Shown here: one piece after another, positions 1-64,000 of the stretch
Layout of the letters: each line of letters begins with the position of its first letter
How positions within the stretch are numbered: position 1 is the stretch's first letter
Origin: Eutreptiella sp. 'Long Island Sound 2002'
Taxonomy: Eukaryota > Protista > Euglenida
DNA: 64,000 nucleotides
NCBI GenBank assembly: GCA_964036045.1
Contig: OZ038378.1
Location: forward strand, 30,814,001-30,878,000
Direction: 5' to 3'
Notes under the pieces: generated by a model
Databases searched by the model: none
What the model saw: only the letters and a program-made list of their open reading frames with translations
Told to the model about the DNA's origin: nothing
Position numbers and translations under genes: made by a program

Positions 1-1132
1 TTTAGGTTGATGTGGTCAATATCACATGTTGTGTGCAACACAGGTGTGCCGCACCAATGATGCAAGGAAGTTAGTCAAATGTCTTTGATGTAGAAATACT
101 TTTACACTCACAGCTGCCCTCACTCATGGCTACATGGCCACTTTCTGAACAAAGCCGCGCACGGCTACGGCCAGTTTGGCCCTGGTATTTTCAGAACATA
201 GAGCAATGTGAGGTCCAACCTCTTGTTTCTTTTTTGTGAGAGGTGGGTTAGCTTTCCTTACTTTTAGGGGTCTTGCGCGCCTTGAGGAGCTTCTGAACCC
301 TCTGCTTTGCGGTTAAGGGTCGTGGTCCTCGAGGCTCAGCCTTTGTTAGGCGTCGCGGGGGAGGGGGGTCTCGGGCTTGGGCTTTGGCTTGGCCTTGGGC
401 CCCACGAGGAGCTTAGCGGCATGCACGAGCCTTGGCCAACTTTTCGCGATCGAAGGTCTTGGGGTTGGTGGGAAGTGCTGCAACGGCCCGAAGAGGTGCC
501 CCTGATGCCGAGGATGGCAACTGAGGTGCCGGGGAGGCCAAAGATGGGGACTGAGGTGCCGGGGACGGCAACTGAGTTGGCCTAGAGATGGCTGATGGCA
601 ACCGCATGGGATGCCACAGAACTCCTTTGGCCTCCATTCCCATGGGTGGGTGAATGCATCCATCTCGCTGTAGGGGCTACATCTAAAGGGGTCGAAGCTA
701 GTTGCACAATGAGTACCTACAAAGAGCAATAGGTGCACCGGACAAGGGGGTATTGCACCAGTGATGCAATGCCGGCAGGAAGTTCGCTCCAAGCCAATAC
801 TGGTACATGGAGGAAACTTCAGGGGATATGCAGAAATTGACTGACACACACACGTGTCGTGTGGCGCCGGCGCTGAACATCGACAGATAGCGTTAACAGG
901 TGGTTCTGGCAGTAGTTACAGGCGGTTAGCGCCCGCGTTGCCAACTGGAAAGCCAAAATCGGCAAAAATGCAACCGGACTGCACACCGCTCGATGTGCCT
1001 CAAAAATGCGCATTCATCTGTGCAATCGAAAAAAAAAAAACTCCCTTGTAGCATAAATTTTTTCTGCGATGCGCACACGCGCGCCGCCGCGGGGCCCGCG
1101 CCTTTACACGCCCAGTTTGAAAATAATACAAA

Positions 1133-1159
1133 CTAGCCTTCAGCCCGCGCAAATGCGCG
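1133..1159 (-). terminator. Helitron 3' terminus, family B (GC hairpin + CTAG); further copies at 3085-3111, 5036-5062 and 6989-7017
   Basis: Minus strand reads CGCGCATTTGCGCG-GGCTGAAGG-CTAG|T. The 6989-7017 copy has the longer perfect hairpin CCCGCGC-ATTT-GCGCGGG, then CCGATTG-CTAG|T. A subterminal hairpin followed by CTRR and a T is the canonical Helitron 3' end. Confidence 0.85.
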
Positions 1160-1226
1160 CGTAGAAAATTTGGTGCTAGCATCCAATTTTTTCTGATAGA
1201 TGTTGTTGGCTTGAGCATTTAAGTTC

Positions 1227-1832
1227 ATGGCTACATTTAGATTTGAATTTAAATTCCACACTAATCGTACACTGATGGCAACATTTTACACTCACGGCTA
1301 TACTCATAGCTACCTTTTGCTCTCATGGCCACACTCCGGGCTACATTTTTTGCGCACCGCTACTCTCAAGGTTACATTCAAAACTCATGGCTACACCCAT
1401 GGCTACATTTTACGCTCATGGCTCCATTTTACACTTGGTCACACGTACGGCTACATGCGGTTGCATTTTTGCCCATTTTTGCTGTCCAATTGGCGACGCG
1501 GGCTACATGCCTACGCCCACTTATGCCTTAGGTCATGGTTACATTTTACGCTCATGGCTACACTGAGTGTTACATATTACACTCATGGCTACACTCACCC
1601 ATGGGTACATTTTGCACCCATGGTGGTAGGTACAGTTACTTTAACAATTACTTTTACAGCATACCCTTTACATGATACCTTTTACAGGATAGCATTTACA
1701 CATAGGGCTACACGTAGGGCTACATTTCACACCAACGGCTACACTCATGGCTACATTTTACACTCATGGCCACGCTCGGTGCCACATTTTACCTTCATGG
1801 CTACACTCACCCATAGCTACATTCTGCAATAG
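1227..1832 (+). repeat. Degenerate minisatellite (core ACTCATGGCTACA / CATGGCTACATTTTAC) inside each 1952-bp unit; copies at 3179-3784 and 5130-5735
   Basis: Many imperfect copies of catggctaca(c/t) are visible; this produces the spurious 'HGYTH' 201-aa ORFs. Confidence 0.85.
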
Positions 1833-4800
1833 TGGTTGCAAATACAATTACTTTTACGGATACAGTTACCGCATACGCTTTACTAAAATTTAAATGATAC
1901 ATGATAGCTTTTACATGCTCGCTTTAAGGTTTGGGTTCCCAACTTTGCATTTGTGCTTTAGGTTGATGTGGTCAATATCACATGTTGTGTGCAACACAGG
2001 TGTGCCGCACCAATGATGCAAGGAAGTTAGTCGATTGTCTTTGATGTAGAAATACTTTTACACTCACAGCTGCCCTCACTCATGGCTACATGGCCACTTT
2101 CTGAACAAAGCCGCGCACGGCTACGGCCAGTTTGGCCCTGGTATTTTCAGAACATAGAGCAATGTGAGGTCCAACCTCTTGTTTGTTTTTTTTTTGTTAG
2201 AGGTGGGTTAGCTTTCCTTAATTTTAGGGGTCTTGCGCGCCTTGAGGAGCTTCTGAACCCTCTGCTTTGCGGTTAAGGGTCGTGGTCCTCGAGGCTCAGC
2301 CTATGTTAGGCATCGCGGGGGAGGGGGGTCTCGGGCTTGGGCTTGGGCTTGGGCCCCACGAAGAGCTTCGCGGCATGCACGAGCCTTGGCCAACTTTTCG
2401 CGATCGAAGGTCTTGGGGTTGGTGGGAAGTGCTGCAACGGCCCGAAGAGGTGCCCCTGATGCCGAGGATGGCAAATGAGGTTCCGGGGAGGGCGGAGATG
2501 GGGACTGAGGTGCCGGGGACGGCAACTGAGTTGGCCTAGAGATGGCTGATGGCAACCGCATGGGATGCCACAGAACTCCTTTGGCCTCCATTCCCATGGG
2601 TGGGTGAATGCATCCATCTCGCTGTAGGGGCTACATCTAAAGGGGTCGAAGCTAGTTGCACAATGAGTACCTACAAAGAGCAATGGGTGCACCGGACAAG
2701 GGGGTATTGCACCAGTGATGCAATGCCGGCAGGAAGTTCGCTCCAAGCCAATACTGGTACATGGAGCAAACTTCAGGGGATTTGCAGAAATTGACTGACA
2801 CACACACGTGTCCTGTGGCGCCGGCGCTAAACATCGACAGATAGCGTTAACAGGTGGTTCTGGCAGTAGTTACAGGCGGTTAGCGCCCGCGTTGCCAACT
2901 GGAAAGCCAAAATCGGCGAAAATGCAACCGTACTGCACACCGCTCGATGTGCCTCAAAAATGCGCATTCATCTGTGCAATCGAAAAAAAAAACTCCCTTG
3001 TAGCATAAATTTTTTCTGCGATGCGCACACGCGCGCCGCCGCGGGGCCCGCGCCTTTACACGCCCAGTTTGAAAATAATACAAACTAGCCTTCAGCCCGC
3101 GCAAATGCGCGCGTAGAAAATTTGGTGCTAGCATCCAATTTTTTCTGATAGATGTTGTTGGCTTGAGCATTTAAGTTCATGGCTACATTTAGATTTGAAT
3201 TTAAATTCCACACTAATCGTACACTGATGGCAACATTTTACACTCACGGCTATACTCATAGCTACCTTTTGCTCTCATGGCCACACTCCGGGCTACATTT
3301 TATGCGCACCGCTACTCTCAAGGTTACATTCAAAACTCATGGCTACACCCATGGCTACATTTTACGCTCATGGCTCCATTTTACACTTGGTCACACGTAC
3401 GGCTACATGCGGTTGCATTTTCGCCCATTTTTGCTGTCCAATTGGCGACGCGGGCTACATGCCTACGCCCACTTATGCCTTAGGTCATGGTTACATTTTA
3501 CGCTCATGGCTACACTGAGTGTTACATATTACACTCATGGCTACACTCACCCATGGGTACATTTTGCACCCATGGTGGTAGGTACAGTTACTTTAACAAT
3601 TACTTTTACAGCATACCCTTTACATGATACCTTTTACAGGATAGCATTTACACATAGGGCTACACGTAGGGCTACATTTCACACCAACGGCTACACTCAT
3701 GGCTACATTTTACACTCATGGCCACGCTCGGTGCCACATTTTACCTTCATGGCTACACTCACCCATAGCTACATTCTGCAATAGTGGTTGCAAATACAAT
3801 TACTTTTACGGATACAGTTACCGCATACGCTTTACTAAAATTTAAATGATACATGATAGCTTTTACATGCTCGCTTTAAGGTTTGGGTTCCCAACTTTGC
3901 ATTTGTGCTTTAGGTTGATGTGGTCAATATCACATGTTGTGTGCAACACAGGTGTGCCGCACCAATGATGCAAGGAAGTTAGTCGATTGTCTTTGATGTA
4001 GAAATACTTTTACACTCACAGCTGCCCTCACTCATGGCTACATGGCCACTTTCTGAACAAAGCCGCGCACGGCTACGGCCAGTTTGGCCCTGGTATTTTC
4101 AGAACATAGAGCAATGTGAGGTCCAACCTCTTGTTTGTTTTTTTTTTGTTAGAGGTGGGTTAGCTTTCCTTAATTTTAGGGGTCTTGCGCGCCTTGAGGA
4201 GCTTCTGAACCCTCTGCTTTGCGGTTAAGGGTCGTGGTCCTCGAGGCTCAGCCTATGTTAGGCATCGCGGGGGAGGGGGGTCTCGGGCTTGGGCTTGGGC
4301 TTGGGCCCCACGAAGAGCTTCGCGGCATGCACGAGCCTTGGCCAACTTTTCGCGATCGAAGGTCTTGGGGTTGGTGGGAAGTGCTGCAACGGCCCGAAGA
4401 GGTGCCCCTGATGCCGAGGATGGCAAATGAGGTTCCGGGGAGGGCGGAGATGGGGACTGAGGTGCCGGGGACGGCAACTGAGTTGGCCTAGAGATGGCTG
4501 ATGGCAACCGCATGGGATGCCACAGAACTCCTTTGGCCTCCATTCCCATGGGTGGGTGAATGCATCCATCTCGCTGTAGGGGCTACATCTAAAGGGGTCG
4601 AAGCTAGTTGCACAATGAGTACCTACAAAGAGCAATGGGTGCACCGGACAAGGGGGTATTGCACCAGTGATGCAATGCCGGCAGGAAGTTCGCTCCAAGC
4701 CAATACTGGTACATGGAGCAAACTTCAGGGGATTTGCAGAAATTGACTGACACACACACGTGTCCTGTGGCGCCGGCGCTAAACATCGACAGATAGCGTT

Positions 4801-6988
4801 AACAGGTGGTTCTGGCAGTAGTTACAGGCGGTTAGCGCCCGCGTTGCCAACTGGAAAGCCAAAATCGGCAAAAATGCAACCGGACTGCACACCGCTCGAT
4901 GTGCCTCAAAAATGCGCATTCATCTGTGCAATCGAAAAAAAAAACTCCCTTGTAGCATAAATTTTTCTGCGATGCGAACACGCGCGCCGCCGCGGGGCCC
5001 GCGCCTTTACACGACCAGTTTGAAAAAAATAGAAACTAGCCTTCAGCCCGCGCAAATGCGCGCGTAGAAAATTTGGTGCTAGCATCCAATTTTTTCTGAT
5101 AGATGTTGTTGGCTTGAGCATTTAAGTTCATGGCTACATTTAGATTTGAATTTAAATTCCACACTAATCGTACACTGATGGCAACATTTTACACTCACGG
5201 CTATACTCATAGCTACCTTTTGCTCTCATGGCCACACTCCGGGCTACATTTTATACGCACCGCTACTCTCAAGGTTACATTCAAAACTCATGGCTACACC
5301 CATGGCTACATTTTACGCTCATGGCTCCATTTTACACTTGGTCACACGTACGGCTACATGCGGTTGCATTTTCGCCCATTTTTGCTGTCCAATTGGCGAC
5401 GCGGGCTACATGCCTACGCCCACTTATGCCTTAGGTCATGGTTACATTTTACGCTCATGGCTACACTGAGTGCTACATATTACACTCATGGCTACACTCA
5501 CCCATGGGTACATTTTGCACCCATGGTGGTAGGTACAGTTACTTTAACAATTACTTTTACAGCATACCCTTTACATGATACCTTTTACAGGATAGCATTT
5601 ACACATAGGGCTACTCGTAGGGCTACATTTCACACCAACCGCTACACTCATGGCTACATTTTACACTCATGGCCACGCTCGGTGCCACATTTTACCTTCA
5701 TGGCTACACTCACCCATAGCTACATTCTGCAATAGTGGTTGCAAATACAATTACTTTTACGGATACAGTTACCGCATACGCTTTACTAAAATTTCAATGA
5801 TACATGATAGCTTTTACATGCTCGCTTTAAGGTTTGGCTTCCCAACTTTGCATTTGTGCTTTAGGTTGATGTGGTCAATATCACATGTTGTGTGCAACAC
5901 AGGTGTGCCGCACCAATGATGCAAGGAAGTTAGTCAAATGTCTTTGATGTAGAAATACTTTTACACTCACAGCTGCCCTCACTCATGGCTACATGGCCAC
6001 TTTCTGAACAAAGCCCCGCACGGCTACGGCCAGATTGGCCCTGGTATTTTCAGAACATAGAGCAATGTGAGGTCCAACCTCTTGTTTGTTTTTTTTTGTG
6101 AGAGGTGGGTTAGCTTTCCTTACTTTTAGGGGTCTTGCGCGCCTTGAGGAGCTTTTGAACCCTCTGCTTTGCGGTTAAGGGTCGTGGTCCTCGAGGCTCA
6201 GCCTTTGTTAGGCGTCGCGGGGGAGGGGGGTCTCGGGCTTGGGCTTCACCTTGGGCCCCACGAAGAGCTTCGCGGCATGCACGAGCCTTGGCCAACTTTT
6301 CGCGATCGAAGGTCTTGGGGTTGGTGGGAAGTGCTGCAACGGCCCGAAGAGGTGCCCCTGATGCCGAGGATGGCAACTGAGGTGCCGGGGAGGGCGGAGA
6401 TGGGGACTGAGGTGCCGGGGACGGCGACTGAGTTGGCCTAGAGATGGCTGATGGCAACCGCATGGGATGCCACAGAACTCCTTTGGCCTCCATTCCCATG
6501 GGTGGGTGAATGCATCCATCTCGCTGTAGGGGCTACATCTAAAGGGGTCGAAGCTAGTTGCACAATGAGTACCTACAAAGAGCAATGGGTGCACCGGACA
6601 AGGGGGTATTGCACCAGTGATGCAATGCCGGCAGGAAGTTCGCTCCAAGCCAATACTGGTACATGGAGGAAACTTCAGGGGATTTGCAGAAATTGACTGA
6701 CTCACACACGTGTCGTGTGGCACCGGCGCTAAACATCGACAGATAGTGTGAACAGGTGGTTCTGGCAGTAGTTACAGGCGGTTAGCGCCCGCGTCGCCAA
6801 CTTGAAAGCCAAACTCGGCAAAAATGCAACCGGACTGCACACCGCTCGATGTGCCTCAAAAATGCGCATTCATCTGTGCAATCGAAAGAAGAAAACTCCC
6901 TTTGTAGCATAAATTTTTTCTGCGATGCGAACACGCGCGCCGCCGCGGGGCCCGCGCCTTTACACGACCAGTCTGAAATTAATAGAAA

Positions 6989-8347
6989 CTAGCAATCGGC
7001 CCGCGCAAATGCGCGGGTTGCAAACAAAATTTATAGAGTGATAGGGCCGCGTCCTCACAGTTGGGTATCCAGCCTACGCGGTGATCTTATCAGGGTGCAC
7101 TGGTCCCATGGGTAGGGATAGCAGAGGCTCCGCATTGATCTTGTTGTCGGCCCATCACTCTGGGTATGAGACGTTGAAGTTGGATGGCATGTACGGTGTG
7201 AACTGTGGAAGATCTGAGTCCAATATTTCCGGCCAAACAATGTTTTCAATGACCCCATAGTTGTTTGCGTCAACCTGCAAGTCCGCTGTTGTCCATACTT
7301 TGATAGCGCTTGAATTTCCGCAGCGCGATAGAGCAACATAAACTTGACCATGTGAAAACGGTCGGGTTGCCAATAAGAGACCCACTTTGGAAAACGTCTG
7401 ACCTTGGCTTTTGTTAATGGTCATACAGAAGGCTAACTTTACAGGCAATTGGCGACGAATGAATTTGATAGGGAGATCATCATCATCAGATACTCTGAGA
7501 TTAATCCGGGGTATGCAAACGGAGTTTCCCTTCTGTGTTCGTGCTAGCACCGTTGCTTGGATTGTGTAGCGAAGACACGAAGTAACACTCAATCGGGTGC
7601 CATTCATAAGGCCAGCAGCACGATTCAAGTTGCGGATGAGTATTATTGGTGCTCCAACCCTAAGATTGAGGCGATGTTGTGGCATTCCTGATGGGAGTAA
7701 TGTGTTTACGAACTCGTTTGGGTAAATGTTGGATTGGGCTTCAGAATCTTCGCCAAAAAAATCAGCTGACTCATAAACATGTAAATCACGGTTATGCCAC
7801 GATGACAACTGTGTGGCATGGGGCAACTGAGGCCGTGGGATGCCATAGACACTGCACTTCACTGTAGAGGCTACAATAAGGAAATGAAGCGACTTGCCGA
7901 CATGAATACCTACAAAGAGCACTGAGTGCACCGGACAGGGCAGTATTGCACCAGTGATGCAATGCCGGCAGGGAGTTCGCTCTAAGCCGCTCAGGGACAT
8001 AGAGGATCCTTAGGGGATTTGCAAAATATGACTGAAACATGTGCCATGCTGTGCAGCACCGGCGCTGGAGCTAGCAATAACATTGACGGATAGCGTTAAC
8101 AGGTGGTTCTTGCAGTAGTTACAGGCGGTTAGCGCCCGCTCGGCCAACTGAACAGCCAGAATCGGCGAAGATGCAACCGTACTGCACACCGATCGATGCG
8201 CCTCAAAATTGCGCATACATCTGTCAAATAAGAAAAAAAAAGACCGCCTTGTAGCATAGATTCTTTTCTGCGAGGCGCACACGTGCGCCGCGGCCAGGCC
8301 CGCGCCTGGACACGACGATGACGACCAGTCTGAAAATAATAGAAAGA
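6989..8347 (-). mobile_element. Non-autonomous Helitron (family B deletion derivative): 5' TC end, helicase C-terminal coding remnant and 3' hairpin-CTAG
   Basis: Minus strand starts TCTTTCTATTATTTTCAGACTGG at 8347 and ends hairpin+CTAG at 6989. 8347-~7800 is homologous to the 5' part of the 1952-bp unit; 7790-7155 encodes the PIF1 C-terminus. Confidence 0.85.
7155..7790 (-). pseudogene. 5'-truncated PIF1-family (SF1B) helicase C-terminal fragment from a second Helitron RepHel lineage
   Basis: Contains YPNEFVNTLLPSGMPQHRLNLRVGAPIILIRNLN, GLMNGTRL, RRQLPVKLAFCMTINKSQGQTF and FSHGQVYVALSR (PIF1 C-terminal motifs). It is clearly diverged from the family-A RepHel (RRQFPIKLAFALTINRSQGQSF); no Rep domain or N-terminal helicase motifs. 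Confidence 0.92.
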
Positions 8348-11300
8348 CTGGTGCGAATGCCCGCGCTTGAAGCGCGGGCCATATCACCATATCACCATAG
8401 CACCATATCTCACACCGCACCGCATTTCGCATACGCAATACAACACACCTGATGTCCCGTACCTCATATCCCGTGCCACATGACTCATGTCTCAAACATT
8501 ATGTCCCGTTGTACCGTACTCTATGAGTGAAACTTACCCCTCCTAAACTGTACTCTGACACCACATTTGACACCGCAATTCGCATAATCCATATTTACAA
8601 ACACATCACCCATACCTCACACTGTGTACAACATGCACATATCCCGTACCTCATGACTCATGTCTCAAACCTCATATCCCGTACTCTATGAGTGAAATTT
8701 ACCCCTCCCAAACTGTACTCTGACACCACATTTGACACCGCGATTCGCATAATCCATATTTCCAAACACATCACCGATACCTCACACTGTGTACAACATA
8801 CCGCATATCCCGTACCTCGTATCCCGTACCTCATGACTCATGTCTCAAACCTCATATCCCGTACTCTATAAGCGAGAGAACTGTCGCCACTGCTGCCTGT
8901 TGGCTAAAATCGCCAAAAGTCAACAGGCGGGATTCTTCGTGCGGATACCCGGATAATTGATTGTACAGTACATACAGGTTTCCAAAACACACGATTCCAT
9001 GATTTCAGATCGATTTCTCGTGCCAGAAATCGAAATCGCAAATCCGCCAGATGCCATTTGACGGGCACGCGCGCGCGCCAGCAGCAGCGTGCACAATTGG
9101 GAGGAATTTTTGCGTATGACGAACGACGACGAACGACTGAACGAACGAACGACGAACGAACGAACCATACCACAATTAAATGTAATTACTAGTGCGAATG
9201 CCCGCGCTTGAAGCACGGGCCATATCACCATATCACCATAGCACCATATCTCACACAGCACCGCATTTCACATACCCAATACAACACACCTCATGTCCCG
9301 TACCTCATATCCCGTGCCACCTGACTCATGTCTCAAACATCATATCCCGTACTCTATGAGTGAAACTTATCCCTCCTAAACTATACTCTGATAGCACATT
9401 TGACACCGCAATTCGCATAATCCATATTTCCAAACACATCACCCATACCTCACACTGTGTACAACATACCGCATATCCCGTACCTCGTATCCCGTACCTC
9501 ATGACTCATGTCTCAAACCTCATATCCCGTACTCTATAAGCGAGAGAATTGTCGCCACTGCTGCCTGTTGGCTAAAATCGCCAAAAGTGAACAGGCGGGA
9601 TTATTCGTGCAGATACCCGGATGATCGATTGTACAGTAATTACAGATTTTTAAAACACGTGATTTGATGATTTCAGATCAATTTGTCGTGCCAGAAATCG
9701 AAATCGCAAATCCGCCAGATGCCATTTGACGGGCACGCGCGCGCGCCAGCAGCAGCGTGCACAATTAGGAGGATTTTTTGGGTACGACGAACGACGACGA
9801 CGATGACGAACGACGACGAACGAACGAACGAACGAACGAACGAACGAACGAACCTTACCACAATTAAATATATTAACTAGTGCGAATGCCCGCGCTCGAA
9901 GCGCGGGCCATATCACCATATCACCATGGCACCACATCTCACACCGCACAACATTTCGCATACCCAATACAACCCACCTCATGTCCCGTACCTCATATAT
10001 CCCGTGCCACCTGACTCATGTCTCAAACATCATATCCCGTACTCTATGAGTGAAATTTACCCCTCCTAAACTGTATTTACCGTGCGAATGCCCGCGCTTG
10101 AAGCGCGGGCCATATCACCATATCACCATAGCACCATATCTCACACCGCACCGCATTTCACATACCCAATACAACACACCTCATGTCCCGTACCTCATAT
10201 CCCGTGCCACCTGACTCATGTCTCAAACATCATATCCCGTACTCTATGAGTGAAACCTACCCCTCCTAAATTGTACTCTGACACCACATTTGACACCGCG
10301 ATTCGCATAATCCATATTTCCAAACACATCACCCATGCCTCACACTGTGTACAACATACCGCATATCCCGTACCTCGTATCCCGTACCTCATGACTCATG
10401 TCTCAAACCTCATATCCCGTACTCTATAAGCGAGAGAACTGTCGCCACTGCTGCCTGTTGGCTAAAATCGCCAAAAGTCAACAGGCGGGATTATTCGTGC
10501 AGATACCCGGTTAATCGATTGTACAGTACATTCAGATTACATGAATCCATGATTTCAGATCGATTTGTCGTGCCAGAAATCGAAATCGCACATCCGCCAG
10601 ATGCCATTTGACGGGCACGCGCGCGCGCCAGCAGCAGCGTGCACAATTGGGCGGATTTTTTGGGTATGACGAACGACGACAACGACGACGACGAACCATA
10701 GCACAATTAAATATAATAACTAGTGCGAATGCCCGCGCTTGAAGCGCGGGCCATATCACCATGTCACCATAGCACCATATCTGACACCGCACCGCATTTC
10801 ACATACCCAATACAACACACCTCATGTCCCGTACCTCATATCCCGTGCCACATGACTCATGTCTCAAACATCATATCCCGTACTCTATGAGTGAAACTTA
10901 CCCCTACTAAACTGTACTCTGACAGCACATTTGACACCGCGATTCGCATAATCCATATTTCCAAACACATCACCCATACCTCACACTGTGTACAACATGC
11001 CGCATATCCCGTACCGGGTATCCCGTACCTCATGACTCATGTCCCAAACCTCATATCCCGTACTCTATAAGCGAGAGAACTGTACTCTACGAGTGACATT
11101 TACCCCTCCTAATAACTCATGTCTCAAACATCATATCCCGTACTCCATGAGTGAAATATACCCCTTCTAAGCTGTACTCTGACACCACATTTGACACCGC
11201 GATTCGCATAATCCATATTTCCAAACACATCACCCATACCTCACACTGTGTACAACATACCGCATGTCCCGTACCGGGTATCCCGTACCTCATGACTCAT

Positions 11301-14300
11301 GTCTCAAACCTCATATCCCGTACTCTATGAGCGAGAGAACTGTCGCCACTGCTGCCTGTTGGCTAAAATCGCCAAAAGTCAACAGGCGGGATTATTCGAT
11401 CGATTGTACAGTACATACAGATTTTTGAATCAAATGATTCCATGATTTCAGATCGATTTCTCGTGCCAGAAATCGAAATTGCAAATTCGCCAGATGCCAT
11501 TTGACGGGCACGCGCGCGCGCCAGCAGCAGCGTGCACAATTGGGAGGATTTTTTGGGTATGACGAACTACGACGACGAACGAACGAACGAACGAACCATA
11601 GCACAATTAAATATAACTAGTGCGAATGCCCGCGCTTGAAGCGCGGGCCATATCACCATATCACCATAGCACCATATCTCACACCGCACCGCATTTCGCA
11701 AACCCAATACAACACACCTCATGTCCTGTACCTCATATCCCGTGCCACATGACTCATGTCTCAAACATCATATCCCGTACTCTATGAGTGAAATGTACCC
11801 CTCCTAAGCTGTACTCTGACACCACATTTCACACCGCGATTCGCATAATCCATATTTCCAAACACATCATCTATGCCTCACACTGTGTACAACATACCGC
11901 ATATCCCGTACCTCGTATCCCGTACCTCATGACTCATGTCTCAAACCTCATATCCCGTACTCTATGAGTGAAACCCACCCCTCCTAAACTGTACTCTGAC
12001 ACCACATTTGACACCGCGATTCCCATAATCCATATTTCGAAACACATCACCCATGCCTCACACTGTGTACAACATACCGCATATCCCGTACCGGGTATCC
12101 CGTACCTCATGACTCATGTCTCAAACCTCATATCCCGTGCTCTATAAGCGAGAGAACTGTACTCTATGAGTGACATTTACCCCTCCTAATGACTCATGTC
12201 TCAAACATCATATCCCGTACTCCATGAGTGAAATTTACCCCTCCTAAACTGTACTCTGACACCACATTTGACACCGCGATTCCCATAATACATATTTCCA
12301 AACACATCACCCATACCTCACACTGTGTACAACATACCGCATATCCCGTACCAGGTATCCCGTACCTCATGACTCATGTCTCAAACCTCATATCCCGTAC
12401 TCTATAAGCGAGAGAACTGTCGCCACTGCTGCCTGTTGGCTAAAATCGCCAAAAGTCAACAGGCGGGATTATTCGACCGATTGTACATTACATACAGATT
12501 TTTGAAACAAATGATTCCATGATTTCAGATCGATTTCTCGTGCCAGAAATCGAAATCGCAAATTCGCCAGATGCCATTTGACAGGCACGCACGCGCGCCA
12601 GCAGCAGCGTGCACAATTGGAAGGATTTTTTTGGTATGACGAACGACGACGACAAACGACGACGACAAACGACGAACCATAGCACAATTAAATATAACTA
12701 GTGCGAATGCCCGCGCTTGAAGCGCGGGCCATATCACCGTATCACCATAGCACCATATCTCCCACTGCACCGCATTTCACATACCCAATACAACACACCT
12801 AATGTCCTGTACCTCATATCCCGTGCCACATGACTCATGTCTCAAACATCATATCCCGTACTCTATTAGTGAAACTTACCCCTCCTAAACTGTACTCTGA
12901 CACCACATTTGACACCGCGATTCGCATAATCCATATTTCCAAACACATCACCCATACCTCACACTGTGTACAACATACCGCATATCCCGTACCTCGTATC
13001 CCGTACCTCATGACTCATGTCTCAAACCTCATATCCCGGACTCTATCAAACATCATATCCCGTTCTCTATGAGTGAAATATACCCCTCCTAAGCTGTACT
13101 CTGACACCACATTTGACACCGCGATTCGCATATTCCATATTTCCAAACACATCACCCATGCCTCACACTGTGTACAACATACCGCATATCCCGTACCTCG
13201 TATCCCGTACCTCATGACTCATGTCTCAAACCTCATATCCCGTACTCTATAAGCGAGAGCGCCACTGCTGCCTGTTGGCTAAAATCGCCAAAAGTCAACA
13301 GGCGGGATTATTGGTGCAGATACCCGGATAATCGATTGTGCAGTACATACAGTTTTTCAAAACACATGATTCCATGATTTCAGATCGATTTCTCGTGCCA
13401 GAAATCGAAATCGCAAATCCGCCAGATGCCATTAGACGGGCACGCGCGCGCGCCAGCAGGAGCGTGCACAATTGGGCGGATTTTTTGGGTATGACGAACG
13501 ACGACGACAAACGACGACGACGAACGACGAACCATAGCACAATTAAATATAATAAGATAACTAGTGTGAATGCCCGCGCTTGAAGCGCGGGCCATATCAC
13601 CATATCACCATAGCACCATATCTCACACCGCACCGCATTTCGCAAACCCAATACAACACACCTCATGTCCTGTACGTCATATCCCGTGCCACCTGACTCA
13701 TGTCTCAAACATCATATCCCGTACTCTATGAGTGAAATGTACCCCTCCTAAACTGTACTCTGACACCACATTTGACACCGCAATTCGCATAATCCATATT
13801 TCCAAACACATCGCCCATACCTCACATTGTGTACAACATACCGCATATCCCGTACCTCGTATCCCGTACCTCATGACTCATGTCTCAAACCTCATATCCG
13901 GTACTGTATCAAACATCATATCCCGTACTCTATGACTGAAATATACCCCTCCTAAACTGTACTCTGACACCACATTTCACACAGCGATTCGCATATTCCA
14001 TATTTCCAAACACATCACCAATGCCTCACACTGTGTACAACATACCGCATATCCCGTACCTCGTATCCCGTACCTTATGACTCATGTCTCAAACCTCATA
14101 TCCCGTACTCTATAAGCGAGAAAACTGTCGCCACTGCTGCCTGTTGGCTAAAATCGCCAAAAGTCAACAGGCGGGATTCTTCGTGCAGATACCCGGATAA
14201 TCCATTGTGCAGTACATACAGGTTTTCAAAACACGTGATTCCATGATTTCAGATCGATTTTTCGTGCCAGAAATCGAAATCGCAAATCCGCCAGATGCCA

Positions 14301-15961
14301 TTTGACGGGCACGCGCGCGCGCCAGCAGCAGCCTGCACAATTGGGAGGATTTTTTGGGTATGACGAATGACGACAACGAACGAACGAACGAACGAACGAA
14401 CGAACGTCCATACCACAATTAAATATATTAAGAGAGAGATAACTAGTGCGAATGCCCGCGCTTGAAGCGCGGGCCATATCACCATATCACCATAGCACCA
14501 TATCTCACACTGCACCGCATTTCACATACCCAATACAACACACCCCATGTCCCGTACCTCATATCCCGTACCTCATGACTCATGTCTCAAACATCATATC
14601 CCGTACTCTATGAGTGAAATATACCCCTCCTAAGCTGTACTCTGACACCACATTTGACATCGCGATTCGCATATTCCATATTTCCAAACACATCACCCAT
14701 GCCTCACACTGTGTACAACATACCGCATATCCCGTACCTCGTATCCCGTACCTCATGACTCATGTCTCAAACCTCATATCCCGTACTCTATAAGCGAGAG
14801 CGCCACTGCTGCCAAAAGCGCCAAAAGTCAACAGGCGGGATTATTCGTGCAGATACCCGGAACATCGATTGTGCAGTACATACAGGTTTTCGAAACACAT
14901 GATTCCATGATTTCAGATCGATTTCTCGTGCCAGAAATCGAAATCGCAAATCCGCCAGATGCCATTTGACGGGCACGCGCGCACGCCAGCAGCAGCGTGC
15001 ACAATTGGGAGGATTTTTTGGGTATGACGAACGACGACAACGACGACGACGACGACGACGAACGTCCATACCACAATTAAATATATTAACTAGTGCGAAT
15101 GCCTGCGCTTGAAGCGCGGGCCATATCACCATATCACCATAGCACCATATCTCACACTGCACCGCATTTCACATACCCAATACAACACACCTCATGTCCC
15201 GTACCTCATATCCCGTGCCACATGACTCATGTCTCAAACATCATATCCCGTACTCTATGAGTGAAATTTACCCCTCCTAAACTGTACTGTGACACCACAT
15301 TTGAGACCGCAATTCGCATAATCCATATTTCCAAACACATCACCCATACCTCACACTGTGTACAACATACCGCATATCCCGTACCTCGTATCCCGTACCT
15401 CATGACGCATGTCTCAAACCTCATATCCCGTACTCTATCAAACATCATATCCCGTACTCTATGAGTGAAATATACCCCTCCTAAACTGTACTCTGACACC
15501 ACATTTGACACCGCGATTCGCATATTCCATATTTCCAAACACATCACCCATGCCTCACACTGTGTACAACATACCGCATATCCCGTACCTCGTATCCCGT
15601 ACCTCATGACGCATGTCTCAAACCTCATATCCCGTACTCTATAAGCGAGAGCGCCAATGCTGCCTGTTGGCTAAAATCGCCAAAAGTCAACAGGCGGCAT
15701 TATTCGTACAGATACCCGGATAATCGATTGTGCAGTACATACAGGTTTCCAAAACCGATGATTCCATGATTTCAGATCGATTTGTCGTGCCAGAAATCGA
15801 AATCGCAAATACGCCAGATGCCATTTGACGGGCACGCGCGCGCGCCAGCAGCAGCGTGCACAATTGGGAGGATTTTTTGGGTATGACGAACGACGACAAC
15901 GACGACGACGACGACGACGAACGAACGAACGAACGAACCATAGCACAATTAAATATAATAA
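8348..15961 (-). mobile_element. Tandem array of family-A mini-Helitrons (9 full units of ~0.65-1.1 kb plus 1 truncated unit)
   Basis: 3' termini GCCCGCGCT-TCA-AGCGCGGGC + 7 nt + CTAG at 8348 (CCAG variant), 9189, 9877, ~10080 (degenerate), 10720, 11617, 12698, 13561, 14443 and 15090. Each unit starts (TC)TTA(A/T)TATATTTAATTGTG followed by (GTC)n/(GTTC)n microsatellites, the same 5' end as the large Helitron at ~30044, and contains 1-3 copies of a ~170-205-bp subrepeat. Confidence 0.88.
8520..15640 (+). repeat. ~180-bp internal satellite monomer (CTATGAGTGAAA..CCCCTCCTAAACTGTACTCTGACACCACATTTGACACCGCGATTCGC...) present 1-3 times per mini-Helitron; also throughout 30200-34040
   Basis: Successive monomer starts at 11781/11961 (180 bp), 33417/33596 (~180), 32581/32752 (171), 15253/15457 (204) and 8521/8687 (166). 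Confidence 0.85.
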
Positions 15962-15993
15962 CTAGTGTAAATGCCCGCGCTTGAAGCGCGGGC
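15962..15993 (-). terminator. 3' terminus of the large family-A Helitron (9-bp stem, 3-nt loop, 7 nt, CTAG); the second large copy has the same terminus at 34344-34375
   Basis: Minus strand reads GCCCGCGCT-TCA-AGCGCGGGC-ATTTACA-CTAG|T. The inward flank (plus strand ggccgtaccgac...) differs from the mini units (ggccatatcacc...). Confidence 0.9.
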
Positions 15994-16851
15994 CGTACCG
16001 ACAACAGGGCAGCTATACTCGTGAAGTTGGCCCCTTGGAGGAATCCGTAACTTTTGTTGAATGGAGTGTTGCAAATGGATTTTTACCACGTTGCAAAGTG
16101 TAACATCTATTAGGTGGACGCAAAACACTTCTAATGGGCATTATCTCTTTTGCGGTAAAGTATTCGGTGTTTGTATGTTTGTAGTGTTGTAGCTAACAAA
16201 TTCTGAAAAAAAAGTAATGAGGAGGACAGTTTAAAGGCACCACGTAACGCCGCTTGGTTAATTTGTACTTGGAAGTTGTCGAGGGTTTGAAAATTGAGCG
16301 GCTTATAGTAGCAAGCCATTGCTCTTTGGGAGAACCCAAAAAGAATTATGACCAACTTCCTTACCCGAAGGGAATGAAGATGTTTACCAGACACAATGTG
16401 GCAAATAATTGCGTATGAAAATTGTTTTGCTATTTAATGGGACGAAAAATACTTTCAGGCAAATAGAACCTTGACAATATTCACTTTAGAGGCAAGTTCA
16501 CCCACACACCAACAGGAATGCCAACGGACAATAGCTACAAGAAACGTGAATCTCGCATCATACAAGGTTCAAAGCGTTTTCCTACTTGCTGGCGTCGCCC
16601 CAAGCACATGTTCCTACAATGACACGGCTTGTACGGCGTAACGTACATTGTCAGCGGCTGCGCCCTTAGGGATAGAGGTTGACTTAGCACCAAAGTTGTA
16701 GTTAGGGTTAGGGCAAGGGTCAAGGTGAGGGTTCGTGTCAAATATATGTAGAAAACGGTTCGTTTCACATGTAAATGGAACGTGAACAAGACACAAGCCG
16801 GTGTCGAGTGGAACCACACGTCATCCAGCAAGGCAATGGACGACGGCAAAA

Positions 16852-19800
16852 TCAAGAAAAAATTTCAGACCATACAATGTTCGGAGTGTTTGCTTCCTTA
16901 GTTACATCCCCCCAAGCACGCTCTCCTAAAATGACGCGAACGCCACGGCGTGAGGTAACCCGGGAAAAGCCAACGTACAGCTGTCCATGGGCAAAAACTG
17001 GATTCTCCAAGAGCAACCCCAACCTTTCAAACGACTGCCCTTGGGAACGATTAATCGTCAAGGCAAAAGCCAACTTTATTGGAAATTGTCGCCTGATAAA
17101 TCTGATCGACAACATTTCAGAATCACCACACGTCAAATTGATGCGTGGAATGAGCACAACGTTTCCTTTTCGGGGACCTGAGACAATTTCTGCTTGGATG
17201 TTGAAATCCAGGCACTTTGTTACCAACAAGCGTGTTCCATTCATCAAGCCTTCCGTACGGTTGAGATTGCGCAGTAGAATGATAGGGGCCCCGACCTTAA
17301 TCTTGAGCTCGTGACGTGCCATGCCCGGAGGCTCAAGCTTGTTCAAGAGTTCCGGAGGATACGTAGCTGCATCTTCTTGGCAATCGGCACCAAGATAGTC
17401 CGCAGTGACATAAAGAAACTCCTCTCCTGCCAAGCTCTGCAGGGCCGCTTCATTGATAGCATTGGTTTCTTGATTTCGGGGTGCCAGGATACAACCAGAC
17501 ATAAATTCCTCCTTGCTCATGGTTGGAAAGACGTGGTTTACCAGTGGCCAGGGGTCATCGCTTGGGATCAACATGTCTTCTGGTATGGGCAACGGATTGT
17601 CGATGGTGTCCTCTCCAACGGATAGCAACCAGCGTGCAAACTCACGGGTCTCGTCATCGTCAACTTGAGAAGTGCCTTGCACCCGAATATTGGTCGTCAA
17701 TTCGAGTGTTTTGAAATAGGGCCAGAGGTACGATTTCTTGAGAGTAGCTGCTATCACGGCCGCTCGAGAGCCACGAGGTACAACAGGCAAAATTTGCCTC
17801 CAATCCCCTGTCATGACGACGGTCTTGCCCCCGAATGGAACAAGTCGCAGTGCTTCATTATTTGCACCCATGATATCTTTCAGCAATTCATCCAATACGC
17901 GGAAGCAATCGTTGTCTGCCATGGGAGCCTCATCCCACACAATGAGTTGGCACTCACGAAGTTCCGCGGCACGCTTGCTCTCCACAGGAATGGATGATGT
18001 TCCGCCCTTTTGCGGCGAAATACCAAAAGCTGAGTGCGCAGTTGAACCATCATCCAAAAGAAGAGAAGCGATGCCACTTGAGGCAACCGCAATCGCCCGT
18101 CGTCCCTGACTACGTACATAGGCCAACATCAAATTGTTCACGTAAGTCTTTATGCAGCCACCGCAACTCAAAATAAAGAAGCACTTTGCGTCGTTGTTGT
18201 CCAAATGAGTACTCGCAGTGACCTGGTCGTAGATATTGCGTTGCTGCTCTGTCAAGGTTGGCACACCATCCTCAACGACACGTCGCAAGTGTGCAACATC
18301 ATACCCTTCATCCTGACCGCTAGGCTTATCGGACGTTGCACTGGGCACTGGATATGGCATAGAAGGAAACGAGCGAAGAGAAAGTCCTTGCTTTTGTAGC
18401 ATGCTCTCGACCCGCAATAGGGCTTCATTCACAATCTCGGCATGCGTTGGCTCGTTTTTTGTGCTAGGATGTGTATGTTGCCAATTCCAACGAATGTCGC
18501 TGATGAACTCTTCCTCGTACTTTAACCACAGCTTGTAGGGATCTTTTGGGGAGTTGTACTCCAAAATGGTGCAAAAAAGAAGTCGTAGTCGGCCGGATTT
18601 GTAGTACATTTTTGCCTCGTTCAGGCATTGTTCCCACTCGGTGTCATCTTCTAGAAGGCCGCGACGTACGCATGCTTCTTGAAAAGTGGCACATAGGTTG
18701 CCGTTAACGGTACGCAAATCTTGGAAAGAGGTTGCACCAGGAACATGGTGTAACAATAGTCGGAGAAAGTATACTTCGCCCGCATTCGGGAGCACAAAGT
18801 ACATGCGACCAATTACCGTGTTCAGTCCTCTCTTCCGAATTTTCCATTGTTTGGTCTTTGCATCATACGTGAACCGCTCGGCATAGTCGGTGTACAGCAA
18901 GTGCTTACCGAAAGCATGATCCGGCTTGGCGTTGGACTTCAACCAAGCGTTCAGTGGTGTGTCGGGGGGTCCATCTCCAACGATGTCAGTAAGATGTTGT
19001 TGGTCGTGCCATCGAACGTGCTGCTGGTTTTCTAAGTGAACTGGTAGCCGCAATACCGGGGGAAATTGCTCATGTAGGTCAAATGCCAATAGTCTCCACA
19101 CTCCTTCAGATGTACAAATGTACCGACCCTCCACGAACTCCACAACTTCGTTGACTTGATCGTCTCGTAGGGTGGCGTCGCCCCGGTGGAACCCCTTGTA
19201 AATATACTCGTGCAAGTATTTGATAGCCGCAAGTGAGGCACAATACTCCACGTTAATGTGGCAAGCATATTTTCTGGCCAACGCACGCACATGTGGAACC
19301 ACCCAACGATTATCAAGTTCATGCCCCCTGCATGTTAAAGTGCGGCCGTTGTTGCGACGGCGATAAAGAGGATATCCAATCTCGCTGTTTGTGGTCATAT
19401 CTTGGAATTCCTTCGGGTACCGATTTTTACAACGTCCATCCTTCATGCATGCGCAGTTTGGGTCGAGGGAACCGCATGGACCGTGCATGTAGCATTTTGC
19501 AATAATCTCGTACAGCTCCGGGTCCTCATCCTTGTTTGGAATCTCGGCACAAATGACGGAATCATAATCCTCAGGTGTGAGCAATTTGTAGCCGGCGGCA
19601 AAGATAACCAGGATATGTGCATGTGGTAGCCCACGTTTTTGAAATTCGATGACATACATGTGGCCGACTGTGCGACCAAGACAGCCATCCCTCAAAAGGT
19701 CCTCTAACAAAGATTGCAGCTTCAGTTTGAAAACACGGGTAATCAAATCAGGACGATCATTTGGTTTTTGTCCTGGCAGTAGAACGGCCTCCACCTCTGG

Positions 19801-22787
19801 CCAATTGGGATTGGCTGTCATGGTAATGAACAGGTCTGCCTTGCCCCGTTTGCTACAAATAGCAATCCCATCCTGAAAAGCGGCATGAAGAGCGCGCGGA
19901 CTTCCGCCAAAAGAGCTGGGCAAAATTACCCGCTTTCCAACGGTTGAAGCGTCGCGATCACCTTTTTTGGTAGCATCTTCAACACCGAATACAAATGTGT
20001 GCGCAACTTGGACTGGTTCTGCGAGACATATTGCAAGCGTTGAGATTCCACTTTGCAATACTGGTCCACGATGTATTCCTCGTACAATTTTTGACATCGT
20101 TGCAAATAATTTCCAGTGTATGATTCCGGACGCTGCATGAGGTAGAAGGCGGCAAAGTCTCGGGCTGTAACCGTCTGATGGCTTTTTGGCTTTGGAGCAT
20201 TGTCTTGCTCTAGATTTTCGCATGCACCGCGCTGACGTCGATAAGTGACATTCAGGGGAATATCAGTTGTCCAGCCTTGCTCACCGCGCGGAAAAAGGAG
20301 TACAAAGTGTAAAGGATCGTAGGCAGAGTTCAGGTCGGTGATACGTTTGACTCCACCTCCATGCATGCGGACCGCAATGCTACGAGGAGCGGCGACATGA
20401 TTGCCATCCGGAATGAACGCTGCAATGTCGCTGACACGGGGAACATTGTAGGTGCGTGGGTCAACGTTGGCATTGCACCGCAGCAAGATGGTCACATTGG
20501 GGACCGCAAGTTCAGCCGCGTGTTGAAAAACCTGTACATAGGCATTGTGTGTGTTCAGCATAGCTCCCAGTTGGCGGAGTAGATCCTCTCTCAATTCCGA
20601 TGACAGTGGAAGTCCCTGCCATGCCTTCAGTTGATCTTCGGTTTCCAAAATGTACACCTGTGCAAACCGGGGTGGTTGATTTTCTCTCGGCGTCAGGGGA
20701 CCCATGCGGTGATACACATTTCCAGACACCCGAAACTGGTGGGGGCCACCCGCCATTGGCCCTTTCGTGAACCGCATGTCGATATTTGCTTCAAGAGAGG
20801 CCATGGTGAAGGCTGAGTTGTACTTTCGAATGTTTTGCCGAAAATGGCGTCCTTGTCCAGTTTGCTCGGTCAATAGGGTTTTGAGCGGTTCCGGTGGATC
20901 AAGCAGAATGGGAAGTTTCACTTGTCCGCCACGGCAACAAATGGTAGGTCGCTCGGCACTCCAACGTAAAGCGTGACAATGTTCACACTCCACTTCCATG
21001 TTGTCAAGCACGTGGCGCTTAATGTGGGTAAGATCTTCATCGGCCTTTGGTCTAAACAAGCATTCGTGGCGCAACCTTTGCATTTCCAATGCATGGGCCC
21101 TCCGCGCTCGCCTTTGCTCATTGATGTTGTCTTTGGCCTCTGGATATGATTCCCGTCTTTCCTCATTGATGTTGTCCTTGTTCTGCGTGTACGCCTCTGG
21201 ATATCGCTCCCGTCTTTGCTCATTGATGGTGTCCTTGTTCTGCGCGTACGCCTCTGGATATCGCTCCCGTCTTTGCTCATTGATGGTGTCCTTGTTCTGC
21301 GCGTACGCCTCTGGATATCGCTCCCGTCTTTGCTCATTGATGGTGTCCTTGTTCTGCGCGTACGCCTCTGGATATTTCGCCCGTCTTTGCTCATTGATGT
21401 TGTCCTTGTCCGCCTCCTGATATCGCTGCCGTCTTTGCTCGTTGATGTTGTCCTTGTTTGCCTCTTGATATCGCTCCCGTCTTCGCGCATTGATGCTATC
21501 CTTCTTTTGCGCGTACAGCTGTTTATATCGTTCTCGTTCCCGTCTTTCCTCATTGATGTTGTCCTTGTTCTGCGCGTAAGCCTCTGGATATCGCTCCCGT
21601 CTTTGCTCATTGATGGTGTCCTTGTTCTGCGCTTACGCCTCTAGATATCGCTCCCGTCTTTGCTCATTGATGGTGTCCTTGTTCTGCGCGTACGCCTCTT
21701 GATATCGCTCCTTTCTTTGCTCATTGATGGTGTCCTTGTTCTGCGCGTACGCCTCTGGATATTTCGCCCGTCTTTGCTCATTGATGTTGTCCTTGTCCGC
21801 CTCCTGATATCGCTGCCGTCTTTGCTCATTGATGTTGTCCTCGTTTGCCTCTTGATATCGCTGCCGTCTTCGCGCATTGATGCTATCCTTCTTTTGCGCG
21901 TACAGCTGTTTATATCGTTCTCGTCTTTGCTTATTGACTTCGTCCCTGACATCTTGATATCGTTCGCGTCTTTGCTTATTGAATTCTTCCTTGCTTTGCG
22001 TGCATCGTGCTCGTTTTTCGGCGTGTCTATCATCGCTTTCCCCTGCATTTAGGTCTAAATGTGGTTCTCGCGTTCGCTTTTTTCGTGCTTCTACACCATG
22101 CGTGTCCGCAGAAATGGGTTGTGCCATCACATTTGGAGATCCGAGTGCACGTGATGCACTGCTAGCCGGGTGGCCAAAGTTGGGGTTCATATGTGGGCTC
22201 AATCCGAATTGGCCTGAGCCAGGCGGCGGAATCCTCGCAAAGCTTTGGTGGGAAGATGGATCAAACCAAAGCTGGTTGGGAACATTTTGTGGGGGCGTTG
22301 GCAGATATGGAGGGAAGTATGGCTGAGCTTCGGACAGTAAAGCTGTGGGTGTGTAATTGACCGGCATGCGAAGGACACCCGGGGACGCAACGGCACTGGA
22401 ACTTAGAGGCATGGTGAAGGACAATGACCCGGGCGTTGGGATTGGCCCCTCAAATTGTACATTTGGAGTGGATGGGGTACAGCTTGTTGCCCCAAGCGGT
22501 AACGGCAATGGGCCAGGTTGAACGTTTGAAGTTTGTACAGGTGAAGGATTGGATGATATTGACGGCGAGGAAGCTTCATGCACGGCAATAACTATCCCCA
22601 AAAGCATCATTGCTGACATAAGATCCCTCCAAGCATAGTGGTCCTCCGCTTGCCAAAAGAAAAGACGACCCGTAATCCGCTTTTGAGTTGCATCCATCCA
22701 ACGGTTGAAAATGGGATAATAGTGCATATTCTGTTGTACGAAAGCATGCACTCTTTCCGCGTCATGGTTGGATAATGCAGGCAACAT
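16852..22787 (-). pseudogene. RepHel: Helitron RepHel transposase (Zn-finger + HUH Y2 Rep + PIF1 helicase), disrupted
   Basis: Motifs CEHCHALRW..CCRGG, DLFITMTANPNWPE, VIEFQKRGLPHAHIL (HUH), YLHEYIYKG, LIVWDEAPM, FGGKTVVMTGDWRQILPV, LAFALTINRSQGQSF and AHGQLYVGFSRV. Lesions versus copy 2: TAC>TAA at 21633-21635 (I translated 21632-21089 and it is open and in frame), a 1-bp deletion at ~19985, and Walker A GCGKT>GCIKT. Likely start is the MLP(A/T)LS Met at 22787; the frame is open upstream to 23081. Confidence 0.95.
21100..21960 (-). repeat. In-frame coding tandem repeats (48/57 bp; QEADKDNINEQRRERY / PEAYAQNKDTINEQRRERY) in the RepHel N-terminus; shorter tract in copy 2 at ~39480-40060
   Basis: Direct translation of both copies; copy number and order differ but the frame is kept. 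Confidence 0.93.
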
Positions 22788-23949
22788 GGCGCAACAATTC
22801 AACCTTGACAAAGAAGAAAGGGAAACAATAATGGCAAGAACCAGACTGTTCGGTGTGGCCTTGTATGCATAGCACATTGGATGTGCACTGGGGTTTTTTT
22901 TCTTGAAATGGTGTTTATTGATTGGTTGTATCTTGGGCGTACGTAGCCTTGTATGCATAGCACATTGGAATGATGTCCAGTGATTGGGTATACATGCGGC
23001 AAACCTCGACATGCTATAATGGCATCCTGCCCCTACCACTCCATCCTTTACACCTAGTTGCTCTGCCTTCTTAATTGTCATTCGCCAAGTGAGCCTTCAC
23101 TAAAAGGCACATTGGAATGTGCCACAGCCACAACTACACACTGAATTGTACATCGCCACCAGACATTCGTTGGATGTTGTAGTTGTGATCAACTATCTAG
23201 ATCCCTATTGACGTGTCCGTTTCTCTTTGTCATTTGCGGTGGAAATACTTTCTTCGAATATTTTTGAAATGTTGGAACCAGTCACGCAGTTTGATGCTGT
23301 AGTTGTGATCAACCGTCCAAGGTCCAATTGACCTAGGTCATTTACCTATTTATCCTTCTCATTTGCGGTGAAAAATTTTTGAACGGTTGCAACCACTCAG
23401 GCGAATCATGTACAGCCTACAGATTGGCCCGTTGCAAAAAAGCACAAATTGAGGCAGCACACCTAGAAACGGTTGTTCGGGACCGCATTTTTAACACGCC
23501 TGATCATGGCCAATGGGACTTTCCACATCGATATAATCCAACGGTCTCTTCTCTTCCTCCGTTCCTTGAAGAAGTGGGGGAGCCCAGCTTGGCAACGACG
23601 CTGATGGTTGTGCCCGAGGCATTATGTTTGATAGATGAGGTCTGAAATTGCAGCTTGTGTCAGTGCGTGGGTGCTTTAGGGCAAGGTAAGAAAGGCAAGG
23701 AAGACATCATGCAGGGCCGAGAAACATATTTCAAAAACAAAAAAAAGCAACGTTTTTGTATGAAAATAGAAAGAAAACATTTTGCAGGACCAAGAAACAT
23801 TTTGCAATGAAAAAGACAAGGTTTTTGTATTTTTTTTGTCTATTTTTGAAAATTGGGCCAACTGGACCCACAACTGGTCAATAGATTGCAAACTGGTCAT
23901 TTTACCTTACAAACTGGCAATGGGAAGTTGCGCGTCATGCCCGACTTAC

Positions 23950-24175
23950 AGGAGCTTTCCATCTCGTGTTCACCCCTACCACCAAAAGGCGGAGGTAACT
24001 TCCACGTGATTTCCCAACCCTCCAAGCGGTTCGGCTCTTACCCACGAAGGGCAGCCCCGATCAAAGGGCACATGACAACCCACCTTGGCGGAAGGATCAC
24101 CGACTTCCAGGCCGGGCTGCCCATGGAAATTGGAGTTGGGCCAAAGCCACACTCGACCATCCAAGGCCGCAGTAC
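23950..24175 (+). repeat. ~230-bp dispersed internal repeat; also at ~45270-45485 and ~50770-50990
   Basis: The block cacccctaccaccaaaaggcggaggtaacttccacg...cactcgaccatccaaggccgc occurs three times in the same orientation. Confidence 0.85.
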
Positions 24176-26221
24176 ATAGTACGCAGTACGTAGCCACGTA
24201 ATTGCTCTGTTGTATTCAGAATGTACTACACCAACCTCCATTTTGCAATCCTCAACGTACCATCAGCCGAGTGTCGTTTTCAAGAGACGGCATGCCACTG
24301 GCTAGAATGGTTCGTGATGTGGAACATTGGTTATCTAGAACCCTTTGACCTCGTGCTGATATGAAAGTAGATTTCCAAACGTCACCAAAAAAAAAAGCAA
24401 TGGTCGCCGGTAAAACAACTGATGAAGATGATTCGTCAAATTTGCTCTCTTTGGGGTCCAACATCGCATGTGCTTCAGACACCTTTTTTTTTCCATGGTT
24501 CTGCTCTTTTCCACGCAACAGACCATCTTGCATATTGCAAAACCATTGTCTGCATACACACACTGACCACAGACAGCATCAACAGAAAATCAAATCCGAC
24601 ATCAATTCCGCTGCTGTTTTGTGTGAGCATGAATGTCCCTACTAAACCTTCAAAACATAAGAATACATCACGAAATTGCATGCATTCAACCAAAATGATG
24701 GAATGGCAAATTCACTAACAAAAATAAATGTTTCAATGAAAACCATGGTGGCCAGGATTGTGCACTCAGACCCAATGCTGCATGAATGCGTTCAACACAG
24801 CCCATATCTCAAACCACCAACTTGCATTTGAATTGAAATGGGACCAAGGGACCGGACATCCAGACCCACTTCTGCTGCAGCATGAATGCGTTTAATAGAG
24901 CCCATATCTCCAACCACCAACTTGCACTTGAACTGAGATCGGATCAAGAGCTCTCAATTTGGCCAGCACGTACGATACGGAATGCGCTTCTGCACAAATG
25001 ATGCGAATTGTGCTGCTTTACAGCGGAACGAGCCTGAACACTCCAAGTCTTTGCTCCCATGATTGCGTTTGCTATTGGCAGTTGCCCAACAACTTTGTGT
25101 GTTGCCATCCCGTACGTTAAACACACTTCTAACCCCCATGAAAATCTACTATTAACACCAAGCCGGACCATAACCCTTGGGGGCATCTTCGCATAGCAGC
25201 AAATATTGTGGGGACCATGCAGGTCACATTAAAAAGCACCCATTGTAAAATCATGCACAATCAAGCAAGTCAAACCTCCATGCGGGGCTGCACCCTTCCC
25301 TTGGGGGGTAGCTATCTTCTCTACCTATCAACCCCTTATAAATAATACACCATAAATATACCATAAATAACCACTTCCACACAAAAACATTTCAACTCAA
25401 AAACTCCAATTGTGCACTACGTACGTATTTGGATCGTGCACCTTGCTTTTCCTCCCGTACCAACTATTTTCAGAAAAAAATTGACACCCCCACCTCATGA
25501 TTGTTGCTTGTTGGTAGACCCCTCCCTTTGAGTAGTGGTGTGAATCTTAATCTATTTCAATCCTGTCACTGAGGTGGTGTTGTAAATAGGTAGTCAGTTT
25601 CAGTTTTTTGCGCCAGTCCAAAGGGTTTGCATGTCATAGTTTGTGTGTGGCTTGCTGTTTTTGCATGCTATTTTTTCTGGTTTTGTTTGATTGCAACCGT
25701 GAGGGGATCACAGAATTTCAGCGCGTCACTCACCGCTCTGCACCTATCAAGGTAAATAGCCCTGAGTAGCCGGGGCTGGAGGAGCGCTGGCCATTCCATC
25801 CACTGTCCATCCCACAGAAGTGGGGAATCTACCCATACAGGCCGTCAGGACAGCTTCAGGGTGGCGGGCAAAGCCGGGCAACTCCAGACACCCAGGTCAA
25901 CCCCAGGTCTGACCTACCCTTCAGGGTGCTGCAGCCCATGGTGTACATGAAATCCATGTTGCACTTGCGCATCGCTCAAACATCCATCAACTGCGGGCAC
26001 TCCACACCTTGGATTGCAAAATCCCACATAACACAGGATCTAAACTACAGAGCAGCAGGCAATTTGCATTGGGCAGATTTTAATGAAAACGTACAAAGCA
26101 CACATTCACATTTGAATCCCACAACGACTGTCCTGGCCATTGATAAATCAGATCCAATTACATAGTTTGGGACAGCATGTGCCATGATGGCCACGACTGC
26201 AAGAACCAAAAAGACTTCCTT

Positions 26222-26550
26222 TTACGCCTCAGCCTTCCCATTTTCAGCCGCAGCGTCCGTCATCTCCGTGTCGGGTTCTGCGGCTGGAGCCTCCTCAGCA
26301 GCAGCCTCTTCAGCAACAGCCTCTTCCTCGGTGGCAGGGGCAGCCTCTTCCTCAGCAGCACCCTCTTCTGCTGGCCCGTCCTCTTTGGTTCCCTCGCCTT
26401 CCTCTGCCATGATTTCATCGTCCTTCTTCTTCTCAGCAGGGGGCTCCGGTTTAGGTTCAGGAGGCAAATCAATATGCTTTTCTTCAACCACTGTGTAACT
26501 GGCCAACCGACGGTAAAACAGTGGTGTGTTGCTTCGGTCAGCTTGCACAC
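26222..26550 (-). pseudogene. Captured host exon encoding an acidic Glu/Ala-rich terminal peptide (..SYTVVEEKHIDLPPEPKPEPPAEKKKDDEIMAEEG..EA*); second copy at 52590-52875
   Basis: Open Glu/Ala-biased frame in both copies, preceded by pyrimidine-rich AG acceptors (tttcacag at ~26550; ttttcatag at 52876). Confidence 0.55.
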
Positions 26551-26859
26551 CTGTGAAAGCAAACAATGCATCGACACAAAACGACAAATGATGCATGGGC
26601 AAAGCAATTCACCAGAACCCATGGTAATTTGTTAGTTGAACGACTCCGACGGCCCACTGGGAGACATTTGAAACAAACGCACGACAAACGATGGAGGGCA
26701 TGTTGTGCAGAGAGGTTCAGGGTACCAAACAATGTTGTGCAGAGGTTCGGAAAAGGCTGAATTTTAAAAACATTCTATTGCCTTTGGCAAGACCACCTCA
26801 CAGAGAATCCACCACCAGCAATGCACTGTGTTCAACCCTGAAAAAAGAAAACCGTCTTT

Positions 26860-27250
26860 ATGCGTACGTTGCTGAGCAAGCAAGCAAGCTGAGCAAACGG
26901 CGAAAGAAAGTGCGGTGAAACCAGCACGCACAGTTTTCAGAACACACTGTTTGTTCGATACCTGCGGCCGCGCATCACAAAGGCAGTATCAAACCACGAT
27001 GTCGTTGCGAACGTTGCTGCTGACGGCTGTCATACCTCGTTTCACAGGCAGGCGCTTCAGCGGGGCAACACACCCAGGGACACACACAGGACATACCACT
27101 CTGGGATCTGCCGCTGTTGGCATCTTCCACAATTGGATCAGCATATCGTCCCCCACGGAACCAAGCTGAGCAAACGGCGAAAGAAAGTGCGGTGAAACCA
27201 GCACGCACAGTTTTCAGAACACACTGTTTGTTCGATACCTGCGGCCGCGC
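26860..27250 (-). repeat. 277-bp repeat family carrying a putative 69-bp symmetric exon (WFRGG(R/G)YADPIVEDANSGRSQS); partial tandems at 26860-27250, 27440-27850 and 28830-29230, and 2.5 copies at 63300-64000
   Basis: Period of 277 bp (63389/63666). Acceptor ttctttcgccgtttgctcag|CTTGG at 63580/63579 and donor AGTG|gtatgt at 63511/63510. Confidence 0.7.
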
Positions 27251-27276
27251 ATCACAAAGGCAGCCTACCAGAACGA

Positions 27277-30040
27277 GAACTGTGTTGTGCAGAGAGGTTC
27301 AGGGTACCAAACAATGTTGTGCAGAGGTTCGGAAAAGGCTGAATTTTAAAAACATTCTATTGCCTTTGGCAAGACCACCTCACAGAGAATCCACCACCAG
27401 CAATGCACTGTGTTCAACCCTGAAAAGAAAAAACCGTCTTTATGCGTACGTTGCTGAGCAAGCAAGCAAGCTGAGCAAACGGCGAAAGAAAGTGCGGTGA
27501 AAACAGCACGCACAGTTTTCAGAACACACTGTTTGTTCGATACCTGCGGCCGCGCATCACAAAGGCAGTATCAAACCACGACGTCGTTGCGAACGTTGCT
27601 GCTGACGGCTGTCATACCTCGTTTCACAGGCAGGCGCTTCAGCGGGGCAACACACCCAGGGACACACACAGGACATACCACTCTGGGATCTGCCGCTGTT
27701 GGCATCTTCCACAATTGGATCAGCATATCATCCCCCACGGAACCAAGCTGAGCAAACGGCGAAAGAAAGTGCGGTGAAACCAGCACGCACAGTTTTCAGA
27801 ACACACTGTTTGTTCGATACCTGCGGCCGCGCATCACAAAGGCAGCCTACCAGAACGAGAACTGCGTTATGCTCATGATCGCTCTCGACGTCAAAACGAC
27901 GGCAAGTCGCCGGCTCAAGCTGGGAACAATACAAGTCGAAACAACACCTGATCATCTGTCATGCACAGTAGTCTTCGAGTTTTTCAACACGTCCGACGTT
28001 TCTTTCAGCGCGGCCAATAGTTCGTCGTTGGTTTTGAGGCACCTCTGGTCTCTTCTTCATCTCCTCTTCATCCATGTCCTTTTCTTCCTCCTCCAACTGC
28101 TTCTTTTCCTCTTCCTTGGCCTTTTGCTCCTCTTCAACCTTTTTGGCAAGCTCAACATTTCGATTACAATCACTGTTACAAAGGGGGTAGAAAAAATGGT
28201 TTTCAACATGTGTTACATGTTTGTTTTTCCTTAATTGTTCATTCTAACCAAATCAAAATCTAAATCAAAAAATCTTCACCGAGTGACGTGTTGCCCGCCA
28301 TAGCATGCATCATCAGTCACTGTCATCATTTGACGGCATTACTACCTATCAAGTGCATTTGAACGCTTGACCGGGCGGTTTGCGGACCGGCCGGATCCGT
28401 TACCGCCTGCAGCAATACCTTAAATGCTACGCACAGTATCAGTATTCGAAAAACAAAAGTACATTTACGAATCTAAAATTCCCAGACATCGCATTTGCAA
28501 ATCCAAAACTCATTTGCGAATCCAAAATTTCCACAGGCAGCACGCGCGCACGCCAGCAGCAGCGTGCACAATTGGGAGGATTTTTTGGGTATGACGAACG
28601 ACGACGACGAACGAACGAACGAACGAACGAACGTCCATACCACAATTAAATATATTAAGAACTGTGTTGTGCAGAGAGGTTCAGGGTACCAAACAATGTT
28701 GTGCAGAGGTTCGGAAAAGGCTGAATTTTAAAAACATTCTATTGCCTTTGGCAAGACCACCTCAGAGAGAATCCACCACCAGCAATGCACTGTGTTCAAC
28801 CCTGAAAAAAGAAAACCGTCTTTATGCGTACGTTGCTGAGCAAGCAAGCAAGCTGAGCAAACGGCGAAAGAAAGTGCGGTGAAACCAGCACGCACAGTTT
28901 TCAGAACACACTGTTTGTTCGATACCTGCGGCCGCGCATCACAAAGGCAGTATCAAACCACGACGTCGTTGCGAACGTTGCTGCTGACGGCTGTCATACC
29001 TCGTTTCACAGGCAGGCGCTTCAGCGGGGCAACACACCCAGGGACACACACAGGACATACCACTCTGGGATCTGCCGCTGTTGGCATCTTCCACAATTGG
29101 ATCAGCATATCATCCCCCACGGAACCAAGCTGAGCAAACGGCGAAAGAAAGTGCGGTGAAACCAGCACGCACAGTTTTCAGAACACACTGTTTGTTCGAT
29201 ACCTGCGGCCGCGCATCACAAAGGCAGCCTACCAGAACGAGAACTGCGTTATGCTCATGATCGCTCTCGACGTCAAAACGACGGCAAGTCGCCGGCTCAA
29301 GCTGCGAACAATACAAGTCGAAACAACACCTGATCATCTGTCATGCACAGTAGTCTTCGAGTTTTTCAACACGTCCGACGTTTCTTTCAGCGCGGCCAAT
29401 AGTTCGTCGTTGGTTTTGAGGCACCTCTGTTCTCTTCTTCATCTCCTCTTCATCCATGTCCTTTTCTTCCTCCTCCAACTGCTTCTTTTCCTCTTCCTTG
29501 GCCTTTTGCTCCTCTTCAACCTTTTTGGCAAGCTCAACATTTCGATTACAATCACTGTTACAAAGGAGGTAGAAAAAATGGTTTTCAACATGTGTTACAT
29601 GTTTGTTTTTCCTTAATTGTTCATTCTAACCAAATCAAAATCTAAATCAAAAAATCTTCACCGAGTGACGTGCTGCCCGCCATAGCATGCATCATCAGTC
29701 ACTGTCATCATTTGACGGCATTACTACCTATCAAGTGCATTTGAACGCTTGACCGGGCGGTTTGCGGACCGGCCGGATCCGTTACCGCCTGCAGCAATAC
29801 CCTAAATGCTACGCACAGTATCAGTATTCGAAAAACAAGAGTACATTTACGAATCTAAAATTCCCAGACATCGCATTTGCAAATCCAAAACTCATTTGCG
29901 AATCCAAAATTTCCACAGGCAGCACGCGCGCACGCCAGCAGCAGCGTGCACAATTGGGAGGATTTTTTGGGTATGACGAACGACGACGACGAACGAACGA
30001 ACGAACGAACGGACGGACGTCCATACCACAATTAAATCTG
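27277..30040 (+). repeat. 1382-bp tandem duplication of the 5' end of Helitron copy 1
   Basis: Features offset by exactly 1382 bp (27497/28879, 27869/29251, 27280/28662), with AGAACTG microhomology at the junction. The unit includes a Lys/Glu-rich putative exon at ~27950-28170 (minus strand: ELAKKVEEEQKAKEEEKKQLEEEEK). Confidence 0.92.
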
Positions 30041-30044
30041 TTAA

Positions 30045-33000
30045 CTAGTGCGAATGCCCGCGCTTGAAGCGCGGGCCATATCACCATATCACCATAGCAC
30101 CATATCTCACACCGCACCGCATTTCGCAAACCCAATACAACACACCTCATGTCCCGTACCTCATATCCCGTGCCACCTGACTCATGTCTCAAACGTCATA
30201 TCCCGTACTCCATGAGTGAAATTTACCCCTTCTAAACTGTACTCTGACACCACATTTGACACCGCGATTCGCATAATCCATATTTCCAAACACATCACCC
30301 ATACCTCACACTGTGTACAACATACCGCATATCCCATACCTCGTATCCCGTACCTCATGACTCATGTCTCAAACCTCATATCCCGTACTCTATCAAACAT
30401 CATATCCCGTGCTCTATGAGTGAAATATACCCCTCCTAAACTTTACTGTGACACCACATTTGACACCGCGATTCGCATAATCCATATTTCCAAACACATC
30501 ACCCATACCTCACACTGTGTACAACATACCGCATATCCCGTACCTCGTATCCCGTACCTCATGACTCATGTCTCAAACCTCATATCCTGTACTCTATAAG
30601 CGAGAGCGCCACTGCTGCCTGTTGGCTAAAATCGCCAAAAGTCAACAGGCGGGATTATTCGTGCAGGTACCCGGATGATCGATTGTGCAGTACATACAGA
30701 TTTTTAAAACACGTGATTCCATGATTTCAGATCGATTTGTCGTGCCAGAAATCGAAACCGCAAATCCGCCAGATGCCATTTGACGGGCACGCGCGCGCGC
30801 CAGCAGCAGCGAGCACAATTGGGAGGATTTTTTGGGTATGACGAACTACGACGAACGACGACGAACGAACGAACGTCCATACGACAATTAAATATATTAA
30901 GAGAGCCTAGTGCGAATGCCCGCGCTTGAAGCGCGGGCCATATCACCGTATCACCATAGCACCATATCTCACACTGCACCGCATTTCACATACCCAATAC
31001 AACACACCTAATGTCCCGTACCTCATATCCCGTGCCACATGACTCATGTCTCAAACATCATATCCCGTACTCTATTAGTGAAACTTACCCCTCCTAAACT
31101 GTACTCTGACACCACATTTGACACCGCAATTCGCATAATCCATATTTCCAAACACATCACCCATACCTCACACTGTGTACAACATACCGCATATCCCGTA
31201 CCTCGTATCCCGTACCTCATGACTCATGTCTCAAACCTCATATCCCGGACTCTATCAAACATCATATCCCGTACTCTATGAGTGAAATATACCCCTCCTA
31301 AGCTGTACTCTGACACCACATTTGACACCGCGATTCGCATATTCCATATTTCCAAGCACATCACCCATGCCTCACACTGTGTACAACATACCGCATATCC
31401 CGTACCTCGTATCCCGTACCTCATGACTCATGTCTCAAACCTCATATCCCGTACTCTATAAGCGAGAGCGCCACTGCTGCGTGTTGGCTAAAATCGCCAA
31501 AAGTCAACAGGCGGGATTATTCGTGCAGATACCCGGATAATCGATTGTGCAGTACATACAGTTTTTCAAAACACATGATTCCATGATTTCAGATCGATTT
31601 CTCGTGCCAGAAATCGAAATCGCAAATCCGCCAGATGCCATTTGACGGGCACGCGCGCGCGCCAGCAGGAGCGTGCACAATTGGGCGGATTTTTTGGGTA
31701 TGACGAACGACGACGACAAACGACGACGACAAACGACGAACCATAGCACAATTAAATATAACTAGTGCGAATGCCCGCGCTTGAAGCGCGGGCCATATCA
31801 CCATATTACCATAGCACCATATCTCACACCGCACCGCATTTCGCATACCCAATACAACACACCTAATGTCCCGTACCTCATATATCCCGTGCTACCTGAC
31901 TCATGTCTCAAACATCATATCCCGTACTCTATGAGTGAAACCTACCCCTCCTAAACTGTACTCTAACACCACATTTGACACCGCGATTCGCATAATCCAT
32001 ATTTCCAAACACATCACCCATACCTCACACTGTGTACAACATACCGCATATCCCGTACCTCGTATCCCGTACCTCATGACTCATGTCTCAAACCTCATAT
32101 CCCGTACTGTATAAGCGAGAGAACTGTCGCCACTGCTGCCTGTTGGCTAAAATCGCCAAAAGTCAACAGGCGGGATTATTCGTGCAGATACCCGGATAAT
32201 CGACTGTACAGTACATTCAGATTACATGAATCCATGATTTCAGATCGATTTCTCGTGCCAGAAATCGAAATCGCAAATCCGCCAGATGCCATTTGACGGG
32301 CACGCGCGCGCGCCAGCAGCAGCGTGCACGATTGGAAGGATTTTTTGGGTATGACGAACGACGACGACAAACGACGACGACGAACGACGACGAACCATAG
32401 CACAATTAAATATAATAACTAGTGCGAATGCCCGCGCTTGAAGCGCGGGCCATATCACCGTATCACTATAGCACCATATCTCACAATGCAGCGCATTTCA
32501 CATACCCAATACAACACACCTCATGTCCCGTACCTCATATCCCGTGCCACATGACTCATGTCTCCAACATCATATCCCGTACTCTATGAGTTAAACTTAC
32601 CCCTCCTAAACTGTACTCTGACACCACATTTGGCACCGCAATTCGCATAATCCATATTTCCAAACACATCACCCATACCTCACACTGTGTACAACATACC
32701 GCATATCCCGTACCTCGTATCCCGTACCTCACTCAAACATCATATCCCGTACTCTATGAGTGAAATATACCCCTCCTAAACTGTACTCTGACACCACATT
32801 TGACACCGCGATTCGCATAATCCATATTTCCAAACACATCACCCATACCTCACACTGTGTACAACATACCGCATATCCCGTACCTCGTATCCCGTACCTC
32901 ATGACTCATGTCTCAAACCTCATATCCCGTACTATATAAGCAACAGAACTGTCGCCACTGCTGCCTGTTGCCTAAAATCGCCAAAAGTCAACAGGCGGGA

Positions 33001-34343
33001 TGATTCGTGCGGATACCCGGGTAATCGATTATACAGTACATACAGATTTTTAAACCACGTGATTCCATGATTTCAGATCGATTTCTCGTGCCAGAAATCG
33101 AAATCGCAAATCCGCCAGATGCCATTTGACGGGCACGCGCGCGCGCCAGCAGGAGCGTGCACAATTGGGCGGATTTTTTGGGTATGACGAACTACGACGA
33201 CGAACGAACGAACGAACGAACGTCCATAGCACAATTAAATATAATAAGATAACTAGTGCGAATGCCCGCGCTTGACGCGCCCGCCATATCACCTTATCAC
33301 CATAGCACCATATCTCACACCGCACCGCATTTCGCAAACCCAATACAACACACCTCATGTCCCGTACCTCATATCCCGTGCCACATGACTCATGTCTCAA
33401 ACATCATATCCCGTACACTATGAGTATAATGTACCCCTCCTAAACTGTACTCTGACACCACATTGCACACCGCGATTCGCATAATCCATATTTCCAAACA
33501 CATCACCCATGCCTCACACTGTGTACAACATACCGCATATCCCGTACCTCGTATCCCGTACCTCATGACTCATGTCTCAAACCTCATATCCCGTACTCTA
33601 TGAGTGAAATATACCCCGGCTAAACTGTACTCTGACACCACATTTGACACCGCGATTCCCATAATCCATATTTCGAAACACATCACCCATACCTCACACC
33701 GTGTACAACATACCGCATATCCCGTACCGGGTATCCCGTACCTCATGACTCATGTCTCAAACCTCATATCCCGTACTCTATAAGCGAGAGAACTGTACTC
33801 TATGAGTGACATTTACCCCTCCTAATGACTCATGTCTCAAACATCATATCCCGTACACCAAGAGTGAAATTTACCCCTCCTAAACTGTACTCTGACACCA
33901 CATTTGACACCGCGATTCCCATAATCCATATTTACAAACACATCACCCATACCTCACACTGTGTACAACATACCGCATATCCCGTACCTCGTATCCCGTA
34001 CCTCATGACTCATGTCTCAAACCTCATATCCCGTACTCTATAAGCGAGAGACCTGTCGCCACTGCTGCCTGTTGGCTAAAATCGCCAAAAGTCAACAGGC
34101 GGGATTATTCGTGCCGATACCCGGATAATCGATTGTACAGTACATACGGATTTTTAAAACACATGACTCGATGATTTCAGATCGATTTGTCGTGCCAGAA
34201 ATCGAAATCGCAAATCCGCCAGATGCCATTTGACGGGCACGCGCGCGCGCCAGCAGCAGCGTGCACAATTGGGAGGATTTTTTGGGTATGACGAACGACG
34301 ACGAACGACGACGAACGATGAACCATAGCACAATTAAATATAA
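30045..34343 (-). mobile_element. Second tandem array of family-A mini-Helitrons (5 units)
   Basis: Hairpin+CTAG termini at 30045, 30907, 31762, 32419 and 33253; same unit architecture as 8348-15961. Confidence 0.88.
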
Positions 34344-35236
34344 CTAGTGTAAATGCCCGCGCTTGAAGCGCGGGCCGTACCGACAACAGGGCAGCTGTAC
34401 TCATGAATTTGGCCCCTTGGAGGAATCCGTACCTTTCGTTGAATGGAGTGTTGCAAATGGATTTTGACCACGTTGCAAAGTGCAACATCTATTAGGTGGG
34501 GGCAAAACACTTCTAATGGGCATTATCCTTTTTGCGGTAAAGTATTCGCTGTTTTCATGTTTGTAGCATTCTAGCTAACGAATTTTGAAAAAAAAAAGTA
34601 ATGAGGAACACAGTTTAAGGGCACCTCGTAACGCCGCCTCGTTCAATTGTAGTTGGAAGTTTTTGAGGCTTTGAAAATTGACGGGCTTATAGTAGCAAGC
34701 CATTGCTCTTTATGAGAACCTGAAAAGAATTATGACCAACGTCCTTACCCGAAGGGAATGAAGGTGTTTACCAGACACAATGTGGCAAATAATTGCGTTT
34801 GAAAATTGTTTTGCTATTTAATGGGACGAAACATATTTTCAGGCAAATAGACCCTTGACAATATTCACTTTGGAGGCAAGTTCACCCACACACCAACAGG
34901 AATACCAACGGACAATAGCTACATGAAAGTTGAATCTCGCATCATACAAGGTTCAAAGCGTTTGCCTACTTGCTGGCGTCGCCCCAAGCACATGTTCCTA
35001 AACTAACACGGCTTGTACGGCATAATGTACATTGTCAGCAGGTGCGCCGTTAGGGATAGAGGTTGACTTAGCACCAAAGTTGTGGTTAGGGTTAGGGCAA
35101 GGCTCAAGGTGAGGATTGGTTTCAAATATATGTAGAAAACGGTTGGTCTCAGATGTAAATGGAACGTGAACAAGACACACGCCGGTGTCGAGTGGAGCCA
35201 CACGTCATCCAGCAAGGCAACGGACGACGACCGAAA

Positions 35237-38200
35237 TCAAGAAAAAATTTCAGACCATACAATGTTCGGAGTGTTTGCTTCCTTAGTTACATCCCCCCAA
35301 GCACGTTCCCCTAAAATGACGCGAACGCCACGGCGTGAGGTAACCCGGGAAAAGCCAACATATAGCTGTCCATGGGCAAAAACAGGATTCTCCAAGAGCA
35401 ACCCCAACCTTTCAAACGACTGCCCTTGGGAACGATTAATCGTCAAGGCGAAAGCCAACTTTATTGGAAATTGTCGCCTGATAAATCTGATCGACAACAT
35501 TTCAGAATCACCACACGTCAAATTGATGCGTGGAATGAGCACAACGTTTCCTTTTCGGGGACCTGAGACAATTTCTGCTTGGATGTTGAAATCCAGGCAC
35601 TTTGTTACCAACAAGCGTGTTCCATTCATTAACCCCTCCGTACGGTTGAGATTGCGCAGTAGAATGATAGGGGCCCCCACCTTAAGCTTGAGCTCGCGAC
35701 GTGCCATGCCCGGAGGCTCAAGCTTGTTCAAGAGTTCCGGAGGATAGGTAGCTGCATCTTCTTGGCAATCGGCACCAAAAAACTCCGCACTATCATAAAG
35801 AAACTCCTCTCCTGGCGAGCTCTGCAGCGCCGCTTCGTTGATAGCGTTGGTTTCTTGATTTCGGGGTGCCAGGATACAACCAGACATAAATTCCTCCTTG
35901 CTCATGGTTGGAAAGACGTGGCCAGGGGCCAGGGGTCATCGCTTGGGATCAACATGTCTTCTGGTATGGGCAACGGATTGTCGATGGTGTCCTCTCCAAC
36001 AGATAGCAACCAGCGTGCAAACTCACGGGTCTCGTCATCGTCAACTTGAGAAGTGCCTCGCACCCGAATATTGGTCGTCAATTCGAGTGTTTTGAAATAG
36101 GGCCAGAGGTAGGATTTCTTGAGGGTAGCTGCTATCACGGCCGCTCGAGAGCCACAAGGTACAACAGGCAAAATTTGCCTCCAATCCCCCGTCATGACGA
36201 CGGTCTTGCCCCCGAAGGGAACAAGTCGCAGTGCTTCATCATTGGCACCCATGATATCTTTGAGTAATTCATCCAATACACGGAAGCAATCGTTGTCTGC
36301 CATGGGAGCCTCATCCCACACAATGAGATGGGACTCATGAAGTTCCGCGGCACGTTTGCTCTCCACGGGAATGGATGATGTTCCGCCCTTTTGCGGCGAA
36401 ATACCAAAAGCTGAGTGTGCAGTTGAACCATCATCCAAAAGAAGAGAAGCGATGCCACTTGAGGCAACCGCAATCGCCCGTCGTCCCTGACTCCGTACAT
36501 AGGCCAACATTAAATTGTTCACGTAAGTCTTTCCGCAACCACCGCAACTCAAAAAAAAAAAGCACTTTGCGTCGTTGTTGTCCAAATGTGTACTCGCAGT
36601 GACGTGGTCGTAGATGTTGCGTTGCTGCTCTGTCAAGGTTCGCACACCATCCTCAACAACACGTCGCAAGTGTGCAACATCATACCCTTCATCGTGACCG
36701 CCAGGCTTATGGGACATTGCACTGGGCACTGGATATGGCATCGAAGGAAACGAGCGAAGAGAAAGTCCTTGCTTTTGCAGCATGCCCTCGACCCGCAATA
36801 GGGCTTCATTCACAACGTCGGCATGCGTTGGCTCGTTTTTTGCGCCAGGATGTGTGCGTTGCCAATTCCAACGAATGTCGCTGATCAACCCTTCCTCGTA
36901 CTTTAACCACAGCTTGTAGGGATCTTTTCGGGAGTTGTACTCCAAGATGGTGCAAAAAAGAAGTCGTAGTCGGCCGGATTTGTAGTACATTTTTGCCTCG
37001 TTCAGACATTGTTCCCACTCGGTGTCATCTTCTAGAAGGCCGCGACGTACGCATGCTTCTTGAAAAGTGGCACATAGGTTGCCGTTAACGGTACGCAAAT
37101 CTTGAAAAGAGGTTGCACCAGCAACATGGTGTAACAATAGTCGAAGAAAGTATACTTCGCCCGCATTCGGGAGCACAAAGTACATGCGACCAATTACCGT
37201 GTTTAGTCCCCTCTTCCGAATTTTCCATTGTTTGGTCTTTGCATCATACGTGAACCGCTCGGCATAGTCGGTGTACAGCAAGTGCTTACCGAAGGCATGA
37301 TCCGGCTTGGCGTTGGACTTCAACCAAGCGGTCAGTGGTGTGTCGGGGGGTCCATCTCCAACGATGTCAGTAAGATTTTGTTGGTCGTGCCATCGAACGT
37401 GCTGCTGGTTTTCTAAATGAACTGGTAGCCGCAATACCGCGGGAAATTGCTCATGTAAGTCAAATGCCAATAGTCTCCACACTCCTTCAGATGTGCAAAT
37501 GTACCGGCCCTCCACGAACTCCACAACTTCGTTGACTTGATCGTCTCGTAGGGTGGCGTCGCCCCGGTCAAACCCCTTGTAAATATACTCGTGCAAGTAT
37601 TTGATAGCCGCAAGTGAGGCACAGTACTCCACGTTGATGTGGCAAGCATATTTTCTGGCCAACGCACGCACATGTGGAACCACCCAACGATTATCAAGTT
37701 CATGCCCCCTGCATGTTATAGTGCGGCCGTTGTTGCGACGGCGATAAAGAGGATATCCATTCTCGCTGTTCGTGGTGACATCTTGAAATTCCTTCGGGTA
37801 CCGATTCTTACAATGTCCATCCTTCATGCATGCACAGTTCGGGTCGAGGGAACCGCATGGACCGTGCATGTAGCATTTTGCAATAATCTCGTACAGCTCC
37901 GGGTCCTCATCCTCGTCTGGAATCTCAGCACAAATGACGGAATCATAATCGTCAGGTGTGAGCAATTTGTAGCCGGCGGCAAAGATAACCAGGATATGTG
38001 CATGTGGTAGCCCGCGTTTTTGAAATTCGATGACATACATGTGGCCGACTGTGCGACCAAGACAGCCATCCTTCAGAAGGTCTTCTAACAAAGACTGCAG
38101 CTTCAGCTTGAAAACGCGGGTAATCAAATCGGGACGATCATTTGGTTTTTGTCCTGGCAGTAGAGCGGCCTCCACCTCCGGCCAATTGGGATTGGCTGTC

Positions 38201-40575
38201 ATGGTAATGAACAGGTCTGCCTTGGCCCGCTTGCTACAAATAGCAATCCCATCCTGAAAAGCGGCATGAAGAGCGCGCGGACTCCCGCCAAAAGGGCTGG
38301 GCAAAATTACCCGCTTTGCAACGGATGAAGCGTCGCGATCACCTTTTTTGGTGGCATCTTCAACACCCGAATACAAATGTGTGCGCAATTTGGACTGGTT
38401 CTTGGAGACATGTTGCAAGCGTTGAGATTCCACTTTGCAGTACTGGTCCACGATGTATTCTTCGTACAATTTTTGGCATCTTTGCAAATAATTTCCAGTG
38501 TACGATTCCGGACGTTGCATGAGGTAGAAGGCGGCAAAGTCTCGAGCTGTAACCGTCTGATGGCTTTTTGCCTTTGGGGCATTGCCTTGCTCTAAATTTT
38601 CGCATGCACCGCGCTGACGCCGATAAGTGACATTCAGGGGAATGTCAGTTGTCCAGCCTTGCTCACCGCGCGGAAAAAGGAGTACAAAGTGTACAGGATG
38701 GTAGGCAGAGTTCAGGTCGGTGATACGCTTGACCCCACCCCCATGCATGCGGACCGCAATGCTACGAGGAGCGGCGACATGACTGCCATCCGGAATGAAT
38801 GCTGCAATGTCGCTGACACGGGGAACATTGTAGGTGCGTGGGTCAACGTTGGCATTGCACCGCAGCAGGATGGTCACGTTGGGGACCTCAAGTTTAGCCG
38901 CGTGGTGAAAAACCTGTACATAGGCATTGTGTGTGTTCAGCATAGCTCCCAGTTGGCGGAGTAGATCCTCTCTCAGTTCCGATGACAGTGGAAGTCCTTG
39001 CCATGCCTTCAGTTGATCTTCGGTTTCCCAAATGTACACCTGTGCAAACCGGGGTGGTTGATTTTCTCCGGGCGTCAGGGGACCCATGCGGTGATACACA
39101 TTTCCAGACACCCGAAACTGGTGAGGGCCACCCGCCATTGGCCCTTTCTTGAACCGCATGTCGATATTTGCTTCAAGAGAGGCCATGGTGAAGGCTGAGT
39201 TGTACTTCCGAATGTTTTGCCGAAAATGGCGTCCCTGTCGCGTTTGCTCGGTCAATAGGGTTTTGAGCGGTTCCGGTGGATCAAGCAGAATGGGAAGTTT
39301 CACTTGTCCGCCACGGCAACAAATGGTAGGTCGCTCGGCACTCCAACGTAGAGCGTGACAATGTTCACACTCCACTTCCATGTTGTCAAGGACGTGGCGC
39401 TTGATGTGGGTAATATCCTCATCGGCCCTTGATCTAAACAAGCATTCCTGGCGCAACCTTTGCATTTCCAATGCATGAGCCCTCCGCGCTCGCCTTTGCT
39501 CATTGAGGTTGTCTTTGTTCTGCGCGTACACCTCTGGATATTGCACCCGTCTTTGCTCATTGATGTTGTCCTTGTCCGCCTCTTGATATCGCTCCCGTCT
39601 GTGCTCATTGATGTTGTCCTTGTCCGCCTCTTGATATCGCTGCCGTCTTTCCTCATTGACGTTGTCCTTGTCCACCTCTTGATATCGCTCCCGTCTTTGC
39701 TCATTGATGTTGTCCTTGTTCTGTGCGTACGCCTCTGGATATCGCTCCCGTCTTTGCTCATTGATGTTGTCCTTGTCCGCCTCTTGATATCGCTCCCGTC
39801 TGTGCTCATTGATGTTGTCCTTGTCCGCGTCTTGATATCGCTGCCGTCTGTGCTCATTGATGTTGTCCTTGTCCGCCTCTTGATATCGCTGCCGTCTGTG
39901 CTCATTGATGTTGTCCTTGTTTGCCTCTTGATATCGCTGCCGTCTTCGCGCATTGATGCTGTCCTTCTTTTGCGCGTACAGTTGTTTATATCGTTCTCGT
40001 CTTTGCTTATTGACTTCGTCCCTGACCTCTTGATATCGTTCGCGTCTTTGCTTATCGATTTCTTCCTTGCTTTTTGTGCATCGTGCTCGTTTTTCGGCGT
40101 GTCCATCATCGCTTCCCCCTGCATTTAGGTCCAAATGTGGTTCTCGTTGTCGCTTATTTCGTGCTTCTGCGCCATGCGTGTCCGCAGAAATGGGTTGTGC
40201 GATCACATTTGAAGATCCGAGTGCACGTGATGCACTGCTAGCCGGAGTGGATGGACTGGATGCGGTACAGCTTGTTGCCACAAGCGGTGACGGCAATGGG
40301 CCAGGTTGAACGTTTGAAGTGTGTACAGATGGAGGATTGGATGATATTGACGGCGAGGAAGCTTCATGCACGGCCGTAACTATCCCCGATTGCATCATTG
40401 CTGACATAAGATCCCTCCAAGCATAGTGGTCTTCTGCTTGCCAAAAGAAAAGACGATCCGTAATCCGCTTTTGAGTTGCATCCATCCAACGGTTGAAAAT
40501 GGGATAATAGTGCATATTGTGTTGCACGAAAGCATGCACTCTTTCCGCATCATGGTTGGATAATGTAGGCAACAT
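35237..40575 (-). CDS. RepHel: Helitron RepHel transposase, nearly intact (single frameshift at ~35915 in the helicase)
   Basis: The 1655-aa ORF 35902-40869 holds the Zn-finger, Rep motifs 1-3, Walker A SCGGCGKT, DEAPM, GDWRQILPV and LTTNIR. The C-terminal 222 aa are in another frame. Copy 1 gtggtttaccagtggccagggg versus copy 2 gtggccaggggccagggg is a net 4-bp loss. Confidence 0.93.
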
Positions 40576-42167
40576 GGCGCAACAAATCAACCTTGACAAA
40601 GAAGAAATGAAAACAATAATGGCAAGAACCAGACTGTTGGGTGTGGCCTTGTGTGCACAACACATTGGGTGTGCACTGGGATTTTTTTTCTTGGAATGGT
40701 GTTTAGTGATTGGTTGTATTTTGGGCGTAGCTGGCCTTGTATGCATAGCACATTGGAATGATGTCCAGTGATTGAGTATACATACGGCAAACCTCGGAAT
40801 GCTATCATGGCATCGTGCCCCTACCACTTCATCCTTTACACCTAGTCGCTCTGCCTTCTTAATTGTCATTCGCCAAGTGAGCCTTCACTAAAAGGCACAT
40901 TGGAATGTGCCAACGCCACAACTACACATTGAATTGTACATCGCCACATGACATTCGCTGAATGTTGTAGTTGTGATCAACTATCCAAATACCTATTGAC
41001 GTGTCCGTTTGTCTTTATCATTTGTGGTGAAAATACTTTCTTCAAATTTTTTGAACAGTTGTAACCAGTCACGCAGTTTGATGCTATAGTTGTGATCAAC
41101 CGTCCAAGGTCCAATGGACCGGTCTATTTATCGTTCTCATTTGCTGTGAAAATTTTTTGAACGGTTGTAACCACTCAGACAAATCATGTACCGCCTACAG
41201 ATTGGCCCGTTGCGAAAAAGCACAAATTGAGGCAGCACACCTAAAAACAATTGTTCGGAACCGTGTTTTCAACACGCCGCGGAGGTGTAAACCAAATGCT
41301 TCAAAGCACCGTTGCGTGTCGACAATCCAATAACAATTGCTAGGTATGATATCGGTCAAAACCAATCGAGATTGCATTGGTTGTTCAGTACAGTAACACA
41401 CTTTCATGGTTGATTTAGCCCATATTGCAGGCAACGGGTAGCACAAGGAGTGTGGGACACCAGGCATCACAAAATCGGTACTTTCACAACAATCAAACGT
41501 TACCAATTTCCGGGCTGGGCTTCCGTCAGTACCAAATGTGGTGCGTCTTTGTTTTTTATAGGCACGTGATCAACGAGTTTGCGAATGTTCATTCTCCTTG
41601 AAAACATGATCCTTTCCTTGACGATGGCTCTTTTGTCGGACACGCAAAAGATAATGCAACCACCCTCTTGGGCCCCTCTTGGCTGCTTCCTTTTTCTTGC
41701 TGAGGTTTGTGTGCCATTGATGTAGTACCCATGGGATGGGACATCTAAAAATGCGACAGATTGCAAACTATGAATTAGGGTGGACCAACCATATTTCATG
41801 TCACCAACACAATTGCTTCTCGCCCCATGCATTCAAACGCAAACATCCAATAGTGAGCATTGTGAATGGTCCCACACAAAGGGTGCTTACGGCATGTAGA
41901 TTCGCCAACTGTTGCTATAATACATGTTGTAAAATACATAGCAATTGAAGACAAGTGTTCCTTAGAGAACACTGCGCGGAATCAAGCACTAAGCAACACA
42001 TCGTCATTGTAGACACGGAAATCTTTAATTTGCAATATATACACAAAACGCCCATGCTGTGTTGTGGCTTGCGACAGAAACAATATTGCATAAAGAAGAC
42101 CAGCGAGTTTTCGCTACAAAATCAATATGATGTTGCGTAAAGCAATCAATCATTGCAAAACCAAACT

Positions 42168-42668
42168 TCACTTCTGACCAAAAAATTGGTCTAGAGTGCG
42201 TTGTTTGCAATCTGAGTCATGTGATTGTTTAGGCATTCGTAAACGTTGGTTGCCCGTGCGGGGTGGTTGCCCGTGCGGGGTGCTGCCTTTGCTGATGTGT
42301 CTTTCTTGTCGTTGAGGTTTCTGACTCTTCATGGCACGTTGTAGGCTCGTATGAGGCAACGCTTTTCGGGCTGCAAATGCAAAAATCGGAGCAATTTGCC
42401 GAGACTGTTGGGACAAAGTGTCGTCGGCCTTGGATGCGGAAGAGGACGAAGGTGTTGCTTGGACGCTCGTTGATGCAGCTGAAACAGACAACCCATCAGC
42501 CAACATATCTTTCATTAAACAGGCCCAAGCACGCTCGTCGTCCTCATTCCAAGAATAGAAATTTCGGCTGGGATCGTCATATGCAATCACCACGGGGGCG
42601 TACTCTGGGTGACTTTGCGCAAACATGTGTACTTTCTCAAGATCAAGTATAGACAAAATGGGGAACAT
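42168..42668 (-). CDS. 166-aa accessory protein: paralogue of the RepHel N-terminal domain, low-complexity linker and C-terminal PIP box (QRTLDQFF)
   Basis: Intact ORF from the Met at 42668. By hand alignment 21 of 59 positions are identical to RepHel residues MLPTLS..MMQSG (one 5-aa gap). The C-terminus KQRTLDQFFGQK* matches the PIP consensus QxxLxxFF. Confidence 0.75.
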   Translation of the reverse strand: MFPILSILDLEKVHMFAQSHPEYAPVVIAYDDPSRNFYSWNEDDERAWACLMKDMLADGLSVSAASTSVQATPSSSSASKADDTLSQQSRQIAPIFAFAARKALPHTSLQRAMKSQKPQRQERHISKGSTPHGQPPRTGNQRLRMPKQSHDSDCKQRTLDQFFGQK

Positions 42669-43071
42669 GGTGCAGACTCTACCATAAAACAAGGCGGAGA
42701 AGCGTGACATGACCTGACAAAGGACTATGGTCATATTCTGCCAATCTTTCACAAGTGGCACGGCATACAACACCATGGAAAACACTCTCGTTCCTACACG
42801 TAAGTGCACGAGGTTTTTGTTGCTGTGTGGTGATGGGTTGCACCAGCAGCGCCAACCTGCGTAGACGTAAAAAATCCCGGTGCAACTAACCAGCATTTGC
42901 CTAAATGAGTCCTAGCTGCTCCAATAGATTAGGCCACACAACAACAACATGCCCTTCGAGGGTGCACCGCTGGGTGCAACACGGCAATGTCGCTCACATT
43001 GCAAACGCAAGGGTGCAGCGAAGTCCAATTCAGACCCCTTTGCCGGTTGACAACCTTTAGTATGGTTTTTA

Positions 43072-44466
43072 TCATGGTGTATTGCCCACAACCTGACAGC
43101 CACGCAACACATCGATGTACGTTGCCCCATCGTGAAAGTACAACCATGTGGCGTCGCCTACGTACATCATTTTGCCAACACCCTTCAAAATGGGCTGCAC
43201 ATCTTGCGGTGTAAGGACCACAGGGAAAATCATGGGTTTCAGCGGTGCGGCCGCCTTGGCATTAGGAAATTTGGCAATAGCATTCAGTGTGTCCAGTGGA
43301 TTTTCGAACATGACCTTGGCCCCCGCTTGGGCGTCTACGGCCATGTAGTACGGTTTTAGGCCGGTGCCAATGACCGTTGCGAGCTCAATGTACGACTTCA
43401 CGGTTGCCACCGAGATCTCCGGGGCAGGAAGGTTGACAACCACGTATGAAGTGGAAGGACTTGGCTTTTCTTCCAAGGAGGCCAAAAAAGCCTCACAATC
43501 GCCATCAGACACATCATCGTCGATCTTATGCTCCGTTGCCGACTTGTAATAGAAGCGGCGTGCAACTTTAATGCGGTCTTCAGGCTTGGCTTGATTGAGC
43601 AACTATTTCAAACCCACCTGTAACTTGTCTATCACCTTCTTATCCAGTACGGCCGCCATCTTCGCACTGCAGAACGCCTTTTCAACATTGATGGGTGTTG
43701 GCTGGCCTTGCACAGTGTATGTCCATTTGGTCGTTTCTGCCCGCTGCCTTTTATCCGAATCCTCTTGGACCGTGGCAGGCGAACTTTCTGCGCTTTTGCC
43801 CGAACTTTTCTCAACGGCATCTGGTGCTTTTCTTTTCAGAGACCCAGAGCGAGTCTTCAACGGGGTCAATGCCATGTTGGGATCCACCCAAAGAAAAAAA
43901 TCGCACGCTTCGCACGAGTAGAATGAACGACCAGCATTCTTCGTGTTTGTGCACGAGTGTACTTCTGGCACCTCTCCGCAGTCACACCGTGGCTGACCAT
44001 CTGCCCCTTTGCAACTTGGGTGAATGATTGCCCAAGATTTGAAGCACTTGTCTTCTTTTTCCGGACATGAGCGCGTCAAACACCCGTAGTTTGCTTTGCT
44101 TGAGCAATATCGCACCTCAAACTTGTTGCCACACTTGCAGGGTTGCTTGATCCAGTATGCTTTGGCAGCGGCTGCACTATCGAATTCGATCTCAATATTG
44201 GAAGCCGACATGTCAACAACAACAATGATTCTACGTTTAGCAGAAGTGGTGCAGCCAGGTGCGTTCATTGCAACATCAACCATGTGATTCTTAGGATGTC
44301 TGTGAGCACCGGTGTCAACCAACGTATAGTATTGGGGCAAAACAATTGGAAAGTTGTTGCTCCGCCTTTTCATGTCAATGCCACCTGCACATCCAATGGG
44401 CACTTTTTCTTGGCTACCAAACCTTTGACGCCTAGAATCCATCATTTTTTGCTTGTCGGCTACCAA
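43072..44466 (-). pseudogene. Accessory ORF with two GRF-type zinc fingers and a possible RRM-like C-terminal domain, split by one in-frame TAG at 43603-43605
   Basis: CKCGNKFEVRYCSSKANYGCLTRSCPEKEDKCFKSW (degenerate GRF) and CDCGEVPEVHSCTNTKNAGRSFYSCEACDFFLWVD (canonical GRF). ORFs 43603-44466 and 43072-43602 are contiguous in one frame (TTG AAA TAG TTG CTC). The RRM call (YVVVNLP...AKVMFENPLDTLNAIAKF) is tentative. Confidence 0.75.
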
Positions 44467-44469
44467 ACC

Positions 44470-44960
44470 TTTGACGCCTAGAAATCATCATTTTTGCTTT
44501 TTGCTCTTTGCTTTACAGGAAATCTGAAGTTTAAACATAACTTTTTTGGCTTATCTTGGACCACACACATAACGCGTGTAACCCATTCGTAGTTTGCTTT
44601 GCTTGAGCAATATCGCACCTCAAACTTGTTGCCACACTTGCAGGTTTGCTTGATCCAATATGCTTTGGCAGCGGCTGCACCATCGAATTCGATCTCAATA
44701 TTGGAAGCGGAAATGTCAACAGCAACAATGATTCTACGTTTGGCAGACGTGGTGCAGCCTGGTTCGTTCATTGCAACATCAATCATGCAGCACGCCTGAT
44801 TCTTAGGACGTCTCGTGAGCAGTGGTGTCAACCAACGTATAGTATGGGGGCAAAACAATTGGAAAGTTGTTGCTCCGCCTTTTCATGTCAATGCCACCCG
44901 CATATCCAATGGGCACTTTTTCTTGGCTACCAAACCTTTGACGCCTAGAATTCATCATTT
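44470..44960 (-). repeat. Diverged ~480-bp tandem duplicate of the 5' part of the GRF ORF
   Basis: ~44570-44950 repeats ~44090-44475; ORF 44478-44858 repeats the peptide KRRIIVAVDISASNIEIEFDGAAAAKAYWIKQTCKCG. Confidence 0.85.
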
Positions 44961-45685
44961 TTGCTTTTTGTTTTTTGCTTTACGGGAAATCTGCAGTTTA
45001 AACAAACCTTTTTTGGCTTATCTTGGACCCAACACATACGCGTGTACCCCAACCGTAAAACCTACGCTGTACGTACTCAACACCACACTGCAATGCCAAA
45101 ACGAGGCGTTGAATGGTGATGATCACTTTGTTGGGGCCGGTAATGTAGTCCAATGAATTTCCTTTCTTCGGCATAGGGCTGCGCAATGTTGTGGATTGCG
45201 TTTGTGCTTTTGTAGGCCATTTTTGCTTTACATGCTTGTTGCGTGTCATGCCCGTCTTATAGAAGTTTTCCATCTCGCGTTCACCCCTACCACCAAAAGG
45301 CGGAGGTAACTTCCACGAGATTTCCCAACCCTCCAAGCGGTTTGGCTCTTACCCACGAAGGGCAACCCTGGTCAAAGGGCACATGACAACCCACCTTGGT
45401 GGAAGGATCACCGATTTCCAGGCTGGGACGCCCATGGAAATCGGAGTTGGGCCAAAGCCACACTCGACCATCCAAGGCCGCACTGTGCTGCATTTGATAC
45501 TATTCCACCCCCTTCACATTTGTGCTTTTACATGTGATGTGAGCAATACTTTGGGTCCCAGAAAAATGCCAACAAAGGCCCATGGTGTTGTGAGGTAGAC
45601 ACATTATCCAAACAAAGTAGACAAACCGGCATTGCAACCAAAGATGCACGCAAAATGGGCAGATGGTGACACGATGGGCTGTCAA

Positions 45686-46327
45686 TTACAAACGCATGTT
45701 GTAATTCGTTGTATATAAGATTGCACGCAGCTGCTCTAATAGGCGAGAGTCCGAGTCTTTGAAGACACTCATTGGCAAAATGTACACAATGCGACAGCTA
45801 CCACAACCGCGGTCAAATGCTTCAAGTGGTAAATGGGATACGGCATTGTCGCAGGACGTGTGCTTTGTCACCACAACAACGATATCATCCTCAGGGTAAA
45901 ACATGCCCTCTACCGATGCACGATTACAAATATAAAACGTGTTATGGAATAAGTTTATGCGGCGCAACCAACGGGGTTTCATTTCTATGGTACAATAAAT
46001 AGGAACAACCAATTTTTTGCATGGACACATGGGTTCACTAAGTGCCATGGACACCACCAATCCCAGAAACATGGATGGTGGAAATTGCATACTCGAGTAT
46101 TCGCGCGTATGATGAAACTCCCAAAATTGCAGTGGAAACAGCATTCGTCGTGACAAACAATTGAAAATATTTATTGTGAACCTATGATAGCAATGGACAC
46201 GCAAATTTGCATTGCGGAAGAAACGATGCCAAAAACACAGCTTTAGTGCCTCTAGAGGTGAAAGGAAACACAATATTATTTCAATCGTGTCGTACGAAAT
46301 GCTGCTTAATGAGCGACACATTGACAT
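45686..46327 (-). CDS. Intronless cargo ORF with a degenerate N-terminal F-box-like motif
   Basis: Open frame of ~213 aa from MSMCR. LSSISYDTIEIILCFLSPLEALKLCFWHRFFR resembles the F-box pattern; weak, motif-only evidence. Confidence 0.35.
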   Translation of the reverse strand: MSMCRSLSSISYDTIEIILCFLSPLEALKLCFWHRFFRNANLRVHCYHRFTINIFNCLSRRMLFPLQFWEFHHTREYSSMQFPPSMFLGLVVSMALSEPMCPCKKLVVPIYCTIEMKPRWLRRINLFHNTFYICNRASVEGMFYPEDDIVVVVTKHTSCDNAVSHLPLEAFDRGCGSCRIVYILPMSVFKDSDSRLLEQLRAILYTTNYNMRL

Positions 46328-47371
46328 TGTTTGAAGAGACACTAAACCGAATAGACGAGAGCAGGGTACAATGATGTGACACCATGGCACGGGATATATT
46401 GCTGGTCAAGGTGCTGCATTCTTTTCTTTTGATCAGGAATGGCTCATTGAGGTGTAGATGTGTGGGGCATATATTTCAACCCGTGACAAACAAACAAAGG
46501 CGGTTGTTGCACAAAACCGTTATGAGTCCGTCACATGGAAATCGTTTTCAAGCTTGAGGCAATCCAACAATAGTTGTAAAACGAATAAATAATTGGGCAG
46601 CCGATGCACTCACCGCCGAAATCTACAATACAATTGATGTGTTGGGATTGTACGTAGGATCACATATTGCATGGAACAAATGTACGATGTTTACACGCCG
46701 TTATATCCGTGGTTTTTGATGGTGTTGGTTGGACCTACTGAGGTGTGTTTTTTGGAACGCATTGTCACAAACAAACGTTGCGTTAACGCACGAAGTGATG
46801 ACACCACCTCACACCTCATAGGTCCCTTTACGTTTTTGTGCCCTCAATGCATAGGCTTCGGCCACGACGGCATCAGCAAAAGCCAAAAAGAGAAAGAACA
46901 TTTTTCCAAGTTACTGCAGAAAAAAAGGAAAAAATCGTGAAACAGAATTACGCTGGCGAAATCTCATAGGTTCAACCTGTCGAGGTGACTGACGACACTG
47001 AAGGCTTGTCATTGCTGACTGTAGAGTGCCTTTACTTTTTACAGGCATGTGAACAAAGAGTGCTGGAATGTTTGGTTTATTTTAAAAAAATGTTCTATCG
47101 TTTTTGACGATTCACATGGGCTTCTCGTGACGATTTTCTGGTTTCTAGAAAGGTCTATGCCCCATCAATGAAATACCCAATGGGATTGGACATGTAAGAA
47201 TGGCATGAATGGTACGCAAAACAAAAAACCCTCCGGCACGGCAAAAGACACACGTACCCATATGATCGGTCCGTTGTACTCAAAATGTACTCCACATTAA
47301 CCAAACTCCATTTTGCAATCCTCAACCCACCCCCGCCTTAGTGTCCTCTTCAAGGAGCCGCATGCCACTCG

Positions 47372-47410
47372 CTAACCCTAACCCTAACCCTAACCCTAAC
47401 CCTAACCCTA
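47372..47410 (-). repeat. Interstitial telomeric tract (TTAGGG)6.5
   Basis: Perfect (CTAACC)n, 39 bp, on the plus strand. Confidence 0.97.
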
Positions 47411-48519
47411 CCCTTCAGGATGCTGCAGCCCATGGTGTACATGAAATCTATGTAGCACTCGCGCATTGCTCAAACATCCATAAATTGCGGGCACTCCACT
47501 CCTTGGATTGAAATCGCCCATATTTTGGAGGACTATTGGATTTTGGAGGACACCTTTGGAGGATTATTCGGACTTTGCATTTTGCAATTACCACGAGATA
47601 GGATTGTCATGCACAACAAAAGGAAACAAGAAAACATATGTAGATTTCTCATCCATCACCATAGTTCCATTGAGCGGCGCAAACACCTCAGGTCTTGCAA
47701 GCTGGTAGCTGTGGAGCAACACTTGCTGAGCCTGCTCATATAAATGAGGATTTCAAACCTTCAAAAAAAAAAAGCAATGGTCCCTGGTAAAACGACTGAT
47801 GAAGATGATTTGTCAAATTTGCTCTCTTTGGGGTCCAACATTGCAGTTGCTTGCAACGGCCCTTTTTTTTTTCATGGTACTCATATTTTCCATGCAACAG
47901 GCCATCTTGCATATTGCAAAACCATTGTCTGCATGCACAGACTGACGACAAACAGACAGCAACAACACAAAATCAAATTCGACATCAATTCCGTTGCTGT
48001 TCTGTGTGAGCATGAATGTCCCTGCTGAACCTTCAAAACATAAGAATACATCACGAAATTGCACTTATTCAACCACAATGATGGAATGGCAGATTCGGAG
48101 GCCAAGAAACATTTCAATGAAAACCATGGTGGCCAGGATTGTGGAGTCAGACCCACTTCTGCTGCAGCATGAATGCGTTTAACAGAGCCCATATCTCAAA
48201 CCACCAACTTGCACTTGCGGTGAAATTGGACCAAGGGCCCGGCCATCCAGTGCGAGAGCTCTCAATTTGGCCAGCAGCTACGTTCTAAGGTGGAATGCAA
48301 TGTGGTGCAATTGGGAAAATCGGTTCGACATGCAGTGCCTTGATGATTCAACGCACTGCATGCCACAGCATGGCTTTTCGCACACCACAGTGCATGTTGC
48401 CTCATACAAAGAAGGGTTAGTTCAAATGTACCGCTGCAAGAGAAAAATGAAAAGTCACCATAGCACCGCTGCCGTTGCCTGGCTGTAGCAGCAGGTTGCC
48501 GCCAATCCCGATAGAATCA

Positions 48520-49450
48520 ACTTGCCAGGGACCTTCCTCCCGAATGTGATTCAGCGGTGAGACAAAGACTCCATGTCTTGAATGCATTCGTCATAGACAT
48601 GATCATTCGACAAACACATGTGGGGCCGGACCATCCATCCTGTCCCCGAAGAAATCCCAAGCAAAGCTGCGGTGGCGCACAGCTTTCTACCAAACGCAAA
48701 GAGGGTGGTGGAGAATCAAGGCCTGGTGCCTTGGGGTAGCATGCCGTCCACCAAGTGACGTGGTTACATCGCACAGAGGTTGAGACGATCGGAACAGCAT
48801 CCAATGATTCCACCGAGAATAAGCGCACTGGCAATCAAGCACAGTAATGGAGATGGTTGCAGATGTGGTGTAATGTTCCTTATTTCGTCAACCTGCGTGG
48901 TGCTGACCTTTGCGTGCGGAGGCGGCCTGGGGTCACGGACCGGTGAAGTGGTTGGATGTTGGCCCAATCGGACAGCTTGCCACCAATCCCGATAGAATCG
49001 ACTTGTCAGGGACCTTCCCCCCGAATGTGATTCAGTGGTGAGACAAAGACTGCATGTCTTGAATGCATTGGTCAAATACAGGATCATTCGACAAACACTT
49101 GTGGGGCCCGACCATCCATCCTGTCCCCAAAGAAATCGCAAGCAAAGCTGCGATGGCGCACAGCATTCCACCAAACGCAAAGAGGGTGGTGGAGAATCCA
49201 GGCCCGGTGCCTTGGGGTAGCATGCCGTCCAACAGGTGACGTGGTTACGTCGCACAAGGGTGAGACGATCGGAACAGCATGCAATGATTCCACCGAGAAT
49301 AAGCGCACTTGCAATCAGGCATAGTAATGGAGATGGTTGCACATGTGGTGTAATGTTCCTTATTTCGACATCCTGCGTGGTGCTGACCTTTGCGTGCGGA
49401 GGCGGCCCGGGGTCACGGACCTTTGAAGTGGTTGGATGGTGGCCCAATCG
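48520..49450 (+). repeat. ~481-bp tandem duplication
   Basis: cgaatgtgattcag(c/t)ggtgagacaaagact occurs at 48541 and 49022, and the following sequence is collinear. Confidence 0.88.
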
Positions 49451-49989
49451 GCAGTGGCTGCAGCATTCACCCCTCCAGAAGGCGTTTCACATTCGCGGTC
49501 CGCGTGCTCAGCACCGGCGATGTCCAAAGCGAGCAGAGCATTGGAAGCAGTCTTGACTTGGACTTCTGCAATGGAAGGGGGCACTGCCCAAGGTTGCAAT
49601 TCCTCGGGCCTCCATCAAGACGAAGGGTCCACCCAATCAGGCACGCAACTTACCAAATTCACTATCCCCTCCTTCGCTTTGCCCATCTCCACTTTCACCA
49701 GCGGTCGGGGGAGCTTGTGGTACTTTATACACAGATAGACAGGATGCGTCCTGGGCAAAATCGCCGAGGACATTCTTCGAATGCATGAGTACTAATGGAA
49801 TTCATGAATGTTAAGTTACAAACTTCAAAAGGAATGTCGGTGCCTAACGAAGCCAAAGAAAAATGAACAACTTCACCAACGCATGCTTCAAATGGCCTGT
49901 TGTTTTTCAACACCCACATTGGATGTCACGGACATCACTGTTTTGACCACCAGGCACCATTCGGGTACCAACCAATTTGCTGCTTTTCT

Positions 49990-50436
49990 TCAGTCGTCTT
50001 CATCCCATTCTCTTTCATCATCGCAGGAAAGGTCGATTGAAGAATCATCGGAGCACCAATCCGAGTTATATTCGGATCGGTGGTAGCAGCCGGATCCACT
50101 TCCGTAATCAACGCGTACTCCATCTTCCGCAAGCTGGGTGCATTGAGAACATGCACATTGTTCTCCACCCAGCAATTGACAGTGTTGGTTGCGAATCGCC
50201 CACCCAAGGCAATACCAACATGGCCTTGGGTCTCCAGGGTAACATCCGGCACATAATTTTGCCGCCACTTCCCGGATTTTCGGTAATCCCATCCGCCGTG
50301 CCTTTTGGTGCACTTGATCATGGCCAATGGGACTTTCGACATCGATATAGTCCAGCGGTCTCTTCTCTTCCTCCGTTCCTTGAAGAAGTGGGGGAGCCCA
50401 GCTTGGCAACGAAGCTGATGGTTGAGCCCGAGGCAT
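49990..50436 (-). CDS. 148-aa Cys-rich ORF with an acidic tail (CAGC..CWYC..CxCSQC); intact inverted copy at 54853-55305 (+), truncated copy at ~23500-23624
   Basis: The frame is open in two diverged copies with Cys spacing conserved; unknown family. Confidence 0.4.
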   Translation of the reverse strand: MPRAQPSASLPSWAPPLLQGTEEEKRPLDYIDVESPIGHDQVHQKARRMGLPKIREVAAKLCAGCYPGDPRPCWYCLGWAIRNQHCQLLGGEQCACSQCTQLAEDGVRVDYGSGSGCYHRSEYNSDWCSDDSSIDLSCDDEREWDEDD

Positions 50437-52178
50437 TATGTTTGATTGATGAGGTCTGAAATTGGAGCTTGTGTCAGTGCGTGTGAGCGTCAGGGCAAGG
50501 TAACAAAGGCAAGGAAGACATCATGCACGGCCGAGAAACATATTTCAAAAACAAAAAAAAGCAACGTTTTTGTATGAAAATGGAAAGAAACCATTTTGCA
50601 GGACCAAGAAACATTTTGCAAACAAAAAGACAAGGTTTTTGTATTGTTTTTTTGTCTAGTTTGAAAATTAGGCCAACTGGACCCACAACTGGTCAATGGA
50701 TTGAAAACTGGTCATTTTACCTTACAAACTGGCAATTGGAAGTTGCGCGTCATGCCCGACTTACAGGAGGTTTCCATCTCATGTTCACCCCTACCACCAA
50801 AAGGCGGAGGTAACTTCCACGAGATTTCCCAACCCTCCAAGCGGTTTGGCTCTTACCCACGAAGGGCAGCCCCGGTCAAAGGGCACATGACAACCCACCT
50901 TGGCGGAAGGATCACCAATTTCCAGGCTGGGCCGCCCATGGAAATCGGAGTTGGGCCGAAGCCACACTCGACCATCCAAGGCCGCGGTACATAGTACGCA
51001 ACACGTGGTAACTACACCAACCTCCATTTTGCAATCCTCAACCTACCCCCAGCCGAGTGGCTATGATTATTCGTGATGGCGAACGTTGGTGATCTGGAAC
51101 CCTTTGACCTTGTGCCATATACCTGCTGATATTCACCACACAAACTTCACCACAAAAAAAAAGCAATGGTCACCGGTAAAACAACTGATGAAGATGATTT
51201 GTCAAATTTGCTCTCTTTGCAGGATTGTGCAGCCACACACCCTTCTGCTGCAGCATGAATGCGTTGAACAGGGCCCATATCTCAAACGACCAACTTGCAC
51301 TTGAATCGAAATTGGACCAAAGGACCGGACATGCAGACCCACTTCTGCTGCAACATGAATGTGTTTAACAGAGCCCATATCTCAAACCACCAACTTGCAC
51401 TTGAATTGAACATTAAATAGCACCCATTGTAAAATCATCCACAATTAAGCAACTCAAAACCCCCATGCGGGGGTGTGTCCTTCTCTTGGGGGGTAGCTAT
51501 CTTCTCTAGCTAGCAGCCCTCATTGGGACACATGTAAGTAACCACTTCCACACAAAAACATTTCAACTCAAAAACTCCACTTATGCACTACTTACGTATT
51601 TGGGTTGTGCACCTTGCTCTTCCTCCCGTACCAACTATTTGCAGAAAAAAATTGACACCCCCAACTCATGATTGTTGCTTGTTGGTAGACCCCTCCCTCC
51701 CTTTGAGTAGTGGTGTGAATCTTAATCTATTTCGATGCTTTCACTGAGGTGGTGTTGTAAATAAGTAGTCAGTTTCAGTTTTTTGCGCCAGTCCAATGGG
51801 TTTGCATGTCATAGTTTGTGTGTGGCTTGCTGTTTTTGCATGCTATTTTTTCTGGTTTTGTTTGATTGCAAGTGTGAGGGGATCATAGAATTTCAGCGCG
51901 TCACTCCCTGCTCTGCACCTATCAAGGTAAATAGCCCTGAGTAGCCGGGGCTGGAGGAGCGCTGGCCATTCCATCCACTGTCCATCCCACACAGTGGGGA
52001 ATCTACCCATACAGGCCGTCAGGACAGCTTCAGGGTGGCGGGCAAAGGCGGGCAACTCCAGACACCCAGGTCAACCCCAGGTCTGACCTACCCTTCAGGG
52101 TGCTGCAGCCCATGGTGTACATGAAATCCATGTTGCACTTGTGCATCGCTCAAACATCCATCAACTGCGGGCACTCCA

Positions 52179-52580
52179 CACCCTGGATTGCAAAAGCCCA
52201 CATAACACAGGATCTAAACTACAGAGCAGCAGGCAATTTGCATTGGGCAGATTTTAATGAAAACGTACAAAGCACACATTCACATTTGAATCCCACAACG
52301 AATGTCCTGGCCATTGATAAATCAGATCCAATTTCATAGTTCATGTGCCATGATGGCCACGACTGCAAGAACCAAATACACACCCTGGATTGCAAAAGCC
52401 CACATAACACAAGATCTAAACTACAGAGCAGCAGGCAATTTGCATTGGGCAGATTTTAATGAAAACGTACAAAGCACACATTCACATTTGAATCCCACAA
52501 CGACTGTCCTGGCCATTGATAAATCAGATCCAATTTCATAGTTCATGTGCCATGATGGCCACGACTGCAAGAACCAAATA
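52179..52580 (+). repeat. 202-bp tandem duplication
   Basis: caccctggattgcaaaagcccacataacac occurs at ~52179 and ~52381; single copy in Helitron copy 1 (~26005-26205). Confidence 0.88.
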
Positions 52581-54762
52581 GACTTCCTTTTACGCCTCAG
52601 CCTCCCCATTTTCAGCCGCAGCGTCCGTCATCTCCGTGTCGGGTTCTGCGGCTGGAGCCTCCTCAGCAGCAGCCTCTTCAGCAACAGCCTCTTCCTCGGT
52701 GGCAGGGGCAGCCTCTTCCTCAGCAGCAGCCTCTTCTGCTAGCCCGTCCTCTGTAGTTTCCTCGCCGTCCTCTGCCATGGGTTCATCGTCCTTCTTCATC
52801 TCAGCAAGGGGCTCAGGTTTAGGTTCAGGAGGCAAATCAATATGCTTTTCTTCAACCACTGTGTAACTGGCCAACCTATGAAAAGCAGGGAAATGACAGC
52901 CCTTCACAAACACTGTGCGTGGATGCACCGTCGAATCCTGGAGGCTGGCTGCCTGCTTGGCTTTGTCAAGACCACCAATCACCGCCCCATAGCCACAAAA
53001 CTGTTTTTGCATGGTGTCGGCATACATGCACAGGGAATGAGTTACCCAACCAGCGAAGCACCTCTGTTTGAGAGCAAACGGCAGACAGAAGTCTGCAAAT
53101 CATGATGACCCAAAACCCCCAACTGATATAAGCAGGGGGGGGGGGGGGTCTGAGCCTGATGCTCACCCATGCAGAGCCCTTCCCCCTCCCCACTGCGAAT
53201 AGCCGTGAAACCCAAAACCTGGCACCCACAGGTGCTGAATCCAGCTCGTTCCCACCCCCTTGACTCCAGTGCCACCCACCATAAGCAAAAGTCTGAACCA
53301 ATTACGTATACGATTTGCCAGAGCGATGCAGGTGGTCAAGGAGAAAAGAATTCAACTTCAGCAATCATGTGCTGCTGAGATGATACAGAACACAATCTGG
53401 GTTGAATGGGGAGGAAATAACAAGCAGTGCCAAGACATGGAGGGAACTGGCGAGTGCCAAAATTACAGGGCCAAAGACACCAGCATACCCCATCCAATTG
53501 ATCTATGAGGGTGTGCTGTGCAGCTCAAATGAGAACGCGCAGAGGACAAGCAACCTTACTGCACCTCAGGCACTCAAACTTGTTTGAAATGCACCATTGA
53601 ACCACCCCCCCCCATCCCCCACCAGAGCAATGCGGATCACTGCAGGCAGATGTCCAGGGCACGAACACGCGATCAGAAGCACCTCCAACATATGTCGCGT
53701 GGAATTTAGCGTGTACTCCCCGATCCACCCAGAGCAGCATGCCATGGTAACTCCAGTTGGGACCCTCAGAGCAGCATGCCATGGTAACTCCAGTTGGGAC
53801 CCTCAAGCCCTCCTTGCTCGGGTCTGATGCGGTCCAGCAGGGTAATGATCTCCACCGCCACAATTGACCTGGAAGGGTTTTCCTCGTGGTACTGGCCATC
53901 CAAACTCTCCAATTTGATATCCTCGGCTTCAACTGTGTGAAATAAAAGCAGCTGTTGGCGAGAGGAAAAAAAAAGGCAAAGAATGCAAAGCTGCTCAATC
54001 CCTTGTCCTCTTGCAAAATTCACCGACCTTCCTGAATGGGAGAGGTAACATGAGTAGGTATAGCGAGACCGAGATGTGGAAATGAGGTGTGGCAGCCACA
54101 TTCAACTGCGGGAGGTATAGCGAGACCGAGATGTGGAAATGAGGTGTGGCAGCCACATTCAACTGCGGGAGCTTGAGTTGGTTCAGGGCTATGCTGCTGA
54201 CCAACCTCGAGCAAAAAAAAAAAAGGCACGAACCTCTTTGATGCAAATGTGGAAGAAGTAGCTAGTTGCAAAGTATCATGAAATTGCACAGCTCTGTCTT
54301 TGCGGTTTAGTGGGGGGGGGGGGGGGGATTTGGCATGACGCCATGGTGTGATGATCTCGTCTGCAGCTGGCGGCGCCTACTGGCCGATCGCCATTCGCTG
54401 CCCTTCCCTTGGACCCTTTCCCTCCATAGGCGGTGGTGCCCATCAGCTTCTCACCACCCTTTGACCTTCCTCTTCCTCCTTGCCCTAACCTTCCCTCTCC
54501 CCTCCCCTTTCCCTTCCCTTAGCCTTTCCCTCTGTAGGCCACCGTGCCCATCGGCCTCACCACACTCCTTCCCTTCCCTTACCCTTGGTCGGTTGTGCCA
54601 ACGGAGCCCCCGGACTTGCCCTGTTTCACTTCTCTGCGTCGAGTCCACGCAGAGGAAGGCAAATGCCTTCGCCGTTGGCCAGGTGCGTCCAAGCGGCCAT
54701 CCCAAGCCGGCGGTGAGGTACCTCTCCCCAACGGCGGCTGGTGGGCCCTGGGATGGCCACTT

Positions 54763-55945
54763 GCATGATGTCTTCCTTGCCTTTCTTACCTTGCCTTGAA
54801 GCACCCACGCTCTGACACAAGCTGCAATTTCAGACCTCATAAATCAAACATAATGCCTCGGGCACAACCATCAGCTTCGTTGCCAAGCTGGGCTCCCCCA
54901 CTTCTTCAAGGAACGGAGGAAGAGAAGAGACCGTTGGATTATATCGATGTCGAAAGTCCCATTGGCCATGATCAAGTGCACCAAAGGCCACGGCGGATGG
55001 GATTACCGAAAATTCGGGAAGTGGCAGCAAAATTATGTGCCGGATGTTACCCTGGAGACCCAAGGCCATGTTGGTATTGCCTTGGGTGGGCGATTCGCAA
55101 CCAACACCGTCGATTGCTGGGTGGAGAGCAATGTACATGTTCTCAATGCACCCGGCTTGCGGAGGACGGAGTACGCGATGATTACGGAAGTGGATCCGGC
55201 TGCTACCACCGAGCCGGATATGACTCGGATTGGTGCTCCGATGAGTCTTCAATCGACCTTTCCTGCGACGACGAGCGAGAATGGGATGAAGATGACTGGT
55301 GGTGAAAGTGGAGATGGGCAAAGCGAAGGAGGGGATAGTGAATTTGGTAAATTGCATGTCTGATTGGGTGGTCCTTTCATCTTGATGCAGGCCCGAGGAA
55401 TTAGAACCTTGGGCAGTGCCCCCTTCCATTGCAGAAGTCCAAGTCAAGACTGCTTCCAATGCTCTGCTCGCTTTGGACGTCGCCGGTGCTGAGCACGCGG
55501 ACCGCGAATGTGAAACGCCTTCTGGAGGGGTGAATGCCCCAGCCACCGCCGATTGGGCCACCATCCAAACACTTCAAAGGTCCGTGACCCCGGGCCGCCT
55601 CCGCACGCAAAGGTCAGCACCACGCAGGATGTCGAAATAAGGAACATTACACCACATCTGCAACCATCTCCATTACTATGCCTGATTGCCAGTGCGCTTA
55701 TTCTCGGTGGAATCATTGGATGCTGTTCCGATCGTCTCACCCTCTGTGCGATGTAACCACGTCACCTGGTGGACGGCATGCTACCCCAAGGCACCAGGCC
55801 TGGAGTCTCCATTACCCTCTTTGCGTTTGGTGGAATGCTGTGCGCCATCGCAGTTTTGCTTGGGATTTCTTTGGGGACAGGATGGATGGTCGGGCCCCAC
55901 ATGTGTTTGTCGAATGATCCTGTCTCTGACGAATGCATTCAAGAC
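54763..55945 (+). repeat. Inverted duplicate of ~49035-50526, flanked by ~650-bp direct repeats (54107-54762 and 56005-56651)
   Basis: ORF pairs 49990-50436(-)/54796-55305(+) and 49935-50342(-)/54947-55363(+) are homologous. The flanking blocks start gcgggaggtatagcgagacc and end gggatggccacttgc. Confidence 0.9.
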
Positions 55946-56743
55946 TTCCCTTGGACCCTTTCTCTCCATAGGCGGTGGTGCCCATCAGCCCATCTGCCCA
56001 TCTGCGGGAGGTATAGCGAGACCGAGATGTGGAAATGAGGTGTGGCAGCCACATTCAACTGCGGGAGCTTGAGTTGGTTCAGGGCTATGCTGCTGACCCA
56101 CCTCGAGCAAAAAAAAAAGGCACGAACCTCTTTGATGCAAATGTGGAAGAAGTAGCTGGTTGCAAAGTATCAATTGCACAGCTCTGTCTTTGCGGTTTAG
56201 TGGGGGGGGGGGGGGGATTTGGCATGACGCCATGGTGTGATGATCTTGTCTGCAGCTGGCGGCGCCTACTGGCCGATCGCCATTCGCTGCCCTTCCCTTG
56301 GACCCTTTCCCTCCATAGGCGGTGGTGCCCATCAGCTTCTCACCACCCTTTGACCTTCCTCTTCCTCCTTGCCCTAACCTTCCCTCTCCCCTCCCCTTTC
56401 CCTTCCCTTGGCCTTTCCCTCTGTAGGCCACCGTGCCCATCGGCCTCACCACACTCCTTCCCTTCCCTTTCCCTTGGTCGGTTGTGCCAACGGAGCCCCC
56501 GGACTTGCCCTGTTTCACTTCTCTGCGTCGAGTCCACGCAGAGGAAGGCAAATGCCTTCGCCGTTGGCCAGGTGCGTCCAAGCGGCCATCCCAAGCCGGC
56601 GGTGAGGTACCTCTCCCCAACGGCGGCTGGTGGGCCCTGGGATGGCCACTTGCGGGGGGGGGGGGGGCAAATGTCCCTGGATGACTGCAAACAACGGAGG
56701 GGAGGGGTAAGGGGGGTATTTGCCTACTTTCGTATTTGCGTAC

Positions 56744-57386
56744 CTGCATTTGCTTGAAAGAGACGGAAATCTCCTCTTTTTCTGCAGCAGCCCCCATTAC
56801 TTGCTTCAACGTGGCAAGCGCCGTCTCACAAGTCTCACGAATGTCATCATAAATAATCTCGTCGACGCCCCTTTCAAGGACGGGCTTCAGAATTGGGATG
56901 AATTGCATGGCATCTCTGCAAAGTTTTTCGTGATGCGTTGTTTCTCGTCAGCATGCTGATTCCCAACCTCACAATATGTTCGCAACGTCAACCACGGGCA
57001 AACGTGCAGCCTCAAAAACGATCTTCGACAACTGGCGTCGTTGCTTCACTCCTTGCGGCTTTTACAAACATACAAGTAACGCACGAAAACCCAGCACAAC
57101 AAAAGTGGCGAAACCCTGGGTCAACGACCAATTTGCAAAGATTGCCAATGACAAGAGCTGCTTTCTGCTTGAATTCTGCCTTCCGCTCCATCGTTCTGCG
57201 ACGGAGCATAGGGCAAAGTAACCCCAATGTGGGCGCATCAACGGTTGAAACGAACGTGGTCATCACAAGCTTGTTAAGTGCCTCGGTCGTTTTGCCGACT
57301 GGATCAGTGTAAGCGGTAATAATGAATCCCATAATGGGCTTCACGTCGGGATTCGCGATGGTGTCGTTGCACACATCCTTGAACAC
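56744..57386 (-). pseudogene. Captured two-exon fragment of an eEF3/GCN1-like HEAT-repeat gene
   Basis: Exon 57386-57115 (acceptor tttcaaag|), a 199-bp GT..AG intron 57114-56916, exon 56915-56744 (donor CAG|gtacgc). Splicing is in frame: TIANPDVKPIMGFIITAYTDP..TTFVSTVDAPTLGLLCPMLRR..KAALVIGNLCKLVVDPGDAMQFIPILKPVLE..IRETCETALATLKQV, matching the eEF3 (TTFV..NMCKLVEDP) and GCN1 (TTFVxSVDAPSL) HEAT segment as I recall them. Confidence 0.75.
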
Positions 57387-57849
57387 CTTTGAAAGGCAGA
57401 AGCACAAGGAGAGAGCACACTCCATACTCCGTTGCCCGTTTTTACAGCGTAGCCACAACGGTTGTTGAATGGACCACGCGGAAACACGGAAAGTACAGAA
57501 ATTGAATAGGGAGTTGCACAATGAGCAAGGCCAGCATGAAGTGAGAATGGACGACCAAAATGGAAGCACAGGGATGGACAGAGGTCAAAAGGGAAGAAGA
57601 AGATGGAATTCCAGCGACGTGTTTGTCTGGCGGGAGAGATTATCAAGCAACTGGTGCTCATGGGAAACAATCAATGGGACCCGTGAACCTATTTGAGGAA
57701 AACTTGGGCGTCCATTAATTGACAGGGGATTGTGTACTTCAAGGTTAGGCAACTCCATGCCCAACTGCGAGAGAAAGTCGAAAACGCACGCGAAACTTCA
57801 GGGTGATAGGTGCTGAATATCAGCAGTTGAGGTTCCACCTTTTAGGTGC

Positions 57850-60800
57850 CTGCAGGTCCAGGAAATCCTCAGACGAGAACGCACAAACGCATTGGCAACT
57901 GACCTGTTTCAACCAGCGGCGACACAAAAAGGGTGTAGAGGAACACCTGCACTGCGCAGCAAACTGTCCACCTCGCGTTGCGTCAACTCCCCAAGAGCAT
58001 ACAGAACACCCTCAATAATATCACGTCGAATCTGCCCAGAGGCCCCCGTGGGTTTGTCAAAATAGTACAATGGCGCTGCCAGCCCCACATTCACGTGCGT
58101 CGTGGTCTGCTTCATAATACGATATCCGCGTGCCCGGTCCTCCTCATCCTGAACCTTTCGCTTTGCCTCTTCATCCTCTCGCTTGGCCTTCAAATCCTTC
58201 TCCCATTTCTTGCGGTCCTCCTCCTGCTTCGCTTTCATTTCCTCCATTTCGCTTCAGCTTCGGCCTTCGCACGCACCTATGAAAAGCAGGGAAGTGACAG
58301 CCCTTCACAAACACTGTGCGTGGATGCACCGTCGAATCCTGGAGGCTGGATGATGCGTGTACATGGCGTTAGCGCAAATCACAGTCGATTCCCCCTTCCA
58401 CTTGCACCTCTTTTCTCTTCTTCACCTCCTCTCACCCATTTGTTGAACAAGGGACCATGAGAAGCAAACTTGTGGACTTACGTGCTGTTGATTTCTATTC
58501 CAAACCCGATTTCCATGTGCAACCCATGTATCCAAAGAGGAAGAAGGTCGGTCACATTGACATGAACCCTTTTTCGGTCTTCGCTAGGACAAGAAGGAAT
58601 CGCTACTTGCTTAGATGAGTCCGAGCTTCCACATTTCCCTCCAAGCCATCACTGGAAAAATTGGCAACGACGAAAAAAGTTATCAGGCTACAAATCCGGT
58701 CGATACCTGAGTCCATGTTGGGAAGGTTTGCAAACTTGACGCATTTGATGGGGCCCATGGTAATTTGTTAGTTGAACGACTCCGACGGCCCACTGGGAGA
58801 CATTTGAAACAAACGCACGACACCTTGTTGCTGTTGATTATTTTTTCGTTGAACTTGCAAAAAGGGTGTAGAGGAACACCTGCACTGCGCAGCAAACTGT
58901 CCACCTCGCGTTGCGTCAACTCCCCAAGAGCATACAGAACACCCTCAATAATATCACGTCGAATCTGCCCAGAGGCCCCCGTGGGTTTGTCAAAATAGTA
59001 CAATGGCGCTGCCAGCCCCACATTCACGTGCGTCGTGGTCTGCTTCATAATACGATATCCGCGTGCCCGGTCCTCCTCATCCTGAACCTTTCGCTCTGCC
59101 TCTTCCTCCTCTCGCTTAGCCTTCAAATCCTCCTCCCGTTTCTTGCGGTCCTCCTCCTGCTTCGCTTTCATTTCCTCCATTTATTTGGCTTTCGCTTCAG
59201 CTTCGGCCTTCGCACGGTCCTATGAAAAGCAGGGAAGTGACAGCCCTTCACAAACACTGTGCGTGGATGCACCGTCGAATCCTGGAGGCTGGATGATGCG
59301 TGAACATGGCGTTAGCGCAAATCACAGTCGATTCCCCCTTCCACTTGCACCTCTTTTCTCTTCTTCACCTCCTTCCACCCATTTGTTGAACAAGGGACCA
59401 TGTGAAGCAAACTTGTGGACTTACGTGCTGTTGATTTCTATTCCAAACCCGATTTCCATGTGGAACCCATGTATCCAAAGAGGAAGAAGGCATGCATTTT
59501 CGAAGTTCGGTCACATTGACATGAACCCTTTTTCGGTCTTCGCTAGGGCAAGAAGGAATCGCGACTTGCTTAGATGAGTCCGAGCTTCCACATTTCCCTC
59601 CAAGCCATCACTGGAAAAATTGGCAACGACGAAAAAGTTATCAAGCTACAAATCCGGTCGATACCTGAGTCCATGTTGGGAAGGTTTGCAAACTTGACGC
59701 ATTTGATGGGGCCCATGTAAATTTGTTAGTTGAACGACTCCGACGGCCCACTGGGAGACATTTGAAACAAACGCACGACAAACGATGGAGGGCATGCTGT
59801 GCAGAGAGGTTCAGGGTACCAAACAATGTTGTGCAGAGGTTCGGAAAAGGCTGAATTTTAAAAACATTCTATTGCCTTTGGCAAGACCACCTCAGGTCCA
59901 GGAAATCCTCGGACGACAACACACAAACGCATTGGCAACCGACCAGTTTCAACCAGCGGCGACACAAAAAGGGTGTAGAGGAACACCTGCACTGCGCAGC
60001 AAACTGTCCACCTCACGTTACGTCAACTCCCCAAGAGCATGCAGAACACCCTCAATAATATCACGTCGAATCTGCCCAGAGGCCCCCATGGGTTTGTCAA
60101 AATATTGGAATGGCGCTGCCAGCTCCTCGTTCACGTGCGTCATAGTCTGCTTCACAATACGATATCCGCGTGCCCGGTCCTCCTCATCCTGAACCTTTCG
60201 CTCTGCCTCTTCCTCCTCTCGCTTAGCCTTCAAATCCTCCTCCCGTTTCTTGCGGTCCTCCTCCTGCTTCGCTTTCATTTCCTCCATTTCTTTGGCTTTC
60301 GCTTCAGCTTCGGCCTTCGCACGCTCCTATGAAAAGCAGGGAAGTGACAGCCCTTCACAAACACTGTGCGTGGATGCACTGTCGAATCCTGGAGGCTGGA
60401 TGATGCGTGAACATGGCGTTAGCGCAAATCACAGTCGATTCCCCCTTCCACTTGCACCTCTTTTCTCTTCTTCACCTCCTTCCACCCATTTGTTGAACAA
60501 GGGACCATGAGAGGCAAACTTGTGGACTTACGTGCTGTTGATTTCTATTCCAAACCCGATTTCCATGTGGAACCCATGTATCCAAAGAGGAAGAAGGCAT
60601 GCATTTTCGAAGTTCGGTCACATTGACATGAACCCTTTTTCGGTCTTCGCTAGGGCAAGAAGGAATCGCTACTTGCTTAGATGAGTCCGAGCTTCCACAT
60701 TTCCCTCCAAGCCATCACTGGAAAAATTGGCAACGACGAAAAAGTTATCAAGCTACAAATCCGGTCGATACCTGAGTCCATGTTGGGAAGGTTTGCAAAC

Positions 60801-63215
60801 TTGACGCATTTGATGGGGCCCATGGTAATTTGTTAGTTGAACGACTCCGACGGCCCACTGGGAGACATTTGAAACAAACGCACGACAAACGATGGAGGGC
60901 ATGCTGTGCAGAGAGGTTCAGGGTACCAAACAATGTTGTGCAGAGGTTCGGAAAAGGCTGAATTTTAAAAACATTCTATTGCCTTTGGCAAGACCACCTC
61001 AGGTCCAGGAAATCCTCGGACGACAACACACAAACGCATTGGCAACCGACCGGTTTCAACCAGCGGCGACACAAAAAGGGTGTAGAGGAACACCTGCACT
61101 GCGCAGCAAACTGTCCACCTCACGTTACGTCAACTCCCCAAGAGCATGCAGAACACCCTCAATAATATCACGTCGAATCTGCCCAGAGGCCCCCATGGGT
61201 TTGTCAAAATATTGGAATGGCGCTGCCAGCTCCTCGTTCACGTGGGTCATAGTCTGCTTCACAATACGATATCCGCGTGCCCGGTCCTCCTCATCCTGAA
61301 CCTTTCGCTCTGCCTCTTCCTCCTCTCGCTTAGCCTTCAAATCCTCCTCCCATTTCTTGCGGTCCTCCTCCTGCTTCGCTTTCATTTCCTCCATTTATTT
61401 GGCTTTCGCTTCAGCTTCGGCCTTCGCACGCACCTATGAAAAGCAGGGAAGTGACAGCCCTTCACAAACACTGTGCGTGGATGCACCGTCGAATCCTGGA
61501 GGCTGGATGATGCGTGAACATGGCGTTAGCGCAAATCACAGTCGATTCCCCCTTCCACTTGCACCTCTTTTCTCTTCTTCACCTCCTTCCACCCATTTGT
61601 TGAACAAGGGACCATGAGAAGCAAACTTGTGGACTTACGTGCTGTTGATTTCTATTCCAAACCCGATTTCCATGTGGAACCCATGTATCCAAAGAGGAAG
61701 AAGGCATGCATTTTCGAAGTTCGGTCACATTGACATGAACCCTTTTTCGGTCTTCGCTAGGGCAAGAAGGAATCGCTACTTGCTTAGATGAGTCCGAGCT
61801 TCCACATTTCCCTCCAAGCCATCACTGGAAAAATTGGCAACGACGAAAAAGTTATCAAGCTACAAATCCGGTCGATACCTGAGTCCATGTTGGGAAGGTT
61901 TGCAAACTTGACGCATTTGATGGGGCCCATGGTAATTTGTTAGTTGAACGACTCCGACGGCCCACTGGGAGACATTTGAAACAAACGCACGACAAACGAT
62001 GGAGGGCATGCTGTGCAGAGAGGTTCAGGGTACCAAACAATGTTGTGCAGAGGTTCGGAAAAGGCTGAATTTTAAAAACATTCTATTGCCTTTGGCAAGA
62101 CCACCTCAGGTCCAGGAAATCCTCGGACGACAACACACAAACGCATTGGCAACCGACCGGTTTCAACCAGCGGCGACACAAAAAGGGTGTAGAGGAACAC
62201 CTGCACTGCGCAGCAAACTGTCCACCTCACGTTACGTCAACTCCCCAAGAGCATGCAGAACACCCTCAATAATATCACGTCGAATCTGCCCAGAGGCCCC
62301 CATGGGTTTGTCAAAATATTGGAATGGCGCTGCCAGCTCCTCGTTCACGTGGGTCATAGTCTGCTTCACAATACGATATCCGCGTGCCCGGTCCTCCTCA
62401 TCCTGAACCTTTCGCTCTGCCTCTTCCTCCTCTCGCTTAGCCTTCAAATCCTCCTCCCATTTCTTGCGGTCCTCCTCCTGCTTCGCTTTCATTTCCTCCA
62501 TTTATTTGGCTTTCGCTTCAGCTTCGGCCTTCGCACGCACCTATGAAAAGCAGGGAAGTGACAGCCCTTCACAAACACTGTGCGTGGATGCACCGTCGAA
62601 TCCTGGAGGCTGGATGATGCGTGAACATGGCGTTAGCGCAAATCACAGTCGATTCCCCCTTCCACTTGCACCTCTTTTCTCTTCTTCACCTCCTTCCACC
62701 CATTTGTTGAACAAGGGACCATGAGAAGCAAACTTGTGGACTTACGTGCTGTTGATTTCTATTCCAAACCCGATTTCCATGTGGAACCCATGTATCCAAA
62801 GAGGAAGAAGGCATGCATTTTCGAAGTTCGGTCACATTGACATGAACCCTTTTTCGGTCTTCGCTAGGGCAAGAAGGAATCGCGACTTGCTTAGATGAGT
62901 CCGAGCTTCCACATTTCCCTCCAAGCCATCACTGGAAAAATTGGCAACGACGAAAAAGTTATCAAGCTACAAATCCGGTCGATACCTGAGTCCATGTTGG
63001 GAAGGTTTGCAAACTTAACGCATTTGATGGGGCCCATGGTAATTTGTTAGTTGAACGACTCCGACGGCCCACTGGGAGACATTTGAAACAAACGCACGAC
63101 AAACGATGGAGGGCATGCTGTGCAGAGAGGTTCAGGGTACCAAACAATGTTGTGCAGAGGTTCGGAAAAGGCTGAATTTTAAAAACATTCTATTACCTTT
63201 GGCAAGACCACCTCA
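57850..63215 (-). repeat. Tandem array, 1107-bp period (~5 units, the first two variant), each carrying a captured exon
   Basis: Repeated ORFs start at 59785, 60892, 61999 and 63106 (+1107 each); variant units at ~57850 and ~58860. Confidence 0.93.
58824..59219 (-). pseudogene. Captured 396-bp phase-0 exon: coiled coil plus a CCAR1/EMB1579-like degenerate EF-hand; repeated in each 1107-bp unit
   Basis: Acceptor cttttcatag| at 59220 and donor AACAAG|gtgtcg at 58824/58823. The peptide HVNEELAAPFQYFDKPMGASGQIRRDIIEGVLHALGELTQREVDSLLRSAG resembles the CCAR1-family C-terminal motif (..ELLxAFxxFD..G...D...IL..LG..LS.REV..L) from memory. An in-frame TAA occurs in some copies (59181-59183), but GAA in the ~60290 copy. 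Confidence 0.55.
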
Positions 63216-64000
63216 CAGAGAATCCACCACCAGCAATGCACTGTGTTCAACCCTGAAAAAAAAAACCGTCTTTATGCGTACGTTGCTGAGCAAGCAAGCA
63301 AGCTGAGCAAACGGCGAAAGAAAGTGCGGTGAAACCAGCACGCACAGTTTTCAGAACACACTGTTTGTTCGATACCTGCGGCCGCGCATCACAAAGGCAG
63401 TATCAAACCACGACGTCGTTGCGAACGTTGCTGCTGACGGCTGTCATACCTCGTTTCACAGGCAGGCACTTCAGCGGGGCAACACACCCAGGGACACACA
63501 CAGGACATACCACTCTGGGATCTGCCGCTGTTGGCATCTTCCACAATTGGATCAGCATATCCTCCCCCACGGAACCAAGCTGAGCAAACGGCGAAAGAAA
63601 GTGCGGTGAAACCAGCACGCACAGTTTTCAGAACACACTGTTTGTTCGATACCTGCGGCCGCGCATCACAAAGGCAGTATCAAACCACGACGTCGTTGCG
63701 AACGTTGCTGCTGACGGCTGTCATACCTCGTTTCACAGGCAGGCGCTTCAGCGGGGCAACACACCCAGGGACACACACAGGACATACCACTCTGGGATCT
63801 GCCGCTGTTGGCATCTTCCACAATTGGATCAGCATATCCTCCCCCACGGAACCAAGCTGAGCAAACGGCGAAAGAAAGTGCGGTGAAACCAGCACGCACA
63901 GTTTTCAGAACACACTGTTTGTTCGATACCTGCGGCCGCGCATCACAAAGGCAGTATCAAACCACGACGTCGTTGAGAACGTTGCTGCTGACGGCTGTCA

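Follow-up and report, generated by a model that had tools for sequence, protein, structure and literature searches.

In the window, i.e., the whole stretch of 64,000 nucleotides that was analyzed, members of two Helitron families form a head-to-tail polymer of uniform orientation, as the initial annotation had proposed, and this design recurs at other loci. These islands have a recurring anatomy and polarity, precise junctions, blocks that are shared from contig to contig, and interstitial positions. We consider it slightly better than an even bet (a probability of roughly 0.55) that they are Helitron concatemers that were moved as multi-unit blocks by RepHel-driven copying and then altered by satellite-like recombination.

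Terminal Sequences and Junctions

A hairpin and tail scan recovered the 17 family-A and four family-B 3' ends that had been annotated, all on the minus strand. The minus strand carries 17 copies of the family-A hairpin (GCCCGCGCTTCAAGCGCGGGC), with 0 expected from shuffles; when the non-palindromic tail is included (CATTCGCACTAG), the minus-strand count is again 17 and the plus-strand count 0. The last bases of these ends lie at 34344, 33253, 32419, 31762, 30907, 30045, 15962, 15090, 14443, 13561, 12698, 11617, 10720, 10079, 9877, 9189, and 8348. CTAG was terminal in 15 of the 17; the end at 8348 reads CCAG, that at 10079 belongs to a partial unit without CTAG (CACGGT followed by AAATACAG), and the hairpin at 33264 carries three mismatches. 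The four family-B ends (GCGCGCATTTGCGCGGGC...GCTAG) lie at 6989, 5036, 3085, and 1133. As a control, GC-rich hairpins with CTRR after them were sought without regard to family, which returned 13 minus-strand sites and two unrelated plus-strand sites. The family-A 3' hairpin comprises a 9-bp stem and a 3-nt loop, lies 11 nt from the terminus, and folds as DNA at -13.4 kcal/mol (z = -4.1); the family-B stem comprises 5-7 bp.

Units are joined directly to the next 5' end, as the initial annotation had stated. The family-A 5' motif (ATATTTAATTGTG[C/G]TATGG) was found within 2-16 nt after 14 A ends of the window, the A end at 30045 leads into the 5' end of autonomous copy 1, and family-B 5' sequence directly follows B ends. 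The annotated fusion of A to B was also seen: the A end at 8348 is followed by TC and the B 5' sequence TTTCTATTATTTTCAGACTGG, and this cross-family join recurs in another locus (L004, at 18366).

CTAG was present in 143 of 161 junctions, and the 5' motif was located at most 45 nt after 175 of 208 A 3' ends. Three linkers accounted for 110 of the 161 junctions (TTATT, 51; TTAAT, 36; TT, 23), and the linker tracked the subtype of the downstream unit (TTATT with GTGC in 48/51; TTAAT with GTGG in 28/37). This indicates that the linker belongs to the 5' end of the downstream unit and represents neither filler nor target DNA. TC(TC)n opens the solo 5' ends of L005, L014, L017, and L019, and the family-B end at 8347 starts with TC; most in-array units have TTATT, TTAAT, or TT right after CTAG, not TC. 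Canonical Helitrons insert between an A and a T of the host and leave no target-site duplication. Here, the base following CTAG is T in nearly all junctions, and the 5' flank of L019 ends in A; the other solo 5' flanks adjoin a (TC)n run, so that the boundary cannot be placed there. Across the loci, inverted copies of the A 5' motif numbered 0, and no asymmetric terminal inverted repeats like those of Helitron2/Helentron were present. Minis and autonomous family-A elements have only ~130 nt in common at the 5' end and ~33 nt at the 3' end. Conservation of the terminal motifs, which might have signaled selection for mobility, was not clearly different from that of the unit interior in a test biased by the picking of units.

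Anatomy of the Window

The features of the window are compiled in Table 1. The annotated unit sizes were reproduced: minis span 641-1091 bp, the three complete family-B units are 1951-1953 bp long (96-98% alike, with a fourth cut at the window edge), and the autonomous elements measure 14.1 kb (copy 1, from 30044 to 15962) and >29.6 kb (copy 2, the 5' terminus of which is outside the window). Mini array 2 is composed of units of 1091, 834, 657, 855, and 862 bp and mini array 1 of units of 872, 647, 882, 863, 1081, 897, 641, 202 (partial), 688, and 841 bp, the length variation in the latter arising from an internal 165-260-bp subrepeat.

Table 1. Features of the 64,000-nt window.
Feature	Position	Strand	Evidence
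Long autonomous family-A element (copy 2), 5'-proximal part	57632..64000	-	TRF and self-BLAST
277-bp tandem within copy 2	63299-64000	-	TRF, self-BLAST
Tandem 'Y' of copy 2, 1107-bp unit, ~5 copies	57849-63215	-	TRF, self-BLAST
Y segment of copy 2	57632-58371	-	Order Y then RepHel is the same in L002, L004, L005, L007
EF3-like gene fragment inside copy 2	56654..57631	-	HEAT repeat piece in ORF 57012-57569
Inverted internal Helitron segment	54755..55924	+	Opposite-strand HSPs (89-96%) to L004, L005, L006, L007, L009
Long autonomous variant, internal region with Z-type segments	41493..54078	-	96-98.6% collinear with L009
Broken accessory ORF, weak GRF zinc-ribbon match	43072-44858	-	Pfam, below cut-off
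242-aa ORF in internal region of long variant	42168-42896	-	
RepHel gene of family-A copy 2	35237..40869	-	Pfam; match to Helraiser 7LCC; tblastn with intact P0125
3' terminus of copy 2, 9-bp-stem hairpin plus 11 nt ending in CTAG	34344..34375	-	Motif scan, DNA fold
Mini array 2, family A, non-autonomous, five full units	30045..34343	-	Each runs from 5' motif to hairpin-CTAG
5' end of copy 1, segment 'X' in tandem (2 x 1385 bp)	27276..30044	-	
Segment 'Z' of copy 1, conserved, non-coding, upstream of RepHel	23501..26618	-	
RepHel gene of family-A copy 1, four ORFs	16852..23081	-	
57-bp coding tandem repeat inside RepHel of copy 1	21136-21937	-	
3' terminus of copy 1, hairpin then CTAG	15962..15993	-	
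Mini array 1, family A	8348..15961	-	Final unit ends in CCAG at 8348
Family-B element with internal deletion	6989..8347	-	5' TC TTTCTATTATTTTCAGACTGG, helicase remnant, B hairpin-CTAG
Family-B non-autonomous tandem array	1..6988	-	B 5' and 3' ends bound each unit

In copy 1, the A 5' motif begins each segment X, the first ~130 nt of which are in common with the minis, and the X-X junction at 28658 is a 5' end without a 3' end. The order and orientation of segment Z are unchanged in L002-L005, L007, and L009. The deleted family-B element retains a C-terminal helicase remnant (ORF 7155-8000), and the internal 1.5 kb of the family-B units had no match in the other sampled loci. An Rfam scan of the window returned no match.

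Two claims of the initial annotation stood in part. Strict unidirectionality holds for the termini, all of which are on the minus strand, but not for the internal segment at 54755-55924, which is inverted; this is a part of Z that is normally located just upstream of RepHel and is not a terminus. Host DNA was said to be lacking between units, and indeed ~97% of the window is Helitron-cluster repeat, and only 1.7 kb was without a counterpart in other clusters or in the rest of the window; the main unmatched piece is the 1-kb EF3 fragment inside copy 2.

RepHel, Accessory ORFs, and the EF3-Like Fragment

The family-A RepHel matched the Pfam domains Helitron_like_N (E = 3e-50), PIF1 (E = 2e-62), and Pif1_2B and, at E = 3e-210, Helraiser (7LCC), with its HUH (LPHAHIL) and YLHEYIYKG motifs aligning with those of Helraiser. 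No endonuclease domain, a Helentron feature, was detected in the Pfam scan of RepHel. Judged from its sequence, family A is a canonical Helitron (Helitron1 type) with a 3' CTAG end and a predicted 5' TC(TC)n end. The helicase tails of families A and B are 48% identical, which bears out the two-family composition of the polymer.

Both RepHel genes of the window are broken: in copy 2, a single frameshift near 35905-35920 separates an ORF of 1655 aa from one of 222 aa, and in copy 1 the gene is split into ORFs of 482, 230, 387, and 1123 aa. Intact RepHel ORFs of 1803-1875 aa were identified at other loci. L009 (contig ctg9847) carries an unbroken version of the accessory ORF (P0149; 448 aa; one of 27 cluster members), and an intact RepHel of 1830 aa follows ~1.8 kb downstream of it. 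The broken RepHel copies and the split-looking EF3-like fragment were searched as single ORF pieces, unjoined.

The EF3-like piece matched PF24984 (E = 1.3e-13; 51.5 bits versus a cut-off of 27), Pfam detected no ABC domains after the EF3 HEAT piece, and the interval from 56654 to 57631 is the sole sizeable stretch without a match elsewhere. It is read as a putative captured fragment of a host gene. Among 20-odd accessory and flanking ORFs, Pfam identified only this HEAT piece and the weak, below-cut-off GRF zinc-ribbon.

Design, Polarity, and Position at Other Loci

Twenty further loci, spread over 15 contigs of a single metagenome assembly and covered at 32-52x, made up the comparison set. 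A recurring design was observed in the 20 loci, in which an autonomous element (12 to >22 kb) precedes an array of minis of 0.65-1.1 kb. The initial annotation had named mostly dispersed solo insertions in random orientation as the finding that would refute its polymer, and this refutation did not materialize. The loci reached via a mini peptide were all arrays, with none being solo, and one of 208 A ends was inverted (207 co-oriented), although these ends have low independence because blocks copy one another.

In contigs of 0.48-7.8 Mb, the 16 sampled arrays were separated from the nearer end by 18 kb to about 2 Mb and had long stretches of sequence to either side; these positions are contig coordinates on contigs not proven to be whole chromosomes. 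Since the arrays are inside contigs, the parallel with HeT-A/TART telomere arrays that had been drawn fails. Relative to the nearer contig end, the 3' ends faced outward in four arrays and inward, away from that end, in 12 (p about 0.08), and on ctg10694 arrays occur on both strands ~85 kb apart. Polarity is thus uniform within an array and not across the domain, contrary to the domain-wide polarity first envisaged. The flanks of the arrays differ (LTR elements, a MULE, and, in L014, a CCZ1 gene), and arrays often adjoin chromodomain LTR retrotransposons. The nearest named relative of the CCZ1 homologue is a transcript of the euglenid Chasmostoma nieuportense (51% identity), a similarity too weak to name the host and drawn from a single-cell transcriptome that may include prey. 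For three contigs, RepHel copies on the same contig were mapped, and each set fell within a single region spanning up to 190 kb.

Block Sharing and Array Evolution

Multi-unit blocks are shared both within the window and between contigs. The interval from 56.0 to 39.7 kb is 96-98.6% collinear with ctg9847 (L009), the junction of RepHel to the first minis is collinear over 6-8 kb in L001, L003, L005, L007, and L009, and a four-unit block is common to both mini arrays of the window (12585-15989 and 29922-33280). When unit kinship was labeled by locus, 25 label changes were counted versus 29 after shuffling. Since units are not closest kin within a locus, purely local duplication did not build the arrays.

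Rolling-circle transposition predicts head-to-tail concatemers. An autonomous family-A element is ordered as a predicted 5' TC(TC)n end, X, Y, Z, optional accessory ORFs, RepHel, and the hairpin-CTAG 3' end. Every unit would retain a start and a stop signal, so that nicking by RepHel could begin at each of the 5' ends and termination occur at whichever hairpin-CTAG lies downstream; alternatively, rolling-circle copying of circular intermediates could pass through a terminator. By both routes, multi-unit head-to-tail blocks, including RepHel-plus-minis and A-plus-B blocks, would be copied whole, and polarity would therefore be maintained automatically. Arrays in place may then act as satellites, with unequal crossing-over altering unit number and yielding higher-order repeats and local tandems (in the window, X twice, Y five times, and B four times). 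We infer that RepHel-driven copying, rather than recombination alone, moves the blocks. Some observations weigh against this reading: 5' TC is missing from most in-array junctions (a precise circle junction of the Helraiser type would read CTAG-TC), the terminal motifs stand out little from the unit interior, and RepHel is broken in both copies of the window. Rolling-circle concatemers were already proposed for tandem Helitrons (PMC5148889; PMC11934779, citing Xiong, Dooner, and Du, 2016).

To judge from the sequences, ectopic recombination or segmental duplication alone could explain block sharing between contigs. It is possible, though on the whole unlikely, that the arrays represent a Helitron-like satellite in which one ancient head-to-tail pair was amplified and its spread between chromosomes relied only on unequal crossing-over, gene conversion, and segmental duplication, with RepHel now idle. 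Such a history would accommodate the identical neighboring units of L001 with their repeating 880+650 higher-order pattern, a multi-unit stretch in L013 that aligns in several registers within its array, the 98-99% identity of the B, Y, and 277-bp tandems of the window, the X-X junction lacking a 3' end, and unit divergence that is alike within and between loci. It is harder to reconcile with arrays on at least 15 contigs with differing flanks (LTR elements, MULE, CCZ1 gene), with the retention of both termini by every unit, with several intact RepHel ORFs, and with the presence on another contig of a block of 16 kb that is 98% identical, which suggests recent movement of a Helitron-bounded unit. 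Assembly error, in which repeats were over-expanded or mis-joined, is highly improbable. Copy number is error-prone in the 98-99% tandems (1-7015, 57849-63215, and 63299-64000), and the window's own contig was not traced via its 1655-aa ORF; however, the mini units differ by 5-12% with distinct lengths and junctions, and the same design was assembled independently in 20 loci at 32-52x coverage.

The direction of IS200/IS605 single-strand transposons is tied to the replication fork. By serial self-targeted insertion, single units would likewise land beside existing 3' ends with their direction set by the target or by the replication fork, a scenario that we regard as doubtful. Neighbors are usually not closest relatives and differ in subtype and size class, as this scenario would have it, and some junctions (CTAG-TTA-TC...) are compatible with insertion between A and T inside TTATT. 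Yet the pairing that it predicts, of a TTA+TC 5' junction with a CTAG-TT 3' junction, was not borne out, being present in only 3 of 11 units (background ~15%), junctions fall into a few types that each pass on together with the unit downstream, multi-unit blocks are common to several loci, and TTATC/TAT slippage can make linker differences, e.g., (TTATC)n in L004. The directed, unit-by-unit growth suggested by the initial annotation runs against linkers that follow the downstream unit, the sharing of multi-unit blocks and of the A-to-B junction, and higher-order repeats. A better fit than directed insertion of single units is the copying of head-to-tail blocks, with unequal crossing-over afterward.

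The arrays would provide a natural system for the choice of Helitron start and stop signals, for multi-terminus read-through that moves blocks and captures genes, and for the transition from transposon to satellite. A more speculative and rather improbable reading is that the islands are regional centromeres or another heterochromatic domain present once per chromosome, built and renewed by a still-active rolling-circle transposon that copies itself in polar blocks of several units. Interstitial arrays on many Mb-scale contigs, RepHel copies within up to 190 kb on the three contigs tested, and surrounding chromodomain LTR elements would be consistent with this; if there were one island per chromosome, chromosome domains would be built by a rolling-circle element.

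Comparison With Known Systems

Most Helitron copies that have been described are solo insertions. The elements characterized here resemble canonical Helitrons (Helraiser, Myotis, PDB 7LCC) in a RepHel that combines HUH, two tyrosines, and a helicase of Pif1 type, in the TC of their solo 5' ends, 3' CTAG, GC hairpin ~11 nt before the end, and lack of terminal inverted repeats, and in having short non-autonomous derivatives with only the ends in common and a putatively captured gene fragment. They differ in that nearly all sampled copies are in arrays and in-array 5' ends are mostly TTAWT.

The arrays of Xiong, Dooner, and Du reportedly have 'many 5' ends, one 3' end', which the X-X tandem of the window, with its repeated 5' end, resembles. 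Tandem truncated Helitrons are known from plant centromeres (Xiong, Dooner, and Du, 2016, Plant J 88:1038, as relayed in PMC5148889 and PMC11934779). As described there, those arrays are likewise head-to-tail and are ascribed to rolling-circle concatemers; they are truncated and decayed, whereas here units are complete, intact or nearly intact RepHel genes are chained, and two families are involved. Hydractinia symbiolongicarpus harbors subtelomeric Helitron-like arrays at both ends of nearly all chromosomes (PMC11934779). These too are tandem arrays, formed by a single Helitron subfamily in defined chromosome regions, whose units vary in length and contain a subrepeat; they are subtelomeric, whereas the arrays here are interstitial in contigs. 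The initial annotation correctly noted that tandem Helitrons are known but understated the extent of this precedent (PMC5148889, PMC11934779).

Helitron-derived satellites of Drosophila (DINE-TR1) are comparable in being non-autonomous, with internal tandem repeats and satellite-like expansion. The HeT-A/TART/TAHRE elements of Drosophila, autonomous and non-autonomous alike, also line up head to tail in polar arrays, but they are retrotransposons added at chromosome ends, whereas those here are rolling-circle DNA transposons that are not at contig ends. The telomeric Helitron fragments of D. biarmipes are degraded and randomly oriented with no full-length element (PMC6581046), in contrast to the uniform orientation and full-length elements observed here. 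The published tandem Helitron arrays that were traced are reported to be truncated or degraded. Relative to these, the present arrays are a cleaner variant: autonomous elements, minis, and a second family are linked in one chain, and a family that seems to have been active recently appears to be kept, in nearly all of the copies sampled, as clean, complete, co-oriented concatemers.

Termini and Junctions in the Window

Self-comparison of the window returned 387 direct versus 4 inverted repeat pairs. The family-A terminal hairpin, which folds into a 9-bp stem ending 11 nt ahead of CTAG, was identified 17 times versus 0 expected by chance, and joint scoring of the hairpin and its non-palindromic tail placed 17 of 17 on the minus strand, as were the four family-B ends. 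A family-blind scan for a hairpin followed by CTRR yielded 13 minus-strand matches and two unrelated plus-strand matches. Downstream of the family-A ends, a T-, A-, or TC-rich linker of 2–16 nt precedes a conserved 5' motif (ATATTTAATTGTG[C/G]TATGG), and at 8348 a family-A end (CCAG) is followed by TC and family-B 5' sequence. The two families are distinct, since their helicase tails are merely 48% identical. The end counts, strand, junctions (including CCAG/TC), and size classes of the initial annotation are correct, and the co-oriented ends of both families and their direct end-to-end joins indicate that the Helitron polymer it described is real in the window.

A rearranged, partial unit of 202 bp with one and the same odd junction (hairpin-CATTCGCACGGT joined to AAATACAG) recurs at many loci, having been propagated in its rearranged form.

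Coordinates of features in the window and in comparison loci (L numbers) with the same array design
Feature	Locus	Position	Strand	Remarks
RepHel copy 1	Window	23081 to 16852	minus	four ORFs, broken
RepHel copy 2	Window	40869 to 35237	minus	single frameshift near 35905–35920
C-terminal helicase remnant	Window	8000 to 7155	minus	
RepHel coding tandem repeat	Window	21136–21937, 39531–39966		48–57 bp
Accessory ORFs	Window	43072–44858, 42168–42896		
Accessory ORFs	L009	10001–12251		
EF3-like HEAT fragment	Window	56654–57631	minus (ORF)	ORF 57012–57569
Inverted internal segment	Window	54755–55924		
Family-B 201-aa ORFs	Window	1227–1832, 3179–3784, 5130–5735	plus	
GC-skewed mini arrays	Window	8001–16000, 30001–34000		
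202-bp partial unit	Window	10079		
202-bp partial unit	L002	16674		
202-bp partial unit	L003	18864, 19751, 22951		
202-bp partial unit	L014	11753		
202-bp partial unit	L019	10251, 11988, 13623		
GGAATGGCTATGCAGGACTC flank	L005	2580		
GGAATGGCTATGCAGGACTC flank	L014	4629		
GGAATGGCTATGCAGGACTC flank	L017	5900		
LTR retrotransposon	L001	658–9121		
LTR retrotransposon	L007	23582–25001		chromodomain
LTR retrotransposon	L011	14096–19150		chromodomain
LTR retrotransposon	L013	18279–20114		chromodomain
LTR retrotransposon	L014	16758–20114		chromodomain

Autonomous and Non-autonomous Units

Comparison among copies delimited the autonomous family-A element, which comprises the 5' motif, three segments (X, Y, and Z), the transposase gene RepHel, and the hairpin-CTAG end, in an order kept in the window, L002–L005, and L007. 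Solo 5' ends start with TC(TC)n in L005, L014, L017, and L019. Its length is ~12.4 kb in L005; the first autonomous copy of the window, in which X is duplicated, measures 14.1 kb. The second copy is a long variant that, from 56.0 to 39.7 kb, is collinear with L009 (ctg9847) at 96–98.6%. This collinearity identifies seemingly unique stretches of the window as internal Helitron sequence, and only 1.7 kb was left unmatched after all comparisons. Two accessory ORFs lie upstream of RepHel within the collinear stretch, the first, intact in L009 and broken in the window, encoding a 448-aa protein (27 cluster members) with a weak match to a GRF zinc ribbon, and the second encoding 242 aa with no known domain. 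The main unmatched piece, inside the long copy, is an elongation-factor-3-like (EF3-like) HEAT fragment (Pfam E = 1.3e-13) that looks split, its ORF pieces having been searched separately and unjoined; no ABC domains follow it, and it is probably a captured gene fragment. One internal segment of the window is inverted. At three loci on different contigs, the autonomous Helitron is flanked at its 5' (TC)n end by an identical sequence (...GGAATGGCTATGCAGGACTC), which could be a repeated neighbor (e.g., the end of an LTR), a target that is preferred, or part of a still longer unit.

RepHel coding sequence in the window is on the minus strand throughout. The protein of copy 2 matches the Helraiser transposase of solved structure (7LCC; E = 3e-210) and keeps both the HUH motif (LPHAHIL) and the two tyrosines (YLHEYIYKG). 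The tandem repeat in the N-terminal part of RepHel varies in copy number among copies, and its site coincides with a break in copy 1.

The short non-autonomous family-A units (minis) are 641–1091 bp long and fall into size classes around 650 bp and 850 bp. They have ~130 nt of the 5' end and ~33 nt of the 3' end in common with the autonomous element and vary in copy number of an internal 165–260-bp subrepeat, a pattern that is ordinary for non-autonomous Helitrons. Mini arrays exhibit a strong GC skew (~-0.33 on the plus strand), and the Helitron sense strand is therefore G-rich. Each family-B unit contains an ORF of 201 aa that is antisense to the element and has no Pfam match; family-B internal sequence was not found at any other sampled locus.

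Distribution and Orientation of Arrays

RepHel proteins 96% identical to those of the window were identified in ENA assembly ERZ25074135. The RepHel cluster comprised 66 members, and the 30 matches listed were from 16 contigs. We sampled 20 loci on 15 contigs of 0.48–7.8 Mb, and co-oriented minis were detected downstream of every RepHel. The polarity noted in the window recurs in the sampled loci, in which 207 of the 208 family-A ends were co-oriented and one was inverted. All ten loci to which a 37-aa mini peptide led were likewise arrays (4–21 ends each).

The sampled arrays are interstitial, with the closer of the two contig ends 18 kb to ~2 Mb away, and ctg10694 carries arrays on both strands ~85 kb apart. 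Together, these observations rule out a terminal array of the HeT-A/TART type, and the telomere analogy drawn in the initial annotation is rejected. The interpretation offered there is supported in part, a centromere role being at most a candidate function. The presence of both orientations on ctg10694 further indicates that polarity is a property of the array and not of a chromosome domain. In the three contigs examined, RepHel copies of one contig fall in one region (18–77 kb in ctg10697 and 78–206 kb in ctg10694), with a single copy in ctg10966. Of 16 arrays, 12 have 3' ends that face away from whichever contig end is closer, an excess that is not significant (two-sided binomial p ~ 0.08).

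LTR retrotransposons adjoin or interrupt several arrays and a MULE transposase adjoins that of L020, indicating that arrays are part of mixed transposon islands; these are possibly heterochromatin. A CCZ1 gene flanks one array, and its closest match (51% identity) is a euglenid transcriptome entry, a weak pointer to the host.

Growth of the Arrays

Among 161 non-redundant junctions, the dominant linkers were TTATT (51), TTAAT (36), and TT (23). Linker type tracked the subtype of the downstream unit (48/51 for TTATT and 28/37 for TTAAT), indicating that junctions are precise end-to-end joins rather than filler or target DNA. A signature of one-at-a-time insertion between A and T beside a 3' end was not found at these junctions. 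Within a locus, the units are not most closely related to one another, which excludes purely local duplication as the origin of the arrays. Multi-unit blocks are common to several loci, including the RepHel-to-mini junction, the A-to-B junction, and a 16-kb block at 98% identity, and a four-unit block is common to both mini arrays of the window.

We favor a scenario in which head-to-tail blocks would be copied as whole units by the Helitron machinery, either from any 5' end through to any 3' end downstream of it, via concatemers of the rolling-circle type, or possibly by both routes. Unequal crossing-over would then remodel the arrays; L001 comprises higher-order repeats with identical units, and the B, Y, and 277-bp units form tandems at 98–99% in the window. 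Recombination alone, operating without Helitron-driven copying, is a serious rival, since no transposition event was observed.

Comparison With Known Helitron Arrays

Tandem Helitron insertions have been described in bat, Drosophila, rice, and maize. The tandem truncated Helitrons of plant centromeres have been explained as rolling-circle concatemers (PMC5148889; PMC11934779, citing Xiong, Dooner & Du 2016). Helitron-like arrays in Hydractinia are subtelomeric (PMC11934779), and Helitron fragments at D. biarmipes telomeres are degraded and randomly oriented (PMC6581046). Tandem Helitron arrays are thus already known. What sets the arrays described here apart from these published examples is that termini are complete on every unit, autonomous copies belong to the chain, two families are joined in one chain, and polarity is near-absolute across a genome.

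Follow-up and report, generated by a model that had tools for sequence, protein, structure and literature searches.

Helitrons are bounded either by 5'-TC ... CTRR-3' ends with a 3' hairpin or by Helitron2-type asymmetric inverted repeats, and they generate no target duplication. The accessory genes found in them are of RPA-like, endonuclease and OTU protease types, and we know of no host factors identified for the DNA synthesis in their transposition. In other mobile elements, the short proteins IS911 OrfA, IS1 InsA and the P-element KP repressor have the transposase N-terminus in common with the full-length enzyme, and they arise by frameshifting, splicing or deletion. Among cellular proteins, the small disordered PCNA ligands p15PAF and p21 and the C-terminal tails of FEN1 and RNase H2B have a PIP box close to the C-terminal end of a basic, disordered region. 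Motifs of the PIP type are short and degenerate, and related ones bind Rev1 or Mlh1.

The PIP boxes of pogo, Tigger, Lemi1 and the LINE-1 protein ORF2p bind PCNA, and in LINE-1 the motif is required for transposition (PMC5371812). For Helitrons, recruitment of PCNA and Pol delta has only been suggested, for the Pif1-like helicase domain (PMC8788227). Plant Helitrons, for example those of the Mothra family, carry RPA-like accessory genes (PMC4683698). The FoHeli Helitrons of Fusarium have an unannotated upstream ORF, on the opposite strand, that has no known domain (PMC5148889).

The window analysed here is a stretch of 64,000 nucleotides of the Eutreptiella contig OZ038378.1, and the coordinates of its main features are collected in Table 1. 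ORF166 is a small gene upstream of a RepHel gene in this window, and its product begins with MFPILSILDLEKVH and ends with ...DSDCKQRTLDQFFGQK. Copies of the gene form family 1, to which the window copy belongs, and a distant family 2 in the same genome. On the reading that we prefer, and hold tentatively, ORF166 is a PCNA tether that has a docking domain in common with RepHel. The protein would consist of two parts, an acidic three-helix domain anciently duplicated from RepHel and a disordered basic tail of ~100 residues. Its C-terminal motif, K-Q-R-x-L-x-Q-F-[FL], would enter the hydrophobic pocket of host PCNA, and its N-terminal domain (N-domain) would bind the partner of the RepHel N-domain, which could be RepHel itself, a GRF-like zinc-ribbon protein or a common host factor. 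Clamp and polymerase would in this way be brought to the 3'-OH produced by Rep nicking, where strand-displacement synthesis would drive rolling-circle transposition.

Table 1. Features of the ORF166 locus and of the two RepHel copies, in window coordinates
Feature	Position	Strand	Remarks
ORF166 (accessory gene)	42168..42668	-	166 codons + TGA stop
ORF166 N-domain, aa 1-60	42489..42668	-	homology to RepHel N-terminus; three-helix bundle predicted by AlphaFold2
Mid-tail motif IAPIF, aa 92-96	42381..42395	-	LAPLF at the equivalent place in family 2
PIP-like motif QRTLDQFF, aa 156-163	42180..42203	-	preceded by DSDCK, followed by GQK and the stop
ORF166 upstream extension (242-aa form)	42669..42896	-	76 open codons
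RepHel copy B	35240..40575	-	Pfam Helitron_like_N E 3e-50, PIF1 E 2e-62, Pif1_2B
RepHel N-domain, aa 1-64 from Met at 40575	40384..40575	-	paralogue of ORF166 N-domain
RepHel copy A	16855..22787	-	93 % identical to copy B; frameshift near 19962-19986
orf448/379	43075..44211	-	two GRF-like zinc ribbons; in-frame stop in the window copy at 43603-43605
orf176	49640..50342	-	located by tblastn; interrupted in the window copy

The N-domain of ORF166 is akin to the start of RepHel, as an earlier note on this DNA had proposed for the first ~60 residues from the sequence alone. BLASTP aligns residues 1-64 of ORF166 with residues 1-69 of RepHel, with 21 identities over 69 columns (E 2e-8). The profile check suggested at that time for the 60-residue domain also gives a significant result, with an hhalign probability of 97.6 % (E 2.7e-12, 60 columns) between the ORF166-type and RepHel-type N-domain profiles. 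The two N-domains are 30-40 % identical, and the domain signature is W-x2-[DE]-D-x2-A-W-x2-L-M-x2-M. The sequence comparisons support the view that ORF166 encodes, as a protein of its own, a paralogue of the domain at the RepHel N-terminus. A tree of these short domains is poorly resolved. Since the ORF166 proteins of both families have the tail motifs in common, the duplication that produced the ORF166 N-domain is, as judged from these motifs, older than the split of the two families.

AlphaFold2, run with a 19-sequence alignment, predicts helices at residues 7-19, 21-31 and 42-57 with a pLDDT of 72-90 over residues 1-60. From residue 66 onward the tail has no predicted secondary structure and a pLDDT mostly below 50. 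The N-domain has a net charge of -7 in ORF166, against -3 in its family-2 counterpart and -1 in RepHel, and the ORF166 tail has one of +11. Because the domain is acidic and the tail basic, a protein-binding role of the N-domain is favoured over a DNA-binding one. A Myb or HTH DNA-binding domain was considered and dropped, since the best Foldseek match of the ORF166 model in the PDB, the Zeste DNA-binding domain, is not significant (E 6.3) and the domain is acidic. Pfam gave only noise for ORF166 at E values up to 10 (SsgA, GDPD_2), and a sequence profile search of the PDB gave nothing below E 0.2. Outside the same genome, a profile search among 1.84 billion representatives brought up false positives from repeat proteins (P0019-P0021, P0023) and nothing else, and a scan of JGI metagenomes yielded no relatives. 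As far as the databases reach, the N-domain appears to be confined to one genome.

The shared N-domain could also mean that ORF166 is a regulator, possibly a dominant-negative one, in the manner of OrfA, InsA and KP. By competing for the partner of the RepHel N-domain it would restrain transposition or set its timing; the terminal motif would then serve for sequestering at replication forks or as a localisation signal. ORF166 lacks the catalytic parts of the transposase and is encoded by a separate small gene upstream of it, as this explanation would have it. However, the known truncated-transposase regulators have a DNA-binding domain in common with their transposase, whereas here the domain is acidic and its fold matches neither HTH nor Myb domains. 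A role in regulation also leaves unexplained why the PIP-like block should be the most conserved part of the tail, and we consider it unlikely.

The tail of ORF166 carries the PIP-like FF motif within the peptide SDCKQRTLDQFFGQK. The earlier note had placed a PIP box at the extreme C-terminus; the motif is present, but GQK follows it, so that it ends three residues before the stop. In family 1 the motif fits the strict consensus Q-x-x-[ILM]-x-x-[FY]-[FY]. Retention of the ORF and the motif in other copies, which the earlier note had put forward as a check, was examined, and the motif is intact in 15 of the 16 family-1 copies. The family-2 motif, QRPLRQFL (in KQRPLRQFL), fits the relaxed consensus only and lies about 9 residues from the end. 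Between the consensus sequences of the two families, identity is 7/11 in the motif window, 15/55 in the N-domain and 9/83 in the tail outside the motifs, and the 11-residue window equals the best window of the folded domain. These values support the PIP-like block as the best conserved stretch of a divergent, predicted disordered tail.

The strict pattern Q..[ILM]..[FY][FY] occurs 48 times in the 614,330 six-frame codons of the window and the loci, or ~8e-5 per codon, with the ORF166 copies counted in. Of the 845 stop-to-stop ORFs that reach 100 aa or more, only ORF166 copies and one other, repeated junk ORF have it within the last 20 residues, from which the chance rate of a near-terminal motif is about 1e-3 per ORF. 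A PIP-like motif is absent from RepHel, orf448 and orf176, also by the relaxed pattern; if the element addresses PCNA directly, ORF166 would be the sole candidate. A disordered basic tail, as modelled here, is the usual setting of a PIP box.

It is also conceivable, though rather improbable, that ORF166 is a real accessory protein in which Q-R-x-L-x-Q-F-[FL] is not a PCNA ligand but another kind of short linear motif. It could contact the RepHel helicase or the GRF-like protein, belong to a nuclear import signal, or be an FF motif of the Rev1/Mlh1 type. The departure of family 2 from the strict consensus would fit such a role, as would the conserved D-x-K upstream of the motif and the invariant Q before the F, both of which are unneeded for PCNA binding. 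Against it, family 1 has the exact strict consensus, its disordered and basic surroundings are those in which PIP boxes typically lie, and F-L endings as in family 2 occur in functional archaeal PIP boxes.

The intact 166-residue ORF that the earlier note had described upstream of RepHel and in the same orientation holds up, and the window copy is identical to P0007. Its stop lies 1.6 kb from the downstream RepHel Met at 40575. Automatic gene callers give the longer 242-aa form. The extension that distinguishes this form is unlike between the families and is shortened in some copies (P0006, 166 aa; P0008, 202 aa), and a Met equivalent to that at 42668 opens the RepHel N-domain, the family-2 orthologue and P0022. 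Since the extension is not conserved and the homologous domains start at the equivalent residue, the Met at 42668 is probably the translation start, and the sequence upstream of it is probably a non-coding leader. The segment of RepHel that matches ORF166 begins at residue 99 of the longest RepHel ORF, which is the Met at 40575 and probably the true RepHel start. The window copy of ORF166 has a local compensated double frameshift, with GQPPRTG replacing GHSKKNC.

Because the host is eukaryotic, a gene finder of the prokaryotic kind called the ORFs and the frame is open upstream of the Met, ORF166 could be taken for one exon of a larger gene, spliced to orf448 or serving as an alternative first exon of RepHel. 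In principle, the two N-domains might even be 5' exons that exclude each other. This is very unlikely, since the stops of both orf448 and ORF166 are conserved in the two families and the tail, with its terminal motif, is conserved up to the stop, as a segment removed by splicing would hardly be.

The ORF166 cluster has at least 18 members with 88-100 % identity on at least 12 contigs, all of them in the ENA assembly ERZ25074135, where the contigs that bear the gene reach several Mb. Family 2 came to light in the profile search mentioned above (1.84 billion representatives) and in a second search, seeded with an alignment, that covered 5.8 billion proteins. Its orthologues (P0025, P0026, P0024, P0027-P0031 and P0033) belong to the same genome and are 21-24 % identical to ORF166 (BLASTP E 4e-7). 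They retain the N-domain, the mid-tail motif in the form [IL]AP[IL]F, and the terminal block D-x-K-Q-R-x-L-x-Q-F-[FL].

The gene order orf176 > orf448 > ORF166 > RepHel is found in seven family-1 loci, where L001, L002, L004, L005, L006 and the decayed L003 were compared besides the window, and it recurs in family 2. In the family-2 loci the homologues of orf448 and orf176 are 42-65 % identical to those of family 1 and RepHel is 35-73 % identical. The earlier description of ORF166 as Helitron-encoded therefore stands as far as the gene order in two families goes, but the termini of the element were not found and synteny is its sole basis. On this basis, membership of ORF166 in the Helitron gene set is supported. 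RepHel copy A lacks both orf448 and ORF166, and a position of ORF166 outside the element was considered for that reason. It was rejected, as family 2 has the same gene order and copy A joins, at 23500/23501, positions that lie 6.5 kb apart in complete copies; the loss is a clean one, and it is internal because sequence is kept on both sides.

Selection was assessed in both families. In family 2, the comparison of L007 with L009 (83 % nucleotide identity) gives the true frame of ORF166 a dN/dS of 0.47 (Fisher p 0.0018), and its N-domain one of 0.34, against 0.74-0.75 in the off-frames and 0.5-1.0 in flanking DNA. In family 1 the value for ORF166 is 0.52, versus 0.49 in the presumed non-coding upstream extension, and this comparison was set aside as evidence of selection because the extension equals the ORF and the measure is uninformative for young copies. 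The selection statistics lend moderate support to function. Length, order, motifs and synteny are all deeply conserved, and on these grounds we hold with good confidence that ORF166 is a real accessory gene of the mobile unit.

That ORF166 is a non-functional relic, a partly duplicated 5' end of RepHel that is left open by its youth and has a PIP-like end by chance, is highly improbable and, on account of family 2, is the weakest reading: the family-1 copies differ by 2-7 %, the upstream extension is mostly open too with an equal pseudo dN/dS, and the window element is decaying, but the distant family-2 orthologue has kept its length and domain order along with the two tail motifs and the synteny, and its true-frame dN/dS is below that of the off-frames.

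orf448 encodes a putative zinc-ribbon protein whose Pfam scores for Zn_ribbon_GRF (22.8-24.1 bits) are under the cutoff of 25.9, and the Cys/His pattern and a GRSFYSC...FFLW signature are visible in the sequence. It also has a conserved C-terminal domain of ~180 aa that matches no family and has a dN/dS of 0.22 (p 4e-7) in family 2. Its AlphaFold2 model has a pLDDT of 37 and is unusable. orf448 may be the ssDNA-binding counterpart of the RPA-like genes of plant Helitrons. orf176 is the best conserved of the accessory genes, 65 % identical to the family-2 copy in L009, and had no match in Pfam. An inverted partial copy of orf176 lies at 54947-55354 (+). One could imagine, and we consider it possible but doubtful, that this Helitron lineage carries a replisome-recruitment kit, with a GRF-type zinc-ribbon protein for the displaced single strand and ORF166 as an adaptor that would dock on RepHel by its duplicated N-domain and on PCNA by its PIP motif.

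RepHel copy B consists of the N-domain, an S/T-rich linker, 16-aa basic repeats, a Zn-finger region, Rep and the Pif1 helicase. A tblastn search with the intact RepHel of L001 (1777 aa, L001 12101-17434) places a frameshift in it near 35905-35920. With RepHel B frameshifted, a stop in orf448 and orf176 interrupted, the window element is decaying. The 16-aa repeats, which sit between the N-domain and the Zn-finger region, correspond to a 48-bp tandem repeat at 39494-39966 (21136-21937 in copy A) that encodes ~9-12 basic units, DKDNINEHRRQRYQEA, and the number of units varies by copy. A third, more diverged Helitron helicase fragment with Pif1_2B, 52 % identical to the RepHel C-terminus, lies at 7155-8000 (-).

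The RepHel clusters have 36 and 30 members. The nearest RepHel proteins outside this genome are 40-42 % identical and come from scattered phyla with no taxon signal. The Helitron clade that carries ORF166 appears to be lineage-specific, and the ORF166 family itself has been seen in one genome.

Copies of the unit are arranged in head-to-tail super-arrays with a period of tens of kb, which take up the whole locus of L010 and are also seen in L011 and L012. Within a super-array the order is RepHel, an 860-bp satellite, a spacer, orf176, orf448, ORF166 and again RepHel, and every flank is consequently another copy. Three loci that were extended upstream gave super-arrays and no unique flanks. Six breakpoints (23500/23501, 26508, 46892/47269, 47374, ~8033 and L002 16168) show no TC or CTRR, and a palindrome, CAGCGCCGGCGCTG, lies ~22 nt ahead of one homology end. 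Concatemeric products of rolling-circle replication, or else amplification in tandem, would be expected to leave such super-arrays.

The window contains further repeats. Arrays of the ~860-bp satellite, with a GC skew of -0.33, lie directly downstream of each RepHel (29922-34376 and 8333-15994); the L002 copy has almost none, which indicates that the array grew from an internal unit. An interstitial telomere-type (CCCTAA)5 at 47376-47405 lies within the repeated unit and is found at the same site in L001, L002, L005, L006, L010 and L011, and collinearity with the L003/L004 subfamily ends exactly at its edge. A 137-aa ORF at 57015-57425 (-) is similar to yeast elongation factor 3A in its HEAT region (E 1e-11); it repeats with the unit in L010-L012 and has the look of a piece of a host gene that was captured. 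This eEF3-like fragment and the TTAGGG-type repeats hint at a fungus or protist as the host. Other long tandem repeats occupy 1-6700 (1.95-kb unit), 58858-62772 (~1.1 kb), and 26618-30044 and 63033-64000 (1.39 kb). The 1.95-kb unit has ~235 bp in common with the region after the satellite array. The ORFs of the 1.95-kb, ~1.1-kb and 1.39-kb repeats had no match in Pfam, and an Rfam search of the window gave none.

If ORF166 does link RepHel to PCNA as part of such a recruitment kit, it would indicate, for the first time at the level of a gene, that rolling-circle transposition in eukaryotes uses PCNA-dependent strand-displacement synthesis. The combination of a transposase-derived domain and a putative clamp-binding motif makes the speculation about PCNA recruitment testable. 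A full-text literature search on Helitrons with a PIP box or a GRF zinc finger returned nothing relevant, in keeping with the earlier note, whose author knew of no described Helitron accessory protein of this type, and ORF166 would add a new type to the short list of such genes.

ORF166 is like the FoHeli ORF in being a Helitron-specific upstream ORF without a known domain. The FoHeli ORF, by its description, differs in its opposite orientation, and neither kinship with the transposase N-terminus nor a PIP motif is reported for it. As a putative accessory gene beside RepHel that is related to the replication machinery, ORF166 also resembles the RPA-like genes of plant Helitrons. Unlike these homologues of a host ssDNA-binding protein, it has neither a cellular homologue nor an OB-fold, RPA70-like domain (Pfam at E values up to 10; the predicted fold is helical), and if the RPA-like genes have a functional counterpart here, it is more likely orf448 than ORF166.

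OrfA, InsA and KP are, like ORF166, short proteins that have only the N-terminal domain of the transposase in common with it. In those proteins the domain binds DNA and comes from the transposase gene itself, whereas ORF166 appears to be an old separate paralogue with an acidic domain and a conserved tail of its own. The end of ORF166, ...DQFFGQK, resembles the ...DTFFGVK and ...DDFFKV endings of small PCNA ligands. Unlike these, ORF166 has a folded N-domain in common with a transposase, and it has neither homology to them beyond the motif nor the TD and basic +4 degron signature.

With pogo, Tigger, Lemi1 and LINE-1 ORF2p, ORF166 shares a Q-x-x-[ILM]-x-x-F-[FY] motif in a mobile element, although binding to PCNA is here a prediction. 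In those elements the motif is part of the catalytic protein, whereas here it lies on a separate small protein and RepHel lacks it. If the motif does bind the clamp, this would be the first transposon with a clamp-binding motif on a separate protein, and an example of a transposon that delegates putative clamp binding to an adaptor. ORF166 thus appears to join two known themes, the clamp-binding motif of transposons and the accessory gene of Helitrons, in a new arrangement.
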